The notes below the pieces were generated by a model that did not search any database, was not told the DNA's origin, and saw only the letters and a program-made list of their open reading frames with translations. A program made the position numbers and the translations under genes. Shown here piece after piece: positions 1 to 64,000 of a DNA stretch of 64,000 nt (position 1 is its first letter; each line of letters begins with the position of its first letter). Source of the stretch: Clostridia bacterium (GTDB taxonomy: Bacteria; Bacillota; Clostridia; Monoglobales; Monoglobaceae); contig JAFTJA010000012.1 in assembly GCA_017456605.1 (NCBI GenBank), positions 29,833 to 93,832 of the forward strand, given 5' to 3'.

Positions 1-958
1 TTTTGTCGCAACAGCGAACTCGGTTGAAAATATTCCGATGCCTCTTTATGACCGAATGGATATAATCGAAATTTCAGGATATACCGAAGATGAAAAAATG
101 GGAATTGCAAAGAAATATCTCTTCCCCAAACAGCAAAAGGAAAACGGGCTTAATCCTGAAATGATAAAAATTCCCGCAAAGACAATGAAACTTTTGATTG
201 AAGGTTATACCCGTGAATCAGGTGTCAGAACGCTCGAGAGAAAACTTGGTGCAATCTGTCGAAAAGCGGCAAAAGAAATTGTTGAAGAGAAGAAAGACTG
301 CATTACTGTCAATGATGCTGTCCTCGAAAAATATCTGGGCGGCAGGGTTTTTCTTTATGACCACATAGAGAAAGAAGATTTGATTGGTGCGGCAACTGGT
401 CTTGCCTGGACCGAAAGCGGTGGCGACACTTTGAGTATTGAAGTCAACATCATGAAAGGTAGCGGAAAGCTTGAGCTAACAGGAAACTTGGGTGAAGTTA
501 TGAAAGAATCCGCTATGGCGGCACACAGTTTCATTCGTGCAAATGCTGAGGCGCTTGGCATAAATGAAGATTTTTACAAAGAAAAGGACATACATATCCA
601 TGTGCCGGAGGGGGCAATTCCAAAGGACGGACCCTCTGCCGGAATAACCATGGCAACAGCAATCATTTCAGCACTTTCAGGGGTAAGAGTCAAAAGAAAC
701 GTTGCTATGACAGGTGAAATAACCCTTAGGGGAAAAGTTCTTCCTATCGGTGGGCTTCGTGAAAAGTCGCTGGCGGCATATCGTATGGGAATAAGAAAAG
801 TTATTGTTCCTTTTGAAAACAAAAAGGATTTTGAAGAGCTTCCAGACAAAATCAAAAATGAAATTGAGTTTGTTTTTGCAAAGAGTATGAAGACTGTGCT
901 TGAAAATGCTTTCAGTGGAGGTGCAGACAGGTGGAATTTGTCGATGTTAAACTTTTGA
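1..958 (+). CDS. lon: Lon protease, C-terminal part (5' end lies left of the window)
   Basis: The frame is open from base 2 ([27 protein letters not shown]...). S16 peptidase domain with catalytic-serine motif [21 protein letters not shown]. Stop at 956-958. Confidence 0.9.
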
Positions 959-1530
959 CCACAGCGGTAAGACAAGAGCAATACCCCGACGAAGCACTTC
1001 CTGAAATTGCTTTGGTTGGACGCTCAAACGTGGGCAAGTCATCCCTTGTGAACTGCATTTCAAACCGCAAGAACTTTGCCAGAACAAGCAGCACTCCGGG
1101 AAAAACCGCAACCATAAACTTTTATGAAATAGGAAAGCGGTTCCGCCTTGTTGACCTTCCCGGCTATGGCTATGCAAAGGTTTCAAAGGTTGAAAAAGAA
1201 AAATGGGGCGAAATGATAGAGGGTTATCTCTCTACCCGAAAAAATCTTGTTCAGGTTATTCAGCTTGTTGATGCACGGCACAAGCCGACCGCTGATGATA
1301 AAATGATGTTTGACTGGATAAAGAGTTATAACTTTGAGCCTTTGGTGGTTGCAACAAAGCTTGACAAACTCAAAAAATCGCAGGTTGAGGCAAATCTCAC
1401 AGCGATATATGAAGAGCTTGAGCTCAATGAAGAGTCGGTGCTTATTCCATTTTCGTCAGAAACCCGCGTGGGCAGAGATGAGGTAATGGAACTTATTGAA
1501 TATGTGCTGACCGATGAAAAAAACGACTAG
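931..1530 (+). CDS. engB: Ribosome-biogenesis GTPase EngB/YsxC
   Basis: GTG start 8 nt after GGAGGT, overlapping the lon 3' end. The N-terminus ...[30 protein letters not shown]... and TSSTPGKT match the YsxC pattern, and lon-ysxC is a conserved gene pair. Confidence 0.9.
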
Positions 1531-1565
1531 ACGATAAAGTCTTTTAAGAAAGGATTTTGGTACAG

Positions 1566-2834
1566 ATGATTACAAAACCAAGAGGTACCGAGGATGTATT
1601 GCCAAAAGACAGCAAGCTGTGGCAGTACATAGAAAAAACTGCCCGCGAGGTCTGCGACCTTTATGGATACAAAGAAATAAGAACTCCCGTTTTTGAACAC
1701 ACAGAGCTTTTTCAACGTGGCGTGGGTGATACCACGGACGTCGTTCAAAAGGAGATGTATACATTCGAGGATAAGGGCGGCAGGTCAATAACCTTAAAGC
1801 CTGAGGGAACGGCAACGCTGGTGCGCAGCTATATTGAAAATTCCCTTTATGCAAACCCCCAGCCCACAAAGCTCAGTTATATCATACCTTGCTTCAGGTA
1901 TGAAAAACCGCAGTCGGGAAGACTTCGTGAATTCCATCAGTTTGGGATTGAGTGCTTTGGTGCAAGCGGTGCGTCAACTGATGCAGAGATTATTTCTCTT
2001 GCTTGGATGTTCCTTAAAAAACTGGGCCTTTCGGGGATAACACTTAACATCAACAGCATTGGTTGTCCTGTGTGCAAAAAGGAATATAATCAAAAGCTGA
2101 GATCATATTTTGAGGAATATAAGGGTGAGCTTTGTCCTACCTGCCTTGAAAGACTTGAAAAAAATCCTATGAGGATTATTGACTGCAAGTCAGAAATCTG
2201 TAGCCGGATTGCAAAGGATGCACCAAAGATGGTTGACCACCTTTGCCAAGAGTGCAGTGATCACTTTGAAGAAACAAAGGAAAGACTTTCGGGAATGGGC
2301 ATTGAATTTGAAGTGAACCCTGACATCGTGAGAGGTCTTGATTATTACACCAAAACCGTGTTTGAATTTGTGTCGGATTGCCTTGGAGCACAGTCCACAG
2401 TTTGCGGCGGGGGTCGTTACAGCGGTCTTGTTGAAGAACTTGGAGGAAAGCCTGCAGACGGCATAGGCTTTGCGGCTGGCATTGAGAGACTTATTCTGGT
2501 GCTTAAAGCTCAAAAGGGAGAGGCTGCTCAAATTGACGATGGCCCTGACCTCTTTGTTGCAGCCATGGGTGATGATGCCGACAAAATGGCACAGAAACTG
2601 ATTTTTGAGCTTCGGACAAAGGGAATACACGCACAGCAGGATTTGTGCGGAAGAAGTCTTAAGGCACAAATGAAATATGCTGACAAGCTTGCGGCAAAAT
2701 TCAGCATTGTTATAGGCGATGATGAAATTGCCAATAATAAAGGAAATCTCAAAAATATGGGAACAGGCGAGGTAAAAGAAATTTCTTTGACAGCGGACGC
2801 TATATGCGAGATTTTAGATGGGGAGGTAAAATAG
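1566..2834 (+). CDS. hisS: Histidine--tRNA ligase
   Basis: MITKPRGTEDVLP..., class II aaRS motifs (FRYEKPQSGRLREFHQFG, GGGRYSGL) and a C-terminal anticodon-binding domain. ATG 1566 is preferred over the TTG at 1557 given in the ORF track. Confidence 0.93.
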   Translation: MITKPRGTEDVLPKDSKLWQYIEKTAREVCDLYGYKEIRTPVFEHTELFQRGVGDTTDVVQKEMYTFEDKGGRSITLKPEGTATLVRSYIENSLYANPQPTKLSYIIPCFRYEKPQSGRLREFHQFGIECFGASGASTDAEIISLAWMFLKKLGLSGITLNINSIGCPVCKKEYNQKLRSYFEEYKGELCPTCLERLEKNPMRIIDCKSEICSRIAKDAPKMVDHLCQECSDHFEETKERLSGMGIEFEVNPDIVRGLDYYTKTVFEFVSDCLGAQSTVCGGGRYSGLVEELGGKPADGIGFAAGIERLILVLKAQKGEAAQIDDGPDLFVAAMGDDADKMAQKLIFELRTKGIHAQQDLCGRSLKAQMKYADKLAAKFSIVIGDDEIANNKGNLKNMGTGEVKEISLTADAICEILDGEVK

Positions 2835-4607
2835 ATGGATACAATGAAAGGTCTTAAAAGAACCAATTACTGCGGCGAAACCGAGGGGATCGGCAAAACC
2901 GTTGTGGTGGGTGGATATGTTCAAAAAATCCGTGATATGGGAACTTTGATTTTTATTGACTTAAGGGATAGGACTGGTATTGTCCAGCTGGCTTTTGACG
3001 AAACCACTGACAAGGCTGTTTTTGAAAAAGCGGCATCTTGTCACAGCGAGTATGTGCTTATGGCAAAGGGCATTGTCCGTGAAAGAGAAAGCAAAAACGA
3101 TGCCATAAAGACAGGAAACATCGAAATTTTTGTTGATGACCTGAGAATTTTGGCAAAGGCGCAGACCCCGCCCTTTGAAATTACCGACAAAACAAATGTA
3201 AATGAAGAGCTTCGTCTCAAATATCGTTATCTTGATTTGCGTCGTGGTCCGCTTCAGGAAAATATAATAAGAAGAAGCAAGATAGCAAAAAGCGCGAGGG
3301 ATTATTTTGAAGAAAACGGCTTCATTGAAATTGAAACACCAATGATGATAAAGTCAACACCCGAGGGTGCAAGAGACTATATCATTCCTTCACGTATCCA
3401 CGGCGGAAAGTTTTATGCTCTTCCCCAGTCGCCACAGATTTACAAACAGCTTCTTATGATTTCGGGCTTTGACAGATACATTCAGCTTGCTCGTTGCTTC
3501 CGTGACGAAGACCTCAGAGCTGACCGTCAGCCTGAATTCACTCAGATTGACCTTGAAATGTCCTTTGTTGATGTTGATGACGTTCTTGAAATGATTGAAG
3601 GGCTGATGAAAAGACTCTTTAAGGATGTTCTTGATATGGATATTCCGCTGCCGCTTCCCAGAATGTCATACAAAGAAGCGATGGAGCGGTATGGTTCGGA
3701 TAAGCCCGATACACGTTTTGAAATGGAAATCTCGGACCTTTCTGACCTCGTAAAGGATTGCGGCTTTGGTGTGTTCACATCAGCTATTGAAAATGGCGGC
3801 AGTGTTCGTGCTATTTGTGCCAAAAATGCAGCGGAAACCCTTACGAGAAAAGAAATCGACAAGCTCACCGAATATGTGCGAGGCATAGGAGCAAAAGGCC
3901 TTGCCTATATCAGGTGGGTTGAAGATGTGCCTAATTGCTCTTTTGCAAAATTTATGACAGAAGGTGAACTTTCTTCTATCATTGAAAAGTGCGGAGCAGA
4001 AAAGGGTGACGTTGTATTTATTGTGGCAGACAAGACAAACACAGTTCTTTCAACTCTTGGCGCCCTTCGTCTTAAAGTTGCAAAACAGCTTGACATAATA
4101 AGGGACGGTTTCAACTTCCTTTGGGTTACACAGTTTCCTTTCTTTGAATATGACGAAGAGAGCAAAACCTATGTTGCTATGCATCATCCATTCACTATGC
4201 CTGAGGATGACTGTATTCAGTACCTTGAAACAGCACCCGAAAAGGTTACGGCAAAGGCATATGATTTGGTGCTCAATGGCACGGAGCTTTCAAGCGGCTC
4301 GATTCGTATAAATGATTATGAGCTCCAACAGAAGATGTTCAGGGCTCTTGGACTTTCAGAAGAAGAAATCGCAGCCAAATTTGGATTTTTGGTTGAAGCA
4401 TACAAGTATGGTGCGGCCCCTCACGGCGGCATGGGCATCGGTCTTGACAGAATTGCGATGATTATGTGCGGAGCAGAGAGCCTTCGCGATGTTGTTGCCT
4501 TCCCCAAGGTTCAAAATGCTTCGGAGCTTATGTCAAATTCACCTGACAGAGTTGATGATATTCAGCTTAAGGAACTTTCGATAAAGATTGATTTGGAAGA
4601 GAAATAA
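2835..4607 (+). CDS. aspS: Aspartate--tRNA ligase
   Basis: N-terminal OB fold (GYVQKIRDMGTLIFIDLRDRTGIVQL), FRDEDLRADRQPEFTQID, and the GGMGIGLDRI class II motif 3. GGGGAGG lies 8 nt upstream, and the start abuts the hisS stop. Confidence 0.95.
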   Translation: MDTMKGLKRTNYCGETEGIGKTVVVGGYVQKIRDMGTLIFIDLRDRTGIVQLAFDETTDKAVFEKAASCHSEYVLMAKGIVRERESKNDAIKTGNIEIFVDDLRILAKAQTPPFEITDKTNVNEELRLKYRYLDLRRGPLQENIIRRSKIAKSARDYFEENGFIEIETPMMIKSTPEGARDYIIPSRIHGGKFYALPQSPQIYKQLLMISGFDRYIQLARCFRDEDLRADRQPEFTQIDLEMSFVDVDDVLEMIEGLMKRLFKDVLDMDIPLPLPRMSYKEAMERYGSDKPDTRFEMEISDLSDLVKDCGFGVFTSAIENGGSVRAICAKNAAETLTRKEIDKLTEYVRGIGAKGLAYIRWVEDVPNCSFAKFMTEGELSSIIEKCGAEKGDVVFIVADKTNTVLSTLGALRLKVAKQLDIIRDGFNFLWVTQFPFFEYDEESKTYVAMHHPFTMPEDDCIQYLETAPEKVTAKAYDLVLNGTELSSGSIRINDYELQQKMFRALGLSEEEIAAKFGFLVEAYKYGAAPHGGMGIGLDRIAMIMCGAESLRDVVAFPKVQNASELMSNSPDRVDDIQLKELSIKIDLEEK

Positions 4608-4653
4608 AAAAGGTTTGAATAAAAATTTAGCTTGAGAGTCAGGAGGCGATACA

Positions 4654-6015
4654 ATGAAAAAGCAAACAGTTGCCATTTTGTTGATTGTGGCACTATTGCT
4701 TGCCGTAGGATGCTTTGGAATTTATGGCTATATACAAACAAAAAATAATGAAATAAAAAACACTCCGCTATTCAGCTGCAAGGCTTCGGACATCGTGGAA
4801 TACGGAGTGAAGACCGGCGAGGAAGATTATGTCCTCATAAAAGAAAATGACGAGTGGCGTGTGAAAGACAACAGCGTTGCAGTTCTTGATTCGAAAAAAG
4901 TTCAGGAAACCGTGAACAGTGCTTCTATGATTATGGCATTGGGGATTTTGAAAGACCGGGAGCTTAAAGAATTTGACGCAACAGATGTAAGGGAACTTTC
5001 CCTTGCGCTTTCTGATGGAACAAGCTGCAACATCAAGTTTGTGGGCGAAAAGGCTGAAATCTGTGCCATCAAGCTGAATGACAGCGAGGATATTTATGCT
5101 ATACGCACGTCAGTGAGGGATATACTCATAGCTCCCCTTGCTAAGTTCCGTGCATCGGTGCTCTTTGATGGGCTTATGGGAGAGGACGCACCTCTTGAAT
5201 ATTACAGCTTCAAAGATTTTGACAAGACTGAAACCGTGATAAGGACAAAAACATCCGTTGAAATTTCAAACAGCAAAAAAAATCGGTATATCATGGAAAA
5301 ACCGTACAGGAAAGATGTGGACGATGAACAGTTTGAACAGCTTATCGGTGTGAAAATTCCACGGCTTGCTGCTGAAAAATATGAGGATGAAATTTCAGAG
5401 GATAAAGAGATTTATGGTTTGGATGAAAATTCCCGTGCAACTCTTCGGTTCAGGTGGGGTGAGTTTGACGAAAGCCTTTATCTGGGCGCGACGGAAGGCG
5501 GCCTTGTTTATGCAGAAATAGCGGGACGCGACGGGATTTTTATGATAAATTCCACTCAGCTTGAATTCTTGCATACAGAACCGTTTTATTTGCTGGAGTC
5601 GGGAATGCTTCGGTCTGACCTTGAGAATATTTCCGGGGTTACTGTGAAAACAGCGGAAAATGAATATAAAATTGAAAGCCGAAACAGAAAAGAAAACAAT
5701 AAAGAATTTTTTGTAAACGGAAAAACAGCAAGTGAGACAGCGTTCAATGCAGTGGTCGAAATCATCGGTGGAATAAAAATACGCAGCGAAGTTGTGCAGG
5801 ATGTGAAAAATTCCGGCGATGTGATTATAACGGTGCACTTTGACAATGGTGTCGGTACGCAAAATATAAGTTTGAGTGCGATGAATGACAAAGAATATGC
5901 GGCGTTCATGGGTGGCAAGGCAGAATTTGCTGTTGACAGAGAAACGATTGATGCATTGCTTCTTGAACTTGACAAAATAAGTAAAAATCCGATAAAAACG
6001 GATGAGAAAGGATAA
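4654..6015 (+). CDS. Membrane-anchored hypothetical protein, DUF4340-like
   Basis: AGGAGG RBS and a single N-terminal TM helix ([22 protein letters not shown]), followed by repeated beta-rich modules typical of DUF4340. The family assignment is from memory only. Confidence 0.55.
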
Positions 6016-6022
6016 AATTCAA

Positions 6023-7243
6023 ATGAAAAACGTTTTTGATGAACTGAAAGAGCGTGGGCTGATTGCCCAGATGACTCACGAGGAAGAGATTAAAAAGCTT
6101 CTCGCGGAAGAAAAGATAACCTTTTATATAGGTTTTGACCCGACAGCTGACAGCCTCCATATCGGTCACTTTATGCAGCTTGTGGTAATGCGCCATATGC
6201 AAAATGCAGGGCACAGACCTATTATTTTGCTTGGTGGCGGCACCACCATGGTTGGTGACCCCACAGGCAAAACCGATATGCGTCCTATGATAACAAAAGA
6301 GACTATTCAGCACAATGCTGACAGATTTAAGGAACAGATGTCAAAATTTATTGATTTTTCTGACGGCAAGGCGATTATGGTGAACAACGCTGACTGGCTT
6401 TTGGACCTCAACTATGTTGACTTTCTCCGTGAGGTTGGTGTGCATTTTTCGGTTAACAGAATGCTTTCGGCAGAATGCTTCAAAACCAGAATGGAAAGAG
6501 GACTTTCGTTCTTGGAATTCAACTATATGCTTATGCAGAGCTATGACTTTTACAAACTGAATCGCGATTATGGCTGTATCATGGAATTCGGCGGTGACGA
6601 CCAGTGGTCAAATATTATCGGCGGTATTGAGCTTATCCGTCGCAAGGAGTCAAAAGAAGCTTATGGTATGACATTTACTCTTCTTACCACATCAGAGGGC
6701 AAAAAGATGGGCAAAACCGAAAAGGGCGCTCTGTGGCTTGACCCTGAAAAGGTTACACCTTATGAGTTCTATCAGTACTGGAGAAACGTTGATGACAAGG
6801 ACGTAATAAGACTTTTAAAGCTTGTTACATTTGTTCCGCTGTTAGAAATTGCAGAATATGAAAAGCTTGAAGGTCAGGAACTCAATGTTGTCAAAGAACG
6901 TTTGGCATTTGAGGTTACAAAAATGGTACACGGCGAAGAAGAAGCAAAGAAAGCAAACGCTGCCGCAAAGGCAGTATTCGGTGCAGGTGCAGACGACCAG
7001 AATATGCCGACCTTTGAACTTTCACGCGACCAGCTTGGACTCAATATTGTTGATTTGCTTGCAGTGTCAAATCTTGCTCCGTCAAAAGGCGAGGGCAGAA
7101 GACTTGTTCAGCAGGGCGGTGTAAGCATTGACGGAAACAAGGTTGACGATATTGCTTATGTGATTGATGAGTCAATATTTGCTGACGGAAAAATTGTTGT
7201 TAAAAAAGGCAAGAAGGTATTCCTCAAAATAGTTCTTGCATAA
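6023..7243 (+). CDS. tyrS: Tyrosine--tRNA ligase
   Basis: HIGH motif (DSLHIGHF), KMSKS-type motif (KMGKT) and a C-terminal S4-like domain ([19 protein letters not shown]). ATG 6023 with a GAAAGGA RBS is preferred over 6002. Confidence 0.93.
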
Positions 7244-7275
7244 CATATCATAGATTACGAAAGGGGTAGATTTCT

Positions 7276-9903
7276 GTGAGCAGAGAATTACCAAAAACAT
7301 ACGACCCGAAAGCTGTTGAGGACAAAATATACTCAAACTGGGTGAGCAAAGGATATTTTCATACAAAGATAGATAAGGACAAAGAGCCTTTTACTATTGT
7401 TATTCCTCCCCCAAATGTAACGGGACAGCTTCATATGGGTCACGCTCTTGATGAAACATTTCAGGATATACTTATAAGAACAAAAAGAATGCAGGGGTAT
7501 GCGGCGCTTTGGGTTCCGGGAACGGACCATGCGGGTATTGCCACACAGATAAAGGTTGAAGAAAACCTTAGAAAGGAAAAGGGGCTCACACGCCATGACC
7601 TTGGCCGTGAGGAGTTTTTGAAGCTTGTCTGGGACTGGAAAGAACAGTATGGCAACCGCATCATAAACCAGATTAAAAAGCTTGGCTGCTCCTGTGACTG
7701 GGAAAGAGAAAGATTTACTATGGATGAGGGTTGCTCAAAGGCTGTGCGTGAGGTTTTTGTAAATCTTTATAACAAAGGATTGATTTACAGAGGCAACCGA
7801 ATAATCAACTGGTGCCCTTGCTGTGCGACAGCGCTTTCTGATGCCGAGGTTGAATATGCAGAGCAGGCAGGAAACTTCTGGCACATTAAGTATCCGGTGA
7901 AAGACAGTGACGAGTTTGTGATAATTGCTACAACCCGTCCTGAAACTCTTCTTGGTGATACAGCTGTTGCTGTGAACCCGGAGGATGAAAGATACAAGGA
8001 TTTGGTCGGTAAAACCCTTATTCTCCCCCTTGTGGGCAGGGAAATTCCGGTTATTGCCGACGATTATGTTGACAAAGAATTCGGTACAGGCTGTGTAAAA
8101 ATCACACCTGCACACGACCCCAACGACTTTGAGGTTGGTCTTCGTCACAATTTGGAACAGATAAAAGTACTTAATGATGATGCTACAATCAACTCATATG
8201 GCGGAAAGTATGAGGGAATGGACAGATACGAAGCCCGCAAGGCTATGATTTCTGACCTTGAAGAAATGGGACTTCTTGTAAAAATTGAAGAACATAACCA
8301 CAATGTAGGTCAGTGTTACCGCTGCGGAACAACGGTTGAGCCTCTTACATCAAATCAGTGGTTTGTGAAGATGCCGCCTCTTGCAGAAAGAGCTATCAAG
8401 GTGGTTAAGGATGGGGATGTTGCATTCATTCCTGACCGTTTTTCGAAAACGTATATGAACTGGATGGAAAATGTCCACGACTGGTGCATTTCTCGTCAGC
8501 TTTGGTGGGGACACAGAATTCCGGCATTTTACTGTGAAAAGTGCGGCGAGATGACTGTTTCAAAAACCGATATTGACACCTGTCCCAAGTGCGGCGGCAG
8601 GCTCAAGCAGGAAGACGATGTTCTTGATACCTGGTTCAGCTCGGCTCTTTGGCCGTTCTCAACCCTTGGTTGGCCCGAAAAGACAGAGGACCTTGATTAT
8701 TTCTATCCTACATCTGTTCTTGTTACCGGATATGATATAATTTTCTTCTGGGTTGCAAGAATGATTTTCTCAGGTCTTGAACATATGAACAAGGAGCCTT
8801 TTAAGCACGTTTATATCCACGGCCTTGTTCGTGACAGCCAGGGCAGAAAGATGTCAAAGTCACTGGGCAACGGTATTGACCCCCTTGAAATTGTTGACAA
8901 ATACGGTGCGGATGCACTGAGATTTACTCTTGCTACGGGAAATTCACCGGGCAACGATATGAGATTCTATATCGAAAGAGTTGAGGCGAGCCGAAACTTT
9001 GCAAACAAAATCTGGAATGCATCACGCTTTGTTATGATGAATCTTTCAATCGACAAAGCTGAGCTTCCTGCAAAGGACAAACTTCACATTGAAGACAAGT
9101 GGATTCTTCACAGATACAACGAGCTTGTCCGTGAGGTTACTGAAAATCTTGATAAGTACGAGCTTGGAATAGCAGTTCAAAAGCTTTATGACTTCATCTG
9201 GGATGAATTCTGTGATTGGTATATTGAACTTGTTAAGCCCAGATTCTTTGCAGAGGGCGAAAGCAATACAACAGCGCAAAAGGTTCTTGCCTACGTGCTT
9301 TCAAACACACTAAAGCTTCTCCATCCCTTTATGCCGTTCATCACCGAAGAAATCTGGCAGGCACTTCCTCATGAAGGCGAAAGTATTATGATTTCTGACT
9401 GGCCAAAATATTCTGCTGACCTTTGTGACGTGCAGGCAGAACAGGAAATGATTGGCATAATGGATGCTATCAAGGGCATAAGAAATGTCAGAAATGAAAT
9501 GAACGTACCGCCGTCAAAGAAAGTTAAGCTTTTTGTTGTGACAAAAGACGAGGAACTATTCAGTCAGGCGGGAGTTTTCTTTGAGAAGCTTGCGGGCGCA
9601 TCGGAAACAGAAATCAAGATTGACAAGAGCGATGTTCCTGAAAATGCGGTGTCTGTTGTGACTGCCAAGGCGGAAATTCTTCTCCCTATGGATGAACTGG
9701 TTGACCGTGAAAAGGAAATTGAAAGACTTTCCAAGGAAAAGACCAGACTTGAGGGCGAAATCAAACGCGCTGAGGGCAAGCTTTCAAACAAAGGCTTTAC
9801 CGATAAAGCTCCGGCAAATGTGGTAGAGGAAGAACGTCAAAAGTGCGAAAAGTATAAGGCAATGCTTGAAAAAGTTATTGAAAGCCTCGGGAAAATGGCA
9901 TAA
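7276..9903 (+). CDS. valS: Valine--tRNA ligase
   Basis: GTG start after [21 protein letters not shown] (HIGH), KMSKSLGN, editing domain and a C-terminal coiled coil. Confidence 0.95.
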
Positions 9904-9931
9904 AATAAAGCTTTAAATCAAATAAAAACGA

Positions 9932-9966
9932 ATACAGTCGATAAATTTTATCGGCTGTATTTTTTT
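9932..9966 (+). terminator. Intrinsic terminator ending the lon...valS array
   Basis: 12-bp stem (atacagtcgata/tatcggctgtat, one G-U pair), 5-nt loop, then TTTTTT. Confidence 0.75.
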
Positions 9967-10001
9967 GTTGTATTTTAGGGTATGAAAGTCAAAAAATTAC
10001 A

Positions 10002-10028
10002 AGGAAATATGCATAACACAAGCGAAAC
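10002..10028 (+). promoter_or_regulatory. Possible sigma-H-type promoter of the spoIIA operon
   Basis: AGGAAATAT, then 12 nt, then cGAAA, which resembles the RNAGGAWWW-N11-12-RNNGAAT consensus recalled for Bacillus spoIIA. This is a weak call. Confidence 0.3.
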
Positions 10029-10065
10029 ATTAAAATGGAAGAAAATGTAAAAAGGAGGTAGTCAC

Positions 10066-10392
10066 ATGGATATTAAGCTTGAAAGCATAGGTCAGACTTT
10101 GGTTGTGAAACTGGCGGGTGAAATAGACCATCACACATCCGGCGAAATCAAAGAGATACTGGACAGAGAAATAAGCTCGGGGAATATCGTAAATCTTGTA
10201 TTTGATTTTGACAAGGTGACTTTTATGGACAGTTCCGGTATAGGTATGATGGTGGGAAGATACAAACAGATTTCGGCGTTAGGCGGCAAGGTGATGGTCA
10301 TAAGAGTGAGCCACAGGCTTGACAAAATATTTGAAATATCAGGACTTAAAAAAATTCTGGATTTTGGTAAGGAGCAAAAACAATGGACATAG
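10066..10392 (+). CDS. spoIIAA: Anti-sigma-F factor antagonist SpoIIAA (STAS domain)
   Basis: AAGGAGG RBS, STAS fold with phosphorylatable-serine motif FMDSSGIGM, and a position upstream of spoIIAB-sigF. Confidence 0.85.
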   Translation: MDIKLESIGQTLVVKLAGEIDHHTSGEIKEILDREISSGNIVNLVFDFDKVTFMDSSGIGMMVGRYKQISALGGKVMVIRVSHRLDKIFEISGLKKILDFGKEQKQWT

Positions 10393-10474
10393 CAAATGCA
10401 ATGGTTCTTTTGGGAGAGATGAAAAAAATGACCGCACTGATTTGGTGCTTTTTGAAAAAGGGGGTAATGTCTAA

Positions 10475-10894
10475 ATGGAAAACTATATGAAGCTTGAAGT
10501 TCCGGCAAAAAGCTGCAACGAATCTTTTGTGCGTGCGACGGTTGGTGCTTTTTCGGTGCAGCTTGACCTAAGCATTGAAGAACTGTCGGACATCAAAACT
10601 GCGGTGTCGGAGGCGGTTACAAATTCCATTGTGCACGGATATGAAAACATGAAAGGAATAGTGAAAGTTGTCTGCCGGATTATTGAAAATGTGATAGAGA
10701 TTGAAGTAACCGATTACGGCAAGGGCATTGAGGACATAGGACAAGCTATGCAGCCGTTATTCACCACGGGGCCTGATTCGGAGCGGAGCGGTATGGGATT
10801 TACCGTTATGGAGACCTTTATGGATGACCTCAGTGTGAAGTCGACTTTGGGCGAGGGAACGGTGGTGACCATGAAAAAGAATATAAGAGGTTAA
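10475..10894 (+). CDS. spoIIAB: Anti-sigma-F factor SpoIIAB (serine kinase)
   Basis: Near-colinear with B. subtilis SpoIIAB as recalled ([12 protein letters not shown]..., [32 protein letters not shown]). An in-frame TAA sits immediately upstream of the ATG. Confidence 0.9.
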
Positions 10895-10899
10895 ATACG

Positions 10900-11643
10900 G
10901 TGCAGACAAAAAAGTATAATGAAAACATTGAAAGCCTGATTGAAAAAGCGAAAAACGGTGATTTGAATGCACGCAACATAATTGTGGAAGAAAACATAGG
11001 GCTGGTAAGAAGTGTACTTAAAAGGTTTTCAGGGCGTGGTCATGAAACAGAGGATTTGTTTCAGATAGGTTGCATAGGACTGATAAAGGCTATAGAGAAA
11101 TTTGACCCGGGCTTTGAAGTGAAGTTTTCAACCTATGCTGTTCCAATGATAATAGGGGAGATAAAACGCTTCATAAGGGATGACGGAATCATAAAGGTAA
11201 GTAGAAGTTTGAAAGAGCTTGCTCTCAAGGCTATGAGCCTTCAGGAAATCATCCGTCGTGAGCAAAACAAAGAACCCACAGTGAGGGAGCTGGCAGAAAA
11301 ACTTGGGGTAGGTACTGAAGAACTCGCAACGGCCCTTGAAGCGGGAATAAAGCCAGAATCACTTTATGCCGAGCCGAAAGATGAGGGAAAAGAGGGAAAG
11401 GCGCTTATTGACCGTCTTGAAAGCTCAAGAGACTGTGAAAAGGAGATTGTAAACCGCATACTTGTCCAGGAACTTCTGGAGGATTTTGATGAAAGAGAAA
11501 AAAAGATAATAGTTTTTCGGTATTTCAAGCAGAAAACTCAGGCCCAGATTGCAAAGCAACTGGGAATTTCCCAGGTTCAGGTGTCAAGAATTGAAAAAAA
11601 GGTACTGACACTGATGCGAGAAAAAATGAAACGCGACGGATAA
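10900..11643 (+). CDS. sigF: Sporulation sigma factor SigF
   Basis: GTG start. Sigma-70 regions 2-4 (DLFQIGCIGLIKAIEKFD, YAVPMIIGEIKRFIRDD, QAQIAKQLGISQVQVSRIEKK), directly after spoIIAB. Confidence 0.85.
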   Translation: MQTKKYNENIESLIEKAKNGDLNARNIIVEENIGLVRSVLKRFSGRGHETEDLFQIGCIGLIKAIEKFDPGFEVKFSTYAVPMIIGEIKRFIRDDGIIKVSRSLKELALKAMSLQEIIRREQNKEPTVRELAEKLGVGTEELATALEAGIKPESLYAEPKDEGKEGKALIDRLESSRDCEKEIVNRILVQELLEDFDEREKKIIVFRYFKQKTQAQIAKQLGISQVQVSRIEKKVLTLMREKMKRDG

Positions 11644-11672
11644 TAATGTCAGACAAAGAAACTTTTATACAC

Positions 11673-11701
11673 TTGACGAGATATTTAAACTATGTTAAAA
11701 T
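11673..11701 (+). promoter_or_regulatory. Sigma-A-type promoter
   Basis: TTGACG - 17 nt - TAAAAT. A 9-bp AT-rich inverted repeat (11709-11734) lies in the leader. Confidence 0.5.
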
Positions 11702-11756
11702 ATTATGAAAAGATTTTGCGGATTGAAAATCTTTCAAAGACATTATGAGGTGCAAT

Positions 11757-12968
11757 ATGAGGTATAAAGGTTATGTCGCGACCTATGCGGGTGAATCGCA
11801 GGAAGTGAACAAAGACAATTATTTTCTGAACGGCATTTGCAGAGAAGGGGTACAGGAACTCAGCTGTTTTGCGGAAAATAAAAATTTCAGAAGCCGAAAC
11901 CTTTATGCACTTTCCAGCGGAATAAAAAGTGCTGTGAAGGGCGAAGATGCAGCATATCATTCGATTGATGTGTTGAGAGGGTTTTATGGTGCGGATTTCA
12001 CAAAAGAAAACCGCGCTTATTTCGGGTTTGCCAATTCTGCGGTTAAAAGCCTTATATTTGAAACAAAGCAGGAAGAATTTGAAGTTGACATTTCGGTTGT
12101 TTATATTGGAAATGACGTAGCAACGGTTTACAATATAGGTGAGGCCCCGGTTTTTTATTTTAAAGACGGTGTGCTCAAAAAACTTACGGGGGACGTTCCC
12201 AAGACCGTTGAAGAGGAGAAAATGGTTCTTGACGATGAAGGTGAATGGCAGTCTGTTATTGAAAAAAAGGACGTTATTCCGTATGTAGGCTTTGCTGGTG
12301 AGGGTGAGGCTGTTCCCCATGCTTCTGACCCGATAAAAATAAAGGGTGACGGAATTTTTCTGATGTGCAGCAAGCCGGTTGAAGATATCCTTGATGAAAA
12401 TACTCTTGCTGACGTGCTGAAAGACAAGAAAATTAAGATGGATGCTAAAGCAGAAAAAATAATAGAATTGGCATCAGCAAAACAGCCTGATGGAAATTAT
12501 ACAGTGGAGCTTATTGAAACGAAAAAGGGTATTTCAGTGGGAACAGATGATATGCGCTCCCTTGTGAAGTGGCTGGCGGTTGCTTTAGCTTGTATTATTT
12601 TTTCTTTTTCATTCTCGTTTATTGCTGATGGTGCGACCGCGCTGATAAACAACATAAAAACCTTTGTGAGTGAATATATGCCAAGCCGGGAGGAAAACAT
12701 TGATTCCCCGGTATGGATTCCAAAAGTCCCAGAGAAAACACCGGAGGAAGATGAAAAGACAGAGGAAAAAGACATTGGAGAAAACGTCGAGGCACCAAAC
12801 AATCAGAATCTGGAAGCAGCTGCGCCAAAGCCTGCGGTGAAACCATCAAACAAAGTGTCACCAGTACAGACTGTGCCTGAAAAGACCCCGGCTGAAACAA
12901 CAAATAATGATGTGCCGGTTCAAAAAGAAATAAATTCTGATGTTGAGCTTCCGATAGATTTCAATTAA
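11757..12968 (+). CDS. Membrane-anchored protein with a degenerate PP2C-like N-terminal domain and a Pro/Glu-rich tail
   Basis: ATG 11757 follows GAGGTG. The fold resembles PP2C (ESQEVNKDNYFL, ISVVYIGNDVATVYNIGEAPVFY, GDGIFLMCSKPV), but the DGxGG and GDSR metal-binding motifs are replaced. One TM helix (WLAVALACIIFSFSFSFI), then a low-complexity P/E/K tail. Confidence 0.5.
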   Translation: MRYKGYVATYAGESQEVNKDNYFLNGICREGVQELSCFAENKNFRSRNLYALSSGIKSAVKGEDAAYHSIDVLRGFYGADFTKENRAYFGFANSAVKSLIFETKQEEFEVDISVVYIGNDVATVYNIGEAPVFYFKDGVLKKLTGDVPKTVEEEKMVLDDEGEWQSVIEKKDVIPYVGFAGEGEAVPHASDPIKIKGDGIFLMCSKPVEDILDENTLADVLKDKKIKMDAKAEKIIELASAKQPDGNYTVELIETKKGISVGTDDMRSLVKWLAVALACIIFSFSFSFIADGATALINNIKTFVSEYMPSREENIDSPVWIPKVPEKTPEEDEKTEEKDIGENVEAPNNQNLEAAAPKPAVKPSNKVSPVQTVPEKTPAETTNNDVPVQKEINSDVELPIDFN

Positions 12969-13036
12969 ATAAGAAACACATCATTTTGGTAATTTTAAAG
13001 ATGGTGTGTTTTTGTTTTGTCTTTAGCGGGCATTTG

Positions 13037-13065
13037 TTGACACTAAATTTTAAATGTGTTAAAAT
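13037..13065 (+). promoter_or_regulatory. Sigma-A-type promoter with extended -10
   Basis: TTGACA - 17 nt - TAAAAT, preceded by TGt. Confidence 0.55.
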
Positions 13066-13092
13066 GTATTGGAAATTAAAGGTTGGTGTGAT

Positions 13093-15326
<2,234 letters not shown>

Positions 15327-15329
15327 AAA

Positions 15330-15359
15330 AAGACCACCCTTTTTTCAAAGGGTGGTCTT
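15330..15359. terminator. Bidirectional intrinsic terminator (ligA / XRE gene)
   Basis: Perfect 12-bp stem (aagaccaccctt/aagggtggtctt) with an A7 run on the left and TTT on the right. Confidence 0.75.
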
Positions 15360-15367
15360 TCGTATAA

Positions 15368-15592
15368 TCACTTTTGCGGGAATGGAAGCTTTATATCGCT
15401 TATACCGCAGATATAGTTCATATCAACATTATAATACTTTGCTAAGATTATGACGCTTTCAAGGGGTATCCGGATTTTTCGGGTTTCATAGTCAGAATAT
15501 GTTTTTTGTCCTACGTTTAGCAGCAAGGCTATTTCTGATTGAGTTTTGTCATTGTCTTCTCTTAACTCACGTATTCTTTCGGCTATGTCCAT
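15368..15592 (-). CDS. XRE-family helix-turn-helix transcriptional regulator (74 aa)
   Basis: GGAGG RBS and a Cro/CI-type HTH (DKTQSEIALLLNVGQKTYSDYETRK). Confidence 0.85.
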   Translation of the reverse strand: MDIAERIRELREDNDKTQSEIALLLNVGQKTYSDYETRKIRIPLESVIILAKYYNVDMNYICGISDIKLPFPQK

Positions 15593-15641
15593 AAAATCGC
15601 CTCCTCTTTTGGAAAAATTATACTAAGAGTTTATTCCACTA

Positions 15642-15670
15642 TTGACTTTTAGAGTTATATACTCTATATT
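15642..15670 (+). promoter_or_regulatory. Sigma-A-type promoter of the Cys-rich small gene, with an embedded palindrome
   Basis: TTGACT - 17 nt - TATATT. The palindrome AGAGT-tatat-ACTCT (15651-15665) fills the spacer, and a further AGAGTT copy sits at 15626. Confidence 0.5.
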
Positions 15671-15711
15671 TTTTTTTGAAAGAAAAAATATATGATGAGG
15701 TTGATGCTAAT

Positions 15712-15930
15712 ATGGGTATAGATATAACGGGAATTGAACTGACACCGGGAAACTGTGGAATTGATTGCCTGGGAAATGGTGAGCATAAAGATGAATATGA
15801 AAATATCATAGAACATTGTTGTGACGAATGTGATTATTTGATGTGTTGTTTGCCAGAACATTGTGAGAGTGAATGTGCAAAATGTAGTACTTATGATTGT
15901 TCACGTTCCATAATCCAAAAAAAACATTAA
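15712..15930 (+). CDS. Small acidic cysteine-rich protein (72 aa, 11 Cys), unknown function
   Basis: The ORF is open from TTG 15676, with the first ATG at 15712 after GAGG. Sequence ...GNCGIDCLGNGEH...HCCDECDYLMCCLPEHCESECAKCSTYDC.... It has its own promoter. No family was recognised. Confidence 0.5.
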   Translation: MGIDITGIELTPGNCGIDCLGNGEHKDEYENIIEHCCDECDYLMCCLPEHCESECAKCSTYDCSRSIIQKKH

Positions 15931-15947
15931 AAATTCGCTCTCTTTTA

Positions 15948-15977
15948 TTGACAACAAAGCGGAGTTGGGTATATAAT
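15948..15977 (+). promoter_or_regulatory. Sigma-A-type promoter of cysK
   Basis: TTGACA - 18 nt - TATAAT. Confidence 0.55.
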
Positions 15978-16020
15978 ATTTTATTATATTTATTTTTGTT
16001 CAAATTAGAGGAAGATCATA

Positions 16021-16950
16021 ATGATTTTTAATAATATTTTGGAGGCGATGGGGGATACTCCCATTATAAGGCTTTCACATATTGCTCCACCTGACGGAGC
16101 TGAAATTCTTGTAAAGTTTGAAGGACTCAATGTGGGTGGCTCAATCAAGACAAGAACGGCATACAATATGATTTGCGATGCTGAACGCCGGGGGCTTCTC
16201 ACAAAGGATACCGTTATAGTTGAACCCACCAGCGGAAACCAGGGAATCGGGCTTGCGCTGGTGGGCGCGGTCAAGGGCTATAAGGTGAAAATTATAATGC
16301 CTGACTCGGTGAGTGAGGAACGCCGTAAGCTTGTGGAGCATTACGGAGCAGAGGTTATACTTGTTCACGATGCGGGAAATATCGGTGAATGTATTCACGA
16401 GTGCCTCAATACAGCACTCCGGATGCAGGAAGAATGTGACAACGTGTTTGTCCCTCAGCAGTTTGAAAATCCTGCAAATGTGGAAGTTCAGCGAAAAGTT
16501 ACCGGTGAAGAAATTCTAAGACAGGTGGCGGGCCCGATACACGGATTTTGTTCGGGAATTGGCACGGGTGGTACCATTACCGGCATAGGCGAAACTTTGA
16601 AAGAAAAAAATCCTGATATTGAAATTTGGGCGGTTGAGCCTGAACATGCGGCTATTCTTTCGGGCGGCTCCATCGGTACACATCTCCAGATGGGGATTGG
16701 CGATGGTGTTATACCAAAAATTTTGAATCAGAATATTTATACAGATATTTGTGTTATAAAGGACGAAGAAGCAATAATGACCGCAAAGGACCTTGCCTCA
16801 AAGGAAGGCATAATGTGCGGCATATCCAGCGGCACCAACGTTGCAGCAGCCATAAAGCTTGCTAAAAAGCTTGGCAAGGGAAAAACAGTAGTGACAGTAC
16901 TCCCCGATACGGCGGAAAGATATTTTTCGACACCTCTTTTTGGGGAATAA
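16021..16950 (+). CDS. cysK: Cysteine synthase (O-acetylserine sulfhydrylase), CysK/CysM family
   Basis: PLP-fold motifs GGSIKTR (Lys), TSGNQGIGLA, GIGTGGTITG and SSGTNVAAA. Confidence 0.88.
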   Translation: MIFNNILEAMGDTPIIRLSHIAPPDGAEILVKFEGLNVGGSIKTRTAYNMICDAERRGLLTKDTVIVEPTSGNQGIGLALVGAVKGYKVKIIMPDSVSEERRKLVEHYGAEVILVHDAGNIGECIHECLNTALRMQEECDNVFVPQQFENPANVEVQRKVTGEEILRQVAGPIHGFCSGIGTGGTITGIGETLKEKNPDIEIWAVEPEHAAILSGGSIGTHLQMGIGDGVIPKILNQNIYTDICVIKDEEAIMTAKDLASKEGIMCGISSGTNVAAAIKLAKKLGKGKTVVTVLPDTAERYFSTPLFGE

Positions 16951-16970
16951 TAATACAGGAGGAAAAATTT

Positions 16971-17951
16971 ATGAACAACAATGTAAGACCTGATACTATG
17001 GAACGTATCACAACAAAGGAACTGGCAGACAAATTTATCGCAGAGCAGGTAGAAAGTGTACGTGCTCAGGTAGGCGACAACAAGGTTCTTCTAGCACTTT
17101 CGGGCGGGGTTGACAGCTCGGTTGTTGCAGCACTTCTTATTAAGGCAATAGGCAAACAGCTTGTTTGCGTGCACGTTAACCATGGACTTATGAGAAAAGG
17201 CGAAAGCGAGCAGGTTATTGAGGTTTTTGGCAAGGAGCTTGATGCAAACCTTATATATATTGATGCAACAGACAGATTTTTGGATTTACTAAAAGACGTG
17301 GCTGAACCCGAGAAAAAGAGAAAGATTATCGGTGGCGAATTTATCAAGGTGTTTGATGAAGAAGCTGCAAAGCTTGAAGGAATAAAGTTCTTGGCTCAGG
17401 GTACAATCTATCCTGACATTTTGGAAAGTGACGGCGTAAAGGCTCATCACAATGTGGGAGGACTTCCTGAAGATATGGAGATGGAGCTTGTTGAGCCGGT
17501 AAAACTCCTTTATAAGGATGAGGTTCGCGTTGTGGGCAGCGCACTTGGACTTCCTGACAGTATGGTTTACCGTCAGCCGTTTCCGGGACCGGGACTTGGT
17601 GTTCGTTGCCTTGGAGCAATCACTCGTGACAGACTCGCAGCACTTCGCGAGGCTGATGCAATTCTTCGTGAAGAGTTTGACAAGTGCGGTCTTGCAGGAA
17701 AAGTATGGCAGTATTTCATTGCTGTCCCTGATTTCAAGAGCGTTGGCGTGAGAGATGATAAGCGTTATGAGGGTTGGCCCGCAATCATTCGTGCGGTGAA
17801 TACCACCGACGCTATGACTGCAACCATCGAAGAAATACCATATGATGTGCTTCACAAAATCACAGCACGTATAACTGCTGAGGTTGAAGGCATCAACCGT
17901 GTTCTCCTTGATCTTACACCAAAGCCTATTGGCACCATTGAGTGTGAATAA
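16971..17951 (+). CDS. guaA: GMP synthase ATP-pyrophosphatase plus dimerisation domains only (no glutamine amidotransferase domain)
   Basis: AGGAGG RBS, PP-loop SGGVDSSV, ...GGLPEDM..., and a C-terminal end ...DLTPKPIGTIECE typical of GuaA. At 326 aa it starts where the GATase domain would end. Confidence 0.85.
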   Translation: MNNNVRPDTMERITTKELADKFIAEQVESVRAQVGDNKVLLALSGGVDSSVVAALLIKAIGKQLVCVHVNHGLMRKGESEQVIEVFGKELDANLIYIDATDRFLDLLKDVAEPEKKRKIIGGEFIKVFDEEAAKLEGIKFLAQGTIYPDILESDGVKAHHNVGGLPEDMEMELVEPVKLLYKDEVRVVGSALGLPDSMVYRQPFPGPGLGVRCLGAITRDRLAALREADAILREEFDKCGLAGKVWQYFIAVPDFKSVGVRDDKRYEGWPAIIRAVNTTDAMTATIEEIPYDVLHKITARITAEVEGINRVLLDLTPKPIGTIECE

Positions 17952-17963
17952 TACCGCAAACAA

Positions 17964-17989
17964 AAAGCCCTTATTTTAAGGGCTTTTTT
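17964..17989 (+). terminator. Intrinsic terminator after the guaA-like gene
   Basis: 10-bp stem aaagccctta/taagggcttt followed by a T run. Confidence 0.75.
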
Positions 17990-18007
17990 GGCACTTGGAA
18001 AAGTGCT

Positions 18008-18030
18008 TTGACAACACTTTGTGTTGTCAA
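18008..18030. repeat. Perfect 10-bp inverted repeat TTGACAACAC-ttt-GTGTTGTCAA; contains copy 1 of a 12-nt direct repeat
   Basis: Read directly. TGACAACACTTT at 18009-18020 recurs at 19469-19480. Confidence 0.8.
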
Positions 18031-18064
18031 GGATTAAATATACCTTTTTAAGGGGGAATTACAA

Positions 18065-19453
18065 ATGAAAAAATACGCAAAAAAAATAGTCTCCTTTGCA
18101 TTAGTGGTTATGATGGCTATGACTATGTTCGTTCCAGTTTTTGCTAATGGTGAAATAAGCGTATATCTTGATAATGAAAAAGTTCAGTTTGATGTTGCTC
18201 CGTTATTGGTTAATGGTCGCACAATGGTTCCTATGAGAGCAATTTTTGAAAAATTGGGTGCTGTTGTATATTGGGATGATATTACAAGAACTGCGATAGC
18301 ACAAAAGGGTAATGTCAATGTGAGTATTTCTATTGATGATGCAACATTATATAAAAATGGGGAACCTATTGTGTTAGATGTACCTGCACAATTAAATGGT
18401 GGCAGAACATTAGTGCCATTAAGAGCAGTTTCAGAAGCCTTTGAATGTGATGTTCAATGGGATGGTGATACGCAAACAGTAAATATTTATAATAATAAAA
18501 ATTACAAACAAATACAAGAAGCTGTTACAAAATTAACTGATTGGATAAATATCAATTATAACAACGATACATACTACAAAGAATACACGCAAGAAATTGG
18601 AAACTACTATTTTACAGTATATGGAGATAGTTTAAGTTGTTCATATTTTTCTCTATATGATGGGAACTATAATATACATATTATGTTATCTGCTTCAAAA
18701 TATAGCGGAGTTTGTTCTATGGAGAAAGAAAAAAATTTTGCAAGTGGTAAAATTTTAAATTCTTCTGCTTCATCAAATCAATTAGAATTGACTTACGATA
18801 ATTTTGAAAGTGATTATACAGGGGATAAGGAGATAATATTAGATAAGTTTGATAAATCTGTGGAAGGCACATTAATTGTTTTTGACAACTTTTTAAAAGA
18901 AATTAATATCGGTTTGACCTTAAAAGATTTTGGGTTTGAGTGTGATTTTTCTGAAAAATCACTACAGCAAAGTATTGCATTTGAAGAATTACGAGATTTT
19001 ATTCTTTACTATCAAGAAACAAAAAACAGCGATAAGGCTGAAATGGTGAGAGTTTATGAGAATTCAAATGGTTCTACACAGTATTCTATGCTGTATGATG
19101 ATAAAAAAGATGTTATCAGATTAACAAACACAAGAATATACAGAGGTTCGTACACATACATAAGTATAGATTTAACTCCCGATAATCAGGTGTATGAATG
19201 TTCGTTCTACTTCGCAAAGAGTAAATCTAGCACTCCAGATTTTGAAGCTACATACATCATTGACGCAAAAACTTTTGGAGAGAAATCGAACATCCATTTT
19301 GAAAAGATGAAAGGCAATAAGTCAAACGCAAATTCGTATAAAGAAGTTGCTAAATTGATGAGCTTGGATATGTTAGACTATCTTGATTGGGTGTTCTCAT
19401 CAGTGGATTATGTAGAGTTTTCCACAAATGATTTTGGATTCAATTTAAAATAA
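18065..19453 (+). CDS. Secreted protein with a copper-amine-oxidase N-terminal-like (stalk) domain and an unknown Tyr/Asn-rich C-terminal region
   Basis: Signal peptide (MKKYAKKIVSFALVVMMAMTMFVPVFANG). Two repeats of the VNGRTMVPMRAIFEKLGA / NGGRTLVPLRAVSEAFEC motif. Visibly lower GC and different codon choice from the neighbouring genes. Confidence 0.7.
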   Translation: MKKYAKKIVSFALVVMMAMTMFVPVFANGEISVYLDNEKVQFDVAPLLVNGRTMVPMRAIFEKLGAVVYWDDITRTAIAQKGNVNVSISIDDATLYKNGEPIVLDVPAQLNGGRTLVPLRAVSEAFECDVQWDGDTQTVNIYNNKNYKQIQEAVTKLTDWININYNNDTYYKEYTQEIGNYYFTVYGDSLSCSYFSLYDGNYNIHIMLSASKYSGVCSMEKEKNFASGKILNSSASSNQLELTYDNFESDYTGDKEIILDKFDKSVEGTLIVFDNFLKEINIGLTLKDFGFECDFSEKSLQQSIAFEELRDFILYYQETKNSDKAEMVRVYENSNGSTQYSMLYDDKKDVIRLTNTRIYRGSYTYISIDLTPDNQVYECSFYFAKSKSSTPDFEATYIIDAKTFGEKSNIHFEKMKGNKSNANSYKEVAKLMSLDMLDYLDWVFSSVDYVEFSTNDFGFNLK

Positions 19454-19468
19454 TACTTTTTATGGAAC

Positions 19469-19480
19469 TGACAACACTTT
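19469..19480. repeat. Copy 2 of the 12-nt direct repeat TGACAACACTTT
   Basis: Exact match to 18009-18020. Lies 16 nt after the stop of the low-GC gene. Confidence 0.8.
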
Positions 19481-19606
19481 CCCTGTTGAATGGGTAGAAT
19501 GGATAGAAAATTCGTGCTGAAACAGTACAAAAACGCACCATTTAGACCTAAATTCACGCTAAAAACAAAAGTGATGTTAGAGTGGGAATAATTTTGTAAA
19601 AATAAA

Positions 19607-19642
19607 AAAGTGGCTTGAAACCCTGTGTTCAAGCCACTTTTT
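19607..19642. terminator. Intrinsic terminator (A run / 13-bp stem / T run)
   Basis: aaagtggcttgaa ... ttcaagccacttt followed by TTTTT, with an A run upstream. Confidence 0.7.
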
Positions 19643-19663
19643 CGCAGGAAATACGTTCCCTTA

Positions 19664-19692
19664 TTGACTTTAATCATTTATTTTGGTATAAT
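19664..19692 (+). promoter_or_regulatory. Sigma-A-type promoter of trkAH, extended -10
   Basis: TTGACT - 17 nt - TATAAT, preceded by TGg. Confidence 0.6.
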
Positions 19693-19738
19693 CAAGCTTA
19701 ATGATAATTTGAAAGAATTCTTTTTGGAGATGTGATAT

Positions 19739-21100
19739 ATGAATATTATTGTTGTGGGACTTGGCAAAGTCGGTGAAAAGCTGGTTGAAAGGCTCAGCCG
19801 TGAAGAAAATCACAATATTACTGCTATTGATATAAAACGCGATGTCTTGCAGGATACAGTCAATTCTTATGATGTAATGGGAGTTTTTGGCAGCGGCGCA
19901 AGTGTTGATGTTTTGAGCGAAGCGGGAATTGAAGATACCGATATTTTTATTGCGGCGACAGCTTCTGATGAGCTTAATCTTTTTGCTTGTCTCTTGGCAA
20001 GAAAGCTAAATAGTGGTTGCAGCACAATTGCCAGAGTTAGAAACCCGGAATATAGCAAAGAACTGCATTTATTCAAAGAGGATCTTGGTCTTGCGATGAT
20101 TATAAACCCGGAGCACACCGCAGCAAACGAAATAGCAAGGGCACTGAGGTTCCCGTCGGCGGTGCAGATTGATACCTTTGCCAAGGGCAGGGTTGAAATT
20201 TTGAAATTCAAAATTCAGCAAGGCTCCCCTCTTGCAAACCTAAAGGTTGCTGACATAAAGAATAGGCTCAGCAGTGATGTTCTGGTCTGCGGTGTTGAAC
20301 GCGGAGACGATGCCTTTATTCCCGGTGGTGACTTTGTTATGGAGGAAGGCGACTTCATAAGCATTGTTGCAACCATCAAAGATGCAGCGGCGTTTATCAA
20401 AAAAATCGGCATAAAAACCAACAAGGTGAAGGATACCATCATAGTTGGCGGTGGGGCAACGGCTGTTTATCTTGCGAAAAACCTCATTAAGTCGGGCATA
20501 GAGGTTAAAATAATCGAACAAAATCAAGCCAGATGCGAGCTTCTTTGCGATCTTCTCCCAAAGGCTACCATAATAAACGGAGATGGAACAGAAAACCGGC
20601 TTTTGCTTGAGGAAGGGATTGAAAACGCCGAATCGTTTGTGTCGCTTACCAATATTGATGAAGAAAACGTTATGCTTTCTCTTTATGCAAAGACCAAGAC
20701 TGACGGAAAAGTCGTTACCAAGATAAACCGCATCGCATATGATGAGGTAATCCGAAATCTTGGACTTGATACTATTATTTATCCGAAGAATACTGCGGCG
20801 GAATATATAGTCCGTTTTGTTAGGGCAAAGAACAATTCAATCGGCAGCAATATTGAAACAATGCATTATGTTCTTGACGGAAAGGCAGAGGCGCTTGAAT
20901 TCAGAATAGTTGAAAATTCACCTATTTCAAACCAGACCATTGAAAGTCTTTCACTCAAAGATGATATAATTATTGCCTGCATAAACCGTGCCGGAAAAAT
21001 AATTACTCCACGTGGTAAAGACGTTATTCTTACCGGTGACAGAGTTATTGTTGTTACTACCCACAAAGGCTTTAAGGATATAAGTGATATATTGAGATAG
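19739..21100 (+). CDS. trkA: Trk potassium uptake protein TrkA (two RCK/NAD-binding modules)
   Basis: MNIIVVGLGKVGEKL and a second IIVGGGATAVYLAKNL Rossmann motif. 453 aa, followed by trkH. Confidence 0.9.
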   Translation: MNIIVVGLGKVGEKLVERLSREENHNITAIDIKRDVLQDTVNSYDVMGVFGSGASVDVLSEAGIEDTDIFIAATASDELNLFACLLARKLNSGCSTIARVRNPEYSKELHLFKEDLGLAMIINPEHTAANEIARALRFPSAVQIDTFAKGRVEILKFKIQQGSPLANLKVADIKNRLSSDVLVCGVERGDDAFIPGGDFVMEEGDFISIVATIKDAAAFIKKIGIKTNKVKDTIIVGGGATAVYLAKNLIKSGIEVKIIEQNQARCELLCDLLPKATIINGDGTENRLLLEEGIENAESFVSLTNIDEENVMLSLYAKTKTDGKVVTKINRIAYDEVIRNLGLDTIIYPKNTAAEYIVRFVRAKNNSIGSNIETMHYVLDGKAEALEFRIVENSPISNQTIESLSLKDDIIIACINRAGKIITPRGKDVILTGDRVIVVTTHKGFKDISDILR

Positions 21101-21111
21101 AGGTATTTCTG

Positions 21112-22548
21112 ATGAACTATAAAATGATTTCTTATGTGCTTGGTTGTGTGCTGAATATAGAGGCCGCTGCCATGGTTTTGCCGTTTTTGTGTGCGGTTTT
21201 ATATGACGAATCGGCGAAATGGGTGTTTCTTCTGTGTGCGGCGTTGTGCATGGTTGTGGGTGTGCCGTTGGTTTTGGCACGGCCAAAGAACAAGACAATG
21301 TTTGCAAAAGAAGGCTTTGTTGCTGTTGCGCTCAGCTGGATAACAATGAGTATTTTTGGCGCATTGCCGTTTGTTGTTTCGGGATGCATACCAAGCTTCG
21401 TTGATGCGATTTTTGAAACGGCATCAGGTTTTACTACAACGGGTGCATCTATTCTTAATGATGTGGAGGCATTGCCCAAGTCCTTGCTTTTCTGGCGCAG
21501 CTTCACTCACTGGATAGGTGGTATGGGCGTGCTTGTATTTCTTGTGGCACTTTTGCCTCTTTCCGGTGGCGATAATTTTCACCTTATCAAGGCGGAAAGC
21601 CCGGGGTATTCTGTGGGCAAGCTCGTTCCAAGAGTCAGTTCAACAGCGAAAATTCTTTATGGAATTTATATTGTTTTTACCTGTCTGGAGGTTTTATTGC
21701 TCAAAATCGGCGGTCTAGACTGGTTTGAATCCCTTACACTTTCTTTCGGTACGGCAGGAACGGGTGGATTTGGCATTGTCAATTCGGGGATTGCGGATTA
21801 TTCGTCTTATGTCCAGGTTGTAATAACTGTGTTTATGACTATTTTTGGAATAGATTTTTCTTTTTACTATTTGATACTTATGAGAAGAATAAAGAGTGCT
21901 TTCAAGCTGGAGGAAGTGTGGGTATACTTGGGAATTGTTGTGACGTCTGTTGCAGTTATTTTCTTCAACACCCGGCATTTGTTTGAAGGTGCTTTTGAGA
22001 CACTCAAACACAGCGCATTTCAGGTTTCATCCATTATAACAACAACCGGATATTCAACCACTGATTTTGACCTGTGGCCACAGCTTTCAAAGACAATTCT
22101 TGTGGTGCTGATGTTTTGCGGCGCATGTGCGGGGAGCACCGGCGGCGGAATCAAGGTTTCAAGAATACTTATACTATTTAAAAGTATTATCAAGGAAATC
22201 AAAGTGCTTGCTCATCCAAAAAGCACCATAAAGGTGAAAATGAATGGGCGCATACTGGAACACGAAACGGTTCGTGGTGTAAATATGTTTTTTATGGCAT
22301 ATATGTTTATTTTTACTGGGGTGCTTATTGCTATCAGTATTGACAATCTGGATTTCACCACCAATTTTACGGCAGTGGTGGCAACCTTAAGCAACATAGG
22401 CCCCGGACTTTCGCAAGTGGGTCCTGTGTGCAATTTCTCGTTGTTCTCAGACTTTTCAAAGGTAATCCTGACAGTTGCAATGGTGATAGGAAGACTTGAG
22501 ATTTTCCCAATCCTCGTGCTGTTTTCAAAAAACACATGGAAAAGATAA
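21112..22548 (+). CDS. trkH: Trk-type potassium transporter membrane subunit TrkH/KtrB family
   Basis: Polytopic membrane protein with repeated selectivity-filter-like TTTG/TAGTGG/TTTGYS/STGGG segments. Confidence 0.9.
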   Translation: MNYKMISYVLGCVLNIEAAAMVLPFLCAVLYDESAKWVFLLCAALCMVVGVPLVLARPKNKTMFAKEGFVAVALSWITMSIFGALPFVVSGCIPSFVDAIFETASGFTTTGASILNDVEALPKSLLFWRSFTHWIGGMGVLVFLVALLPLSGGDNFHLIKAESPGYSVGKLVPRVSSTAKILYGIYIVFTCLEVLLLKIGGLDWFESLTLSFGTAGTGGFGIVNSGIADYSSYVQVVITVFMTIFGIDFSFYYLILMRRIKSAFKLEEVWVYLGIVVTSVAVIFFNTRHLFEGAFETLKHSAFQVSSIITTTGYSTTDFDLWPQLSKTILVVLMFCGACAGSTGGGIKVSRILILFKSIIKEIKVLAHPKSTIKVKMNGRILEHETVRGVNMFFMAYMFIFTGVLIAISIDNLDFTTNFTAVVATLSNIGPGLSQVGPVCNFSLFSDFSKVILTVAMVIGRLEIFPILVLFSKNTWKR

Positions 22549-22553
22549 TAAAA

Positions 22554-22583
22554 AAGGTAAACCTCATCGGTTTACCTTTTTTT
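22554..22583 (+). terminator. Intrinsic terminator after trkH
   Basis: 10-bp stem aaggtaaacc/ggtttacctt followed by T7. Confidence 0.8.
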
Positions 22584-22676
22584 GCACAAAAACGTAGGGA
22601 TTGTTAGACTTTCCGATAAAAAACCTAATATTTTTTTGGAATTTATAAAAAAATCTTTTTTTTTCTGTGTTTTGTA

Positions 22677-22705
22677 TTGACATTTTTGTGTTAGTATTGT
22701 AAAAT
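22677..22705 (+). promoter_or_regulatory. Sigma-A-type promoter of the GRE-activase-pduU-pduV unit
   Basis: TTGACA - 17 nt - TAAAAT, about 60 nt upstream of the GRE start. Confidence 0.6.
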
Positions 22706-22764
22706 GAAACTAAGATATTATTGATTATAATGAAGTATTATTTTTTGAAAGGGGAGTTTAAGTT

Positions 22765-25287
22765 ATGGCAAGATTTTTCACTGAAGATATTGCAAAAAGT
22801 CCGCGTATTGAAAAGCTTAAGGACAATTTGTTTGCCAAAAAACCGGAAGTTGAAGTTGAACGTGCGGTTTTACTTACTGAATCCTATAAAAATACCGAAG
22901 GCATGCCGATGATTACAAGGCGTGCAAAAGCCTTCAGAAATATTCTTGAAAACCTTCCTATCACAATCAGGGAGCATGAACTTGTTGTAGGAAGTGCTAC
23001 AAAGTCTTCAAGAAGTTGCCAGATTTTCCCGGAGTTTTCTTTCTCTTGGATTGAGGATGAATTTGATACCCTTGAAACAAGGTCTGCTGACCCGTTTGTG
23101 CTTTCAGAGGAATCAAAAAAGGCTCTTGGAGAGGTTTTCAAATACTGGAAAGGAAAAACCACCAGCGAACTTGCAACTTCTTATATGAAGCCTGAAACAA
23201 TAGATGCAATCAGCCACAATGTATTCACACCGGGCAACTATTTTTATAATGGCATAGGTCACGTTACAGCGGACTATGGCAAGGTGCTCGAGATTGGTTT
23301 TGACGGCATCATCAAGCAGGCGAAGGCAGAACGTGCGGCGATTGATGAAACAAAGGGAAATGCCACTGAAAAGAGGGTTTTTCTTGATGCTGTTATTGAA
23401 AGCTGTGAAGCGGTTATCACCTTTGCACAGAGATATTCGCGCCTGGCTTATGAAATGGCTGACAAATGCACAGATGCGGTGCGCCGTGAAGAACTCAAAA
23501 CGATAGGAAAGATATGCAGCCGTGTTCCTCAGTTCGGTGCGGAAAGCTTTTATGAAGCTTGCCAGAGCTTTTGGTTTGTTCAACTTCTTATCCAGACCGA
23601 GTCAAACGGACATTCTATTTCTCCCGGACGTTTTGATGTTTATATGTATCCTTATTTCAAAAAGGATTTCAAAAATGGCAAGATAACACGTGAATTTGCG
23701 CAGGAACTTATAGACTGTGTATGGATAAAGCTCAACGACTTTACAAAAATCAGAGATGCACTTTCTGCAGAAGGCTTTGCAGGATACAGCCTTTTCCAGA
23801 ACCTTATCGCCGGCGGTCAGGACAAAAACGGCATTGATATTACAAATGACTTGTCATTTATGTGTATAAATGCATCATTACATACAATGCTTCCACAGCC
23901 GTCACTTTCTGTTAGAGTGTGGAACAAAACACCTCACGAATTTTTGATGAAAGCGGGCGAGCTTACACGTACGGGCATAGGTCTTCCGGCTTACTACAAT
24001 GATGAAGTTATTATTCCGGCGCTCATAAGCCGTGGTCTTACTTTGGAGGATGCAAGGGAATATAACATTATTGGTTGCGTTGAGCCCCAAAAGGCGGGTA
24101 AAACCGACGGCTGGCACGATGCGGCATTCTTCAATATGTGTAGACCTTTGGAGCTTGTTTTCTCAAACGGTGTTGACGAGGGCAAGCAGATAAGTATAGA
24201 AACCGGTGACATCGCGAAGATGACTACTTTTGATGAGTTCTATGATGCGTATAAAGCCCAGACGGAATATATGATTTCCCTGATGGTGGATGCTGATAAT
24301 GCAATTGACTTGGCCCACGCTCAAAGATGTCCGCTTCCGTTCCTTTCAAGTATGATTGAAGACTGTATCGGCAGAGGAAAGAGTGTTCAGGAGGGTGGTG
24401 CGGTTTATAACTTCACAGGTCCTCAGGGCTTTGGTGTTGCCAATATGGCAGATGCACTTTTTGCAATCAAGAAGCTGGTATTTGAAGAAAGAAAATTCAC
24501 TCTTCCCGAGCTTAAAGAAGCGCTTAAAAATAATTTCGGAAAAGGTGCTGATTCAAAGAACCTTGAAGAAGTCGTTGTGGGCGTTGTCAAAGGCCTTGCT
24601 GAAAAGGGTGTAACCGTTTCAAAAGAACAGATTGAACAAATCTGCAAGAACATACAGGGAAATACTTCGGGCGCAGGTGGCAGAGATGCTGAAATTCTCA
24701 AGATGATTGAGGGCGTTCCCAAGTTCGGAAACGATATATGCGAGGTTGATTCCTTTGCAAGAGACGTTGCATACACATACACAAAACCCATTGAAAAATA
24801 CAAAAATCCCCGTGGTGGAATTTATCATGCAGGACTTTATCCGGTTTCAGCAAACGTTCCCCTTGGTGCACAAACAGGTGCAACCCCTGACGGACGCTTT
24901 GCGAAAACTCCGGTGGCAGACGGCGTATCACCTGCGGCAGGCCGTGACGTAAACGGTCCAACTGCTGCGGCTAACTCTGTTGCAAAGCTTGACCACTTTA
25001 TTGCGTCAAACGGAACGCTGTTCAATATGAAATTCCATCCCTCGGCACTCAAGGGAACATCAGGGCTTGAAAGCTTTGTGGCTCTCATAAGAGGTTACTT
25101 TGACCAGAAGGGAAGCCATATGCAGTTCAACGTAGTAAGCCGCGAAACTCTTCAGGATGCACAGAAAAATCCTGAAAAATACAAGGGACTGGTTGTCAGA
25201 GTCGCAGGTTACAGTGCGCTCTTTACAACGCTTTCAAAATCGCTTCAGGATGACATAATCAACCGAACCGAACAAAAAGGATTCTAA
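22765..25287 (+). CDS. Glycyl radical enzyme, diol-dehydratase-like (probable B12-independent 1,2-propanediol dehydratase)
   Basis: 840 aa PFL-fold protein. Cys loop NIIGCVEPQ (Cys438/Glu440 by my count), GIGH (His166) and C-terminal glycyl radical motif VVRVAGYSALF. BMC context with an aldolase, PduP and PduL. Confidence 0.85.
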   Translation: MARFFTEDIAKSPRIEKLKDNLFAKKPEVEVERAVLLTESYKNTEGMPMITRRAKAFRNILENLPITIREHELVVGSATKSSRSCQIFPEFSFSWIEDEFDTLETRSADPFVLSEESKKALGEVFKYWKGKTTSELATSYMKPETIDAISHNVFTPGNYFYNGIGHVTADYGKVLEIGFDGIIKQAKAERAAIDETKGNATEKRVFLDAVIESCEAVITFAQRYSRLAYEMADKCTDAVRREELKTIGKICSRVPQFGAESFYEACQSFWFVQLLIQTESNGHSISPGRFDVYMYPYFKKDFKNGKITREFAQELIDCVWIKLNDFTKIRDALSAEGFAGYSLFQNLIAGGQDKNGIDITNDLSFMCINASLHTMLPQPSLSVRVWNKTPHEFLMKAGELTRTGIGLPAYYNDEVIIPALISRGLTLEDAREYNIIGCVEPQKAGKTDGWHDAAFFNMCRPLELVFSNGVDEGKQISIETGDIAKMTTFDEFYDAYKAQTEYMISLMVDADNAIDLAHAQRCPLPFLSSMIEDCIGRGKSVQEGGAVYNFTGPQGFGVANMADALFAIKKLVFEERKFTLPELKEALKNNFGKGADSKNLEEVVVGVVKGLAEKGVTVSKEQIEQICKNIQGNTSGAGGRDAEILKMIEGVPKFGNDICEVDSFARDVAYTYTKPIEKYKNPRGGIYHAGLYPVSANVPLGAQTGATPDGRFAKTPVADGVSPAAGRDVNGPTAAANSVAKLDHFIASNGTLFNMKFHPSALKGTSGLESFVALIRGYFDQKGSHMQFNVVSRETLQDAQKNPEKYKGLVVRVAGYSALFTTLSKSLQDDIINRTEQKGF

Positions 25288-25289
25288 GT

Positions 25290-26081
25290 ATGAACAACGA
25301 TTATTTGAACACAAAAGGCAGAATATTTGATATTCAGCGGTTCTCGGTTCATGACGGGCCGGGGGTGCGGACCATCATTTTTCTCAAAGGCTGTTTTTTG
25401 AGGTGCAAGTGGTGCTGCAACCCTGAATCCCAAAACTTTGACATTGAAACAATGACCATTGACGGAAAGGAAAAGGTCATTGGACGTGACGTTACAGTGT
25501 CAGAAATTATGGAAGAAATCGAGAAAGACAGAATTTATTACCGTCGCAGCGGCGGCGGGGTGACCTTGTCCGGCGGAGAGTCACTAAGGCAGCCGGAATT
25601 CGCTGCGGCACTGCTTCGTGCCTGCAAGGAAAAGGGCATCAACACAGCTCTTGAATCAACGGGCTGTGCAAGCTTTGAAAAAATTGAAAAGCTGCTTCCC
25701 TACCTTGATTTGTATCTTATGGATATAAAGCACACAAACAGCGAAAAGCACAGACAGTTTACCACCCAACCGAATGAGCTTATTCTTGAAAATGCAAAGA
25801 AAATTGCCGAAAAGGCAAACCAGCTTATTATAAGAGTTCCCGTGATTCCCACATTCAACGATACGGAAGCTGAGATAAGAGATATTGCAAGATTTGCGAA
25901 GACCTTGAAGAACGTTGATGAATTGCATCTTCTTCCTTATCACCGCCTGGGCGAAGATAAGTATGAGGGGCTTGGCAGAAATTATGAAATGCACGGCATT
26001 GATTTGATTTCTGATGAGCACATCCAAAAACTCAAAGCGGTGGTTGAGGCAGAAGGGCTCAAATGCCAGATAGGAGGTTAA
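25290..26081 (+). CDS. Glycyl-radical-enzyme activating enzyme (radical SAM), short PflA-like form
   Basis: CFLRCKWCCNPE (CxxxCxxC), GGGVTLSGGE. 263 aa with no ferredoxin-like CxxCxxCxxxC insert. Confidence 0.9.
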   Translation: MNNDYLNTKGRIFDIQRFSVHDGPGVRTIIFLKGCFLRCKWCCNPESQNFDIETMTIDGKEKVIGRDVTVSEIMEEIEKDRIYYRRSGGGVTLSGGESLRQPEFAAALLRACKEKGINTALESTGCASFEKIEKLLPYLDLYLMDIKHTNSEKHRQFTTQPNELILENAKKIAEKANQLIIRVPVIPTFNDTEAEIRDIARFAKTLKNVDELHLLPYHRLGEDKYEGLGRNYEMHGIDLISDEHIQKLKAVVEAEGLKCQIGG

Positions 26082-26085
26082 GATA

Positions 26086-26466
26086 ATGGCTGATTGGAAA
26101 GATTTAAGTAGCTTAAGCGACAGAATGAGAATTATTCAGGAGCTTGTTCCGGGCAAACAGATAACACTTGCTCATATCATCGCAAACCCTGACAGAATTC
26201 TTTACAAAAAGCTGGGTCTTGACCCTGCTATTGATTATTCAAAGGCAGCTATCGGGATTGTTACTATGTCACCGGCTGAAACGGCGATTATTGCAGCGGA
26301 TATTGCAATCAAGGCGTCAGGTGCAGAGATTGGCTTTGTTGACCGTTTCAGCGGAACTTTGATAGTTACCGGTACAGTTTCAGAGGTGGAGGCATCACTT
26401 AGGGCGCTTTGTGATTACAGCAAAGAAACATTGGGCTTTACAGTTTGCCCCATTACAAGGACTTAA
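26086..26466 (+). CDS. pduU: Circularly permuted BMC-H shell protein, PduU/EutS type
   Basis: RIIQELVPGKQITLAHIIANP ... EIGFVDRFSGTLIVTG ... CPITRT is colinear with Salmonella PduU as recalled. Confidence 0.88.
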   Translation: MADWKDLSSLSDRMRIIQELVPGKQITLAHIIANPDRILYKKLGLDPAIDYSKAAIGIVTMSPAETAIIAADIAIKASGAEIGFVDRFSGTLIVTGTVSEVEASLRALCDYSKETLGFTVCPITRT

Positions 26467-26469
26467 AGT

Positions 26470-26919
26470 ATGAAAAAGATGATACTGGTGGGCAGGAGTG
26501 AGTGTGGAAAAACAACCCTTACTCAGGCACTCAAAGGCGAAAAGATTGGTTATCACAAAACTCAGTACATAAATTATCACGATATATTGATTGACACTCC
26601 CGGCGAGTATGCGGAAAACAAAATTTTAGGCAGGGCACTTGCTCTTTATTCATATGAGGCAGATGTTGTGGGCTTGCTTCTCAGTGCAAGGGAACAGTAT
26701 TCGTTGTATCCGCCTTGTTGCACTGCCCAGGTAAACCGCGAGGTTATTGGAATTGTAACCCAGATTGACCAGCCTGATGCAAACCCCGAGCAGGCAGCCA
26801 GATGGCTGGAACTTGCGGGTTGTGAAAAGATTTTCTTCGTAGCATCCACAACGGGGGAAGGTATACAGGAACTGATTGATTATCTTGCAGAAGAGAGAAA
26901 ACCACAAAAATTTAGGTAA
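26470..26919 (+). CDS. pduV: EutP/PduV-family small GTPase
   Basis: P-loop GRSECGKTTL, DTPGEY. About 149 aa, placed next to pduU. Confidence 0.85.
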   Translation: MKKMILVGRSECGKTTLTQALKGEKIGYHKTQYINYHDILIDTPGEYAENKILGRALALYSYEADVVGLLLSAREQYSLYPPCCTAQVNREVIGIVTQIDQPDANPEQAARWLELAGCEKIFFVASTTGEGIQELIDYLAEERKPQKFR

Positions 26920-26955
26920 AAACAACAAAAACAAAGAAAAAAACACAAAAAACCA

Positions 26956-26984
26956 TTGACACGACGGTATATATATGGTATTAT
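26956..26984 (+). promoter_or_regulatory. Internal sigma-A-type promoter (extended -10) for the aldolase...deoR unit
   Basis: TTGACA - 17 nt - TATTAT, preceded by TGg. No terminator hairpin lies between pduV and this site. Confidence 0.6.
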
Positions 26985-27039
26985 ATATGTAGGTAAATAT
27001 GAATTAAATTAAAAAGTTTATATAAAGGAGAAAACGATT

Positions 27040-27852
27040 ATGATGTCAGAGTACGAAATTAAAAAGCAAATTTGTGACATTGGCAAGAGAATTTATGACA
27101 GAAGAATGGTTGCTGCAAACGACGGTAACATTTCTGTTAAAATCTCCGACAATGAGTATCTTTGCACACCTACTGGCGTAAGCAAAGGTTTTATGACACC
27201 AGAGTACATATGCAAAATTGATGGTGACGGAAATGTTCTTCAGGCAAACAAAGGTTTTAAACCATCATCGGAAATCAAGATGCACCTTAGAGTTTACAAG
27301 CATCGTCCTGATGTTCAGGCGGTTGTTCATGCGCATCCTATTTATGCAACAAGCTTTGCTATTGCAGGAAAGCCTTTGACACAGCCTATTATGCCTGAAG
27401 CAGTTATCGCACTTGGTTGTGTTCCCATTGCAGAATACGGCACACCTTCAACAAATGAAATTCCTGACGCAGTAGAGAAATATCTTCCCTACTACGATGC
27501 GGTTCTTCTTGAAAACCACGGAGCACTTGCTTATTCCGATTCGCTTCTTGCGGCTTATCACAAGATGGAATCACTTGAGTTCTATGCAGAGCTTTTGTTC
27601 CTTTCAAATCAGCTTGGCGGACCTCAGGAATTCTCAAAAGAACAGCTCAAAAAGCTTTATGATGTAAGACGTGCATTTGGTATGACAGGAAAGCATCCGG
27701 CGAGCCTTTGTCCCAACAACAAAAACGGCGGTATGAGCTGTCATAACTGCCATATTCCGGATTGTGCGGTTGCAGAAGAAGGTCAGGCTGGTGACAACAA
27801 GGAACTTATTGCCCAGATTACAAAGAAGGTTATGGACCAGCTTGGAAAATAG
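27040..27852 (+). CDS. Class II aldolase (L-fuculose/rhamnulose-phosphate aldolase-like) with a C-terminal Cys4 motif and encapsulation peptide
   Basis: Class II aldolase/adducin motifs (AANDGNISV, VVHAHPIYAT, ENHGALAY). The tail is CPNNKNGGMSCHNCHIPDC followed by the amphipathic NKELIAQITKKVMDQLGK. Confidence 0.85.
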   Translation: MMSEYEIKKQICDIGKRIYDRRMVAANDGNISVKISDNEYLCTPTGVSKGFMTPEYICKIDGDGNVLQANKGFKPSSEIKMHLRVYKHRPDVQAVVHAHPIYATSFAIAGKPLTQPIMPEAVIALGCVPIAEYGTPSTNEIPDAVEKYLPYYDAVLLENHGALAYSDSLLAAYHKMESLEFYAELLFLSNQLGGPQEFSKEQLKKLYDVRRAFGMTGKHPASLCPNNKNGGMSCHNCHIPDCAVAEEGQAGDNKELIAQITKKVMDQLGK

Positions 27853-27869
27853 TGCGGGGAGGTATCGTT

Positions 27870-28361
27870 ATGGATGACGAAAAGCTTGCTCGTATTGTAG
27901 AAGCTACTTTGAAACAACTTACCGAAACAAACGCCGATGAAAAAGGCTTTGGTCTTAAAGCGGCAAAAAGGCTTATTGCACTGGTTGAAGAAAAGGCAAA
28001 ACAGATGGGTGTAAATGCGGTTGTTGCGGTGTCAACTCCTGCGGGAAGACCCATTGCCATTGAATGTATGGATAATTCGTACATAGCGAGCTTTGATGTT
28101 GCACTGAAGAAGGCATACACGGTGGTTGCACTTAAAATGTCCACAAAAAAACTGAGTACTCTGGCTGCTCCGGGCGGGTCGCTTTATGGAATTCAGTTCA
28201 CAAATGACGGACAGATTGTTATATTCGGTGGTGGTGACCCACTGATATATCACGGGAAAATTATCGGCGGACTGGGCGTCAGCGGCGGTACAGAAGAACA
28301 GGACACTGCTCTTTCGGCGTATGGTGCTTCGCTCATCGATGAAATTATGAAAGATTTTTAA
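27870..28361 (+). CDS. DUF336 / GlcG / PduO-C-terminal-like (putative heme-binding) protein with an N-terminal encapsulation peptide
   Basis: ATG 27870 after GGGGAGG. EKLARIVEATLKQL helix, then DUF336 core motifs (AVVAVSTPAGRPIA, IGGLGVSGGTEEQD). Confidence 0.75.
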   Translation: MDDEKLARIVEATLKQLTETNADEKGFGLKAAKRLIALVEEKAKQMGVNAVVAVSTPAGRPIAIECMDNSYIASFDVALKKAYTVVALKMSTKKLSTLAAPGGSLYGIQFTNDGQIVIFGGGDPLIYHGKIIGGLGVSGGTEEQDTALSAYGASLIDEIMKDF

Positions 28362-28378
28362 GAAGGGAGAGATTTTAG

Positions 28379-29578
28379 TTGAATAACAACGAAATAGAAC
28401 AGATTGTAAAACAAGTTCTTGCAGGTATGCAGGGCACAACATCTGGCAGCACAGCTCCAAAGACAGCGGGCCCGATACCCTCAAGAAGTCGTGTGGCAAT
28501 GCTTACCGGGATTGAAAAAATCGAAATTCAGGAATATGACATTCCTGAAATCGGCGATGACGATATTCTGGTGAAGGTTGAAGGCTGTGGCATTTGCGGA
28601 ACTGACGCTCATGAATATAAGCGTGATCCTTTTGGACTTATTCCGGTTGTTCTCGGACATGAGGGAACAGGCGAAATAGTAAAAATGGGTAAAAATGTCA
28701 AGAAAGACAGCGCAGGAAAGCCTTTGGCAATTGGTGACAAGGTTGTTACTTGTATGATTTTCAAAGACAATCCTGACATTACAATGTATGACCTCAACAA
28801 GCAAAACGTAGGAGGTGGCGACATTTACGGACTTATTCCGGACAATGAAACTCACTTTAACGGTTGGTTTGCTGATTATCTGGTAATTAAGGGAGGTTCA
28901 ACGGTATTCAATGTATCTGACCTTGACCTTGATTCAAGAATTCTTATTGAACCTTGTGCAGTTCTTATCCATGCGGTAGAACGTGCAAAGACAACAGGAA
29001 TACTTAAATTCAACAGCCGCGTTGTTGTTCAGGGCTGCGGACCTATCGGTCTTATCTGTATAGCAGTTCTCAGAACAATGGGTATTCAAAACATTACAGC
29101 GGTTGACGGCGAACAGAAACGTCTTGACTTTGCAAAACGTATGGGCGCAGACAAAACAGTTAACTTCAAAGACCATAGCGGCATTGAAGCTTTGGCTGGG
29201 GCTGTTAAAGACAGCTTTGGCGGATATTTTGCAGATTTTGCATTCCAGTGTACTGGTTCACCTGTCGCACACAGCAATATCTACAAATTTATCAGAGATG
29301 GCGGCGGACTTTGTGAACTTGGCTTCTTCATCAATGGTGGAGACGCTCAAATCAATCCGCACTTTGACCTTTGCTCAAAGGAAATCACTTTGGTTGGTTC
29401 ATGGGTATATACACTTCGTGATTATGCAACAACCTTTGATTTTCTCAAGAGAGCAATAGCAATCGGACTTCCCATCAAGGAGCTTATCACACACAAGTAT
29501 CCTCTCGACAAAATCAATGATGCATTTGTCACAAATGTTAAGATGGAAGGTCTCAAGATTGCAGTTATCAATGAATAA
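28379..29578 (+). CDS. Zinc-dependent (MDR family) alcohol dehydrogenase with an N-terminal encapsulation peptide
   Basis: TTG start after GAAGGGAGAG. NEIEQIVKQVLAGM plus a Gly/Ser/Thr/Pro linker, then CGICGTDAHE, GHEGTGEIV and the Rossmann motif VQGCGPIGL. Confidence 0.85.
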   Translation: MNNNEIEQIVKQVLAGMQGTTSGSTAPKTAGPIPSRSRVAMLTGIEKIEIQEYDIPEIGDDDILVKVEGCGICGTDAHEYKRDPFGLIPVVLGHEGTGEIVKMGKNVKKDSAGKPLAIGDKVVTCMIFKDNPDITMYDLNKQNVGGGDIYGLIPDNETHFNGWFADYLVIKGGSTVFNVSDLDLDSRILIEPCAVLIHAVERAKTTGILKFNSRVVVQGCGPIGLICIAVLRTMGIQNITAVDGEQKRLDFAKRMGADKTVNFKDHSGIEALAGAVKDSFGGYFADFAFQCTGSPVAHSNIYKFIRDGGGLCELGFFINGGDAQINPHFDLCSKEITLVGSWVYTLRDYATTFDFLKRAIAIGLPIKELITHKYPLDKINDAFVTNVKMEGLKIAVINE

Positions 29579-29617
29579 TAATTAACAATTTTAAAATATT
29601 TTAGGAGGAATTTTAAA

Positions 29618-29893
29618 ATGGCACAGGAAGCATTAGGTATGATAGAAACAAGAGGTTTGGTTGCAGCAATCGAGGCAGCCGACGCAATGGTAAAGGCTGC
29701 TGAGGTAGTTCTCATCGGCACAGAAAAGATTGGTTCAGGCTTGGTGAGTGTTATGGTTCGCGGTGATGTTGGCGCTGTTAAAGCTGCTGTTGAAGCAGGC
29801 GGTCAGTGCGCACAGCGACTTGGCGAAATCGTAGCTACACACGTAATTCCGAGACCTCACAGTGATGTTGAAAAGATTTTGCCTAAGTTCTAA
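29618..29893 (+). CDS. BMC-H hexamer shell protein (PduA/EutM type)
   Basis: [37 protein letters not shown]...[25 protein letters not shown] is a canonical Pfam00936-type domain. Confidence 0.93.
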
Positions 29894-29910
29894 AGAAAGA
29901 GTGATTTAGT

Positions 29911-30303
29911 ATGGCAACAACAAAAAAGACCGTAATTGCAAATACGGAAGCATTGAAAAATAATGAAGCCGAGGTTAAAGAAACCAAGGCTGTTGAAAAA
30001 AAGGTTGTAAAGGAGGAAAAAAGAATGGCACAGGAAGCATTGGGTATGGTGGAAACAAGAGGCTTGGTTGCAGCAATCGAAGCAGCAGATGCTATGCTTA
30101 AGGCTGCTAACGTAACTCTCGTTGGCACAGAAAAGATTGGTTCAGGTCTTGTAAGTGTTATGGTTCGCGGTGATGTAGGCGCTGTTAAGGCTGCTGTTGA
30201 AGCAGGCGGTCAGTGTGCACAGAAGCTTGGTGAAATCATTGCTACACACGTTATTCCCAGACCTCACACAGATGTTGAGAAGATATTGCCTATCCTTAAA
30301 TAA
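29911..30303 (+). CDS. BMC-H hexamer shell protein, paralog; long form with a 38-aa Lys/Glu-rich N-extension (alternative start ATG 30025)
   Basis: The core from M39 is nearly identical to the preceding gene. A strong AAGGAGG lies 8 nt before ATG 30025, and only a weak RBS precedes 29911, so the true start is ambiguous. Confidence 0.85.
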
Positions 30304-30327
30304 GAGGATACTGGGCAGGCGACTTAA

Positions 30328-30351
30328 GGGACGGAGCTTTTGCTCTGTCCC
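30328..30351 (+). other. Intercistronic stem-loop after the major shell genes
   Basis: gggacggagc-tttt-gctctgtccc (10 bp, one G-U pair) with no following T run. Confidence 0.5.
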
Positions 30352-30383
30352 AACGGTCTGCTAATCCGGAAAGGAAGAATGTT

Positions 30384-30650
30384 ATGATTATTGGAAAGGT
30401 GCTTGGAAGCGTTGTTTCAACTCGCAAGAACGAAAACCTTGTGGGAAACAAGTTTATGATTGTTGAACCTGTTAAATCAATGGCTAAAGAAAATTCAAGA
30501 ATTATTGCTGTTGACAACATAGGCGCAGGAATTGGTGAATATGTTCTGGTTGCTCTTGGCAGCGCAGCAAGAATCGGATGCGGAAAAGAAACATCACCTA
30601 TTGATGCGGCGATTGTCGGAATTATTGACGACGGCGAAAGTTTTAAATAA
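30384..30650 (+). CDS. BMC-P pentamer vertex protein (EutN/PduN/CcmL family)
   Basis: MIIGKVLGSVVSTRKNENLVGNKFMIVEPV...VDNIGAGIGEYVLVALGSAAR. 88 aa. Confidence 0.9.
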   Translation: MIIGKVLGSVVSTRKNENLVGNKFMIVEPVKSMAKENSRIIAVDNIGAGIGEYVLVALGSAARIGCGKETSPIDAAIVGIIDDGESFK

Positions 30651-30689
30651 AGACCGGAAAACTGATTTTTAAGGAAGGGGGAGCTATTT

Positions 30690-32030
30690 ATGCAGTTTGC
30701 AGAGCTTAATGGACTTATGAAAGAATGCGGAATAGTGGGTGCCGGTGGCGCAGGATTCCCCTCTTATGCAAAGCTTTCGGAAAAAGCTGAAACGATTATT
30801 CTGAATTGTGCCGAATGTGAGCCGCTTTTCAGGCTTCACAGACAGCTTCTTTCGGCTTATGCAAAAGAAATTTTGACCGCTCTTGATGCAGTGAGAGAGT
30901 CGGTCGGTGCAAAAAATGCCATTGTTGGCATAAAGGCAGCGTACAGTGAAACAGTTGAAGAACTAAACGAACACATAGGCGCTTTCAAAAACATTGAAAT
31001 TTCACTTTTACCTGAGGTTTATCCGGCAGGTGATGAAATTGTTCTTATTTATGAAACAACCGGCAAGGTGGTAAAACCCGGACAGCTTCCCATTTCGGAG
31101 GGGGTTATTGTGTATAATGTAGAAACTATGCTCAATATTCACTTTGCTATTACAGAAAAAAAACCGGTTTGCTACAAGTACGTTACTGTGGCGGGCGAGG
31201 TAAAAACCCCTATGACTTACAAGGTTCCACTTGGTGTGCCGCTTAAAAAAGTGGTGGAACTTTCCGGCGGGGAAACAGTCAAAGACTGTGTTTATTTGAG
31301 CGGCGGAGCAATGACAGGAAAAGTGGCAAGCAAGAATGATGTTGTCACAAAGACCACAAATGCAGTTTTGGTACTGCCGAAAAACCATCCTGTCATTATG
31401 AAAAAGAAAACAAATTCAAAAGTTAATATATACAGGGCTATGAGTGCGTGTTGTCAGTGCAGAATGTGTACCGATATGTGCTCAAGAAATCTTTTGGGAC
31501 ATCCCATTGAGCCGCATTTATTTATGAGAGCGGCGGCAAAGGGTATGACAAAAGATATAACAGCAATGATGAACTCAATGTATTGTTCACAGTGCGGAAT
31601 ATGCAGTATGTATGCCTGCCATCAGGGACTTTCACCGTCGATGCTTATTGGTGAATTCCGTGACGAAATAAGAAAACGAGGTATAAAGCCTTTGGAGGAG
31701 CCTAAGTTTTCGGGAGTGAATGAACACAGAAAGTATAGAACACTTCCTATGGAAAGACTGGTTTCAAGACTGGGCATTTCAAAATATGATGTAGAGGCCC
31801 CACTTGATGACAGCCCTCAGGATTTTTCAAAAAGTCTCAAATCCCTCAAGATAATGCTCAGACAGCACATTGGTCAGCCGGCAAAACCCGTGGTTAGCGT
31901 GGGGACATCGGTCAAGGCATTTGAGAAGTTGGCGAGCTGTGAGGGGTTGGGTGCTGAAATTCACAGCCCGGTTGATGGCGTTATAAAGGAAATAACAGAA
32001 AATTATATTTTGCTTGATATAAAGCGGTAG
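30690..32030 (+). CDS. pduS: PduS-like flavo/iron-sulfur oxidoreductase (RnfC/Nqo1-like)
   Basis: GIVGAGGAGFPSYAKL, SLBB region, two 4Fe-4S motifs (CCQCRMCTDMC and CSQCGICSMYAC), and a C-terminal RnfC-N-like barrel (HIGQPAKPVVSVGTSV). Confidence 0.85.
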   Translation: MQFAELNGLMKECGIVGAGGAGFPSYAKLSEKAETIILNCAECEPLFRLHRQLLSAYAKEILTALDAVRESVGAKNAIVGIKAAYSETVEELNEHIGAFKNIEISLLPEVYPAGDEIVLIYETTGKVVKPGQLPISEGVIVYNVETMLNIHFAITEKKPVCYKYVTVAGEVKTPMTYKVPLGVPLKKVVELSGGETVKDCVYLSGGAMTGKVASKNDVVTKTTNAVLVLPKNHPVIMKKKTNSKVNIYRAMSACCQCRMCTDMCSRNLLGHPIEPHLFMRAAAKGMTKDITAMMNSMYCSQCGICSMYACHQGLSPSMLIGEFRDEIRKRGIKPLEEPKFSGVNEHRKYRTLPMERLVSRLGISKYDVEAPLDDSPQDFSKSLKSLKIMLRQHIGQPAKPVVSVGTSVKAFEKLASCEGLGAEIHSPVDGVIKEITENYILLDIKR

Positions 32031-32049
32031 AAAGGGAGGAAACAGACAA

Positions 32050-32598
32050 ATGGGAAAAGCATTGGCGATGGCTGAATTTACGACGGTTTCCACCGGTATG
32101 AAGGCCGCTGATATGATGGTTAAGACAGCCGAAGTAAACGTTATTGAGGCTGAGGTTGTCTGCCCGGGGAAATATATAATCCTGATTGAGGGTGATTTGA
32201 GTGCGGTGAGGGCTTCGGTTGATACCGTCAAAAATATGTTCCCCGAAAAGCTAATTGACAGCTTTGTATTGGGAAATCCTCATGAAACAATTTTCCCTGC
32301 AATTTATGGTACTACTGAGGTGAAAGATAAACGTGCTCTCGGAATTTTGGAAACTTATTCTGCAGCGTCGATTATCCTGGCCGCAGATATCGCAGCAAAA
32401 ACTGCGATTGTTGATTTGATTGAGCTTCGTATTGCGAGGGGTATGTGCGGAAAATCGTATATGCTGCTTACCGGTGAGGTTGCTGCGGTTGAATCGGCAA
32501 TAGAAAAGGCAAAACGTGAAGTAAGTGACGGAACGATGTTTCTTGACAGTTCGGTTATTGCAAGTCCTGATGATAAGATGTGGAATACAATTATATAA
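32050..32598 (+). CDS. pduT: BMC-T tandem-domain shell protein, PduT type (pore 4Fe-4S cysteine)
   Basis: 182 aa, two BMC domains. The VVCPGKY motif aligns with the Cys38 ICPGK of Salmonella PduT as recalled. Confidence 0.88.
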   Translation: MGKALAMAEFTTVSTGMKAADMMVKTAEVNVIEAEVVCPGKYIILIEGDLSAVRASVDTVKNMFPEKLIDSFVLGNPHETIFPAIYGTTEVKDKRALGILETYSAASIILAADIAAKTAIVDLIELRIARGMCGKSYMLLTGEVAAVESAIEKAKREVSDGTMFLDSSVIASPDDKMWNTII

Positions 32599-32617
32599 AA
32601 GTTTGAGGTGAATAGAT

Positions 32618-34009
32618 ATGTTTGATGAAAAGGATATAAGTCGTATAGTTGAAAGTGTTATCCAGAATATGGACGGAAAGGTAGTGCCCAAGAAAAATCT
32701 CAAGGGCGTTTTCCCCACAATGACAGAGGCACTGGAGGCGGTTTCAAAAGCTTACATTCAGTATAAGAGCTATACTGTTGAGCAGAGAGAAAAGATGATT
32801 GCAGCAATCCGTCGTCTTACCTTGGAAGAAGCTGAAGAAATGGCAAAGCTTGGCGTTGAAGAAACCGGTATGGGAAGAGTTTCTGACAAAATTATCAAAC
32901 ACCAGTTGGTTGCAAACAAGACTCCGGGAACTGAGGATCTTTGTCCTACTGTCAAAACAGGTGACTGCGGTCTTACTTTGATTGAAATGGCACCTTATGG
33001 TGTTATTGGAAGCATCACTCCTTCAACAAACCCAAGTGAAACTGTTATTTGCAATTCAATCGGTATGATTGCCGGTGGAAATGCAGTTGTATTCAATCCT
33101 CATCCAAATGCAAAGAGGATTGCAAACTATGCAGTTGACCTTGTTAACCGTGGAATTCTGGAAGCAGGCGGTCCTGAAAATCTGGTTGTTTCTGTCGAAA
33201 ATCCAACTATGGATTCATCAAACGAAATGGTTGGTTCGCCACTTGTTAAAATGCTTGTTGCAACAGGCGGCCCCGGTGTTGTAAAGATGCTCCTTTCTTC
33301 AGGAAAGAAGGCGATCGGTGCTGGCGCGGGAAATCCTCCTGTTATCGTTGATGACACAGCAGATGTTGAAAAAGCAGCATCGGATATTATAAAAGGCGCA
33401 AGCTTTGACAACAATCTTCCCTGTATTGCAGAAAAGGAATGTTTCGTTTTTGATTCGGTTGCTGACCAACTGGTCCTTCATATGCAGAGAAACGGTGCAT
33501 ATCTCTTAAAAGGCGCACAGATTGACAAGCTTGTGAAAGTTGCTTTGGTTGAAAAAGACGGCAAGTTTGGCATAAACAAAAAGTGGGTAGGAAAGGATGC
33601 TAAGCTGTTCCTTAAAGAACTTGGAATAGATGCAGACCCAAGACTTATCATCTGTGAAACAGATGCAAAGCATCCCTTTGTTCAGGTTGAAATGATGATG
33701 CCAATTCTTCCCATCGTAAGAGTGAAGAATATCGAAGAGGCTATTACAGAAGCTTGCAAAGCTGAACACGGAAACAGACACTCCGCTCACATTCATTCAA
33801 AAAATGTTGACAGACTTACAGCATTTGCAAGAGCGGTTGAAACAACAATTTTTGTAAAGAATGCTCCTTCTTATGCAGGCATTGGTGCCGGTGGAGAAGG
33901 CCACACTACATTTACTATTGCGGGCCCCACAGGTGAAGGTATTACATCAGCAAGGTCGTTTACACGCCAGAGAAGATGTGTTATGGCGGATGGTCTCCAC
34001 ATAGTTTAA
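32618..34009 (+). CDS. pduP: CoA-acylating aldehyde dehydrogenase (PduP/EutE family) with an N-terminal encapsulation peptide
   Basis: DISRIVESVIQNM helix, then the ALDH fold with the catalytic PCIAEKE motif. Confidence 0.9.
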   Translation: MFDEKDISRIVESVIQNMDGKVVPKKNLKGVFPTMTEALEAVSKAYIQYKSYTVEQREKMIAAIRRLTLEEAEEMAKLGVEETGMGRVSDKIIKHQLVANKTPGTEDLCPTVKTGDCGLTLIEMAPYGVIGSITPSTNPSETVICNSIGMIAGGNAVVFNPHPNAKRIANYAVDLVNRGILEAGGPENLVVSVENPTMDSSNEMVGSPLVKMLVATGGPGVVKMLLSSGKKAIGAGAGNPPVIVDDTADVEKAASDIIKGASFDNNLPCIAEKECFVFDSVADQLVLHMQRNGAYLLKGAQIDKLVKVALVEKDGKFGINKKWVGKDAKLFLKELGIDADPRLIICETDAKHPFVQVEMMMPILPIVRVKNIEEAITEACKAEHGNRHSAHIHSKNVDRLTAFARAVETTIFVKNAPSYAGIGAGGEGHTTFTIAGPTGEGITSARSFTRQRRCVMADGLHIV

Positions 34010-34034
34010 TTTTAACGAAAAGGATTGTTCATAA

Positions 34035-34679
34035 ATGAAAGCATTAGGAATGATAGAAGTTTATAGTTTTACGACTGCGGTGGTTGCTGCTGACCTTTGC
34101 GCAAAAGCCGCAGACGTAAAAGTTATTGCCTTTGACAGAAACCGTCCCAAGAGCGCAGATGCTCCTGCACCGCTGGTTATGCAGATAAAAATTGCGGGAA
34201 ATGTTGCGGCGGTTAAGGCTGCTGTGGAAGCAGGAACTGAATATGCAAAGGCAGAGGGCAAGCATATTGTTTCACACGTTATACCAAATCCTGGTGACGG
34301 CGTTGAAAAAATGGCTTATCGCCTTGATATAAACAAGGATAAATACAACAAAAAGCTTCCAAAGGACTTTATGAATGAGGAAGAAATAAACGGCGACTCT
34401 GTTGGCGCAGAAACCATAGGTCTTCTTGAAATAGACGGCTTGGTTGCAGCTATTGAGGGTCTTGATTCTATGACAAAAGCTGCGAATGTAAGGGTTATTC
34501 ACTCTGAAAAGCGTCTTGGAGGAAGACTTGTTACGTTTATTGTTGCCGGTGAAGTTTCAGCGGTTAAGGCTGCGGTGGAAGCAGGCTATCAGAATGCACA
34601 GCCCCTTGGCAAGGTTTATGGCAAGGCTGTTGTTGCAAGACCTCACAGAGAGGTTACCAAGTTCTTTGATATGGACTGA
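34035..34679 (+). CDS. Non-permuted tandem BMC-domain shell protein (BMC-T-like, 214 aa) with an expanded pore loop in domain 1
   Basis: Domain 1 is MKALGMIEVYSFTTAVVAADLCAKAA... with RNRPKSADAPAPL replacing the usual KIGSG loop. A 30-aa linker follows, then domain 2 (ETIGLLEIDGLVAAIEGLDSMTKAA...KRLGGRL). Confidence 0.8.
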   Translation: MKALGMIEVYSFTTAVVAADLCAKAADVKVIAFDRNRPKSADAPAPLVMQIKIAGNVAAVKAAVEAGTEYAKAEGKHIVSHVIPNPGDGVEKMAYRLDINKDKYNKKLPKDFMNEEEINGDSVGAETIGLLEIDGLVAAIEGLDSMTKAANVRVIHSEKRLGGRLVTFIVAGEVSAVKAAVEAGYQNAQPLGKVYGKAVVARPHREVTKFFDMD

Positions 34680-34754
34680 TTTTTAAAAGGGACAATCCGG
34701 AAAGACGGAAATATAAATCAGGGGCAAAATGCTGCTGCCTGAGAGGTGAAACTT

Positions 34755-35393
34755 ATGTATTATGATGCAGATACAATCGCAAAGGCTGTTCAAAATGTTA
34801 TTAAAGATATAAACAACGACGGCGAAATCAAGGTAGGTGTTTCTCAGCGACATATTCATTTGTCTCAAGAAGACCTTGAAATCCTGTTTGGTAAAGGTTA
34901 TCAGCTGACCATTAAAAAATATCTTATGGGGCGCGAATATGCGTCGAATGAGGTTGTAACATTGGTTGGACCGTCACTTAAGGCTATTGAAAATGTTCGT
35001 GTTCTTGGCCCGGTGAGAAACAAAACACAGGTTGAGATTTCGAGAACAGATACATTTATCCTGAAAGTGAGTCCTCCGGTGAGGCCGTCAGGTCAGGTCG
35101 AGGGTTCTGAAAAATTGGTGGTTGTTGGGCCAAAAGGCAGTGTATATCTCAAAGAAGGCGTAATAATTGCCAATCGGCACATCCATCTTACACCTGAATA
35201 TGCCATGGCAAATGGTATAAAAGACAACGATTATGTCGATGTTGAGGTAGAGGGAGTAAAGCCTACCCGATTTTATGACGTTCAGGTCAGGGTGAGAGAT
35301 GATTTCAATGTTGAAATGCATATTGATACTGACGATGCAAACTCTGCAGGACTTAAAAATGGTGCCAAGGTGAAAATCTTGAAGAAAAAATAA
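34755..35393 (+). CDS. pduL: Phosphate propanoyl/acyl-transferase PduL with an N-terminal encapsulation peptide
   Basis: ATG 34755 after GAGAGG. ADTIAKAVQNVIKDI helix, then duplicated PduL motifs (GVSQRHIHLS, IANRHIHLTP). Confidence 0.88.
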   Translation: MYYDADTIAKAVQNVIKDINNDGEIKVGVSQRHIHLSQEDLEILFGKGYQLTIKKYLMGREYASNEVVTLVGPSLKAIENVRVLGPVRNKTQVEISRTDTFILKVSPPVRPSGQVEGSEKLVVVGPKGSVYLKEGVIIANRHIHLTPEYAMANGIKDNDYVDVEVEGVKPTRFYDVQVRVRDDFNVEMHIDTDDANSAGLKNGAKVKILKKK

Positions 35394-35416
35394 GAATCGC
35401 GAAAGTGGGGAATAAT

Positions 35417-36184
35417 ATGCTTGCACTTGAACGACAAAAGAAGATACTGGAATTTTTAAATACTGACGGGGTTGTTTCGGTAAACCGTCTGAGTAGTACT
35501 TTGGGAGTTACCGAAGAAACGGTGAGACGTGACCTTGAAAAGCTTGAAAAACAAGAGTCTCTGCGCAGGACACACGGCGGTGCGGTTCCTGTCGAAGGAA
35601 GCACCCATGAGTTTTCTTTGGAAAAGAGAAAAAATCTCAATGTTGAAGCAAAGCAGAAGATTGCAAGGGAAGCTGCGAAGATGGTTGTTGACGGTGATAC
35701 GATTTTTCTGGATGCATCGACAACCACGTTCTTTATGGCAAAAGAGCTTAAAACACGCAAAAATCTCACCGTTATTACCAATTCACTCAGGGTTGTGACA
35801 GAGCTTTCGGGCTGTGAATATATAAAGGTGATACTGGTGGGGGGCGTACTTAGCCGCAACCAGTCGTTTGTGGGAAGACTTGCAGAAAAAAGCATTGAAG
35901 AAGATTATTTTGCAAACAAGATGTTCTTTTCGAGCAAGGGCATAACAGCGGATGTCGGAATCCTTGAAAGCAACGAATCCGAAAGCGGCATCAAGCAGAG
36001 AATGTTTGAAAATTCCAATGAGAAATATTATCTTTGCGACAATGGCAAAATCGGCGGTGTTGGCTTTGTGAAGCTAGCGTCTATTGGTGAAATTGATTTC
36101 CTGATTACAAACGCGACACTTGATGACCGGCTCAAAGAAAAGCTTGCTGAAAGCGAAGTTGAAATCGTACAGATTTCTGAATAA
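35417..36184 (+). CDS. DeoR-family transcriptional regulator
   Basis: N-terminal HTH (RQKKILEFLNTDGVVSVNRLSSTLGVTEETVRRDLEKLE) and a C-terminal sugar-phosphate-sensor domain. Confidence 0.88.
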   Translation: MLALERQKKILEFLNTDGVVSVNRLSSTLGVTEETVRRDLEKLEKQESLRRTHGGAVPVEGSTHEFSLEKRKNLNVEAKQKIAREAAKMVVDGDTIFLDASTTTFFMAKELKTRKNLTVITNSLRVVTELSGCEYIKVILVGGVLSRNQSFVGRLAEKSIEEDYFANKMFFSSKGITADVGILESNESESGIKQRMFENSNEKYYLCDNGKIGGVGFVKLASIGEIDFLITNATLDDRLKEKLAESEVEIVQISE

Positions 36185-36196
36185 ATCGAAGATTGT

Positions 36197-36231
36197 GGGT
36201 CTGAAACCAAAAGGTTTCAGGCTCTTTTTTT
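36197..36231 (+). terminator. Intrinsic terminator closing the BMC locus
   Basis: 12-bp stem (two G-U pairs), aaaa loop, then T7. Confidence 0.8.
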
Positions 36232-36245
36232 GTGTAAAAAATTTG

Positions 36246-36280
36246 ATATTGTGTTTTGAATATCGGCAAAAACACAATAT
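36246..36280. repeat. Perfect 12-bp inverted repeat ATATTGTGTTTT-N11-AAAACACAATAT
   Basis: Read directly. Followed by a tandem TTACAATT-aaa-TTACAATT and long A/T tracts. Confidence 0.8.
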
Positions 36281-36333
36281 GGCGAAATGTTACAATTAAA
36301 TTACAATTTTTTTAAAAAAATTTAAAAAAACTA

Positions 36334-36362
36334 TTGCAAAAGTCCCAAAAGTGTAGTATTAT
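36334..36362 (+). promoter_or_regulatory. Sigma-A-type promoter of the dcw operon (PmraZ)
   Basis: TTGCAA - 17 nt - TATTAT. Confidence 0.55.
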
Positions 36363-36404
36363 ATAGGAAAGTGGCATGAAGTGGAGCAAAATTCCATAAA
36401 GTGG
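36348..36404 (+). promoter_or_regulatory. Phased direct repeats AAAGTG(T/G)/GAAGTGG, candidate MraZ operator
   Basis: Boxes start at 36348 (AAAGTGT), 36368 (AAAGTGG), 36378 (GAAGTGG) and 36398 (AAAGTGG), with spacings of 20/10/20 nt. They overlap and follow the -10 element. Confidence 0.6.
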
Positions 36405-36438
36405 AACAAAAACAGAAATTTATGAGGAGAGCAAGGCT

Positions 36439-36864
36439 ATGCTTATCGGTGAATATTTTCATAACCTTGATACCAAGGGCAGAGTAAGCATTCCATCTAA
36501 GTTCAGAGATGATCTGGGTGGAACTTTTGTGTTGTCCAAAGGCGTAAATGACTGTTTGTGTGCATATTCCAAGGAAGAATGGGAAGGCTTCAAGGAAGAA
36601 CTTCTTGGGCTCCGCGGTGCGGATGCGCGTATGCTTCGCAGATTTTTCTTTTCAGGTGCCACTGAATGCGAGATTGACACACAGGGCAGAGTGGTGATTC
36701 CGCCGCTTTACCGTGAATATGCGGGGCTTGGCCGTGAGGTTGTCATTGTTGGTGTTTCAAATTGTATGGAAATCTGGGACAAGGCTGCCTGGGAGAAATA
36801 TATGCAGAACCCGGCACTTGAGTCTGCAGAGATCGAAAACGCTATGGAGCGTCTTGGACTATGA
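36439..36864 (+). CDS. mraZ: Transcriptional regulator MraZ
   Basis: Two SpoVT/AbrB-like halves with DTKGRVSIPSKFR and DTQGRVVIPPLYR. Confidence 0.93.
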   Translation: MLIGEYFHNLDTKGRVSIPSKFRDDLGGTFVLSKGVNDCLCAYSKEEWEGFKEELLGLRGADARMLRRFFFSGATECEIDTQGRVVIPPLYREYAGLGREVVIVGVSNCMEIWDKAAWEKYMQNPALESAEIENAMERLGL

Positions 36865-37802
36865 TGAACGAGTTTAAACATATTTCGGTTTTGCTCTCGG
36901 AAAGCGTTGACCTCCTTGATGTGAAGCCGGATGGCATTTATGTCGACGGAACTCTTGGCGGTGGCGGACATGCAGAATTGGTTTGCTCAAAGCTTTCAGG
37001 TGATGCGACGTTCATTGGAATAGACCGCGATATGACAGCAATAAATGCGGCAAGCGAAAGGCTTGAAAAATACAAAGATATAACAAAAATAGTTCACAGC
37101 AATTTTTCTGATATAAAAGAGGTGCTCAAAGACCTTGGAATAAGCGGTATTGATGGAGCAATTCTGGACCTTGGCGTTTCGTCTCCTCAGCTTGATACAG
37201 CAGAAAGAGGCTTCAGTTACAATATGGATGCCCGGCTTGATATGCGTATGAACCAAGAAGACCGAATGAGTGCTTATGAGGTGGTTAACGAATACACCGA
37301 GGGCGAGCTTTCAAAAATAATATTTGATTATGGCGAGGAACGTTTTGCAAGGCAGATAGCAAGAGCTATTTGCGAAAAACGTAAGGAAAAAAATATAAAA
37401 ACAACGTTGGAGCTTTGCGAGATAATAAAGGGTGCATATCCTGCAAAAAAGAGGTTTCAGGACAAGCATCCGGCAAAAAGGACCTTTCAGGCAATCAGGA
37501 TTGAGGTAAACAACGAACTTGGCATTTTGAGACAGGCGGTATGTGATTTTGTTGATGCACTGAACCCCGGTGGAGTGTTGTCTGTTATAACCTTTCATTC
37601 TCTGGAAGACCGGATAGTGAAACAGGCATTTTCGGATTTGGCATCAGGGTGTGAGTGCCCAAAGGATTTTCCCATATGCGTTTGCGGGAAAAAACCGAAA
37701 ATAAAATTGATAAACAAAAAGCCCATAGTTTCGGGGGACGAAGAACTTAGGAACAATATGCGAGCACACAGTGCAAAACTTCGGGCTGTTAAAAAAATAT
37801 AA
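36861..37802 (+). CDS. rsmH: 16S rRNA (cytosine1402-N4)-methyltransferase RsmH
   Basis: HISVLLSE...DGTLGGGGH...GVLSVITFHSLEDRIVK. ATGA overlap with mraZ. Confidence 0.93.
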   Translation: MMNEFKHISVLLSESVDLLDVKPDGIYVDGTLGGGGHAELVCSKLSGDATFIGIDRDMTAINAASERLEKYKDITKIVHSNFSDIKEVLKDLGISGIDGAILDLGVSSPQLDTAERGFSYNMDARLDMRMNQEDRMSAYEVVNEYTEGELSKIIFDYGEERFARQIARAICEKRKEKNIKTTLELCEIIKGAYPAKKRFQDKHPAKRTFQAIRIEVNNELGILRQAVCDFVDALNPGGVLSVITFHSLEDRIVKQAFSDLASGCECPKDFPICVCGKKPKIKLINKKPIVSGDEELRNNMRAHSAKLRAVKKI

Positions 37803-37821
37803 ATTTTGAGGTGAAGCAAAA

Positions 37822-38328
37822 ATGTCTAATTTGTACAGCTACAATACAAGCAGTGCGTATAAGCTTGATTATACTTATGGCGCCAAAAGACATAATGAAA
37901 ACAAAAGACCTCACGAAGAAAACAAAAAGACAGAACAAAGAAACAGAAATCACAGCTTTTTGAATATTACAAACTTTATCAGGGTGGCACTTTGTTTTGC
38001 TATAGCGTTTGTTATAGTAAACGGTTATGTAAGAATAAACGAGGCATACAGCTCTGTTGCAAAGCTTGAAAAACAGTATAATGAAATTGTTGCCACAAAT
38101 CAAGATCTTCAGGTAAAAATTGACAAAGCGGTTGACCTTGAACAGCTTTTGACCATTGCTAATGAAAAGTTTGGTATGATAAGTCCTGAACGATACCAGA
38201 TGTTTTATGTAGATTTAAGCCAAAGCGATTTTGCTCAGGTTTGCAACGAGGAGAAAAAGATAGAAAGCGAAGTAGCAATGAGCGGTGTTACAGGAACAAT
38301 AACCGGAGCAATGAACATATTTAAATAA
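37822..38328 (+). CDS. ftsL: FtsL-like cell-division protein (bitopic, coiled coil)
   Basis: Position between rsmH and the PBP gene. Single TM (FIRVALCFAIAFVIVNGYV) followed by a coiled coil. The sequence family itself is weakly recognisable. Confidence 0.6.
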   Translation: MSNLYSYNTSSAYKLDYTYGAKRHNENKRPHEENKKTEQRNRNHSFLNITNFIRVALCFAIAFVIVNGYVRINEAYSSVAKLEKQYNEIVATNQDLQVKIDKAVDLEQLLTIANEKFGMISPERYQMFYVDLSQSDFAQVCNEEKKIESEVAMSGVTGTITGAMNIFK

Positions 38329-38420
38329 AAGATAAGTTCGTTTTGGTATATTTAAATTGCCATATGAAATATAATTTATAGTGGCATATTCTAAACCGAT
38401 TTATTCGTTTGGAGGTAACT

Positions 38421-40652
38421 GTGGTGCAAAACGAACAAAGTACATTTACTCAAAGAAAGAAGATAGGATGGCTGCTCGCAGGGGCAGTCTTCCTTTTCTG
38501 CGCTTTAATGGTAAGAGTAGCGTGGCTTCAGATTATCCGCGGTGAAGAGCTTTCGTCAGCGGCCCGTGAACAACAGACCAGCGACAATATAATAACTCCC
38601 GAACGCGGACTCATATACGACCGGAACATGAAAATCCTGGCAAACAACCTAAGTGTTGAGACCATAAGCATAACCCCCAAAAATGTCCGGGGCAACAAAA
38701 AACAAAGTGCCGAAGAAATAGCACGAAATATGGCTGAAATTCTTGAGCTTGACTATGACATGGTTCTCGAAAAAATAAACAAGGAATCAAGCTTTGAGTA
38801 CATAAAGAAAAAGGTGGAAAAAGACCAGGCGGACGCCCTCAGAGAGTATATAAACACACACAGTATTGACGGAATAAAATTTGCAGAGGATACAAAAAGA
38901 TATTATCCTTACGGAAATTTTGCGTCCCAGGTTATTGGCTTTGCAGGAAGTGACAACAACGGCCTTGAGGGAATTGAGATGGTTTATGACGAAGAACTGA
39001 AGGGCGTTCCCGGCAGAATTGTTTCGGCAAATATGACAGCAGGACTTGAAATTCCGGACAATTATGAAAGCTATTATGAGGCACAAAACGGTCAGAGTGT
39101 GGTGCTTACCATTGATGAAACGATACAGCATTTCGCAGAAAAGCATCTTGAAAATGCACGGATTGAGAACCAGCTTCAGGAGGGTGCTGCTGCCATTGTT
39201 ATGAACGTGAAAACCGGTGAAATACTGGCCATGGCGACAAAACCTGATTATGACCTGAATCAGCCTTTTGAAATCAATGCGGCTGTGGAGGAAAAGTACC
39301 CTGACATAAAAAAAGAGCTTGAAGAAATGGACGGCAGTGAATATAATGCCAAGCTTACGGAAGTTACTCAGTTTTTGAGACGAAATAAGGCTGTGGTTGA
39401 CTCATACGAGCCGGGCTCTACATTTAAAATAGCTGTGGCGTCAATGGCTCTTGAAGAAAATGTGGTATCCCTTGATGACCGTTTTTATTGTAGCGGTTCC
39501 ATAAAGGTTGCGGACCGGACCATAAGCTGCGCAAACAGAAACGGACACGGCTCACAGACCTTTGTTCAGGCAGTGCAGAACTCCTGCAACCCGGCGTTTA
39601 TCGAAATAGGTGCTAGAGTCGGCCGTGAACGGTTTGTGAAATATTTAGAGGGGTTTGGCTTCCGTGAAAAAACGGGAATCGAGCTTCCGGGTGAAACCAG
39701 CGGTATATTCCACGAATTTTCAAATTTCAAGGAAATAGACCTTGCTACATCATCCTTCGGGCAGAGCTTTAATATAACTCCCCTTCAGATGATTACACTT
39801 GCATCAGCTGTTGCCAATGGCGGAAACCTTATGAAACCTCATCTGGTGAAGCAACTTGTGGACGAAAATCAAAATGTAATAAAAGAGTTTGAGCCGGAGG
39901 TTGTGCGCCGGATTATTTCAGAAAAAACAAGCAAAACAATGTGCGAGATTCTTGAGTCGGTTGTCTCGGTAGGCGGCGGTAAAAATGCTTATCTTGCAGG
40001 ATACCGAATTGCAGGAAAGACGGGAACATCAGAAAAGCAGCCTCGTGGAAATGGCAAGTATGTGGCGTCCTTCATAGGCTTTGCACCAGCCGATGACCCG
40101 GAAATTGCGTGTCTGGTAATCCTTGACCAGCCACCGGTGGGGTCTACATATTACGGCGGTCTTATTGCGGCGCCTGTTGTGAAAAATATACTTGAGGAAA
40201 GCCTTCAGTATATAGGTGTTGAAGCCGAATACACTCAGGAAGAATTGGAAATGATTGATATAACAGCACCGGACATCACAGGCAAGACCAGAAAAGAGGC
40301 GGAGGCTGCACTCAAAGAGGTTGGTGTTGACATAAGCATAAGGGGCACCGGCGATGTAATTTTGGATCAGGTTCCAAAGCCATATTCAAAGCTGGCGAGA
40401 GGCTCAAAGATTGTGGCATATACCGAGGGCGAAGAAAGCAAGAAAACAGTCACAATCCCTGACGTGGTAGGATGTTCGGCATCAGAGGCGAACAAAGGAA
40501 TTACAAATGCAGGACTTAACGTAAGGGTAAAAGGTCTTTCAAATGTTAACGGAATTTCAATTTGTTCCCAGCAATCACCTGCTGCAGGTACGGTTGTGGA
40601 GCCGGGAACAATTGTTACTCTTGATTTCAGGTATATTGAAGTGAGAGACTGA
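38421..40652 (+). CDS. Class B penicillin-binding transpeptidase (FtsI/PBP2B/SpoVD family) with two C-terminal PASTA domains
   Basis: SxxK (STFK), SCN, KTGT motifs and two PASTA repeats. The start is ambiguous (GTG 38421 or 38424 after GGAGG; the ORF track uses TTG 38409). Confidence 0.9.
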   Translation: MVQNEQSTFTQRKKIGWLLAGAVFLFCALMVRVAWLQIIRGEELSSAAREQQTSDNIITPERGLIYDRNMKILANNLSVETISITPKNVRGNKKQSAEEIARNMAEILELDYDMVLEKINKESSFEYIKKKVEKDQADALREYINTHSIDGIKFAEDTKRYYPYGNFASQVIGFAGSDNNGLEGIEMVYDEELKGVPGRIVSANMTAGLEIPDNYESYYEAQNGQSVVLTIDETIQHFAEKHLENARIENQLQEGAAAIVMNVKTGEILAMATKPDYDLNQPFEINAAVEEKYPDIKKELEEMDGSEYNAKLTEVTQFLRRNKAVVDSYEPGSTFKIAVASMALEENVVSLDDRFYCSGSIKVADRTISCANRNGHGSQTFVQAVQNSCNPAFIEIGARVGRERFVKYLEGFGFREKTGIELPGETSGIFHEFSNFKEIDLATSSFGQSFNITPLQMITLASAVANGGNLMKPHLVKQLVDENQNVIKEFEPEVVRRIISEKTSKTMCEILESVVSVGGGKNAYLAGYRIAGKTGTSEKQPRGNGKYVASFIGFAPADDPEIACLVILDQPPVGSTYYGGLIAAPVVKNILEESLQYIGVEAEYTQEELEMIDITAPDITGKTRKEAEAALKEVGVDISIRGTGDVILDQVPKPYSKLARGSKIVAYTEGEESKKTVTIPDVVGCSASEANKGITNAGLNVRVKGLSNVNGISICSQQSPAAGTVVEPGTIVTLDFRYIEVRD

Positions 40653-40689
40653 TTTTTGAAAATACGGTTTGAGAAATGGAGGATTGGAT

Positions 40690-42138
40690 ATGCTGTTATC
40701 TCAATTGCTTCGCGATGTGGAAATCATCGACGCGTGGGGAAATATTGATACAAAAATTTCCGGTGTTGCGTTTAATTCGCAGGAGGTAAAACCCGGTGAT
40801 GTATTTGTTTGCATCAAGGGTTTTAAAACCGACGGACACGATTATGCCGAGGATGCTCTTGAAAAGGGAGCGGTGGCAATCGTTGCTGAAAAACCGCTGG
40901 AGGAAACTGCCGCAACAACCGTTGTAGTGAAGGATACAAGGTTTGCACTTTCATGCATCGCAGCAGCTTTTTATGACTATCCTTACAAGAAATTCCGTCT
41001 TATAGGAATCACCGGAACCAACGGAAAGACCACAACTACGTATCTTGTGAAATCAATTCTTGAAAGCTGTGGCGAGACTGTCGGGCTTATTGGTACAAAT
41101 CAGAATATGATAGGAAATCAAGTTATTCCGGCGCACCATACAACTCCGGATTCCCTTGAATTGATGCGTCTTTTTGACCAGATGGCGAAAGAAGGCGTAG
41201 ATACGGTGGTTATGGAGGTTTCGTCACATTCACTTGCTCTTGATAGGGTGGCGTGCTGTGAGTTTGACATCGGTGCCTTCACAAATGTCACTCAGGACCA
41301 TCTTGATTTTCACATTACCATGGAAAACTATACAAATGCAAAGGCTCAGCTTTTCAAAAAATGCCGCGTGGGTGCTTTCAATCTTGATGATGATGCTTTT
41401 GAACTCTTGTCCAAGGATGCCACCTGTGAGACTTTAACATACAGCACAAAAAATGACTGTGACCTTAAGGCAGAAGATATTGAATATCGGGCGACAGGCG
41501 TTGAATTTGACCTTGTTTACCGCGGAGAAAGAGAAAGGGTAACCCTTTCCATTCCGGGCGGATTTTCGGTGTATAATGCACTTACAGCTGCGGCTTGTTG
41601 TCTTGCGGCGGGGCTGTCACTTGAAAATATTTCAAAGGGGCTCAAAGCCGCAAAGGGAGTAAAGGGCAGAATCGAAGTTGTTGAAACAAACACGGATTAT
41701 ACAGTGATAATTGACTATGCACACACGCCTGACGGACTGTATAATATTTTGAGTGCCATACGTGGCTTTGCCAAAGGTAGAATAGTAACGCTTTTTGGCT
41801 GCGGCGGTGACCGCGACAAGACAAAAAGGCCACAAATGGGAAAAATTGCAGGGGAGCTTTCGGATTTTTGTGTTGTCACAAGTGATAACCCAAGAAGCGA
41901 AGAGCCCAAGGATATTATTGAGGATATTCTTGTGGGGCTTCGGAAAACCGACTGCCGTTATGCGGTGGTGGAAAATCGATTTGAGGCTATTGAATTTGCT
42001 GTTGACAATGCAAAGCCTGATGATATAATTCTTCTTGCAGGCAAGGGCCATGAGCCATATCAGATACTGAAGGACCGAACTATCGTATTTGACGAAAGAG
42101 AGATAGTTTTAAAGCTTATTGATTCTTCTGAGGCTTAA
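40690..42138 (+). CDS. murE: UDP-N-acetylmuramoyl-L-alanyl-D-glutamate--2,6-diaminopimelate ligase
   Basis: GITGTNGKTTT P-loop, the DNPR motif (SDNPRSEEP) typical of DAP-adding MurE, and its position in the dcw cluster. Confidence 0.9.
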   Translation: MLLSQLLRDVEIIDAWGNIDTKISGVAFNSQEVKPGDVFVCIKGFKTDGHDYAEDALEKGAVAIVAEKPLEETAATTVVVKDTRFALSCIAAAFYDYPYKKFRLIGITGTNGKTTTTYLVKSILESCGETVGLIGTNQNMIGNQVIPAHHTTPDSLELMRLFDQMAKEGVDTVVMEVSSHSLALDRVACCEFDIGAFTNVTQDHLDFHITMENYTNAKAQLFKKCRVGAFNLDDDAFELLSKDATCETLTYSTKNDCDLKAEDIEYRATGVEFDLVYRGERERVTLSIPGGFSVYNALTAAACCLAAGLSLENISKGLKAAKGVKGRIEVVETNTDYTVIIDYAHTPDGLYNILSAIRGFAKGRIVTLFGCGGDRDKTKRPQMGKIAGELSDFCVVTSDNPRSEEPKDIIEDILVGLRKTDCRYAVVENRFEAIEFAVDNAKPDDIILLAGKGHEPYQILKDRTIVFDEREIVLKLIDSSEA

Positions 42139-42151
42139 GGGGGAAAGCAGC

Positions 42152-43558
42152 ATGGAAAATATTCTGACAATAAAGCAGCTTGAAGCGGCTTGTGATGCAA
42201 AAGCTGAAAATTGCGAAGTTGACCGCTCAATATCAGACATTGTCACTGACAGCAGAAAAATTACTCAGGACTCTGTATTTGTGGCACTTCGTGGCGAAAA
42301 ATTTGATGGACACAATTTTGCAGGGCAGGCGATTTCAAAGGGCGCTGCTTGCTGCATTGTCGATAAAAATTTTCATAACAAGGAAAATCTTCCGGTTATA
42401 GTGGTGGAGGATACCTATGCGGCGCTTAGAGACGCGGCAAAATATTATCGGGATAAATTTTTAATTCCGGCAGTAGCCATAACAGGAAGTGTGGGCAAAA
42501 CCAGCACAAAGGATATGGTTTATTGTGTGCTTGCCAATAAATATAAGGTGCTCAAAACAGAGGGAAATTTCAATAACGAAATAGGTCTTCCCCTCACTGC
42601 GTTCAGGCTTTCGTTCGATGATGAGCTTGCCATTTTTGAAATGGGAATGAGTGCCTTTGGCGAAATTTCGCGACTCACAAAGATTGCGTCACCTGAGACC
42701 GCAATAATAACGAATATAGGGTTTTCGCATATAGAACATCTTGGTTCAAGAGAAAATATATTGAAAGCCAAGCTTGAAGTGCTTGAGGGCATGTCAGAAA
42801 CAGATGGAACGGTCATCTTAAACGGCGATGATGAATATTTAAAAAGTGTGGTGGGAACGCTGCCCTTTGAAACGTTGACTTATGGAATAGAAAACAAAAA
42901 TTGTGATATTGTTGCTGAAAACATAAGGAAATTTTCGGACAGCACATCCTTTGATGTACAGGTGGACGGAAATGTTTATAATATCCTGATAAATGCTCCG
43001 GGTATTCACCATATTTACAACGCATTGGCGGCAATTTTAGCAGGCATAAAGTATAATATGTCGATGGAAAAGATTGTGGAGGGAATAAGCCATTTTGTGC
43101 CTCAAGGCATGAGACAAAGTGTTGAAACCCTCAATAATTACAAGATAATAAAGGATTGCTACAATGCAAGCCCAACATCTATGAAATCAGGGCTTGAGGT
43201 TTTGTCGGTTACTATGCCCAAAGATATCGAAAACCCTTACCGGAAAGTTGCGGTTCTCGGCGATATGCTGGAGCTTGGTGATTATGCTGAGGAGGCTCAC
43301 ACATCGGTGGGTGAGCTTGCTTGTGACTATGACCTTGGGTGTCTTATTGCTATTGGGAAAAATGCTGAGTTTGTGGCAAAGGGTGCTATTGAAAAAGGGT
43401 TTAATTCCTCTGAAATATATATTTTTTATGATAACAATGCCGCAAAGGCTCACATTATGGAAATAATAAAACCCAACGATGTGATTCTTTTCAAAGGGTC
43501 ACGGGGTATGCGCCTTGAAGAAATTGCGGATTTTATTTCGGAGCAGGATGCCATTTAG
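42152..43558 (+). CDS. murF: UDP-N-acetylmuramoyl-tripeptide--D-alanyl-D-alanine ligase
   Basis: ITGSVGKTSTK P-loop, Mur ligase fold, follows murE. ATG 42152 after AGGGGGA. Confidence 0.9.
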   Translation: MENILTIKQLEAACDAKAENCEVDRSISDIVTDSRKITQDSVFVALRGEKFDGHNFAGQAISKGAACCIVDKNFHNKENLPVIVVEDTYAALRDAAKYYRDKFLIPAVAITGSVGKTSTKDMVYCVLANKYKVLKTEGNFNNEIGLPLTAFRLSFDDELAIFEMGMSAFGEISRLTKIASPETAIITNIGFSHIEHLGSRENILKAKLEVLEGMSETDGTVILNGDDEYLKSVVGTLPFETLTYGIENKNCDIVAENIRKFSDSTSFDVQVDGNVYNILINAPGIHHIYNALAAILAGIKYNMSMEKIVEGISHFVPQGMRQSVETLNNYKIIKDCYNASPTSMKSGLEVLSVTMPKDIENPYRKVAVLGDMLELGDYAEEAHTSVGELACDYDLGCLIAIGKNAEFVAKGAIEKGFNSSEIYIFYDNNAAKAHIMEIIKPNDVILFKGSRGMRLEEIADFISEQDAI

Positions 43559-43594
43559 CAACCACAGAAAACAGTATCAGAGAGGTTTTTAAAA

Positions 43595-44581
43595 ATGATT
43601 AAAACTATTACAGTTGCATTGATTTCGTTTATTCTCGCGGCAGTTTTTGGGGTTTTTTTAATCCCTCTTCTGCATCGGCTTAAATTTGGTCAGGAAATAA
43701 GAGAAGAAGGTCCCAAGTGGCATCAGAAGAAGTCCGGGACACCCACAATGGGGGGGATTATATTTATCGCTTCTGCGATTCTTGCGTCTTTTGTCGGAAT
43801 ATTTGTTTTTGGTTTTGGCAAAGATAGTGGCTCAATAAAGGCGGTACTCAGCCTTCTTGGAATTTCTTTGGGATTTGGTGTCATCGGGTTTATTGATGAC
43901 TACATAAAGGTGATTTTGAAACGAAATCTTGGACTTCGTGCAGGACAAAAATTTTCACTACAGTTTCTTGTGGCACTTATTGCAGCTGTATGGATGGTGA
44001 GCGGCGGTGTTGTCGACACCGAAATCGCAGTTCCCTTTACCGGAATTGTTTTGGATGCAGGATATTTTGTTTACATTCCATTCGTAATTTTGGTTATGCT
44101 TGCGGCTGTCAACAGTGTAAATCTTACAGATGGTCTTGACGGGCTGGCAACTTGCATAACAATGGTTATATGCATTTTTTATTGCATAATATCAAATATT
44201 ACGAAAAACTATCCGCTGACACTTTTCAGCGCAGTTCTTGTGGGCGGTCTTTTGGGATTTTTCCTTTACAACAAGTTCCCGGCCCGAGTGTTTATGGGAG
44301 ACACCGGCTCGCTCTTTTTGGGCGGCGCAGTTTCGGCGATGGCGATTTATATGAAAAATCCGTTGCTGTTGCTGATTGTTGGACTTGTGTATGTGATGGA
44401 AGCGCTTTCTGTCATTATTCAGGTGGCGTGGTTCAAGAAAACAGGAAAGAGAATATTCAAAATGAGCCCCATTCATCACCATTTTGAAATGTGTGGGTGG
44501 AGCGAGGTTAAAATTGTTACAGTCTTTTCGGCTGTTACGGCGGCTCTTTGTGTTTTGGGGTTGGCTGCAACGGGAATTTAA
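43595..44581 (+). CDS. mraY: Phospho-N-acetylmuramoyl-pentapeptide transferase
   Basis: KxGTPTMGG, NLTDGLDGLA and HHHFE motifs; polytopic membrane protein. Confidence 0.95.
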   Translation: MIKTITVALISFILAAVFGVFLIPLLHRLKFGQEIREEGPKWHQKKSGTPTMGGIIFIASAILASFVGIFVFGFGKDSGSIKAVLSLLGISLGFGVIGFIDDYIKVILKRNLGLRAGQKFSLQFLVALIAAVWMVSGGVVDTEIAVPFTGIVLDAGYFVYIPFVILVMLAAVNSVNLTDGLDGLATCITMVICIFYCIISNITKNYPLTLFSAVLVGGLLGFFLYNKFPARVFMGDTGSLFLGGAVSAMAIYMKNPLLLLIVGLVYVMEALSVIIQVAWFKKTGKRIFKMSPIHHHFEMCGWSEVKIVTVFSAVTAALCVLGLAATGI

Positions 44582-44614
44582 AAACAGAAAAATCTGCGGA
44601 AAGGATGGCTGCAT

Positions 44615-45802
44615 ATGAAGCGGGTACAAAGAAGAAAAAGTGTGCGAAAAACAAACAGCTCTGCTAAAAATCTGGCTGCGTCAAAGCTTGGCAGCCTTGT
44701 GACTGCGACAAAAGGCGTTGATATGCAGTTTTTGGTTGCGGTTTATATTCTGCTTACCTTTGGACTTCTTATGGTGCTGAGTGCCAGCAGCCCCATTGCT
44801 TATGCCAGCGAGGCAACAAACCACGACAGCTTTTATTATTTTAAAAAGCAGTTTATGTGGGCGATTTTAGGAAGTATAGGTATGTTTGCTGCGGCAAATT
44901 ATGACTATCGAAAAATGAAAAAGTTGGCTTTTCCTGCTCTTTGCGTGAGTATGCTCCTGCTTATTTTGGTGCTTGTGCCGGGAATTGGCAGAAAGATAAA
45001 TGACGCAAGACGCTGGATTTATATAGGCCCCATAAACTTTCAGCCATCAGAAGTCGCAAAGATTGCTATGATTGTGTTTTTTTCATACAGTCTTTCAAAG
45101 AACTATAAAGAACTCAAGAACTTTGGCGTGTTTTTGATGTACATAGCCATCATAGGCGTTGTTGCGGTGATAATTATGATGGAGCCGCATTTTAGCTGTA
45201 CAATGCTGATTGTGGCAACTTCGGTACTTCTTATGTTTGTGGCGGGAGCCAGAATATGGCACTTTATTGTATTGTGTCTGCCGGTTGTTCCGGTACTCAT
45301 TCTGGTTGTAATAAAGTCGCCTTACCGATTGGCGAGAGTTCTTTCTTTCCTTGACCCCTTTGAAGACATACAAGGGGCAGGCTGGCAGATTGTTCAGTCC
45401 CTTTATGCCATAGGCTCGGGCGGGATTTTTGGTGCGGGGCTTGGACAGAGCCGGCAGAAATACCTGAACATTCCGGAACCCCAGAACGATTTTATATTTG
45501 CAATTCTTGCAGAGGAATTCGGACTTTTGGGTGCGATACTCGTGTCTATTATGTTTATTTTCCTGATAGCAAGGGGCATAAAAATTGCACTTCGTGCTCC
45601 TGACCTCTTTGGAACACTCCTCACTACAGGAATTGTTGCTATGATTGCGATTCAGGCACTTGTGAATATTGCGGTTGTTACGTCCTCGATACCTGTCACC
45701 GGTATGCCGTTGCCGTTTTTCAGCTATGGCGGAACGGCACTTGCGATTACCATGACAGAAATGGGGATTGTCCTCAATGTCTCAAAACATGCAAAACTTT
45801 AA
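44615..45802 (+). CDS. ftsW: SEDS-family peptidoglycan glycosyltransferase FtsW/SpoVE
   Basis: FQPSEVAKIAMIVF, NIPEPQNDFIFAILAEEFG, PFFSYGGT. Confidence 0.9.
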   Translation: MKRVQRRKSVRKTNSSAKNLAASKLGSLVTATKGVDMQFLVAVYILLTFGLLMVLSASSPIAYASEATNHDSFYYFKKQFMWAILGSIGMFAAANYDYRKMKKLAFPALCVSMLLLILVLVPGIGRKINDARRWIYIGPINFQPSEVAKIAMIVFFSYSLSKNYKELKNFGVFLMYIAIIGVVAVIIMMEPHFSCTMLIVATSVLLMFVAGARIWHFIVLCLPVVPVLILVVIKSPYRLARVLSFLDPFEDIQGAGWQIVQSLYAIGSGGIFGAGLGQSRQKYLNIPEPQNDFIFAILAEEFGLLGAILVSIMFIFLIARGIKIALRAPDLFGTLLTTGIVAMIAIQALVNIAVVTSSIPVTGMPLPFFSYGGTALAITMTEMGIVLNVSKHAKL

Positions 45803-45880
45803 ATGCAAATTGTGTATGAAGGCTTAAAGCGATTTTGTGCGTTTAGGCCTTTAACCATTTAATAAAAAGGAGATTTTCCT

Positions 45881-46993
45881 ATGAGAATTCTGTTTGCAGG
45901 CGGCGGAACCGCAGGGCATATCAACCCTGCCATTGCTGTTGCCAATCACATAAGAGAAAAGGACCAGGGCAGTGAAATATTGTTTGTGGGAACAAAGCAG
46001 GGGATGGAAAGCACCCTTGTTCCCAAACAAGGTTATGAATTGAGGTTTATAAAAATTCATGGCTTCAAAAGAAGTATGAGCCTTAAGAACATCAAGACAG
46101 TAACAGAGATTTTTGACGGAGTAAGGGCTGCGAAAAAAATAATAAAAGAATTCCGGCCTGACGTTGTTATGGGAACGGGCGGATATGTTACGGGACCAGT
46201 ACTGCTTGCCGCTGCAATGATGAAAATTCCGACATTGGTCCATGAAGCAAATGCGTACCCCGGTGTTACCATAAGAATATTGTCACGTTTTGCGGACGTA
46301 GTGGCACTCAGTATGGAAGAGGCATCAAAGTTTATACCGAAAGCCAAGAGAATTGAAATTACCGGAAACCCGGTGAGACCGTCAATTCTTGCGGGCGACC
46401 AAAAGACCGCCAAAGAAAAACTGGGGATTTCAGACAAAAAGGTTATACTTATATTCGGCGGAAGCCTGGGAGCTGCAAAAATAAATTCGGTATGCTGTGA
46501 CTGGATTTCATCTGTGATTGGGAAGGACGAATATCATATACTGATGTCCACCGGAAAAAACAATCAGTATGAAAGAGTTATAGAAAGGTTTAAAGAAAAC
46601 GGAATAGATATAGAAAAGTATCCCATGCTCCGAGTGTCGGAATACATATATGATATGGATCTTGCACTGAATGCGGCGGACCTTGTTATTGCACGTTCCG
46701 GCGGCTCAGTAAGCGAAATGACAGCACTGGGAAAGGCGGCGATACTTATACCGTCACCGTACGTTGCGGGAAATCATCAGCTTCACAATGCCCGCGCTGT
46801 GGAACGGTCAGGTGGGGCTTTGGTAATCACCGAGGATGAGCTTTCAAAAGAAAAACTTTCTGGGGCTGTTTCGCATATTCTTGAAAATGATGATGTGCTG
46901 CAGGCAATGAGCCGAGGTTCAAAAAGCATAGGAATTCCGGATTCTGCTGACAGAATCTTTAAGCTTCTCAAGGAAATCGCAAAAATAAAATAA
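45881..46993 (+). CDS. murG: UDP-N-acetylglucosamine--N-acetylmuramyl-(pentapeptide) pyrophosphoryl-undecaprenol GlcNAc transferase
   Basis: GGGTAGHINPA, GGSLGA, ARSGGSVSE. Confidence 0.93.
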   Translation: MRILFAGGGTAGHINPAIAVANHIREKDQGSEILFVGTKQGMESTLVPKQGYELRFIKIHGFKRSMSLKNIKTVTEIFDGVRAAKKIIKEFRPDVVMGTGGYVTGPVLLAAAMMKIPTLVHEANAYPGVTIRILSRFADVVALSMEEASKFIPKAKRIEITGNPVRPSILAGDQKTAKEKLGISDKKVILIFGGSLGAAKINSVCCDWISSVIGKDEYHILMSTGKNNQYERVIERFKENGIDIEKYPMLRVSEYIYDMDLALNAADLVIARSGGSVSEMTALGKAAILIPSPYVAGNHQLHNARAVERSGGALVITEDELSKEKLSGAVSHILENDDVLQAMSRGSKSIGIPDSADRIFKLLKEIAKIK

Positions 46994-47049
46994 AACCCAG
47001 AAACACCTTTTTTCAAAACTTACATAGTATGTAGGTATGAGGAGGTGTT

Positions 47050-48303
47050 ATGGTGAGCAAGATTACGATTTGCGGCGGGAGGAAACTTGATGGCGAGGTT
47101 GACGTTCAGGGCTCAAAGAATGCGGTTTTGCCCATTCTTGCTGCAACTGTTCTGAATGAAGAAGAATGTATTGTACATAACTGTCCCGACCTTGCTGATA
47201 CCCGCTCAGGGTTTGAAATAATAAGACAGCTTGGAGGCGACGCAAGTTATTTTGACCATACGGCTGTTATAAAAACCGAGAATATGGAAAAGTGTGAAAT
47301 TTCGGGTGAGCTTATGGCGAGCATGAGGTCCTCGGTTTTGTTTCTGGGCCCCATTATTTCCCGGTGCGGATGCGCTGTTATTTCATATCCCGGGGGCTGT
47401 GCTATTGGACTTCGACCGATAGACCTTCACCTCAAAGCCTTCAAAGAGCTTGGCGTGAAGATTGAGGAAGTAGGCGGTTATATTTATTGTAAAGCGGACA
47501 GGATAAAGCCCGCAACAGTCAATCTTTTGTTTCCAAGTGTTGGCGCTACTGAAAATATTATGCTGCTTACGGCGGTGTCGCGGGGCGAGACTATGATAGT
47601 CAATGCAGCCCGCGAACCGGAAATCGTGGATTTGCAGAATTTCCTGAACAAAATGGGGGCAAAAATTTCCGGTGCAGGAACAGAAATAATTCGTATAATA
47701 GGTGTTGAAAAATTAAAAAAAGTAGAGTATAATATAATTTCGGACCGAATTTTTGCAACAACCTGTGCCTGTGCTGCTGCTTGTTGCGGAGGAGATGTGG
47801 TGCTCCGCAATATGGAGCCTCAGCACATAAGGCTGATTATTTCAATGCTCAAGGATTCGGGCTGCAAGATTACCAGCGGAAAGAATTATGTTCGTATCCA
47901 AAGCTGCGAAAGACTTCTGGGACTTGGAAAGATTATGACATCGCCATACCCCGGGTTTCCCACAGATGCTCAGGCACTTTTTATGTCGGCACTCGCTACA
48001 GCGGACGGCACAACGGTTTTTGTGGAGAATATATTTGAAAGCAGATACAAGCACGTGTCCGAGCTTCTCAAAATGGGTGCGGATATAATAGTCGACGGAA
48101 GACTTGCGGCTGTTACCGGATGCAACTATATTCAGGGCGCAAAAATTTGTGCCAGTGATTTGCGGGGCGGGGCGGCACTCGTTATTGCGGGGCTTTCGGC
48201 AATAGGGGATACAGAGATTACGGGGATTGAACATATAGACAGAGGTTATGAACGGATAGAAGATGTTTTTTCGGCACTTGGTGCATCAATAAGTCGAAAA
48301 TAA
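47050..48303 (+). CDS. murA: UDP-N-acetylglucosamine 1-carboxyvinyltransferase
   Basis: GSKNAVLPILAA, GGCAIGLRPIDLH (catalytic Cys loop), LRGGAALVIAGL. Confidence 0.92.
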   Translation: MVSKITICGGRKLDGEVDVQGSKNAVLPILAATVLNEEECIVHNCPDLADTRSGFEIIRQLGGDASYFDHTAVIKTENMEKCEISGELMASMRSSVLFLGPIISRCGCAVISYPGGCAIGLRPIDLHLKAFKELGVKIEEVGGYIYCKADRIKPATVNLLFPSVGATENIMLLTAVSRGETMIVNAAREPEIVDLQNFLNKMGAKISGAGTEIIRIIGVEKLKKVEYNIISDRIFATTCACAAACCGGDVVLRNMEPQHIRLIISMLKDSGCKITSGKNYVRIQSCERLLGLGKIMTSPYPGFPTDAQALFMSALATADGTTVFVENIFESRYKHVSELLKMGADIIVDGRLAAVTGCNYIQGAKICASDLRGGAALVIAGLSAIGDTEITGIEHIDRGYERIEDVFSALGASISRK

Positions 48304-48375
48304 AAGCTTTAGCCATGCAATAAGCATGGCATTTGGCGGAACGGACAAGCTACACCAAAAGAAAGGGGGCGCAGA

Positions 48376-49320
48376 ATGAAAATCGTAAGGAAAAAGAAAA
48401 AAGAAAAGTTGGCAAGGAATGAATTTATAAGTGATGAGCTTGAACAGAAAAAGCGACGACTTATGAAAGAAAAACGAAAACAGCGCAGAAAAAGAAGAGT
48501 CATAGTTTTTGTGTTTTTGTTTGTTTGTATCGGAATTATTGTTGCGGTCCTCAAAGCGCCTTTCTTTAATATTCAGGCGGTTTATTCGGTGGGACAGTCC
48601 CAGATGAGTGAAAGCGAAATTCTGGAAATCGCCCAGGTGAAAACGGGAGTTAATATTTTTAGTACAAACCTCAAAATTGTGCAAAAAAGACTCTCCGCAA
48701 ATGCTGAAATAGAAGAGTCCAGTGTTCGCAGAATTTTCCCAAACAAAATAAAAATCTCAGTAAAGGAAGCAAAACCTATTGCTTATATAAAAAACGAAGA
48801 TAAGCTTTTGTTTATTGATAAATGGGGAAAAATAATAAAGGTTTTGACAGAAGACGATGAAGAAAAGCCCGCTGCTCCTGAACTTTGTGGAATTCAGGCG
48901 GTATCAGACGTTCCGGGCGAACAATTCGCAGCGTCCGGTGATGCAAGGGCAGAGGTGCTTTTTGGTTGCATACCGGTTTTGTCTGAAACCGGACTTTTGG
49001 ACAAGCTCAACTATATAAGCCTTGCTGACCTTTCGGACATACAGCTTGATTATGAAAACAGACTTTATATGATGCTTGGAAGTTATGAAAACATAGACTA
49101 TAAGCTGAAATTTGTAAAAAAAGTTATTGACGAAAACATTTCGGAATATGAAAAAGCGCTTCTTGACTATCGCGGGGACAAGCTTTATGTGGGAAGACGC
49201 GAAACTCCGGAGGAAAAAGCGCTTATTGAAGAGGCTAAATTGGCGGAAGAAGAAAAGAATGAAGCCGATGAAAACGATGAAAGCGGACAGAATGAAAACG
49301 AAGAAAAGACAGCAGAATAA
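48376..49320 (+). CDS. ftsQ: Cell-division protein FtsQ/DivIB (POTRA) with a basic N-tail and acidic C-tail
   Basis: Basic N-terminus, one TM, POTRA-like module (FFNIQAVYSVGQSQMSESEIL), position in the dcw cluster. Confidence 0.75.
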   Translation: MKIVRKKKKEKLARNEFISDELEQKKRRLMKEKRKQRRKRRVIVFVFLFVCIGIIVAVLKAPFFNIQAVYSVGQSQMSESEILEIAQVKTGVNIFSTNLKIVQKRLSANAEIEESSVRRIFPNKIKISVKEAKPIAYIKNEDKLLFIDKWGKIIKVLTEDDEEKPAAPELCGIQAVSDVPGEQFAASGDARAEVLFGCIPVLSETGLLDKLNYISLADLSDIQLDYENRLYMMLGSYENIDYKLKFVKKVIDENISEYEKALLDYRGDKLYVGRRETPEEKALIEEAKLAEEEKNEADENDESGQNENEEKTAE

Positions 49321-49346
49321 AATTTGATAAAGAGGAAGCAAAAAAG

Positions 49347-50096
49347 ATGGAATGGAATAAAAAACAAAAATTTCAGATTGCGATGGCAGTAATGGTGTTT
49401 GTCCTTGTGTTTGCCATAACCTGGCAAATTAAAGGCGTGAGAAAGACCAATGCGGTGGAAAGCCAGATTTCAAACAGAGTTGAAACACTTCAACAGGACT
49501 ACAAGGCAGAGCTTGACAAAAATGAAGATTTGCTTCAGCAGGTTTTGGAGCTCCAGAATGATTTGGCAAAATACAGAGAACAGATTACTGAGAGCGGTGG
49601 TGCTGCAAAAATCCTCAAGGAGGAGCTCAACCGTGCAGAGACTATGGCGGGACTTACGGATGTTACGGGTAGCGGTATAATTGTGGTTATCAAAGATGGT
49701 AACGGACAAAAAGTGGATTCAGCACTTTATAGTGACGGATATGGCATTGTGCACGATACCCTTCTCCTGACTACTCTCAATGAACTTCGTGCGGCAGGGG
49801 CGGAGGCACTTTCAATTAACGATGAAAGAATCTTGGCAACCAGCGAAATCCGCTGTGCTGGACCTACTGTGAGTGTAAATAACACAAAGCTTGCGGCACC
49901 TTTTGAGGTAAAGGTAATAGGAAACCCAGATACCCTTGAAAACGCATTGAGAATGCCGGGCGGTGCAATTGACGAAGCGGGTTTTTATGGCGTGGATGTG
50001 ACCATCAAAAAGAGCAACAAGCTTATGATAAAAAAATATACAGGGGCAGGTAGCTTTAAGTATGCACAGACAGCCCAGCCGGAGGTGACCGAATGA
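49347..50096 (+). CDS. DUF881-domain protein (YlxW/YlxX-like)
   Basis: N-terminal TM, coiled coil, then the DUF881-like core (GSGIIVVIKDG..., LRAAGAEALSINDERI). Sits at the position held by ylxW/ylxX in B. subtilis. Confidence 0.7.
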   Translation: MEWNKKQKFQIAMAVMVFVLVFAITWQIKGVRKTNAVESQISNRVETLQQDYKAELDKNEDLLQQVLELQNDLAKYREQITESGGAAKILKEELNRAETMAGLTDVTGSGIIVVIKDGNGQKVDSALYSDGYGIVHDTLLLTTLNELRAAGAEALSINDERILATSEIRCAGPTVSVNNTKLAAPFEVKVIGNPDTLENALRMPGGAIDEAGFYGVDVTIKKSNKLMIKKYTGAGSFKYAQTAQPEVTE

Positions 50097-50581
50097 TGTT
50101 TTTTGCAGTAGCAGGGCTTCTTGGTATACTTCTAGGCCTTTTGATACCTTACAATCTTTCGTCCGCAACCCTTCCTTATGTTGCGGTTGCTTTGGTCGCG
50201 GCGCTTGACTCTGTGTTTGGTGCTTTGCTTGCGAACCTTAACAAAAAGTTCAATTCAAACGTTTTCATGATGGGACTTGTTTCAAACGCAATCCTGGCTG
50301 TGCTTTTGACTTATGTGGGCGACTTACTTGGAATTCAGCTTGATTTTGCAGCTATTGTGGTGTTTGGCGTAAGAATATTCAACAATATGGCGGCAATCAG
50401 AAGAATAACCTTTGATATCTATTTTGAAAAAAGAGCCAGAGAAAAAGAACGCATAAAAAGATTGGCACTTAAAGAAGCCGACAGCGGTGAAAATGAAAAT
50501 CCGGAAGACCTTGAGATTGAGCAGAAAGAAGAAAAAACAGAAGATGGAGAAAACGAAAAGCAAGTGACGGAAGAAAATTGA
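50093..50581 (+). CDS. sbp: Small basic protein Sbp (DUF1290) with an acidic C-terminal extension
   Basis: ATGA overlap with the DUF881 gene. Membrane core LPYVAVALVAALDSVFGA...NAILAVLLTYVGD matches the recalled DUF1290 pattern. Confidence 0.7.
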   Translation: MMFFAVAGLLGILLGLLIPYNLSSATLPYVAVALVAALDSVFGALLANLNKKFNSNVFMMGLVSNAILAVLLTYVGDLLGIQLDFAAIVVFGVRIFNNMAAIRRITFDIYFEKRAREKERIKRLALKEADSGENENPEDLEIEQKEEKTEDGENEKQVTEEN

Positions 50582-50611
50582 CGGATGCTTTACAAAATAG
50601 GATGTTTTCTC

Positions 50612-50640
50612 TTGACAGAATTAAAATTAAATGCTAAAAT
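50612..50640 (+). promoter_or_regulatory. Sigma-A-type promoter upstream of ftsZ
   Basis: TTGACA - 17 nt - TAAAAT. Confidence 0.6.
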
Positions 50641-50780
50641 GAAATATAAGTGTGGAAAAGTAACTTTTTTCAAAAGCTACAGATGATTTTACATAAAAAA
50701 CGAGTAAAAAGAGCATCGCAGATCTCTTGTTGATTGAACAGGCGATGGAAAGGCTCTTTAAAAAGATAGGAGGAATTATT

Positions 50781-51959
50781 TTGTTCGAGTTTGATAACGA
50801 AATGGCAGGCCCGGCTAAAATAAAGGTTGTCGGTGTCGGCGGCGGCGGAAACAATGCTGTAAACCGAATGATTGAAGCTGAAGTTCAGTGCGTTGAATTT
50901 ATCGCAGTTAATACGGACAAGCAGGATTTGGGTCTCTCAAAAGCGGCACAGAAAATCCAGATTGGTTCAAAAATAACAAAGGGTCTTGGCGCAGGTGCTG
51001 TTCCTGAGGTTGGTGCAAAGGCGGCAGAAGAAAGCCGTGACGAGATTGCTCTTGCACTTCAGGATGCTGATATGGTTTTTGTTACAGCCGGTATGGGCGG
51101 CGGCACAGGTACAGGTGCGGCTCCGATTGTTGCTGAGATTGCAAAAGAACTGGGCATTTTGACAGTTGGTATTGTTACAAAACCTTTCTGCTTTGAGGGT
51201 GCAGTTCGTGCAAGAAATGCTGCAGCAGGAATTGAAAATCTTAAAAATTCTGTTGATACTTTGGTGGTTATTCCAAACGACAAGCTCCTTGAGATTGCCG
51301 AAAACAGAACACCTCTTACTGAGTCCTTCAAAATGGCTGACGATGTATTGAGACAGGGCGTTCAGGGTATATCCGACCTTATTTCAAGACCCGGACTCAT
51401 CAGCCTTGACTTTGCGGACATCAAGACAATTATGAAAAATACGGGCTATGCTCATATGGGTATTGGCAAAGCGACAGGTGAAAACCGTGCTGCTGATGCT
51501 GCCGCAAAGGCTATCAACAGCCCGCTTCTTGAAACTTCAATCGCGGGTGCAAAGGGCGTTATTTTGAACATTACCGGCGGCAGCGACCTTGGTATTCTTG
51601 AAATCCAGACAGCATCACAGATAATCACTGAGGCTGCAGATGCTGATGCAAACATCATTCTTGGTGCAATCATTGATGAAACTCTGGGCGATGAAATTCA
51701 GGTTACTGTTATTGCGACAGGTTTTGACGGAAGAGGCACATCAATTCCTTTGGGAAGAGTTAGCTCACCTTTTGCAAAAAATGAGGGAAAGGGTATTTTC
51801 GCAGCAATGAAAGAAGAACTTCAGGAAAAGAAGGTTGAAGCTGCTGAACCTGTTCCCGCAGAAGTGGTTAAACCCGTAGAAAAAGCAACACCTTTTTACA
51901 AGGTAAGTGAGGATGACGGCATTGACGTTCCCGTGTTCCTCCGCAAAAATCAGGATTAG
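50781..51959 (+). CDS. ftsZ: Cell-division GTPase FtsZ
   Basis: Probable TTG start 7 nt after AGGAGG, giving (M)FEFDNE.... [27 protein letters not shown], and a C-terminal DIPVFLR-type peptide (IDVPVFLRK). The ORF track begins at 50727. Confidence 0.93.
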
Positions 51960-51996
51960 TTTTAAAGCGAAGCAATATTAAGGAGGAAATTTTAAA

Positions 51997-52410
51997 ATGC
52001 AAACAGCTTTGATTATTATTCAGGTTATTATTTCTGTTATACTTATCATAACAGTTTTGATGCAGTCAGGAAAACAGCAGGGCCTTTCAGGGGCTATCGC
52101 AGGCGGTGCAGAGACTTTCTTTGGCAAAAACAAAGGCAGAACTATTGACGGAGTTCTCAAAAAAGTGACAACTGTTGTTGCGGTTTTGTTCGTAATCAGC
52201 TCTATCGCTTTAGCAACATATGCAATCAACAAGAGCAATGCAGAACAGGCAGCTTTGGAAGAATCCGCTCAGGAAGAAAACGCTGAGCAGATTGAAGCAG
52301 GACTTGACGAAAACGGAAATCTCGTTGACGCAGACGGCAACATTCTTATGACAGCTGAAGACTTGGCAGCTTCACAGGCACAGAGCCAGGAAACAGAGAC
52401 TGCTGAATAA
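51997..52410 (+). CDS. secG: Preprotein translocase subunit SecG with an acidic C-terminal extension
   Basis: Two TM helices flanking LMQSGKQQGLSGAIAGG. AAGGAGG RBS. Confidence 0.85.
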   Translation: MQTALIIIQVIISVILIITVLMQSGKQQGLSGAIAGGAETFFGKNKGRTIDGVLKKVTTVVAVLFVISSIALATYAINKSNAEQAALEESAQEENAEQIEAGLDENGNLVDADGNILMTAEDLAASQAQSQETETAE

Positions 52411-52431
52411 TTAAAATTCAAACAAAAAAAG

Positions 52432-52460
52432 AAACCGTCCCAAAAGGGACGGTTTTTCTT
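52432..52460 (+). terminator. Intrinsic terminator after secG
   Basis: aaaccgtccc-aaaa-gggacggttt followed by a T run. Confidence 0.8.
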
Positions 52461-52522
52461 GAAATATGGTAAAGCATATTCGGTATTCAGATGGGCAAAA
52501 TAATAAAAAAGGAGGATGCTTT

Positions 52523-54580
52523 ATGACACTTCTTGACATACTTGCAAATTTTCATATAATGCCACAGTTTCCTCCGGGAGCGATGCGGCAAGCAGAAAAA
52601 ATGCCAAAAACCGTTAGCCAGCAGGACAAGCTGGGGCGGCGTGACCTTTCTGACAAGAGTATTATCACCATTGACGGCGATGATGCCAAGGATTTTGACG
52701 ATGCGATTTCCATTGAGATTCTTGAAAATAGAAACTATTTGCTTGGTGTTCACATAGCGGATGTTACTCATTATGTCACCGAAAATTCGCCAATAGACCG
52801 CGCAGCCTTTGCTCGTGGGACAAGTGTATATCTTATTGATACTGTTGTTCCTATGCTGCCGTTTGAACTTTCCAATGAACTTTGCAGCCTGAAACCAAAT
52901 GTGGAGAGGCTTGCGGTGTCGGTATTTATGGAAATAACACCATCGGGCAAGGTGGAGAATTATGAAATATGCGAAAGCGTGATTGTGTCAAAGGCTCGTA
53001 TGACTTATGCCAATGTTACAAAAATTCTGGAGGGCGACAAAACTCTTTGTGAAAAATATTCACAGCTTATTCCAATGCTGAAAATGATGAAAACTCTCGC
53101 AGATATTTTGAAGAAAAAGAGAGTGGCAGAGGGCTCGGTTGAATTTGAAACTCACGAATCAAAAATCACTCTTGACAAAGACGGAAAGCCCGTGAAGGTA
53201 GAACGATACCCAATCACAATTTCAAATGACATAATTGAAGAGTTTATGCTCATATGCAATGTTACCGTGGCGACTCACCTGACAAAACAGGGGCTTCCCT
53301 GCGTTTATCGTGTCCACGAAAAGCCTGACCTTTTGAAGGTTCAAAGACTTGGCGAGGTTTTGCCGCTTCTTGGTGTGGACTTCACTCTCAGCCCTGAAAT
53401 CAGGTCAAAGGACTTTCAGGATATTTTGAAGTCGGTCAAAAATGAGGAAAAAGCAGAGGTTATCAACTATTTATTGTTGCGCAGTATGGCGAAAGCAAAA
53501 TACAGAGAAACAAATCTCGGCCATTTCGGCTTGGGGTTTGGATGCTACTGTCATTTTACGTCACCTATAAGGCGTTATCCTGATATGATTGTTCACCGGA
53601 TTTTGAAAGAGAGTCTGAAGGGTGGACTTTCTGAAAAACGCAAGGGACATTTCAAAGAAGTTGCGGTCAGCGCGTCAATAACTTCTTCAACAACAGAGAT
53701 AAATGCAGCAGAAGCAGAACTTCGGTGGAAAGCGGTTAAGAAAGCGGAATTTATGGCTGACAAGATAGGCGAAAAGTATGACGCAATTATCACTCACGTT
53801 ACAAATTCCGGATTTTTCGCGGAACTTTCAAATACGGTTGAGGGGTTTGTGGCGGCGAGAACTTTGATGGATGATGTATATGTTCTTGCCGAAAACGGTG
53901 TGGCGCTTCAAGGACTCAAAACAAAACGCACCTTTTGTATCGGCGACAAAATAAAAATCAAGGTGGCAGCGGTTGACCTTGAAAAGCTGTTCATTGATTT
54001 TGAAGCAGAGGGCACGGGCATTTATCGGGTTATGCAGAGAAAGTCCGGGCGAAAAAGCTCTCACAAAAAGGATATAGGCAAAAAAGAGAAACGCATCTTG
54101 AGGGAACTTTCCAAAACACAAAAGGAAGAAAAAGCTGAAAAAAGTGAAATGCGGAGAAAGGCAGAGACAGAAAAACAGATATTTGAAAATGCATTGATTT
54201 CTGTGATTTTCGACGAGCTACAAGGGTTGTACAAATTTAAACGTGCTGAAAAAGGCATGGTTGGGGTTATGCTTTTTGATATGGCAGCAAATATTTCCCA
54301 ACCGTGTCTCAAAAGCTCGCTTGATAAGGATGCTTCGTTGGATTTAGAAAGAAGTCTTGTGTCGGGTGCTGCGACTTTAAAGAATACGCTGAATATCATA
54401 GCGGACAGCTTTGAGTTTTCTCTTGAAAACAGCGTAGTGGAATTTTGTGTTTCTTACACAAAGCTTGCGCTTTCGCATTTTGAGAAATGCCTCAGGAATG
54501 AAGATTTAAGCTATACAAAGCGCGAAAATGAGTATTTAAAGATTTTGAAAAATTTGCAAAAGAAAGGTGGCAAAGGATGA
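52523..54580 (+). CDS. rnr: RNase II/R-family 3'-5' exoribonuclease lacking N-terminal cold-shock domains, with an extra C-terminal region
   Basis: ATG 52523 after AGGAGG. RNB motifs (TIDGDDAKDFDDAIS, HFGLG...YCHFTSPIRRYPD), S1 domain (GEKYDAIITHVTNSGFFAEL), basic stretch, then a ~130-aa unrecognised helical tail. Confidence 0.85.
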   Translation: MTLLDILANFHIMPQFPPGAMRQAEKMPKTVSQQDKLGRRDLSDKSIITIDGDDAKDFDDAISIEILENRNYLLGVHIADVTHYVTENSPIDRAAFARGTSVYLIDTVVPMLPFELSNELCSLKPNVERLAVSVFMEITPSGKVENYEICESVIVSKARMTYANVTKILEGDKTLCEKYSQLIPMLKMMKTLADILKKKRVAEGSVEFETHESKITLDKDGKPVKVERYPITISNDIIEEFMLICNVTVATHLTKQGLPCVYRVHEKPDLLKVQRLGEVLPLLGVDFTLSPEIRSKDFQDILKSVKNEEKAEVINYLLLRSMAKAKYRETNLGHFGLGFGCYCHFTSPIRRYPDMIVHRILKESLKGGLSEKRKGHFKEVAVSASITSSTTEINAAEAELRWKAVKKAEFMADKIGEKYDAIITHVTNSGFFAELSNTVEGFVAARTLMDDVYVLAENGVALQGLKTKRTFCIGDKIKIKVAAVDLEKLFIDFEAEGTGIYRVMQRKSGRKSSHKKDIGKKEKRILRELSKTQKEEKAEKSEMRRKAETEKQIFENALISVIFDELQGLYKFKRAEKGMVGVMLFDMAANISQPCLKSSLDKDASLDLERSLVSGAATLKNTLNIIADSFEFSLENSVVEFCVSYTKLALSHFEKCLRNEDLSYTKRENEYLKILKNLQKKGGKG

Positions 54581-55308
54581 AAACTGTTTTGATTACTGGT
54601 GCAGCACGGGGGATAGGCCGTGCCATAGCTAGGAAGTTTGCAAGCGAGGGCTATGCTGTTGCGATAAATTACAACAAAAGCAAAGATGAGGCAGAGCAGC
54701 TCAAAAAAGAATTGATTGAAAAAGGTGCAAAAACAGAGATTTTATGTGCAGATGTAGCGGACGCAGATGCTGTTTCAAAAATGGTTGAGAATGTAACCAG
54801 TATATTCGGGGACATTGATGTTCTGGTCAACAATGCAGGAATTGCGCTCCCTCAGGGACTTTTTTCGGATGTGCCGGAGTGCGATATGAAAAGAGTTTTT
54901 GATGTGGATGTTTTTGGCTTGATGAATTGCACAAAGGCGGTTATTCCTCAAATGGTGAGAAGAAAATCCGGAAAAATCATAAACATTTCATCCATCTGGG
55001 GAGTTTGCGGCGGTTCGTGTGAAACTGTATATTCTGCGGCAAAGGCGGCGGTGATTGGGTTTACCAAAGCATTGGCGAAAGAGCTTGGCCCATCGGGGAT
55101 AACGGTAAATTGCATTGCTCCGGGGCTTATTGATACAGATATGAACGGACATTTGTCAGAGGACGATATTGACGATTTTTGTCAGGATGTGCCCCTTGGA
55201 AGAATGGGAAAACCTGAGGATGTGGCGAATGCGGTTTGGTTTTTAGCATCCAATAGTGCTGATTATATGACCGGTCAGGTCTTAAATGTTGATGGCGGGA
55301 TGATATAA
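54577..55308 (+). CDS. SDR-family oxidoreductase (FabG-like)
   Basis: TGAARGIGRAIA, NNAG, YSAAKAA. ATGA overlap with the upstream gene. Confidence 0.85.
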   Translation: MKTVLITGAARGIGRAIARKFASEGYAVAINYNKSKDEAEQLKKELIEKGAKTEILCADVADADAVSKMVENVTSIFGDIDVLVNNAGIALPQGLFSDVPECDMKRVFDVDVFGLMNCTKAVIPQMVRRKSGKIINISSIWGVCGGSCETVYSAAKAAVIGFTKALAKELGPSGITVNCIAPGLIDTDMNGHLSEDDIDDFCQDVPLGRMGKPEDVANAVWFLASNSADYMTGQVLNVDGGMI

Positions 55309-55312
55309 CAAA

Positions 55313-55342
55313 AAGGCAAAGAACTTTTGTTCTTTGCCTTTT
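55313..55342. terminator. Bidirectional intrinsic terminator (SDR gene / mgtE)
   Basis: Perfect 12-bp stem aaggcaaagaac/gttctttgcctt with a tttt loop and A/T runs on both sides. Confidence 0.8.
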
Positions 55343-55356
55343 AAATTTACTTAAAA

Positions 55357-56715
55357 TCAGATAGGTAAAAAGCTCATTGCAATTTCAAAGTAGATAAGAA
55401 GTGAAATAGCGTCGACTATTGTGGTGACAAAGGGACTCGCTGTGACTGCCGGGTCAAACCCTAAACGTTTAACAAGAATTGGCAGACCGCCGCCCACGAG
55501 CTTTGCGCAGATTACGGTGACAAGAAGTGTCAGGGAAACAATGGTTGAAATAATTACGGGGTCTTGCCCTGATGAGAGAATTGTGCCATAGTCAATGAGC
55601 ATCATTTTTCCAAAGTTCACAACTGCCAGAGCCGTTCCGCAGAGAAGCGCGGTGAAGAACTCCTTGCGCAGAATTTTGAAAATGTCTTTCATAGAAATAT
55701 CGTTAAGTGAAAGGCTTCGTATTATGGTAACAGAAGCCTGCCCGCCGGAGTTTCCGCCGGTTCCCATCAGCATAGGAATGAAAGCTGTGAGGACTACACA
55801 TACAGAGAGCATACTTTCAAAGGAACTGATGATTTTTCCTGTAAAGGTTGAAGAAATCATAAGGAGCAAAAGCCATGGGATTCTGTTTTTGAAAGTATCC
55901 CATACTGAGGTCTTGAGGTATGGCTTTTCAGAGGGCAAAATAGCCGCCATTTTTTCAATGTCCTCGGTGTGTTCCTCCTGAATAACGTCGATGACATCGT
56001 CAAAGGTGATGATGCCCACAAGCCTTGTTTCTTTGTCAACCACCGGCATAGCCAAAAGGTCGTACTTGCGGAAGAGGTTTGCAACGTTTTCTTTATCTTC
56101 AAAGGTGTCAACAAAGATTACATTTGTTTCCATCATTTCACCGATTTCTTTGCAGTTGTTGCAAAGAAGCAAATCTTTCACTGTGGTGAAGCCAAGGAGA
56201 TGCCGGTTTTTGTCTGTCACATAGCAGGTATAGATGGTCTCTTTGTCCACCCCGGTTGCACGAATTCTGTCAAAAGCCTCGGCAACTGTCATATCAGCTT
56301 TGAGGTTTACATACTCAATGGTCATAATGCTTCCGGCGCTGTCTTTTGGATAGTTAAGAATTTTATTTATTTCAGACCTTGTCTGGGGGTCTGATTGCCG
56401 CAAGATTCGCTTGACCACATTGGCGGGCATTTCTTCAATAATGTCAACCGTGTCGTCAACATACATTTCGTCAAGGACGTCACGAAGTTCTTTGTCGCTG
56501 AAGCATTTTAAGAGATGCTCCTGAGTGTCCGGGTCCATTTCAACAAAGGTATCTGCCGCAAGCTCTTTTGGGAGAAGCCTGAAAAGGCGCAGAACGTGTT
56601 CTTCTGGAAGCTCGTCATACATCAATGCAATATCAGGGGCGTTCATTTCAGAGAGGGTATTTCGCAGTTTAACAAATTCCTTATTTTCAATTAGTGTCAA
56701 AATTTCTTCAATCAT
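55357..56715 (-). CDS. mgtE: Magnesium transporter MgtE
   Basis: MgtE N-domain, two CBS domains, TM domain with the GTGGNSGGQ motif. ATG at 56715 follows GGGAGGA; the ORF-track start at 56826 would run into the riboswitch terminator. Confidence 0.92.
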   Translation of the reverse strand: MIEEILTLIENKEFVKLRNTLSEMNAPDIALMYDELPEEHVLRLFRLLPKELAADTFVEMDPDTQEHLLKCFSDKELRDVLDEMYVDDTVDIIEEMPANVVKRILRQSDPQTRSEINKILNYPKDSAGSIMTIEYVNLKADMTVAEAFDRIRATGVDKETIYTCYVTDKNRHLLGFTTVKDLLLCNNCKEIGEMMETNVIFVDTFEDKENVANLFRKYDLLAMPVVDKETRLVGIITFDDVIDVIQEEHTEDIEKMAAILPSEKPYLKTSVWDTFKNRIPWLLLLMISSTFTGKIISSFESMLSVCVVLTAFIPMLMGTGGNSGGQASVTIIRSLSLNDISMKDIFKILRKEFFTALLCGTALAVVNFGKMMLIDYGTILSSGQDPVIISTIVSLTLLVTVICAKLVGGGLPILVKRLGFDPAVTASPFVTTIVDAISLLIYFEIAMSFLPI

Positions 56716-56744
56716 ACAAAAATCCTCCCATTTCAAAATATTTT

Positions 56745-56968
56745 TCAAAAACAAAATCCCTGTGTCAATGCAAAGAACAATGACACAGGGAAAAATATAC
56801 CCAAAGAAAACGATGTCACCGTTCAAGCTTTAGCTTCGCAGGGCGATGAAATTGCGTTAGACGATACCTTGTGTTCGATATTGCCTGTTCAACCATCTTG
56901 TGGTGTCTCCACCATGTCGCGGCAGCAATCCGTATCCCTGTGGTAGCCTTACCTACCGGAATAATCTT
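56745..56968 (-). promoter_or_regulatory. M-box (ykoK) Mg2+ riboswitch with terminator expression platform
   Basis: The minus strand reads ...GGTAGGTAAGGCT...GCTGCCG...GGTTGAACAG...CAAGGT...GCTAAAGCT..., matching conserved M-box blocks recalled from the B. subtilis mgtE leader. It ends in the hairpin CCCTGTGTCA...TGACACAGGG (56758-56790) followed by ATTTTGTTTTT. Confidence 0.85.
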
Positions 56969-56974
56969 TTGTAT

Positions 56975-57003
56975 ATTGTAACTCAAAAATTCTTATTTGT
57001 CAA
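56975..57003 (-). promoter_or_regulatory. Sigma-A-type promoter driving the M-box/mgtE transcript
   Basis: Minus strand TTGACA - 17 nt - TACAAT. The -35 element starts 4 nt past the stop codon of the upstream SLH gene. Confidence 0.65.
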
Positions 57004-57006
57004 TAC

Positions 57007-59583
57007 CTACATTGCCGAGTACAAAATCTTGGCGGCTTCGGCCTTTGTAAGTGGGTTAAGCGGCTTGAAACTTTGGTCCTCATACCCTTTCATGGCGCCG
57101 ATATTCACCAGTGTGCGAATGCCGTCCTCAGCCCAGGCGGGAATGTCCTCTTTGTCCGTGGCGATGATTTCGCCCTTGAAGAAACCACCAGGCAGGGTTC
57201 TTGCAACGATTGTTGCAGCTTCAGCACGGCTGATTGAGGAAAGTGGGTCAGCACAGATTTCGGTGTCGCTTACATATCTGCCTTTCAAGATGCCAAGCTC
57301 ATAGAGAACTTTGAAACTATCAAGTGCCCAGAAGGGAATTGTGTCAAGGTCTGAATATGGAAGAACCACGTCCTGATATTTGGCCTTGTCAACTCTTAGA
57401 TAGTTTGTTACCATAACGGCAAATTCAGAGCGTGTCATAGCCTTTTGCGGATTGAAACGGAGTTCATCACCCACCATTTCGCCGTTTATAATCTTGTGGG
57501 AATACATATACTTCAAAATATCTCCCGCCCAATGTCCTGAGGTGTCTGAGAATGGTCCGGAGGGGTATGATGCTTTGAACATATCAAAGCTTTTGAATGT
57601 GGTATATCCAAAGCTGTTTGATGCAATAACGGTAACTTTTTCAACATCAACGGATATTTCAACGGTAAATTCCCCTGTTTCAGCATTGTAAGAAAAACCT
57701 ATTTCCTTGCCGTCGGCACGGATTGAAATTCCGTCGGCTGCGGTTGGAATATTATATTCACAGGTGATTTTTCCGGTTAATGTATCTCCTGACTTTTCTA
57801 TGATGTCAATAATAGGATATGATTTCGGGTCGTTTGCATCAGCAGGGGTAAGTGAAACTGGAATGGTAACTGTTTTGTCACCTGCTGAAATATTTATATT
57901 TCCTGTTTCACCATAGCTGCCTGATGCGGTGAACACAAAGTCTTTGTTGATGCTGCCAATATTCTCATCGGCTTCCCAGATGAAATTCTCATCTTTTGCT
58001 ACAAGACGGTTGTATCCGCCATAGGCTTCGGCGGTCAGCGAAACAGTGTCGCCGGGGTCGAGATTCAGTGAGGTTATATACTTCCCGCTGTTTTTGTTTT
58101 TTATTCTTATGTCTGTGGGAGTCGCGAGACAAACCACAGAGGTGGATGCGGTGATGTCATCGCTCTTTGCATAAACTGTCACGGTGCCGCTGTCATTTGC
58201 GGTGAACATCCCATCATCTGTTACTGTGCTTTCCTTGCCGCTTTGGACACTGAATGTAACGTTTTTGGGGACATCAACAGGATAAAAGCCTGAGTCTGTG
58301 GCTTTTAATGTCAGTTTTGTACTTGCCCCTGTGAGTACATAGTTTGTGATGGGGTAAATGTGAAGATTTTTGGCTATGCCGGTTTTTTCTGCTGTGTTGG
58401 TAAAAATTATGTGGGTTGAAAGATTGCGTTCTTTTCCGTCAGAGGGCTTGTTCATAAGACTTGCAGTTTGATTTCCAGGGAGCTGTGTGGAAATTGCTGT
58501 TGAACCGCCGCCGTCGAGGTTTAGCGCCTCGATACAGCCAAGCTCTTGCATACGCTTTGCCAGAGTTTTAAGCTGAACACCATAGCTGTGACCGCTTTGA
58601 CGTCCGTCAATGGTATAGAGGATTATTTCGCCGTCCTTTGTTATTCCAATGGCAGTTCTCGGTGCAGCACCGGTGCCGAGGTTCGGGTTTACCTCGCCAT
58701 CTATGAGAAGACGTCCGCCAATGCTTCCCATACCGCATATTACGTCATTCCAACGTTTATCGCCGCTGACACTGAAATGGATAGTTACAGTTTCCCCTTC
58801 GGTGAGTGTGGATATGGGATTTAAAAATTCTTCGGGGGCTTTTTTGTCAACGGTGAGAACTATTTTTCCCTTCGGTATAGGGATGGAGGAAGAATTTTCG
58901 CTTATTGATTCCACAACCGCGGTAAGCCTTGAACCAAGCTTCATTTCACCATCAATGGGATTTAAAATTACGTCAATTCCTTCGGTGGTGTTCTGGGTCT
59001 GGTCCGAAAACTGTGAGGTCATCATATATGCTGAATAAGGCTGGCGGTATTTATTTATGTTGTAGATATTAAGCTCGCTGCCGTCGGTCTTCTGGAGAAC
59101 TGAATTCAAGTAAAAATAAGAAATAAAGGCTGTTCCGTCAGGAAGAATACCAATGCCGTCCTGCCCGGAGGCATCTTTTGTGAGGATTTTTCCGTCAACT
59201 ATTGCATTGCTCATAGGAACAAGGGTCTGGAGCGAAAAATAATCGGCGTTTGTTCCTGCCAGCACATCCTTGCCCTCTTTTTCAAAAAGTGAAATCTGGT
59301 TTGAGAGGGTGTTCCCGCCATAGAGTGCATCGCCATAAGTTATCGTCGGGAAGACTACTTCATTTGGAGTATATGTTATATAATTTTCACTTTGCTGACC
59401 TACACCTGACTGGTCACTGAAAAACAGGTTATGGGTGAAATGAAGACCTTGACCTATTTGGACAGAGTAGCCGTCAATTTTTGTGCTGCCCAGGATCGAG
59501 GCAAAGCTGCCTATGGGAGATAAAACCACTGACATGGTCAGAAAAATGCTATATAAACTTTTTGAGAAATTTTTTGTTTTCAT
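57007..59583 (-). CDS. Secreted, SLH-anchored protein with a phosphodiester-glycosidase (NAGPA/DUF2233-like) domain and Ig-like repeats
   Basis: Signal peptide from MKTKNFSKSLYSIFLTMSVVL.... The DGRQSGHSYG...LNLDGGGSTA block, Big_2-like repeats, and three C-terminal SLH motifs (FSDTSGHWAGD..., YSDLDTIPFWA..., DIPAWAEDGIR...). Confidence 0.75.
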   Translation of the reverse strand: MKTKNFSKSLYSIFLTMSVVLSPIGSFASILGSTKIDGYSVQIGQGLHFTHNLFFSDQSGVGQQSENYITYTPNEVVFPTITYGDALYGGNTLSNQISLFEKEGKDVLAGTNADYFSLQTLVPMSNAIVDGKILTKDASGQDGIGILPDGTAFISYFYLNSVLQKTDGSELNIYNINKYRQPYSAYMMTSQFSDQTQNTTEGIDVILNPIDGEMKLGSRLTAVVESISENSSSIPIPKGKIVLTVDKKAPEEFLNPISTLTEGETVTIHFSVSGDKRWNDVICGMGSIGGRLLIDGEVNPNLGTGAAPRTAIGITKDGEIILYTIDGRQSGHSYGVQLKTLAKRMQELGCIEALNLDGGGSTAISTQLPGNQTASLMNKPSDGKERNLSTHIIFTNTAEKTGIAKNLHIYPITNYVLTGASTKLTLKATDSGFYPVDVPKNVTFSVQSGKESTVTDDGMFTANDSGTVTVYAKSDDITASTSVVCLATPTDIRIKNKNSGKYITSLNLDPGDTVSLTAEAYGGYNRLVAKDENFIWEADENIGSINKDFVFTASGSYGETGNINISAGDKTVTIPVSLTPADANDPKSYPIIDIIEKSGDTLTGKITCEYNIPTAADGISIRADGKEIGFSYNAETGEFTVEISVDVEKVTVIASNSFGYTTFKSFDMFKASYPSGPFSDTSGHWAGDILKYMYSHKIINGEMVGDELRFNPQKAMTRSEFAVMVTNYLRVDKAKYQDVVLPYSDLDTIPFWALDSFKVLYELGILKGRYVSDTEICADPLSSISRAEAATIVARTLPGGFFKGEIIATDKEDIPAWAEDGIRTLVNIGAMKGYEDQSFKPLNPLTKAEAAKILYSAM

Positions 59584-59673
59584 AAAGTATACACATCCTA
59601 AAAAAATCTTAGCTAACAATAAGTATAGCAAAAATAAAAAGCAAAGTAAATAAAAAAATATTTACAAAAGTGT

Positions 59674-59708
59674 AACAAAAAAAGACGGCGGAAGATAACC
59701 GCCGTCTT
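59674..59708 (-). terminator. Intrinsic terminator after the 59715-60299 gene
   Basis: Minus strand aagacggcgg-N7-ccgccgtctt followed by TTTTTTT. Confidence 0.8.
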
Positions 59709-59714
59709 AAAGAA

Positions 59715-60299
59715 TTATTCAATAACCATTGTGCCGAAATATTCGGGCTTGTGAAAATCGGGTTTCTCGCGGTCAACCATACACCAACAGCCCCAATGAG
59801 GGAATTCGGTTTCGTCACCGCATTTATAAACATTTGCGGGAAGGGTCATTCCTTTTTTGAATTCATAATCAGGTATGTATTTCTTTATAAGTTCAAAGGG
59901 AACGGTGTAATCCGCTGTCCAGTATTCATCAAAAATCTCAGTTTTGATGCCCATCATTTCGGCGTCTTCGATTGAAAGGTCTGTTTTGTCATATCTATCC
60001 TTGCGGAAAGAAACATTTACAACAGCGTTGGGGTTGACTTCAAAGTTGAAATATCTGTCGCTGTGCTCAGGGTCAAAAACTACAAACAATTCAAGACAGC
60101 TGTCAAGGTGGACCATCTGGAAGTGCTTGGTGGCTGTGCTTTTCGGATTTTTCTCATAGGCGGTGAAGTGCGCATGAAAGCCCTCGCTGCTGTAACAAAC
60201 ACTGAACTCGATTTTTGGATAATATCCGTTTGTGTTGATATAGTCTGTCAGGGTGATAACAGGAATGTCCTGACTGCCCTTTTCTTTGATTGTATACAT
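59715..60299 (-). CDS. Cytoplasmic hypothetical protein, possibly carbohydrate-binding family 9-like
   Basis: 194 aa with no signal peptide. Resemblance (from memory only) to CBM9-like proteins of Clostridia (CYSSEGFHAHFTAYEKNP..., FNFEVNPNAV...). Confidence 0.4.
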   Translation of the reverse strand: MYTIKEKGSQDIPVITLTDYINTNGYYPKIEFSVCYSSEGFHAHFTAYEKNPKSTATKHFQMVHLDSCLELFVVFDPEHSDRYFNFEVNPNAVVNVSFRKDRYDKTDLSIEDAEMMGIKTEIFDEYWTADYTVPFELIKKYIPDYEFKKGMTLPANVYKCGDETEFPHWGCWCMVDREKPDFHKPEYFGTMVIE

Positions 60300-60335
60300 A
60301 AGCTACTCCAATCTGTCGCATCTGCGACACAGAAT

Positions 60336-60371
60336 TAAAAAAATAAACTCCCGAAACAAATGTCCGGGAGT
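60336..60371 (-). terminator. Intrinsic terminator after tRNA-Arg
   Basis: Minus strand actcccg-N11-cgggagt followed by TTTATTTTTT. Confidence 0.65.
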
Positions 60372-60372
60372 T

Positions 60373-60449
60373 TGGTGCGCCAGAAGGGACTCGAACCCCT
60401 GACCTACTGGTTCGTAGCCAGTCACTCTATCCAGCTGAGCTACTGGCGC
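60373..60449 (-). tRNA. tRNA-Arg (anticodon ACG), CCA encoded
   Basis: Minus strand GCGCCAGTAGCTCAGCTGGATAGAGTGACTGGCTACGAACCAGTAGGTCAGGGGTTCGAGTCCCTTCTGGCGCACCA. It folds as a cloverleaf: 7-bp acceptor stem, anticodon loop CT-ACG-AA, and a TTCGAGT T-loop. Confidence 0.92.
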
Positions 60450-60488
60450 ATACTGCAGCGAAAGTAATGTTGCCGCCAACGATTATTT

Positions 60489-60517
60489 ATTGTAGCACAC
60501 CTTTTGATAAAATGCAA
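60489..60517 (-). promoter_or_regulatory. Sigma-A-type promoter (extended -10) for tRNA-Arg
   Basis: Minus strand TTGCAT - 17 nt - TACAAT, preceded by TGc. Confidence 0.55.
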
Positions 60518-60564
60518 GCCTTTTTTTAAAAAAATTTCCTCTTTATGTTAAAAAAGTTCACAGG

Positions 60565-60834
60565 TCACTCAATATCTTCCAGTGCTTTATATTCTGCCAA
60601 AAGCTGTTCAAATCTTGTTTGCTCTGATTGTATGCGGTAAATGTAAAAGTCAATAAGCTTGGGCTCGATTACATTGTTGAAGTTTTCAATGGCGTATGCG
60701 AGATTTGCTTTGGTGTGTTCAATGCTTGCTTTGAGAGATTCTCGCTGTTTGTCTTTTTGGGTTGTTGTGTCTTTGAATGGTGCTGTGATTTTGCCAAAGC
60801 CCATAGAAATATTGGCGGAAAGTGCCGAAAACAT
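60565..60834 (-). CDS. YaaL-like DUF2508 protein
   Basis: ATG 60834 after AGAGGA. The C-terminal pattern NFNNVIEPKLIDFYIYRIQSEQTRFEQLLAEYK resembles DUF2508. The first 29 codons of the ORF-track version are probably not translated. Confidence 0.55.
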   Translation of the reverse strand: MFSALSANISMGFGKITAPFKDTTTQKDKQRESLKASIEHTKANLAYAIENFNNVIEPKLIDFYIYRIQSEQTRFEQLLAEYKALEDIE

Positions 60835-60928
60835 AAAATCATCCTCTCTTTTGGATAGTCTTGTTAGTAGTATAGGCAAAAAAATGAAATATATTCCAAA
60901 ATATTGGCAAAGATTTATCAAAGAACAC

Positions 60929-60957
60929 TTGTGTATTTCGCGAAAGTGTGGTATACT
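60929..60957 (+). promoter_or_regulatory. Possible sigma-A promoter of secA (extended -10)
   Basis: TTGTGT - 17 nt - TATACT, preceded by TGg. Confidence 0.45.
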
Positions 60958-61008
60958 GAAATAGATTGTATTCCTATAAAAATATAAGACAACTCCGGAG
61001 GTTTAAGA

Positions 61009-63765
61009 ATGAGCTTTAAAGGACTTGTGGAAAAGTTTATCGGCACGTATAGCGAACGTGAACTGAAAAGAATATACCCCATTGCTGATAAGGTAATGGC
61101 GTTTGAAAATGAGATGCAGAAAAAATCCGACAGTGAGCTGCGTGCAATGACGGATGTGTTCAAAAGCCGTCTTTCAGCGGGCGAAACTTTGGACGACATT
61201 TTGCCCGAGGCTTTTGCTGTTTGCCGCGAGGCATCATGGCGCGTTCTTGGGATGAAGCATTTCAGGGTGCAGATTATCGGTGGAATTGTGCTTCATCAGG
61301 GTAGAATTTCCGAAATGAAAACCGGTGAGGGAAAAACTTTGGTTGCTACTCTTCCGGCATACCTAAATGCCCTCACAGGAAAAGGCGTGCATATTGTTAC
61401 TGTTAATGACTATTTGGCAAAGCGTGACAGCGAGTGGATGGGAAAGCTTTATAACTTTCTCGGGCTCAGCGTTGGGCTTATTATTCACGAAAAAGACAAC
61501 CAGCAGCGAAAAGAGGCATACGCGGCTGACATCACTTACGGCACAAACAACGAGATGGGCTTTGACTATCTTCGTGATAATATGGTCATTTACAAGGAAC
61601 ACAGGGTTCAACGTGGGCATAATTTTGCTATAGTCGACGAAGTGGACAGCATTTTGGTTGACGAGGCAAGAACACCGCTTATTATATCGGGTGTGGGCGA
61701 CAAATCAACGGCCCTTTATGACAGCGCAAATCTTTTTGCGAAAGGTCTTAAATATCGCACTGTTGTTGAAACCGACAATAAGGAAGAGGCAGAAGAGGTT
61801 TACAGCGACGTTGATTATATCGTGGATGAAAAGGCAAAAACCGCAATCCTTACTCCCGAGGGCGTTAAAAAAGCGGAGGCGGCTTTTGGAATAGAAAATC
61901 TTACCGACCCCGAAAATGCTACCATTTCGCACCACATAAATCAAGCGATAAAGGCAAACGGCGTTATGAAGCGTGACCGTGAATATGTGGTGAAAGACGG
62001 TCAGGTGATAATAGTTGACGAGTTTACAGGACGTTTAATGTTTGGAAGACGTTATAGCGACGGTCTTCATCAGGCGATTGAGGCAAAAGAGGGTGTTAAG
62101 GTTGAGAATGAGAGTAAAACTCTTGCAACCATCACATTCCAAAACTTTTTCAGGCTCTATGACAAGCTTTCGGGTATGACGGGTACTGCGCTCACCGAGG
62201 AAATGGAATTCCGTGATATATACGGTCTTGATGTTGTGGAAATTCCCACAAACCGTCCTATGCAGAGGGTGGACCTTCCCGATATTATGTATAAGACCGA
62301 AAATGCAAAATACAATGCGGTGATTGAAGAAGTTGTTGCGGCACACAGCAAGGGCCAGCCGGTGCTTATCGGTACTGTTTCTATTGATAAATCCGAAAAG
62401 CTCAGTGCGATGCTGAAAAGAAAAGGTATCAAGCACAATGTGCTCAATGCCAAACTTCACGAAAAAGAAGCGGAGATAATTGCTCAGGCAGGCAAGCGCG
62501 GTGCTGTTACCATCGCAACAAATATGGCAGGCCGTGGTACGGATATTATCCTTGGCGGAAATGCGGAGTTCCTTGCCAAGCGTGAAATGACAAATATGGG
62601 ATTTCCTCCTGAAATGATTGTGCAAGCCACCGGCTTTGCTGAAACCGACAATGAAGAAATTATCGAGGCAAGACGCACCTTCTCTGAACTTAACAGCAAA
62701 TATAAAGCTGAAATCGAGCCTGAACAAAAAGAGGTTTTGGAGGCGGGCGGTCTTTATATAATCGGAACCGAGCGTCACGAAAGCCGCAGAATTGACAATC
62801 AGCTCCGTGGCCGTGCGGGACGTCAGGGCGATGCGGGAAAATCGAGATTTTTCCTGTCTCTTGAGGATGACCTGTTGAGGCTCTTTGCGGCAGAACGAAT
62901 AAACCGGATTTTGGAAATAGCCGGTTTTGATGAAAGTCAGGCAATCGACAGCCGTATGTTCTCAAATGCCATTGAGGTGGCACAGGGCAGAGTTGAGGGC
63001 AGAAACTTTGATATAAGAAAACACGTTTTAAATTATGACGATGTGAACAATCAGCAGCGTGAAATGATTTATACCCAGAGGAACGAAGTTCTTGACGGCG
63101 AGGATATAAAAGAATCTATTGTAAAGATGATGAAGAGTGTCCTTGAAGAAATTGCAACCACAGGTGCGGCAGAATGTCCTCATGCAGAGGACTGGAACTG
63201 GGATGGCATCAGAGCCCGGCTTACCGAGGTGTTTGGCAGATTTGATGTCGGAGAGCTTAGTTTTGACCCGTACGACATTGACCGTATGACAACCGAATCA
63301 TTTGCCCAAATAATGATGGAAAAGGTGCTGGGGAAATATGCCGAAAAGGAAGAAATGTTTGGCGACAGAATCCGTGAGATTGAACGGATAATTCTCCTTC
63401 GTACAGTCGATGCAAAATGGATGGACCACATCGATGCTATGGAACAGCTTCGTCAGGGCATAAACCTCAGAGCTTATGCACAGCGTGACCCAATTATTGA
63501 ATACAAGTTTGAAGCTATGGATATGTTTGAAGAAATGATCGCTGTCATAAAAGAAGAGACAGTGAAACAGCTTTTTCATATAGTCCTTGAATCAAAAATA
63601 GAAAGAACTCAGGTTGCAAAACCAATGTCTGCAAATCACGGCGGTGACGGCACAACCCAGAAAAAGCCCGTTGTGAAAAGTGAAAAGGTAGGAAGAAACG
63701 ACCCATGTCCTTGCGGCAGCGGCAAAAAGTATAAGCATTGCTGTCTTGGCAAGGAGAATAATTAG
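61009..63765 (+). CDS. secA: Preprotein translocase ATPase SecA
   Basis: Walker [41 protein letters not shown], and a C-terminal zinc finger [13 protein letters not shown]. Confidence 0.96.
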
Positions 63766-63798
63766 ACAATAAAAAATTTCTTTAAAGGATGTGAAAAT

Positions 63799-64000
63799 GT
63801 GATAGAGTTTGATGAATACAAGCTTCAGCTTGACGGAATGAAAAATGATATTACAGATTTGAGGGATTCACTTTAACATAGAAAAAACTATGGAGGAAAT
63901 AAGTGAACTTGATGCAAAAACAATGGAGCCTGATTTTTACAGTGACATGGAAAATGCAGGCAAGGTTATGCAAAGAATAAAGGGCCTCAAAAACAAAATT
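63799..64000 (+). CDS. prfB: Peptide chain release factor 2, 5' part with a programmed +1 frameshift (continues right of the window)
   Basis: GTG 63799 gives MIEFDEYKLQLDGMKNDITDLRDSL, then an in-frame TAA at 63874. The +1 frame continues NIEKTMEEISELDAKTMEPDFYSDMENAG..., colinear with the RF2 N-terminus. The slippery site is CTT TAA C, with GAGGGA 4 nt upstream. Not in the ORF track because both pieces are short. Confidence 0.85.

Follow-up and report, generated by a model that had tools for sequence, protein, structure and literature searches.

The cluster at positions 22677-36231 of the window (the whole 64-kb stretch of DNA that was analysed) is, judged by its gene content, an intact, ordinary operon for a GRM5, the fucose/rhamnose-type glycyl-radical microcompartment. 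The source organism is an uncultured Clostridia MAG. The locus very probably encodes a complete GRM5-type metabolosome, which would carry out the lower half of L-fucose and L-rhamnose fermentation. All traits of the published GRM5 definitions (Ferlez 2019, PMC6325248; Axen 2014, PMC4207490) that can be tested from sequence are found: an aldolase with a C-terminal encapsulation helix, a Zn-ADH "lactaldehyde reductase", a glycyl radical enzyme (GRE) with an internal insertion, a short activase without ferredoxin insert, PduS and PduT, no GrpU, and DeoR as well as DUF336. This supports the first-pass annotation, which had read the locus as a fucose/rhamnose-type GRM, and its gene labels agree with the Pfam assignments in all 16 cases. 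The cargo and shell details that it regarded as non-standard are not, as Zn-ADH, DUF336, PduS, PduT, and DeoR all belong to the canonical GRM5 set.

Gene content, boundaries, and promoters

The locus consists of 16 co-directional plus-strand genes (ORFs 22765 to 36184) that are bounded by two hairpin terminators (Table 1), as proposed in the first-pass annotation. The 17 genes counted therein are a miscount, since there are 16 plus-strand genes, none of the intergenic gaps holds room for a further ORF, and the NCBI protein numbers run consecutively (GRE MBQ9757771, aldolase ..75, BMC-H ..78 and ..79, BMC-T ..84), which fits 16 genes; the accompanying gene list, too, has 16 entries. The six largest minus-strand ORFs of the cluster have no Pfam match. 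Two gene starts differ from the opening of their ORFs: for DUF336, the ORF opens with GTG 27852, but gene callers use ATG 27870 (the 163-aa product is called in loci L001-L004), and for pduL, the start is ATG 34755, slightly inside an ORF that begins with GTG 34746 (212-aa product called in L001 and L002).

Table 1. Features of the GRM5 locus and its boundaries; positions are those of the window.
Feature	Position	Strand	Evidence
Bidirectional hairpin terminator, upstream boundary	22550..22582	.	14-pair stem, A-run and T-run on either side; directly after trkH
Promoter-like site P1	22677..22705	+	TTGACA-17-TAAAAT, 60 nt 5' of GRE gene; 11/12 matches
GRE, 1,2-propanediol dehydratase type, 840 aa	22765..25287	+	Pfam PFL-like and Gly_radical; PDB 5i2a, 1240 bits
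GRE-activating radical SAM enzyme, 263 aa	25290..26081	+	Pfam Radical_SAM and Fer4_12 only
Circularly permuted BMC-H, PduU/EutS type, 126 aa	26086..26466	+	Pfam BMC
PduV/EutP-family small GTPase, 149 aa	26470..26919	+	Pfam PduV-EutP, 169 bits
Promoter-like site P2, internal	26956..26984	+	TTGACA, then extended -10 TGgTATTAT; 11/12 matches, TG present
Class II (FucA-like) aldolase, 270 aa	27040..27852	+	Pfam Aldolase_II; best PDB matches are L-fuculose-phosphate aldolases
DUF336/HbpS-like (PduO C-terminal domain-like) protein, 163 aa	27870..28361	+	Pfam HbpS-like
Zn-dependent medium-chain dehydrogenase, GRM5 "lactaldehyde reductase", 399 aa	28379..29578	+	Pfam ADH_N and ADH_zinc_N
BMC-H, PduA-like, 91 aa	29618..29893	+	Pfam BMC, 100.8 bits
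Second BMC-H, 130 aa	29911..30303	+	Pfam BMC at residues 43-118
BMC-P pentamer (vertex) protein, 88 aa	30384..30650	+	Pfam EutN_CcmL, 106 bits
PduS-like flavo-iron-sulfur oxidoreductase, 446 aa	30690..32030	+	Pfam Complex1_51K, SLBB, Fer4_17, RnfC_N
PduT-like tandem BMC-T, 182 aa	32050..32598	+	Pfam BMC x2; pore cysteine Cys38
PduP-type CoA-acylating aldehyde dehydrogenase, 463 aa	32618..34009	+	NCBIfam NF011927, 686 bits vs cutoff 403
Second tandem BMC protein, CcmO-like, 214 aa	34035..34679	+	Pfam BMC x2, two canonical BMC domains
PduL phosphotransacylase, 212 aa	34755..35393	+	Pfam PTAC, 235.7 bits
DeoR-family regulator	35405..36184	+	Pfam HTH_DeoR and DeoRC sugar-phosphate sensor domain; 11 nt after pduL
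Intrinsic terminator, downstream boundary	36197..36231	+	Hairpin 36197-36224, 12-bp stem, T7 run; directly after deoR

By Pfam, trkA and trkH lie upstream and mraZ and mraW downstream, which confirms the earlier placement between trkAH and the dcw operon; beyond the closest relatives, this placement is not conserved. Because the cluster interrupts a housekeeping region (aminoacyl-tRNA synthetases, trkAH, dcw, secA), it could be taken for a decaying or silent remnant, or for an island acquired recently by transfer, in either case with no function at present. Such a reading is barely credible: all 16 ORFs are intact and have ribosome-binding sites, the genes are spaced by -1 to 120 nt, the GC content agrees with that of the flanks, the trkH-mraZ placement persists in relatives with a GRE of only 84-95% identity, both promoter-like sites are conserved, and the proteins are 99-100% conserved across four independent assemblies. 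The identical locus, with every ORF intact, also occurs in several independent metagenome assemblies.

Position 22677, at which the first-pass annotation began the locus, is the -35 hexamer of P1. The TTGACA and the -10 element of P1 are conserved in four related loci (L014, L005, L008, and L006), whereas the flanks diverge. A second, internal promoter-like site, P2, is located in the 120 nt that separate pduV from the aldolase gene; its TTGACA and TGGTA elements are invariant across six species and its spacer varies. Most likely, the operon would be transcribed from both of these sigma-70-type promoters, 5' of the GRE gene and 5' of the aldolase gene, and it would probably be controlled by the co-transcribed DeoR regulator sensing a sugar phosphate. 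The regulator reaches no NCBIfam equivalog cutoff, and a search for riboswitches and other Rfam elements gave none at the locus.

Glycyl radical enzyme and aldolase

The best PDB match of the GRE, 5i2a, is the crystallised 1,2-propanediol dehydratase of Roseburia inulinivorans (RiDD), to which it is 64% identical. The alignment contains no indel before residue 633, so that both enzymes share their numbering up to there, and the radical glycine Gly815 corresponds to Gly817 in RiDD. The two motifs named in the first-pass annotation are found at residues 437 (Cys loop GCVEP) and 812 (Gly loop RVAGYS). The Roseburia numbering given therein for His166, Phe344, Cys438, and Glu440 proves exact by direct count and by the 5i2a alignment; Cys438 and Glu440 are also numbered thus for the Roseburia enzyme in PMC13450708. 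Residues 594-641 form an internal insertion that is predicted to be an encapsulation element. The activase carries its CX3CX2C motif at C35, C39, and C42 and matches TIGR02494 with 310 bits in two stretches, with ~36 profile positions skipped.

By alignment, the GRE pocket is of the propanediol type, and neither of the glycerol nor of the CutC type. Nine pocket and catalytic positions out of nine are identical to RiDD (His166, Ser284, Phe344, Cys438, Glu440, Asp452, Tyr692, Val694, and Gly815). Tyr339 and Ser642 of glycerol dehydratase align with Phe344 and Val694, and the Asp, Thr, and Tyr of CutC align with His166, His451, and Phe455. A CutC-like pocket had been named beforehand as evidence against the microcompartment type; the residues differ at 166, 451, and 455, and the GRM5 reading stands.

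The aldolase consists of a core (residues 1-215), a Cys/His segment (218-237), a variable linker, and a C-terminal amphipathic helix (KELIAQITKKVMDQL), by which it is predicted to be encapsulated. Within the core, Glu78, His97, His99, and His160 are conserved as the catalytic Glu and the three Zn-binding His. The Cys/His motif of the tail, [KR]HPAxxC-x9-CHxC, is invariant. Since its identity to characterised FucA enzymes is only ~30% and every NCBIfam equivalog cutoff is missed (the top model, 3-oxo-tetronate-4-P decarboxylase, gives 136 bits against a cutoff of 250), the substrate of the enzyme is assigned from context.

These low aldolase scores would also suit a different substrate pair, with the aldolase acting on another (deoxy)ketose phosphate and the GRE on glycerol, a sulfonated diol, choline, or a like product. 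A 2026 review cautions that annotations of GRE eliminases within GRM types can be imprecise (PMC13450708), and the GRE does score 715 bits on the sulfopropanediol dehydratase model. We consider this pairing highly improbable: the score lies far under the model cutoff of 1000, the RiDD positions are all retained while the discriminating sites differ from glycerol dehydratase and CutC, and aldolase orthologues of 71-92% identity occur in Lachnospiraceae GRM5 loci with experimentally studied gene order.

Shell, targeting-type helices, and possible sources of propanediol

All shell classes are encoded at the locus: two BMC-H, a permuted PduU-type BMC-H, the iron-sulfur BMC-T PduT, a second BMC-T, and one BMC-P. 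The permuted BMC-H has 4axi (EutS) and 3cgi (PduU) as top PDB matches (E ~1e-32), and the GrpU motif G-X-C-P-Q-N/H (PMC6325248) is absent from its 126-aa sequence. The second BMC-H has a 38-aa Lys/Glu/Thr-rich N-terminal extension, whereas NCBI annotates just the 92-aa core of the protein; the in-frame MAxxKK... extension is retained in most related loci. Long and short forms of the protein both occur. The best PDB match of the second tandem BMC protein is 6ner, a BMC-H tandem fusion. The domain order of PduS is canonical (PMC6325248).

Amphipathic targeting-type helices are found at the C terminus of the aldolase, at the N termini of Zn-ADH, DUF336, PduP, and PduL, and inside the GRE insertion. 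Ranked against 16-mers from the locus proteins, their hydrophobic moments lie between the 90th percentile and beyond the 99th. Species share the helix pattern but differ in the linkers. The DUF336 extension keeps its pattern in most relatives. The Zn-ADH gene has a TTG start and the ribosome-binding site GGGAGAG; its product begins with an amphipathic helix and linker of ~45 aa, and the best PDB match, 1vj0, starts at query residue 49. The N-terminal xxIExIVKQVL is conserved in the 28 loci listed, and a ZnADH homologue was found in 76.

An aldolase extended as here is encoded in at least 599 Clostridia genomes. Synteny was compared in 80 species-level genomes, among which 54 loci had enough downstream flank. 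The core gene set is near-universal in these 54, and the exact gene order occurs in 16; the second tandem BMC protein, which is specific to this variant, is likewise present in 16 of the 54.

Among the Pfam-scanned ORFs (~22 kb upstream, save for four ORFs that already carry Pfam marks, and 36.4-37.8 kb and 48-64 kb downstream), no sugar transporter, isomerase, or kinase is found, and the search for fucose/rhamnose isomerase and kinase was confined to the window. The first-pass annotation had stated this absence correctly for the locus, yet it is not odd, since in C. phytofermentans, too, the genes for sugar transport, isomerase, and kinase lie apart, spread over four other loci (PMC3557285).

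The same absence, together with a separate promoter-like site for the GRE-activase-pduU-pduV block and the fact that a GRE, PduP, and PduL core suffices for propanediol use in GRM3 (PMC5311937), could indicate an organelle mainly for exogenous 1,2-propanediol from neighbouring fermenters, as in GRM3 or PDU, with an accessory or cytosolic aldolase and Zn-ADH. As the sole role this is improbable, although propanediol and sugar uses can coexist. The C-terminal targeting helix of the aldolase is kept in 80/80 species and the N-terminal one of Zn-ADH is conserved too; 54/54 loci with enough flank have inherited aldolase, Zn-ADH, PduS, and PduT together; and the C. phytofermentans locus is induced on fucose/rhamnose (PMC3557285) with its sugar genes elsewhere.

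Known systems and proposed pathway

The closest known systems are the GRM5 of Clostridium (Lachnoclostridium) phytofermentans (Cphy_1174-1187) and of R. inulinivorans (Petit 2013; Scott 2006; Zarzycki 2015; Ferlez 2019). Common to all are the GRE propanediol dehydratase (with a pocket identical to that of R. inulinivorans), the short activase, the aldolase with C-terminal encapsulation peptide, Zn-ADH, PduP, PduL, PduU, a PduN-type BMC-P, PduS, PduT, a DeoR/SrlR-like regulator, and sugar uptake, isomerase, and kinase genes outside the locus. The gene order is Ald-DUF336-ZnADH-H-H-P-PduS-PduT-PduP-BMC-T-PduL-DeoR here, as opposed to Ald-(DUF336)-PduP-ZnADH-H-x-H-PduL-P-PduS-PduT-DeoR in Lachnospiraceae. 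The present variant adds the CcmO-like tandem BMC-T and encodes PduV and DUF336, both missing from the published C. phytofermentans table; its regulator appears co-transcribed, whereas that of C. phytofermentans is monocistronic.

GRM3 (Rhodopseudomonas palustris BisB18, E. coli) shares B12-independent propanediol utilisation, the internal encapsulation insertion of its GRE (~52% identical to the GRM5 enzyme), and the PduP and PduL core (PMC5311937), but lacks the aldolase and Zn-ADH and has an activase with ferredoxin-like insertion; PduS, PduT, and GrpU content differs among GRM3 loci (PMC6325248). The PVM and PVM-like systems (Planctomycetes/Verrucomicrobia fucose/rhamnose BMC) also have a DeoR regulator and encapsulate lactaldehyde derived from fucose/rhamnose as an intermediate, and their signature enzyme is a homologous class II aldolase that bears a C-terminal encapsulation peptide. 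They have no GRE or activase, and their core enzymes process lactaldehyde directly, without reduction to propanediol and dehydration. Salmonella PDU shares homologues of PduA/J-like BMC-H, PduU, PduT, PduN, PduS, PduP, PduL, and PduV and the route from propionaldehyde via propionyl-CoA to propionyl-phosphate; it differs by its B12-dependent dehydratase (PduCDE) with B12-recycling enzymes, and by cytosolic fuculose-P cleavage and lactaldehyde reduction (PMC6325248).

The pathway steps are inferred from protein family and from the studies of R. inulinivorans and C. phytofermentans. In the latter, the homologous locus is documented to be induced by fucose and rhamnose, with polyhedral bodies and with formation of propanol and propionate (PMC3557285; PMC6325248). 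L-Fuculose-1-P or L-rhamnulose-1-P, supplied by cytosolic enzymes whose genes lie elsewhere, would be cleaved by the aldolase to DHAP, which exits to glycolysis, and L-lactaldehyde. Zn-ADH would reduce the latter with NADH to (S)-1,2-propanediol, which the GRE, activated by the radical-SAM activase with electrons that may arrive through PduS and PduT, would dehydrate to propionaldehyde. PduP would oxidise this aldehyde to propionyl-CoA, giving back the NADH spent by Zn-ADH, and PduL would make propionyl-phosphate, recycling CoA; a kinase from outside the locus would then yield propionate and ATP. Alternatively, part of the propionaldehyde may be reduced to 1-propanol. The literature differs on the enzymes for lactaldehyde reduction and propanol formation: PduS was proposed for the lactaldehyde step by Petit 2013 (PMC3557285) and Zn-ADH by later papers, and the locus encodes one alcohol dehydrogenase only. 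The shell would confine both aldehydes and shield the radical enzyme.

The cluster is a further member of the widespread GRM5 family, a kind of system already known, whose organelle would turn fucose/rhamnose-derived sugar-phosphates into propionate or propanol via a B12-independent radical enzyme.

Gene content, boundaries and regulation

The microcompartment (BMC) locus consists of 16 tightly packed, co-directional ORFs with intergenic gaps of -1 to 120 nt. The first-pass annotation had claimed 17 genes; the combined ORF and Pfam count is 16, no free ORF of at least 25 aa was found in any intergenic gap, and the six largest antisense ORFs of the locus gave no Pfam match. The proteins of the locus had previously been deposited in GenBank with unremarkable annotations as part of a MAG; their NCBI accession numbers (MBQ9757771-86) run consecutively, consistent with 16 genes. 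The position of the locus between two terminators was confirmed, with one being a bidirectional hairpin at the trkH end and the other a terminator with a 12-bp stem after deoR.

Features of the locus and its surroundings (positions in the window)
Feature	Position	Strand	Basis or description
ORF downstream of sigma-70-family gene	11745-12968		407 aa; no Pfam match at E <= 1e-5
Lowest-GC stretch of the window	18001-20000		GC 0.325
Gene upstream of trkA	18065-19453		462 aa; Cu_amine_oxidN1 "stalk" domain
Bidirectional hairpin	22550-22582		terminator
Locus under study	22677-36231	+	predicted GRM5-type
Promoter-like site P1	22677-22705		sigma-70-type TTGACA-17-TAAAAT
16 ORFs	22765-36184	+	
Gene 1, PFL-like + Gly_radical (GRE)		+	840 aa; Pfam
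Gene 2, Radical_SAM activase		+	263 aa; Pfam
Gene 3, BMC-domain protein (permuted BMC-H)		+	126 aa; Pfam
Gene 4, PduV-EutP GTPase		+	Pfam
pduV-aldolase gap with A/C-rich tract	26918-26984		tract just upstream of P2 elements
Promoter-like site P2 (internal)	26956-26984		TTGACA + extended -10 TGgTATTAT
Gene 5, Aldolase_II	27040-27852	+	270 aa; Pfam
Aldolase Cys/His segment	27691-27750		residues 218-237
Further aldolase Cys	27763-27765		residue 242
Gene 6, HbpS-like/DUF336		+	Pfam
Gene 7, ADH_N + ADH_zinc_N (Zn-ADH)		+	Pfam
Genes 8 and 9, single-domain BMC proteins		+	Pfam
Extension of second BMC-H	29911-30024		38 codons, N-terminal
Gene 10, EutN_CcmL (BMC-P)		+	Pfam
Gene 11, PduS		+	Complex1_51K/SLBB/Fer4_17/RnfC_N; Pfam
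Gene 12, PduT		+	182 aa, two BMC domains; Pfam
Gene 13, Aldedh (PduP)		+	Pfam; NCBIfam NF011927, 686 bits
Gene 14, second two-BMC-domain protein		+	214 aa; Pfam
Gene 15, PTAC (PduL)		+	Pfam
Gene 16, HTH_DeoR + DeoRC regulator	35405-36184	+	Pfam
Terminator after deoR	36197-36224		12-bp stem
NAGPA + SLH protein	57007-60299	-	874 aa

Two promoter-like sites, P1 before the gene of the glycyl radical enzyme (GRE) and P2 before the aldolase gene, are kept in relatives while their surroundings drift, which suggests two predicted transcription units, namely GRE-activase-pduU-pduV and aldolase-to-deoR. The A/C-rich tract (AAAAACAACAAAAACAAAGAAAAAA.CACAAAAAAC) in front of the invariant P2 elements is conserved in six species, with the spacer and the downstream sequence being variable; it could be a UP element or a regulator-binding site. 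Neither a riboswitch nor any further known RNA was detected by an Rfam scan of positions 19000-39000. Going by the usual ligands of its family, the DeoR regulator would sense a sugar phosphate.

The radical enzyme and the assignment to GRM5

The GRE carries GCVEP at residue 437 and RVAGYS at residue 812, and His166, Phe344, Cys438 and Glu440 lie where they had been counted by the first-pass annotation. Its best solved relative is the 1,2-propanediol dehydratase of Roseburia inulinivorans (RiDD, PDB 5i2a/5i2g; 1240 bits), to which residues 3-837 align with a single 2-residue indel and an identity of 533/835 (64%). Residue numbers agree with those of RiDD as far as position 633, in line with the Roseburia numbering given by the first-pass annotation, and Gly815 corresponds to Gly817 of RiDD. 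Among other structures, the glycerol dehydratase (GD) of Clostridium butyricum scores 1068 bits, CutC ~530-615, HypD 517 and IslA 418. All positions checked are the same in the GRE and RiDD, namely His166, Ser284, Phe344, Cys438, Glu440, Asp452, Tyr692, Val694 and Gly815. Opposite Phe344 and Val694, GD carries Tyr339 and Ser642 in the alignment; the 2016 RiDD structure paper is said to describe Phe344 and Val696 as excluding the third hydroxyl of glycerol. An identity as the choline trimethylamine-lyase CutC (GRM1/GRM2) was also weighed. Klebsiella pneumoniae CutC aligns Asp, Thr and Tyr with His166, His451 and Phe455 of the locus enzyme, so that the choline-binding Asp/Thr/Tyr are absent, and TIGR04394 reaches 612 bits, its cutoff being 1050; this identity was rejected. 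Since the pocket differs from those of GD and CutC at the discriminating sites, the alignment does not reveal the CutC-type or other characterised pocket that had been named as contrary to a propanediol reading. Cys438 and Glu440 are also the residues given for propanediol dehydratase in a 2026 review (PMC13450708). With its CXE motif and propanediol-type pocket, the GRE is thus predicted to be of the 1,2-propanediol dehydratase type.

Residues 594-641 of the GRE form an insertion that has no counterpart in GD, contains two amphipathic segments and is identical to RiDD at 10/48 positions. GREs of GRM3, GRM4 and GRM5 loci possess an internal insertion, in GRM5 of ~60 aa, which is a predicted intramolecular encapsulation peptide (PMC6325248, PMC5311937). 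The segment in the locus enzyme matches it, and a role in targeting is predicted. The activase contains Radical_SAM and Fer4_12 domains only, with CX3CX2C at C35, C39 and C42, after which ~36 profile positions are skipped; a second cysteine cluster, CX2CX2CX3C, was not found in its sequence. Activases of GRM5 alone are without a ferredoxin-like insertion of ~70 aa (PMC6325248), and this insertion is missing here as well.

GRM loci are defined by a GRE (PF01228 + PF02901), an activase (PF04055) and BMC shell genes (PF00936, PF03319) (PMC6325248), all of which are encoded together in the locus. The GRM5 type is defined by a propanediol-type GRE, an insert-free activase, a PF00596 aldolase, a PF00107/PF08240 "lactaldehyde reductase", PduS and PduT (in 57/57 published loci) and the absence of GrpU (PMC6325248, PMC4207490), typically accompanied by a DeoR regulator and a DUF336 protein (PMC4207490). 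In addition to the GRE and activase, the locus contains a PF00596 aldolase with a C-terminal amphipathic helix, a Zn-ADH (PF00107 + PF08240), PduS and PduT, a permuted BMC-H without the GrpU motif, the metabolosome core of PduP and PduL, and both DeoR and DUF336. The fucose/rhamnose-type reading of the first-pass annotation is supported, with each published sequence-level feature being present. Induction by fucose or rhamnose, polyhedral bodies and formation of propionate and propanol are documented in two species only, C. phytofermentans and R. inulinivorans (PMC6325248, PMC3557285). Judged by its sequence, the locus adds one new and so far uncharacterised example to a well-described BMC type; it is chiefly a confirmation of a known system and does not challenge current understanding. 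Four side observations go beyond the literature: the Cys/His motif of the aldolase, the BMC-H extension, the internal promoter and a gene-order variant with an extra BMC-T.

Aldolase, targeting segments and shell proteins

The aldolase conserves the catalytic Glu78 and the Zn-binding His97, His99 and His160, and its scores against the FucA NCBIfam models all lie below the cutoffs (best 123 bits, equivalog cutoff 250), which together place it by sequence as a FucA-like family member. About 55 residues extend past the FucA core and end in KELIAQITKKVMDQLGK. The C-terminal amphipathic helix is kept in 80/80 species (the best 80 of at least 599 relatives). As a C-terminal encapsulation peptide has already been described for BMC class II aldolases (PMC4594438), encapsulation of the aldolase is a well-supported prediction. 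The N termini of Zn-ADH, DUF336, PduP and PduL carry amphipathic segments of the xxIExIVxxVL type followed by variable linkers. The hydrophobic moments of the targeting-type segments are 1.4-2.3, as compared with a mean of 0.76 and a 95th percentile of 1.45 over the full set of 16-mers in the locus proteins; it is the pattern, as opposed to the sequence, that is conserved across dozens of species.

Between core and C-terminal helix, the aldolase contains an invariant [KR]HPAxxC-x6-9-CH-x-C segment, in a linker that has been called unconserved (Aussignargues 2015, PMC4594438). The motif occurs in 80/80 species-level homologues, and 1-3 extra Cys lie within 14 residues past it in 73/80 (the best 80 of at least 599 in both cases); the window aldolase has one such further Cys. 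The segment is a tentative and rather doubtful candidate for a module, hitherto overlooked, that binds metal or an iron-sulfur cluster. If true, the signature enzyme might thereby possess a structural Zn knuckle; alternatively, the segment might have a redox or docking function tied to the PduS/PduT/activase electron path of the "redox-replete" organelle. Its profile gave chance matches only against PDB sequences (E = 0.16, 0.46). The AlphaFold2 model of the aldolase (26-sequence alignment; mean pLDDT 55, tail <50) predicts the C-terminal helix at 253-267 and is too poor to judge the Cys/His segment.

The aldolase gene also differs in its relatedness. In L014, the closest species-level relative among the best 80 of at least 599 loci, GRE, PduU, PduT and PduP are 95%, 99%, 99% and 97% identical, whereas the aldolase (L014 5733-6542) is only 78% identical. 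The more distant locus L005 has a GRE of 84% and an aldolase of 91% identity; on L007, a contig of only 4.3 kb, the aldolase reaches 92%. These identities suggest that lineages have exchanged aldolase alleles or that the gene is mosaic.

Among PDB structures, EutS (4axi) and PduU (3cgi) are the nearest matches of the permuted BMC-H. An identity as GrpU was ruled out, the GrpU pore motif G-X-C-P-Q-N/H (PMC6325248) being missing and the best matches being PduU/EutS. PduT retains its pore cysteine, Cys38. A circular permutation of PduS, considered on account of its C-terminal RnfC_N domain, was rejected, as RnfC_N in last position is the canonical domain order (PMC6325248). The second BMC-H has a Lys/Glu/Thr-rich N-terminal extension before its PduA-like domain, and its NCBI annotation comprises only the 92-aa core. 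An in-frame, low-complexity MAxxKK... extension of ~25-110 aa, ending in KEEK[RK]M, stays open in the majority of related loci, which makes it probable that the long form is genuine.

Relatives, proposed pathway and significance

Six metagenome contigs encode a GRE of identical sequence, and the four that were retrieved share the gene order and the trkA-trkH flank. When GTDB species, each represented by one genome, were scanned with a pattern, at least 599 genomes proved to encode a relative of the extended aldolase. The best 80 of these at least 599 loci all belong to Clostridia and include Oscillospiraceae, Acutalibacteraceae, Christensenellales-like MAGs and Lachnospiraceae (e.g. Mediterraneibacter, Anaerocolumna); the 16 proteins of the locus were mapped onto them. 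For 54 of these 80 loci, the sequence extends 9.3 kb or more past the aldolase on the downstream side; among them, Zn-ADH, BMC-P, PduS and PduT are each present in 54/54, DeoR in 53, PduP and PduL in 52 each, and DUF336 in 45. The GRE lies directly upstream in 41 of the 59 loci among these 80 for which the upstream sequence is long enough. Three gene orders dominate among the best 80: the Lachnospiraceae/C. phytofermentans order (21 loci), the window order ZnADH ... PduS-PduT-PduP-BMC-T-PduL-DeoR (16 loci) and an order of Acutalibacteraceae type in which DeoR precedes PduP (11 loci). A CcmO-like tandem BMC-T occurs in 16/54 loci and is essentially confined to the window order. In a comparison that included L015, L021 and L028 (best 80 of at least 599), DeoR proteins are 54-85% identical among window-order loci and 33-46% identical to those of the other two orders, and the lineage of the regulator therefore tracks the architecture of the locus. 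The placement between trkAH and mraZ/mraW is common to the closest relatives L005, L008 and L014 (GREs 84-95% identical; best 80 of at least 599), and the GC content of the locus is the same as that of its flanks.

The absence of sugar transporter, isomerase and kinase genes from the locus, claimed by the first-pass annotation, held when the ORFs were scanned, but its description as an oddity did not. In C. phytofermentans, fucose and rhamnose induce the locus 15- to 87-fold, and the genes for fucose (Cphy_3153-3155, 2010-2012) and for rhamnose (Cphy_1146-1149, 0580-0584) lie at separate loci (PMC3557285); a locus without such genes is therefore the norm. The other window ORFs scanned with Pfam, which lie within ~22 kb upstream of the locus and at 36.4-37.8 and 48-64 kb downstream of it, are housekeeping genes (Lon, several aminoacyl-tRNA synthetases, a sigma factor, ftsQ, ftsZ, RNase R, SecA); a DNA ligase was identified from gene marks on related metagenome contigs. 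The only carbohydrate-linked genes in the scanned parts are related to cell-surface glycans, namely a phosphodiester glycosidase (NAGPA) with SLH domains and an adjoining CBM9 carbohydrate-binding protein. The "stalk"-domain gene lies in the lowest-GC stretch; among otherwise identical contigs, L003 lacks it and L002 carries it in duplicate, with different neighbours. For the 407-aa ORF, a 403-aa homologue, likewise without Pfam matches, is called in metagenome contigs.

Following the known roles of the families, the aldolase would cleave L-fuculose-1-P or L-rhamnulose-1-P into DHAP and L-lactaldehyde, which the Zn-ADH, the only ADH encoded in the locus, would reduce to 1,2-propanediol. The GRE, once activated by the activase, would dehydrate 1,2-propanediol to propionaldehyde. 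PduP would convert this to propionyl-CoA, giving back the NADH used in the Zn-ADH step, and PduL would form propionyl-phosphate and recycle CoA; a kinase encoded outside the locus would then yield ATP. A transfer of electrons to the activase by way of PduS and PduT is plausible.

The locus is also of interest for BMC engineering, as a compact, B12-independent pathway of 13.5 kb with targeting-type helices that are terminal on five enzymes and internal in the GRE, as well as two conserved putative promoters. At least 599 species-level genomes encode the extended aldolase, which shows that GRM5, of which only a few dozen examples from Firmicutes were catalogued at first, is very common among Clostridia of the gut. 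The window-type order occupies a core-genome site between trkAH and the cell-division operon, with an extra tandem shell protein. The uncultured lineage may originate from the ruminant gut, judging from "XIEF21" sample-name labels only. With regard to gut ecology, the locus marks it as a likely producer of propionate or propanol, with deoxy-sugars from plant pectin and mucin as the source.
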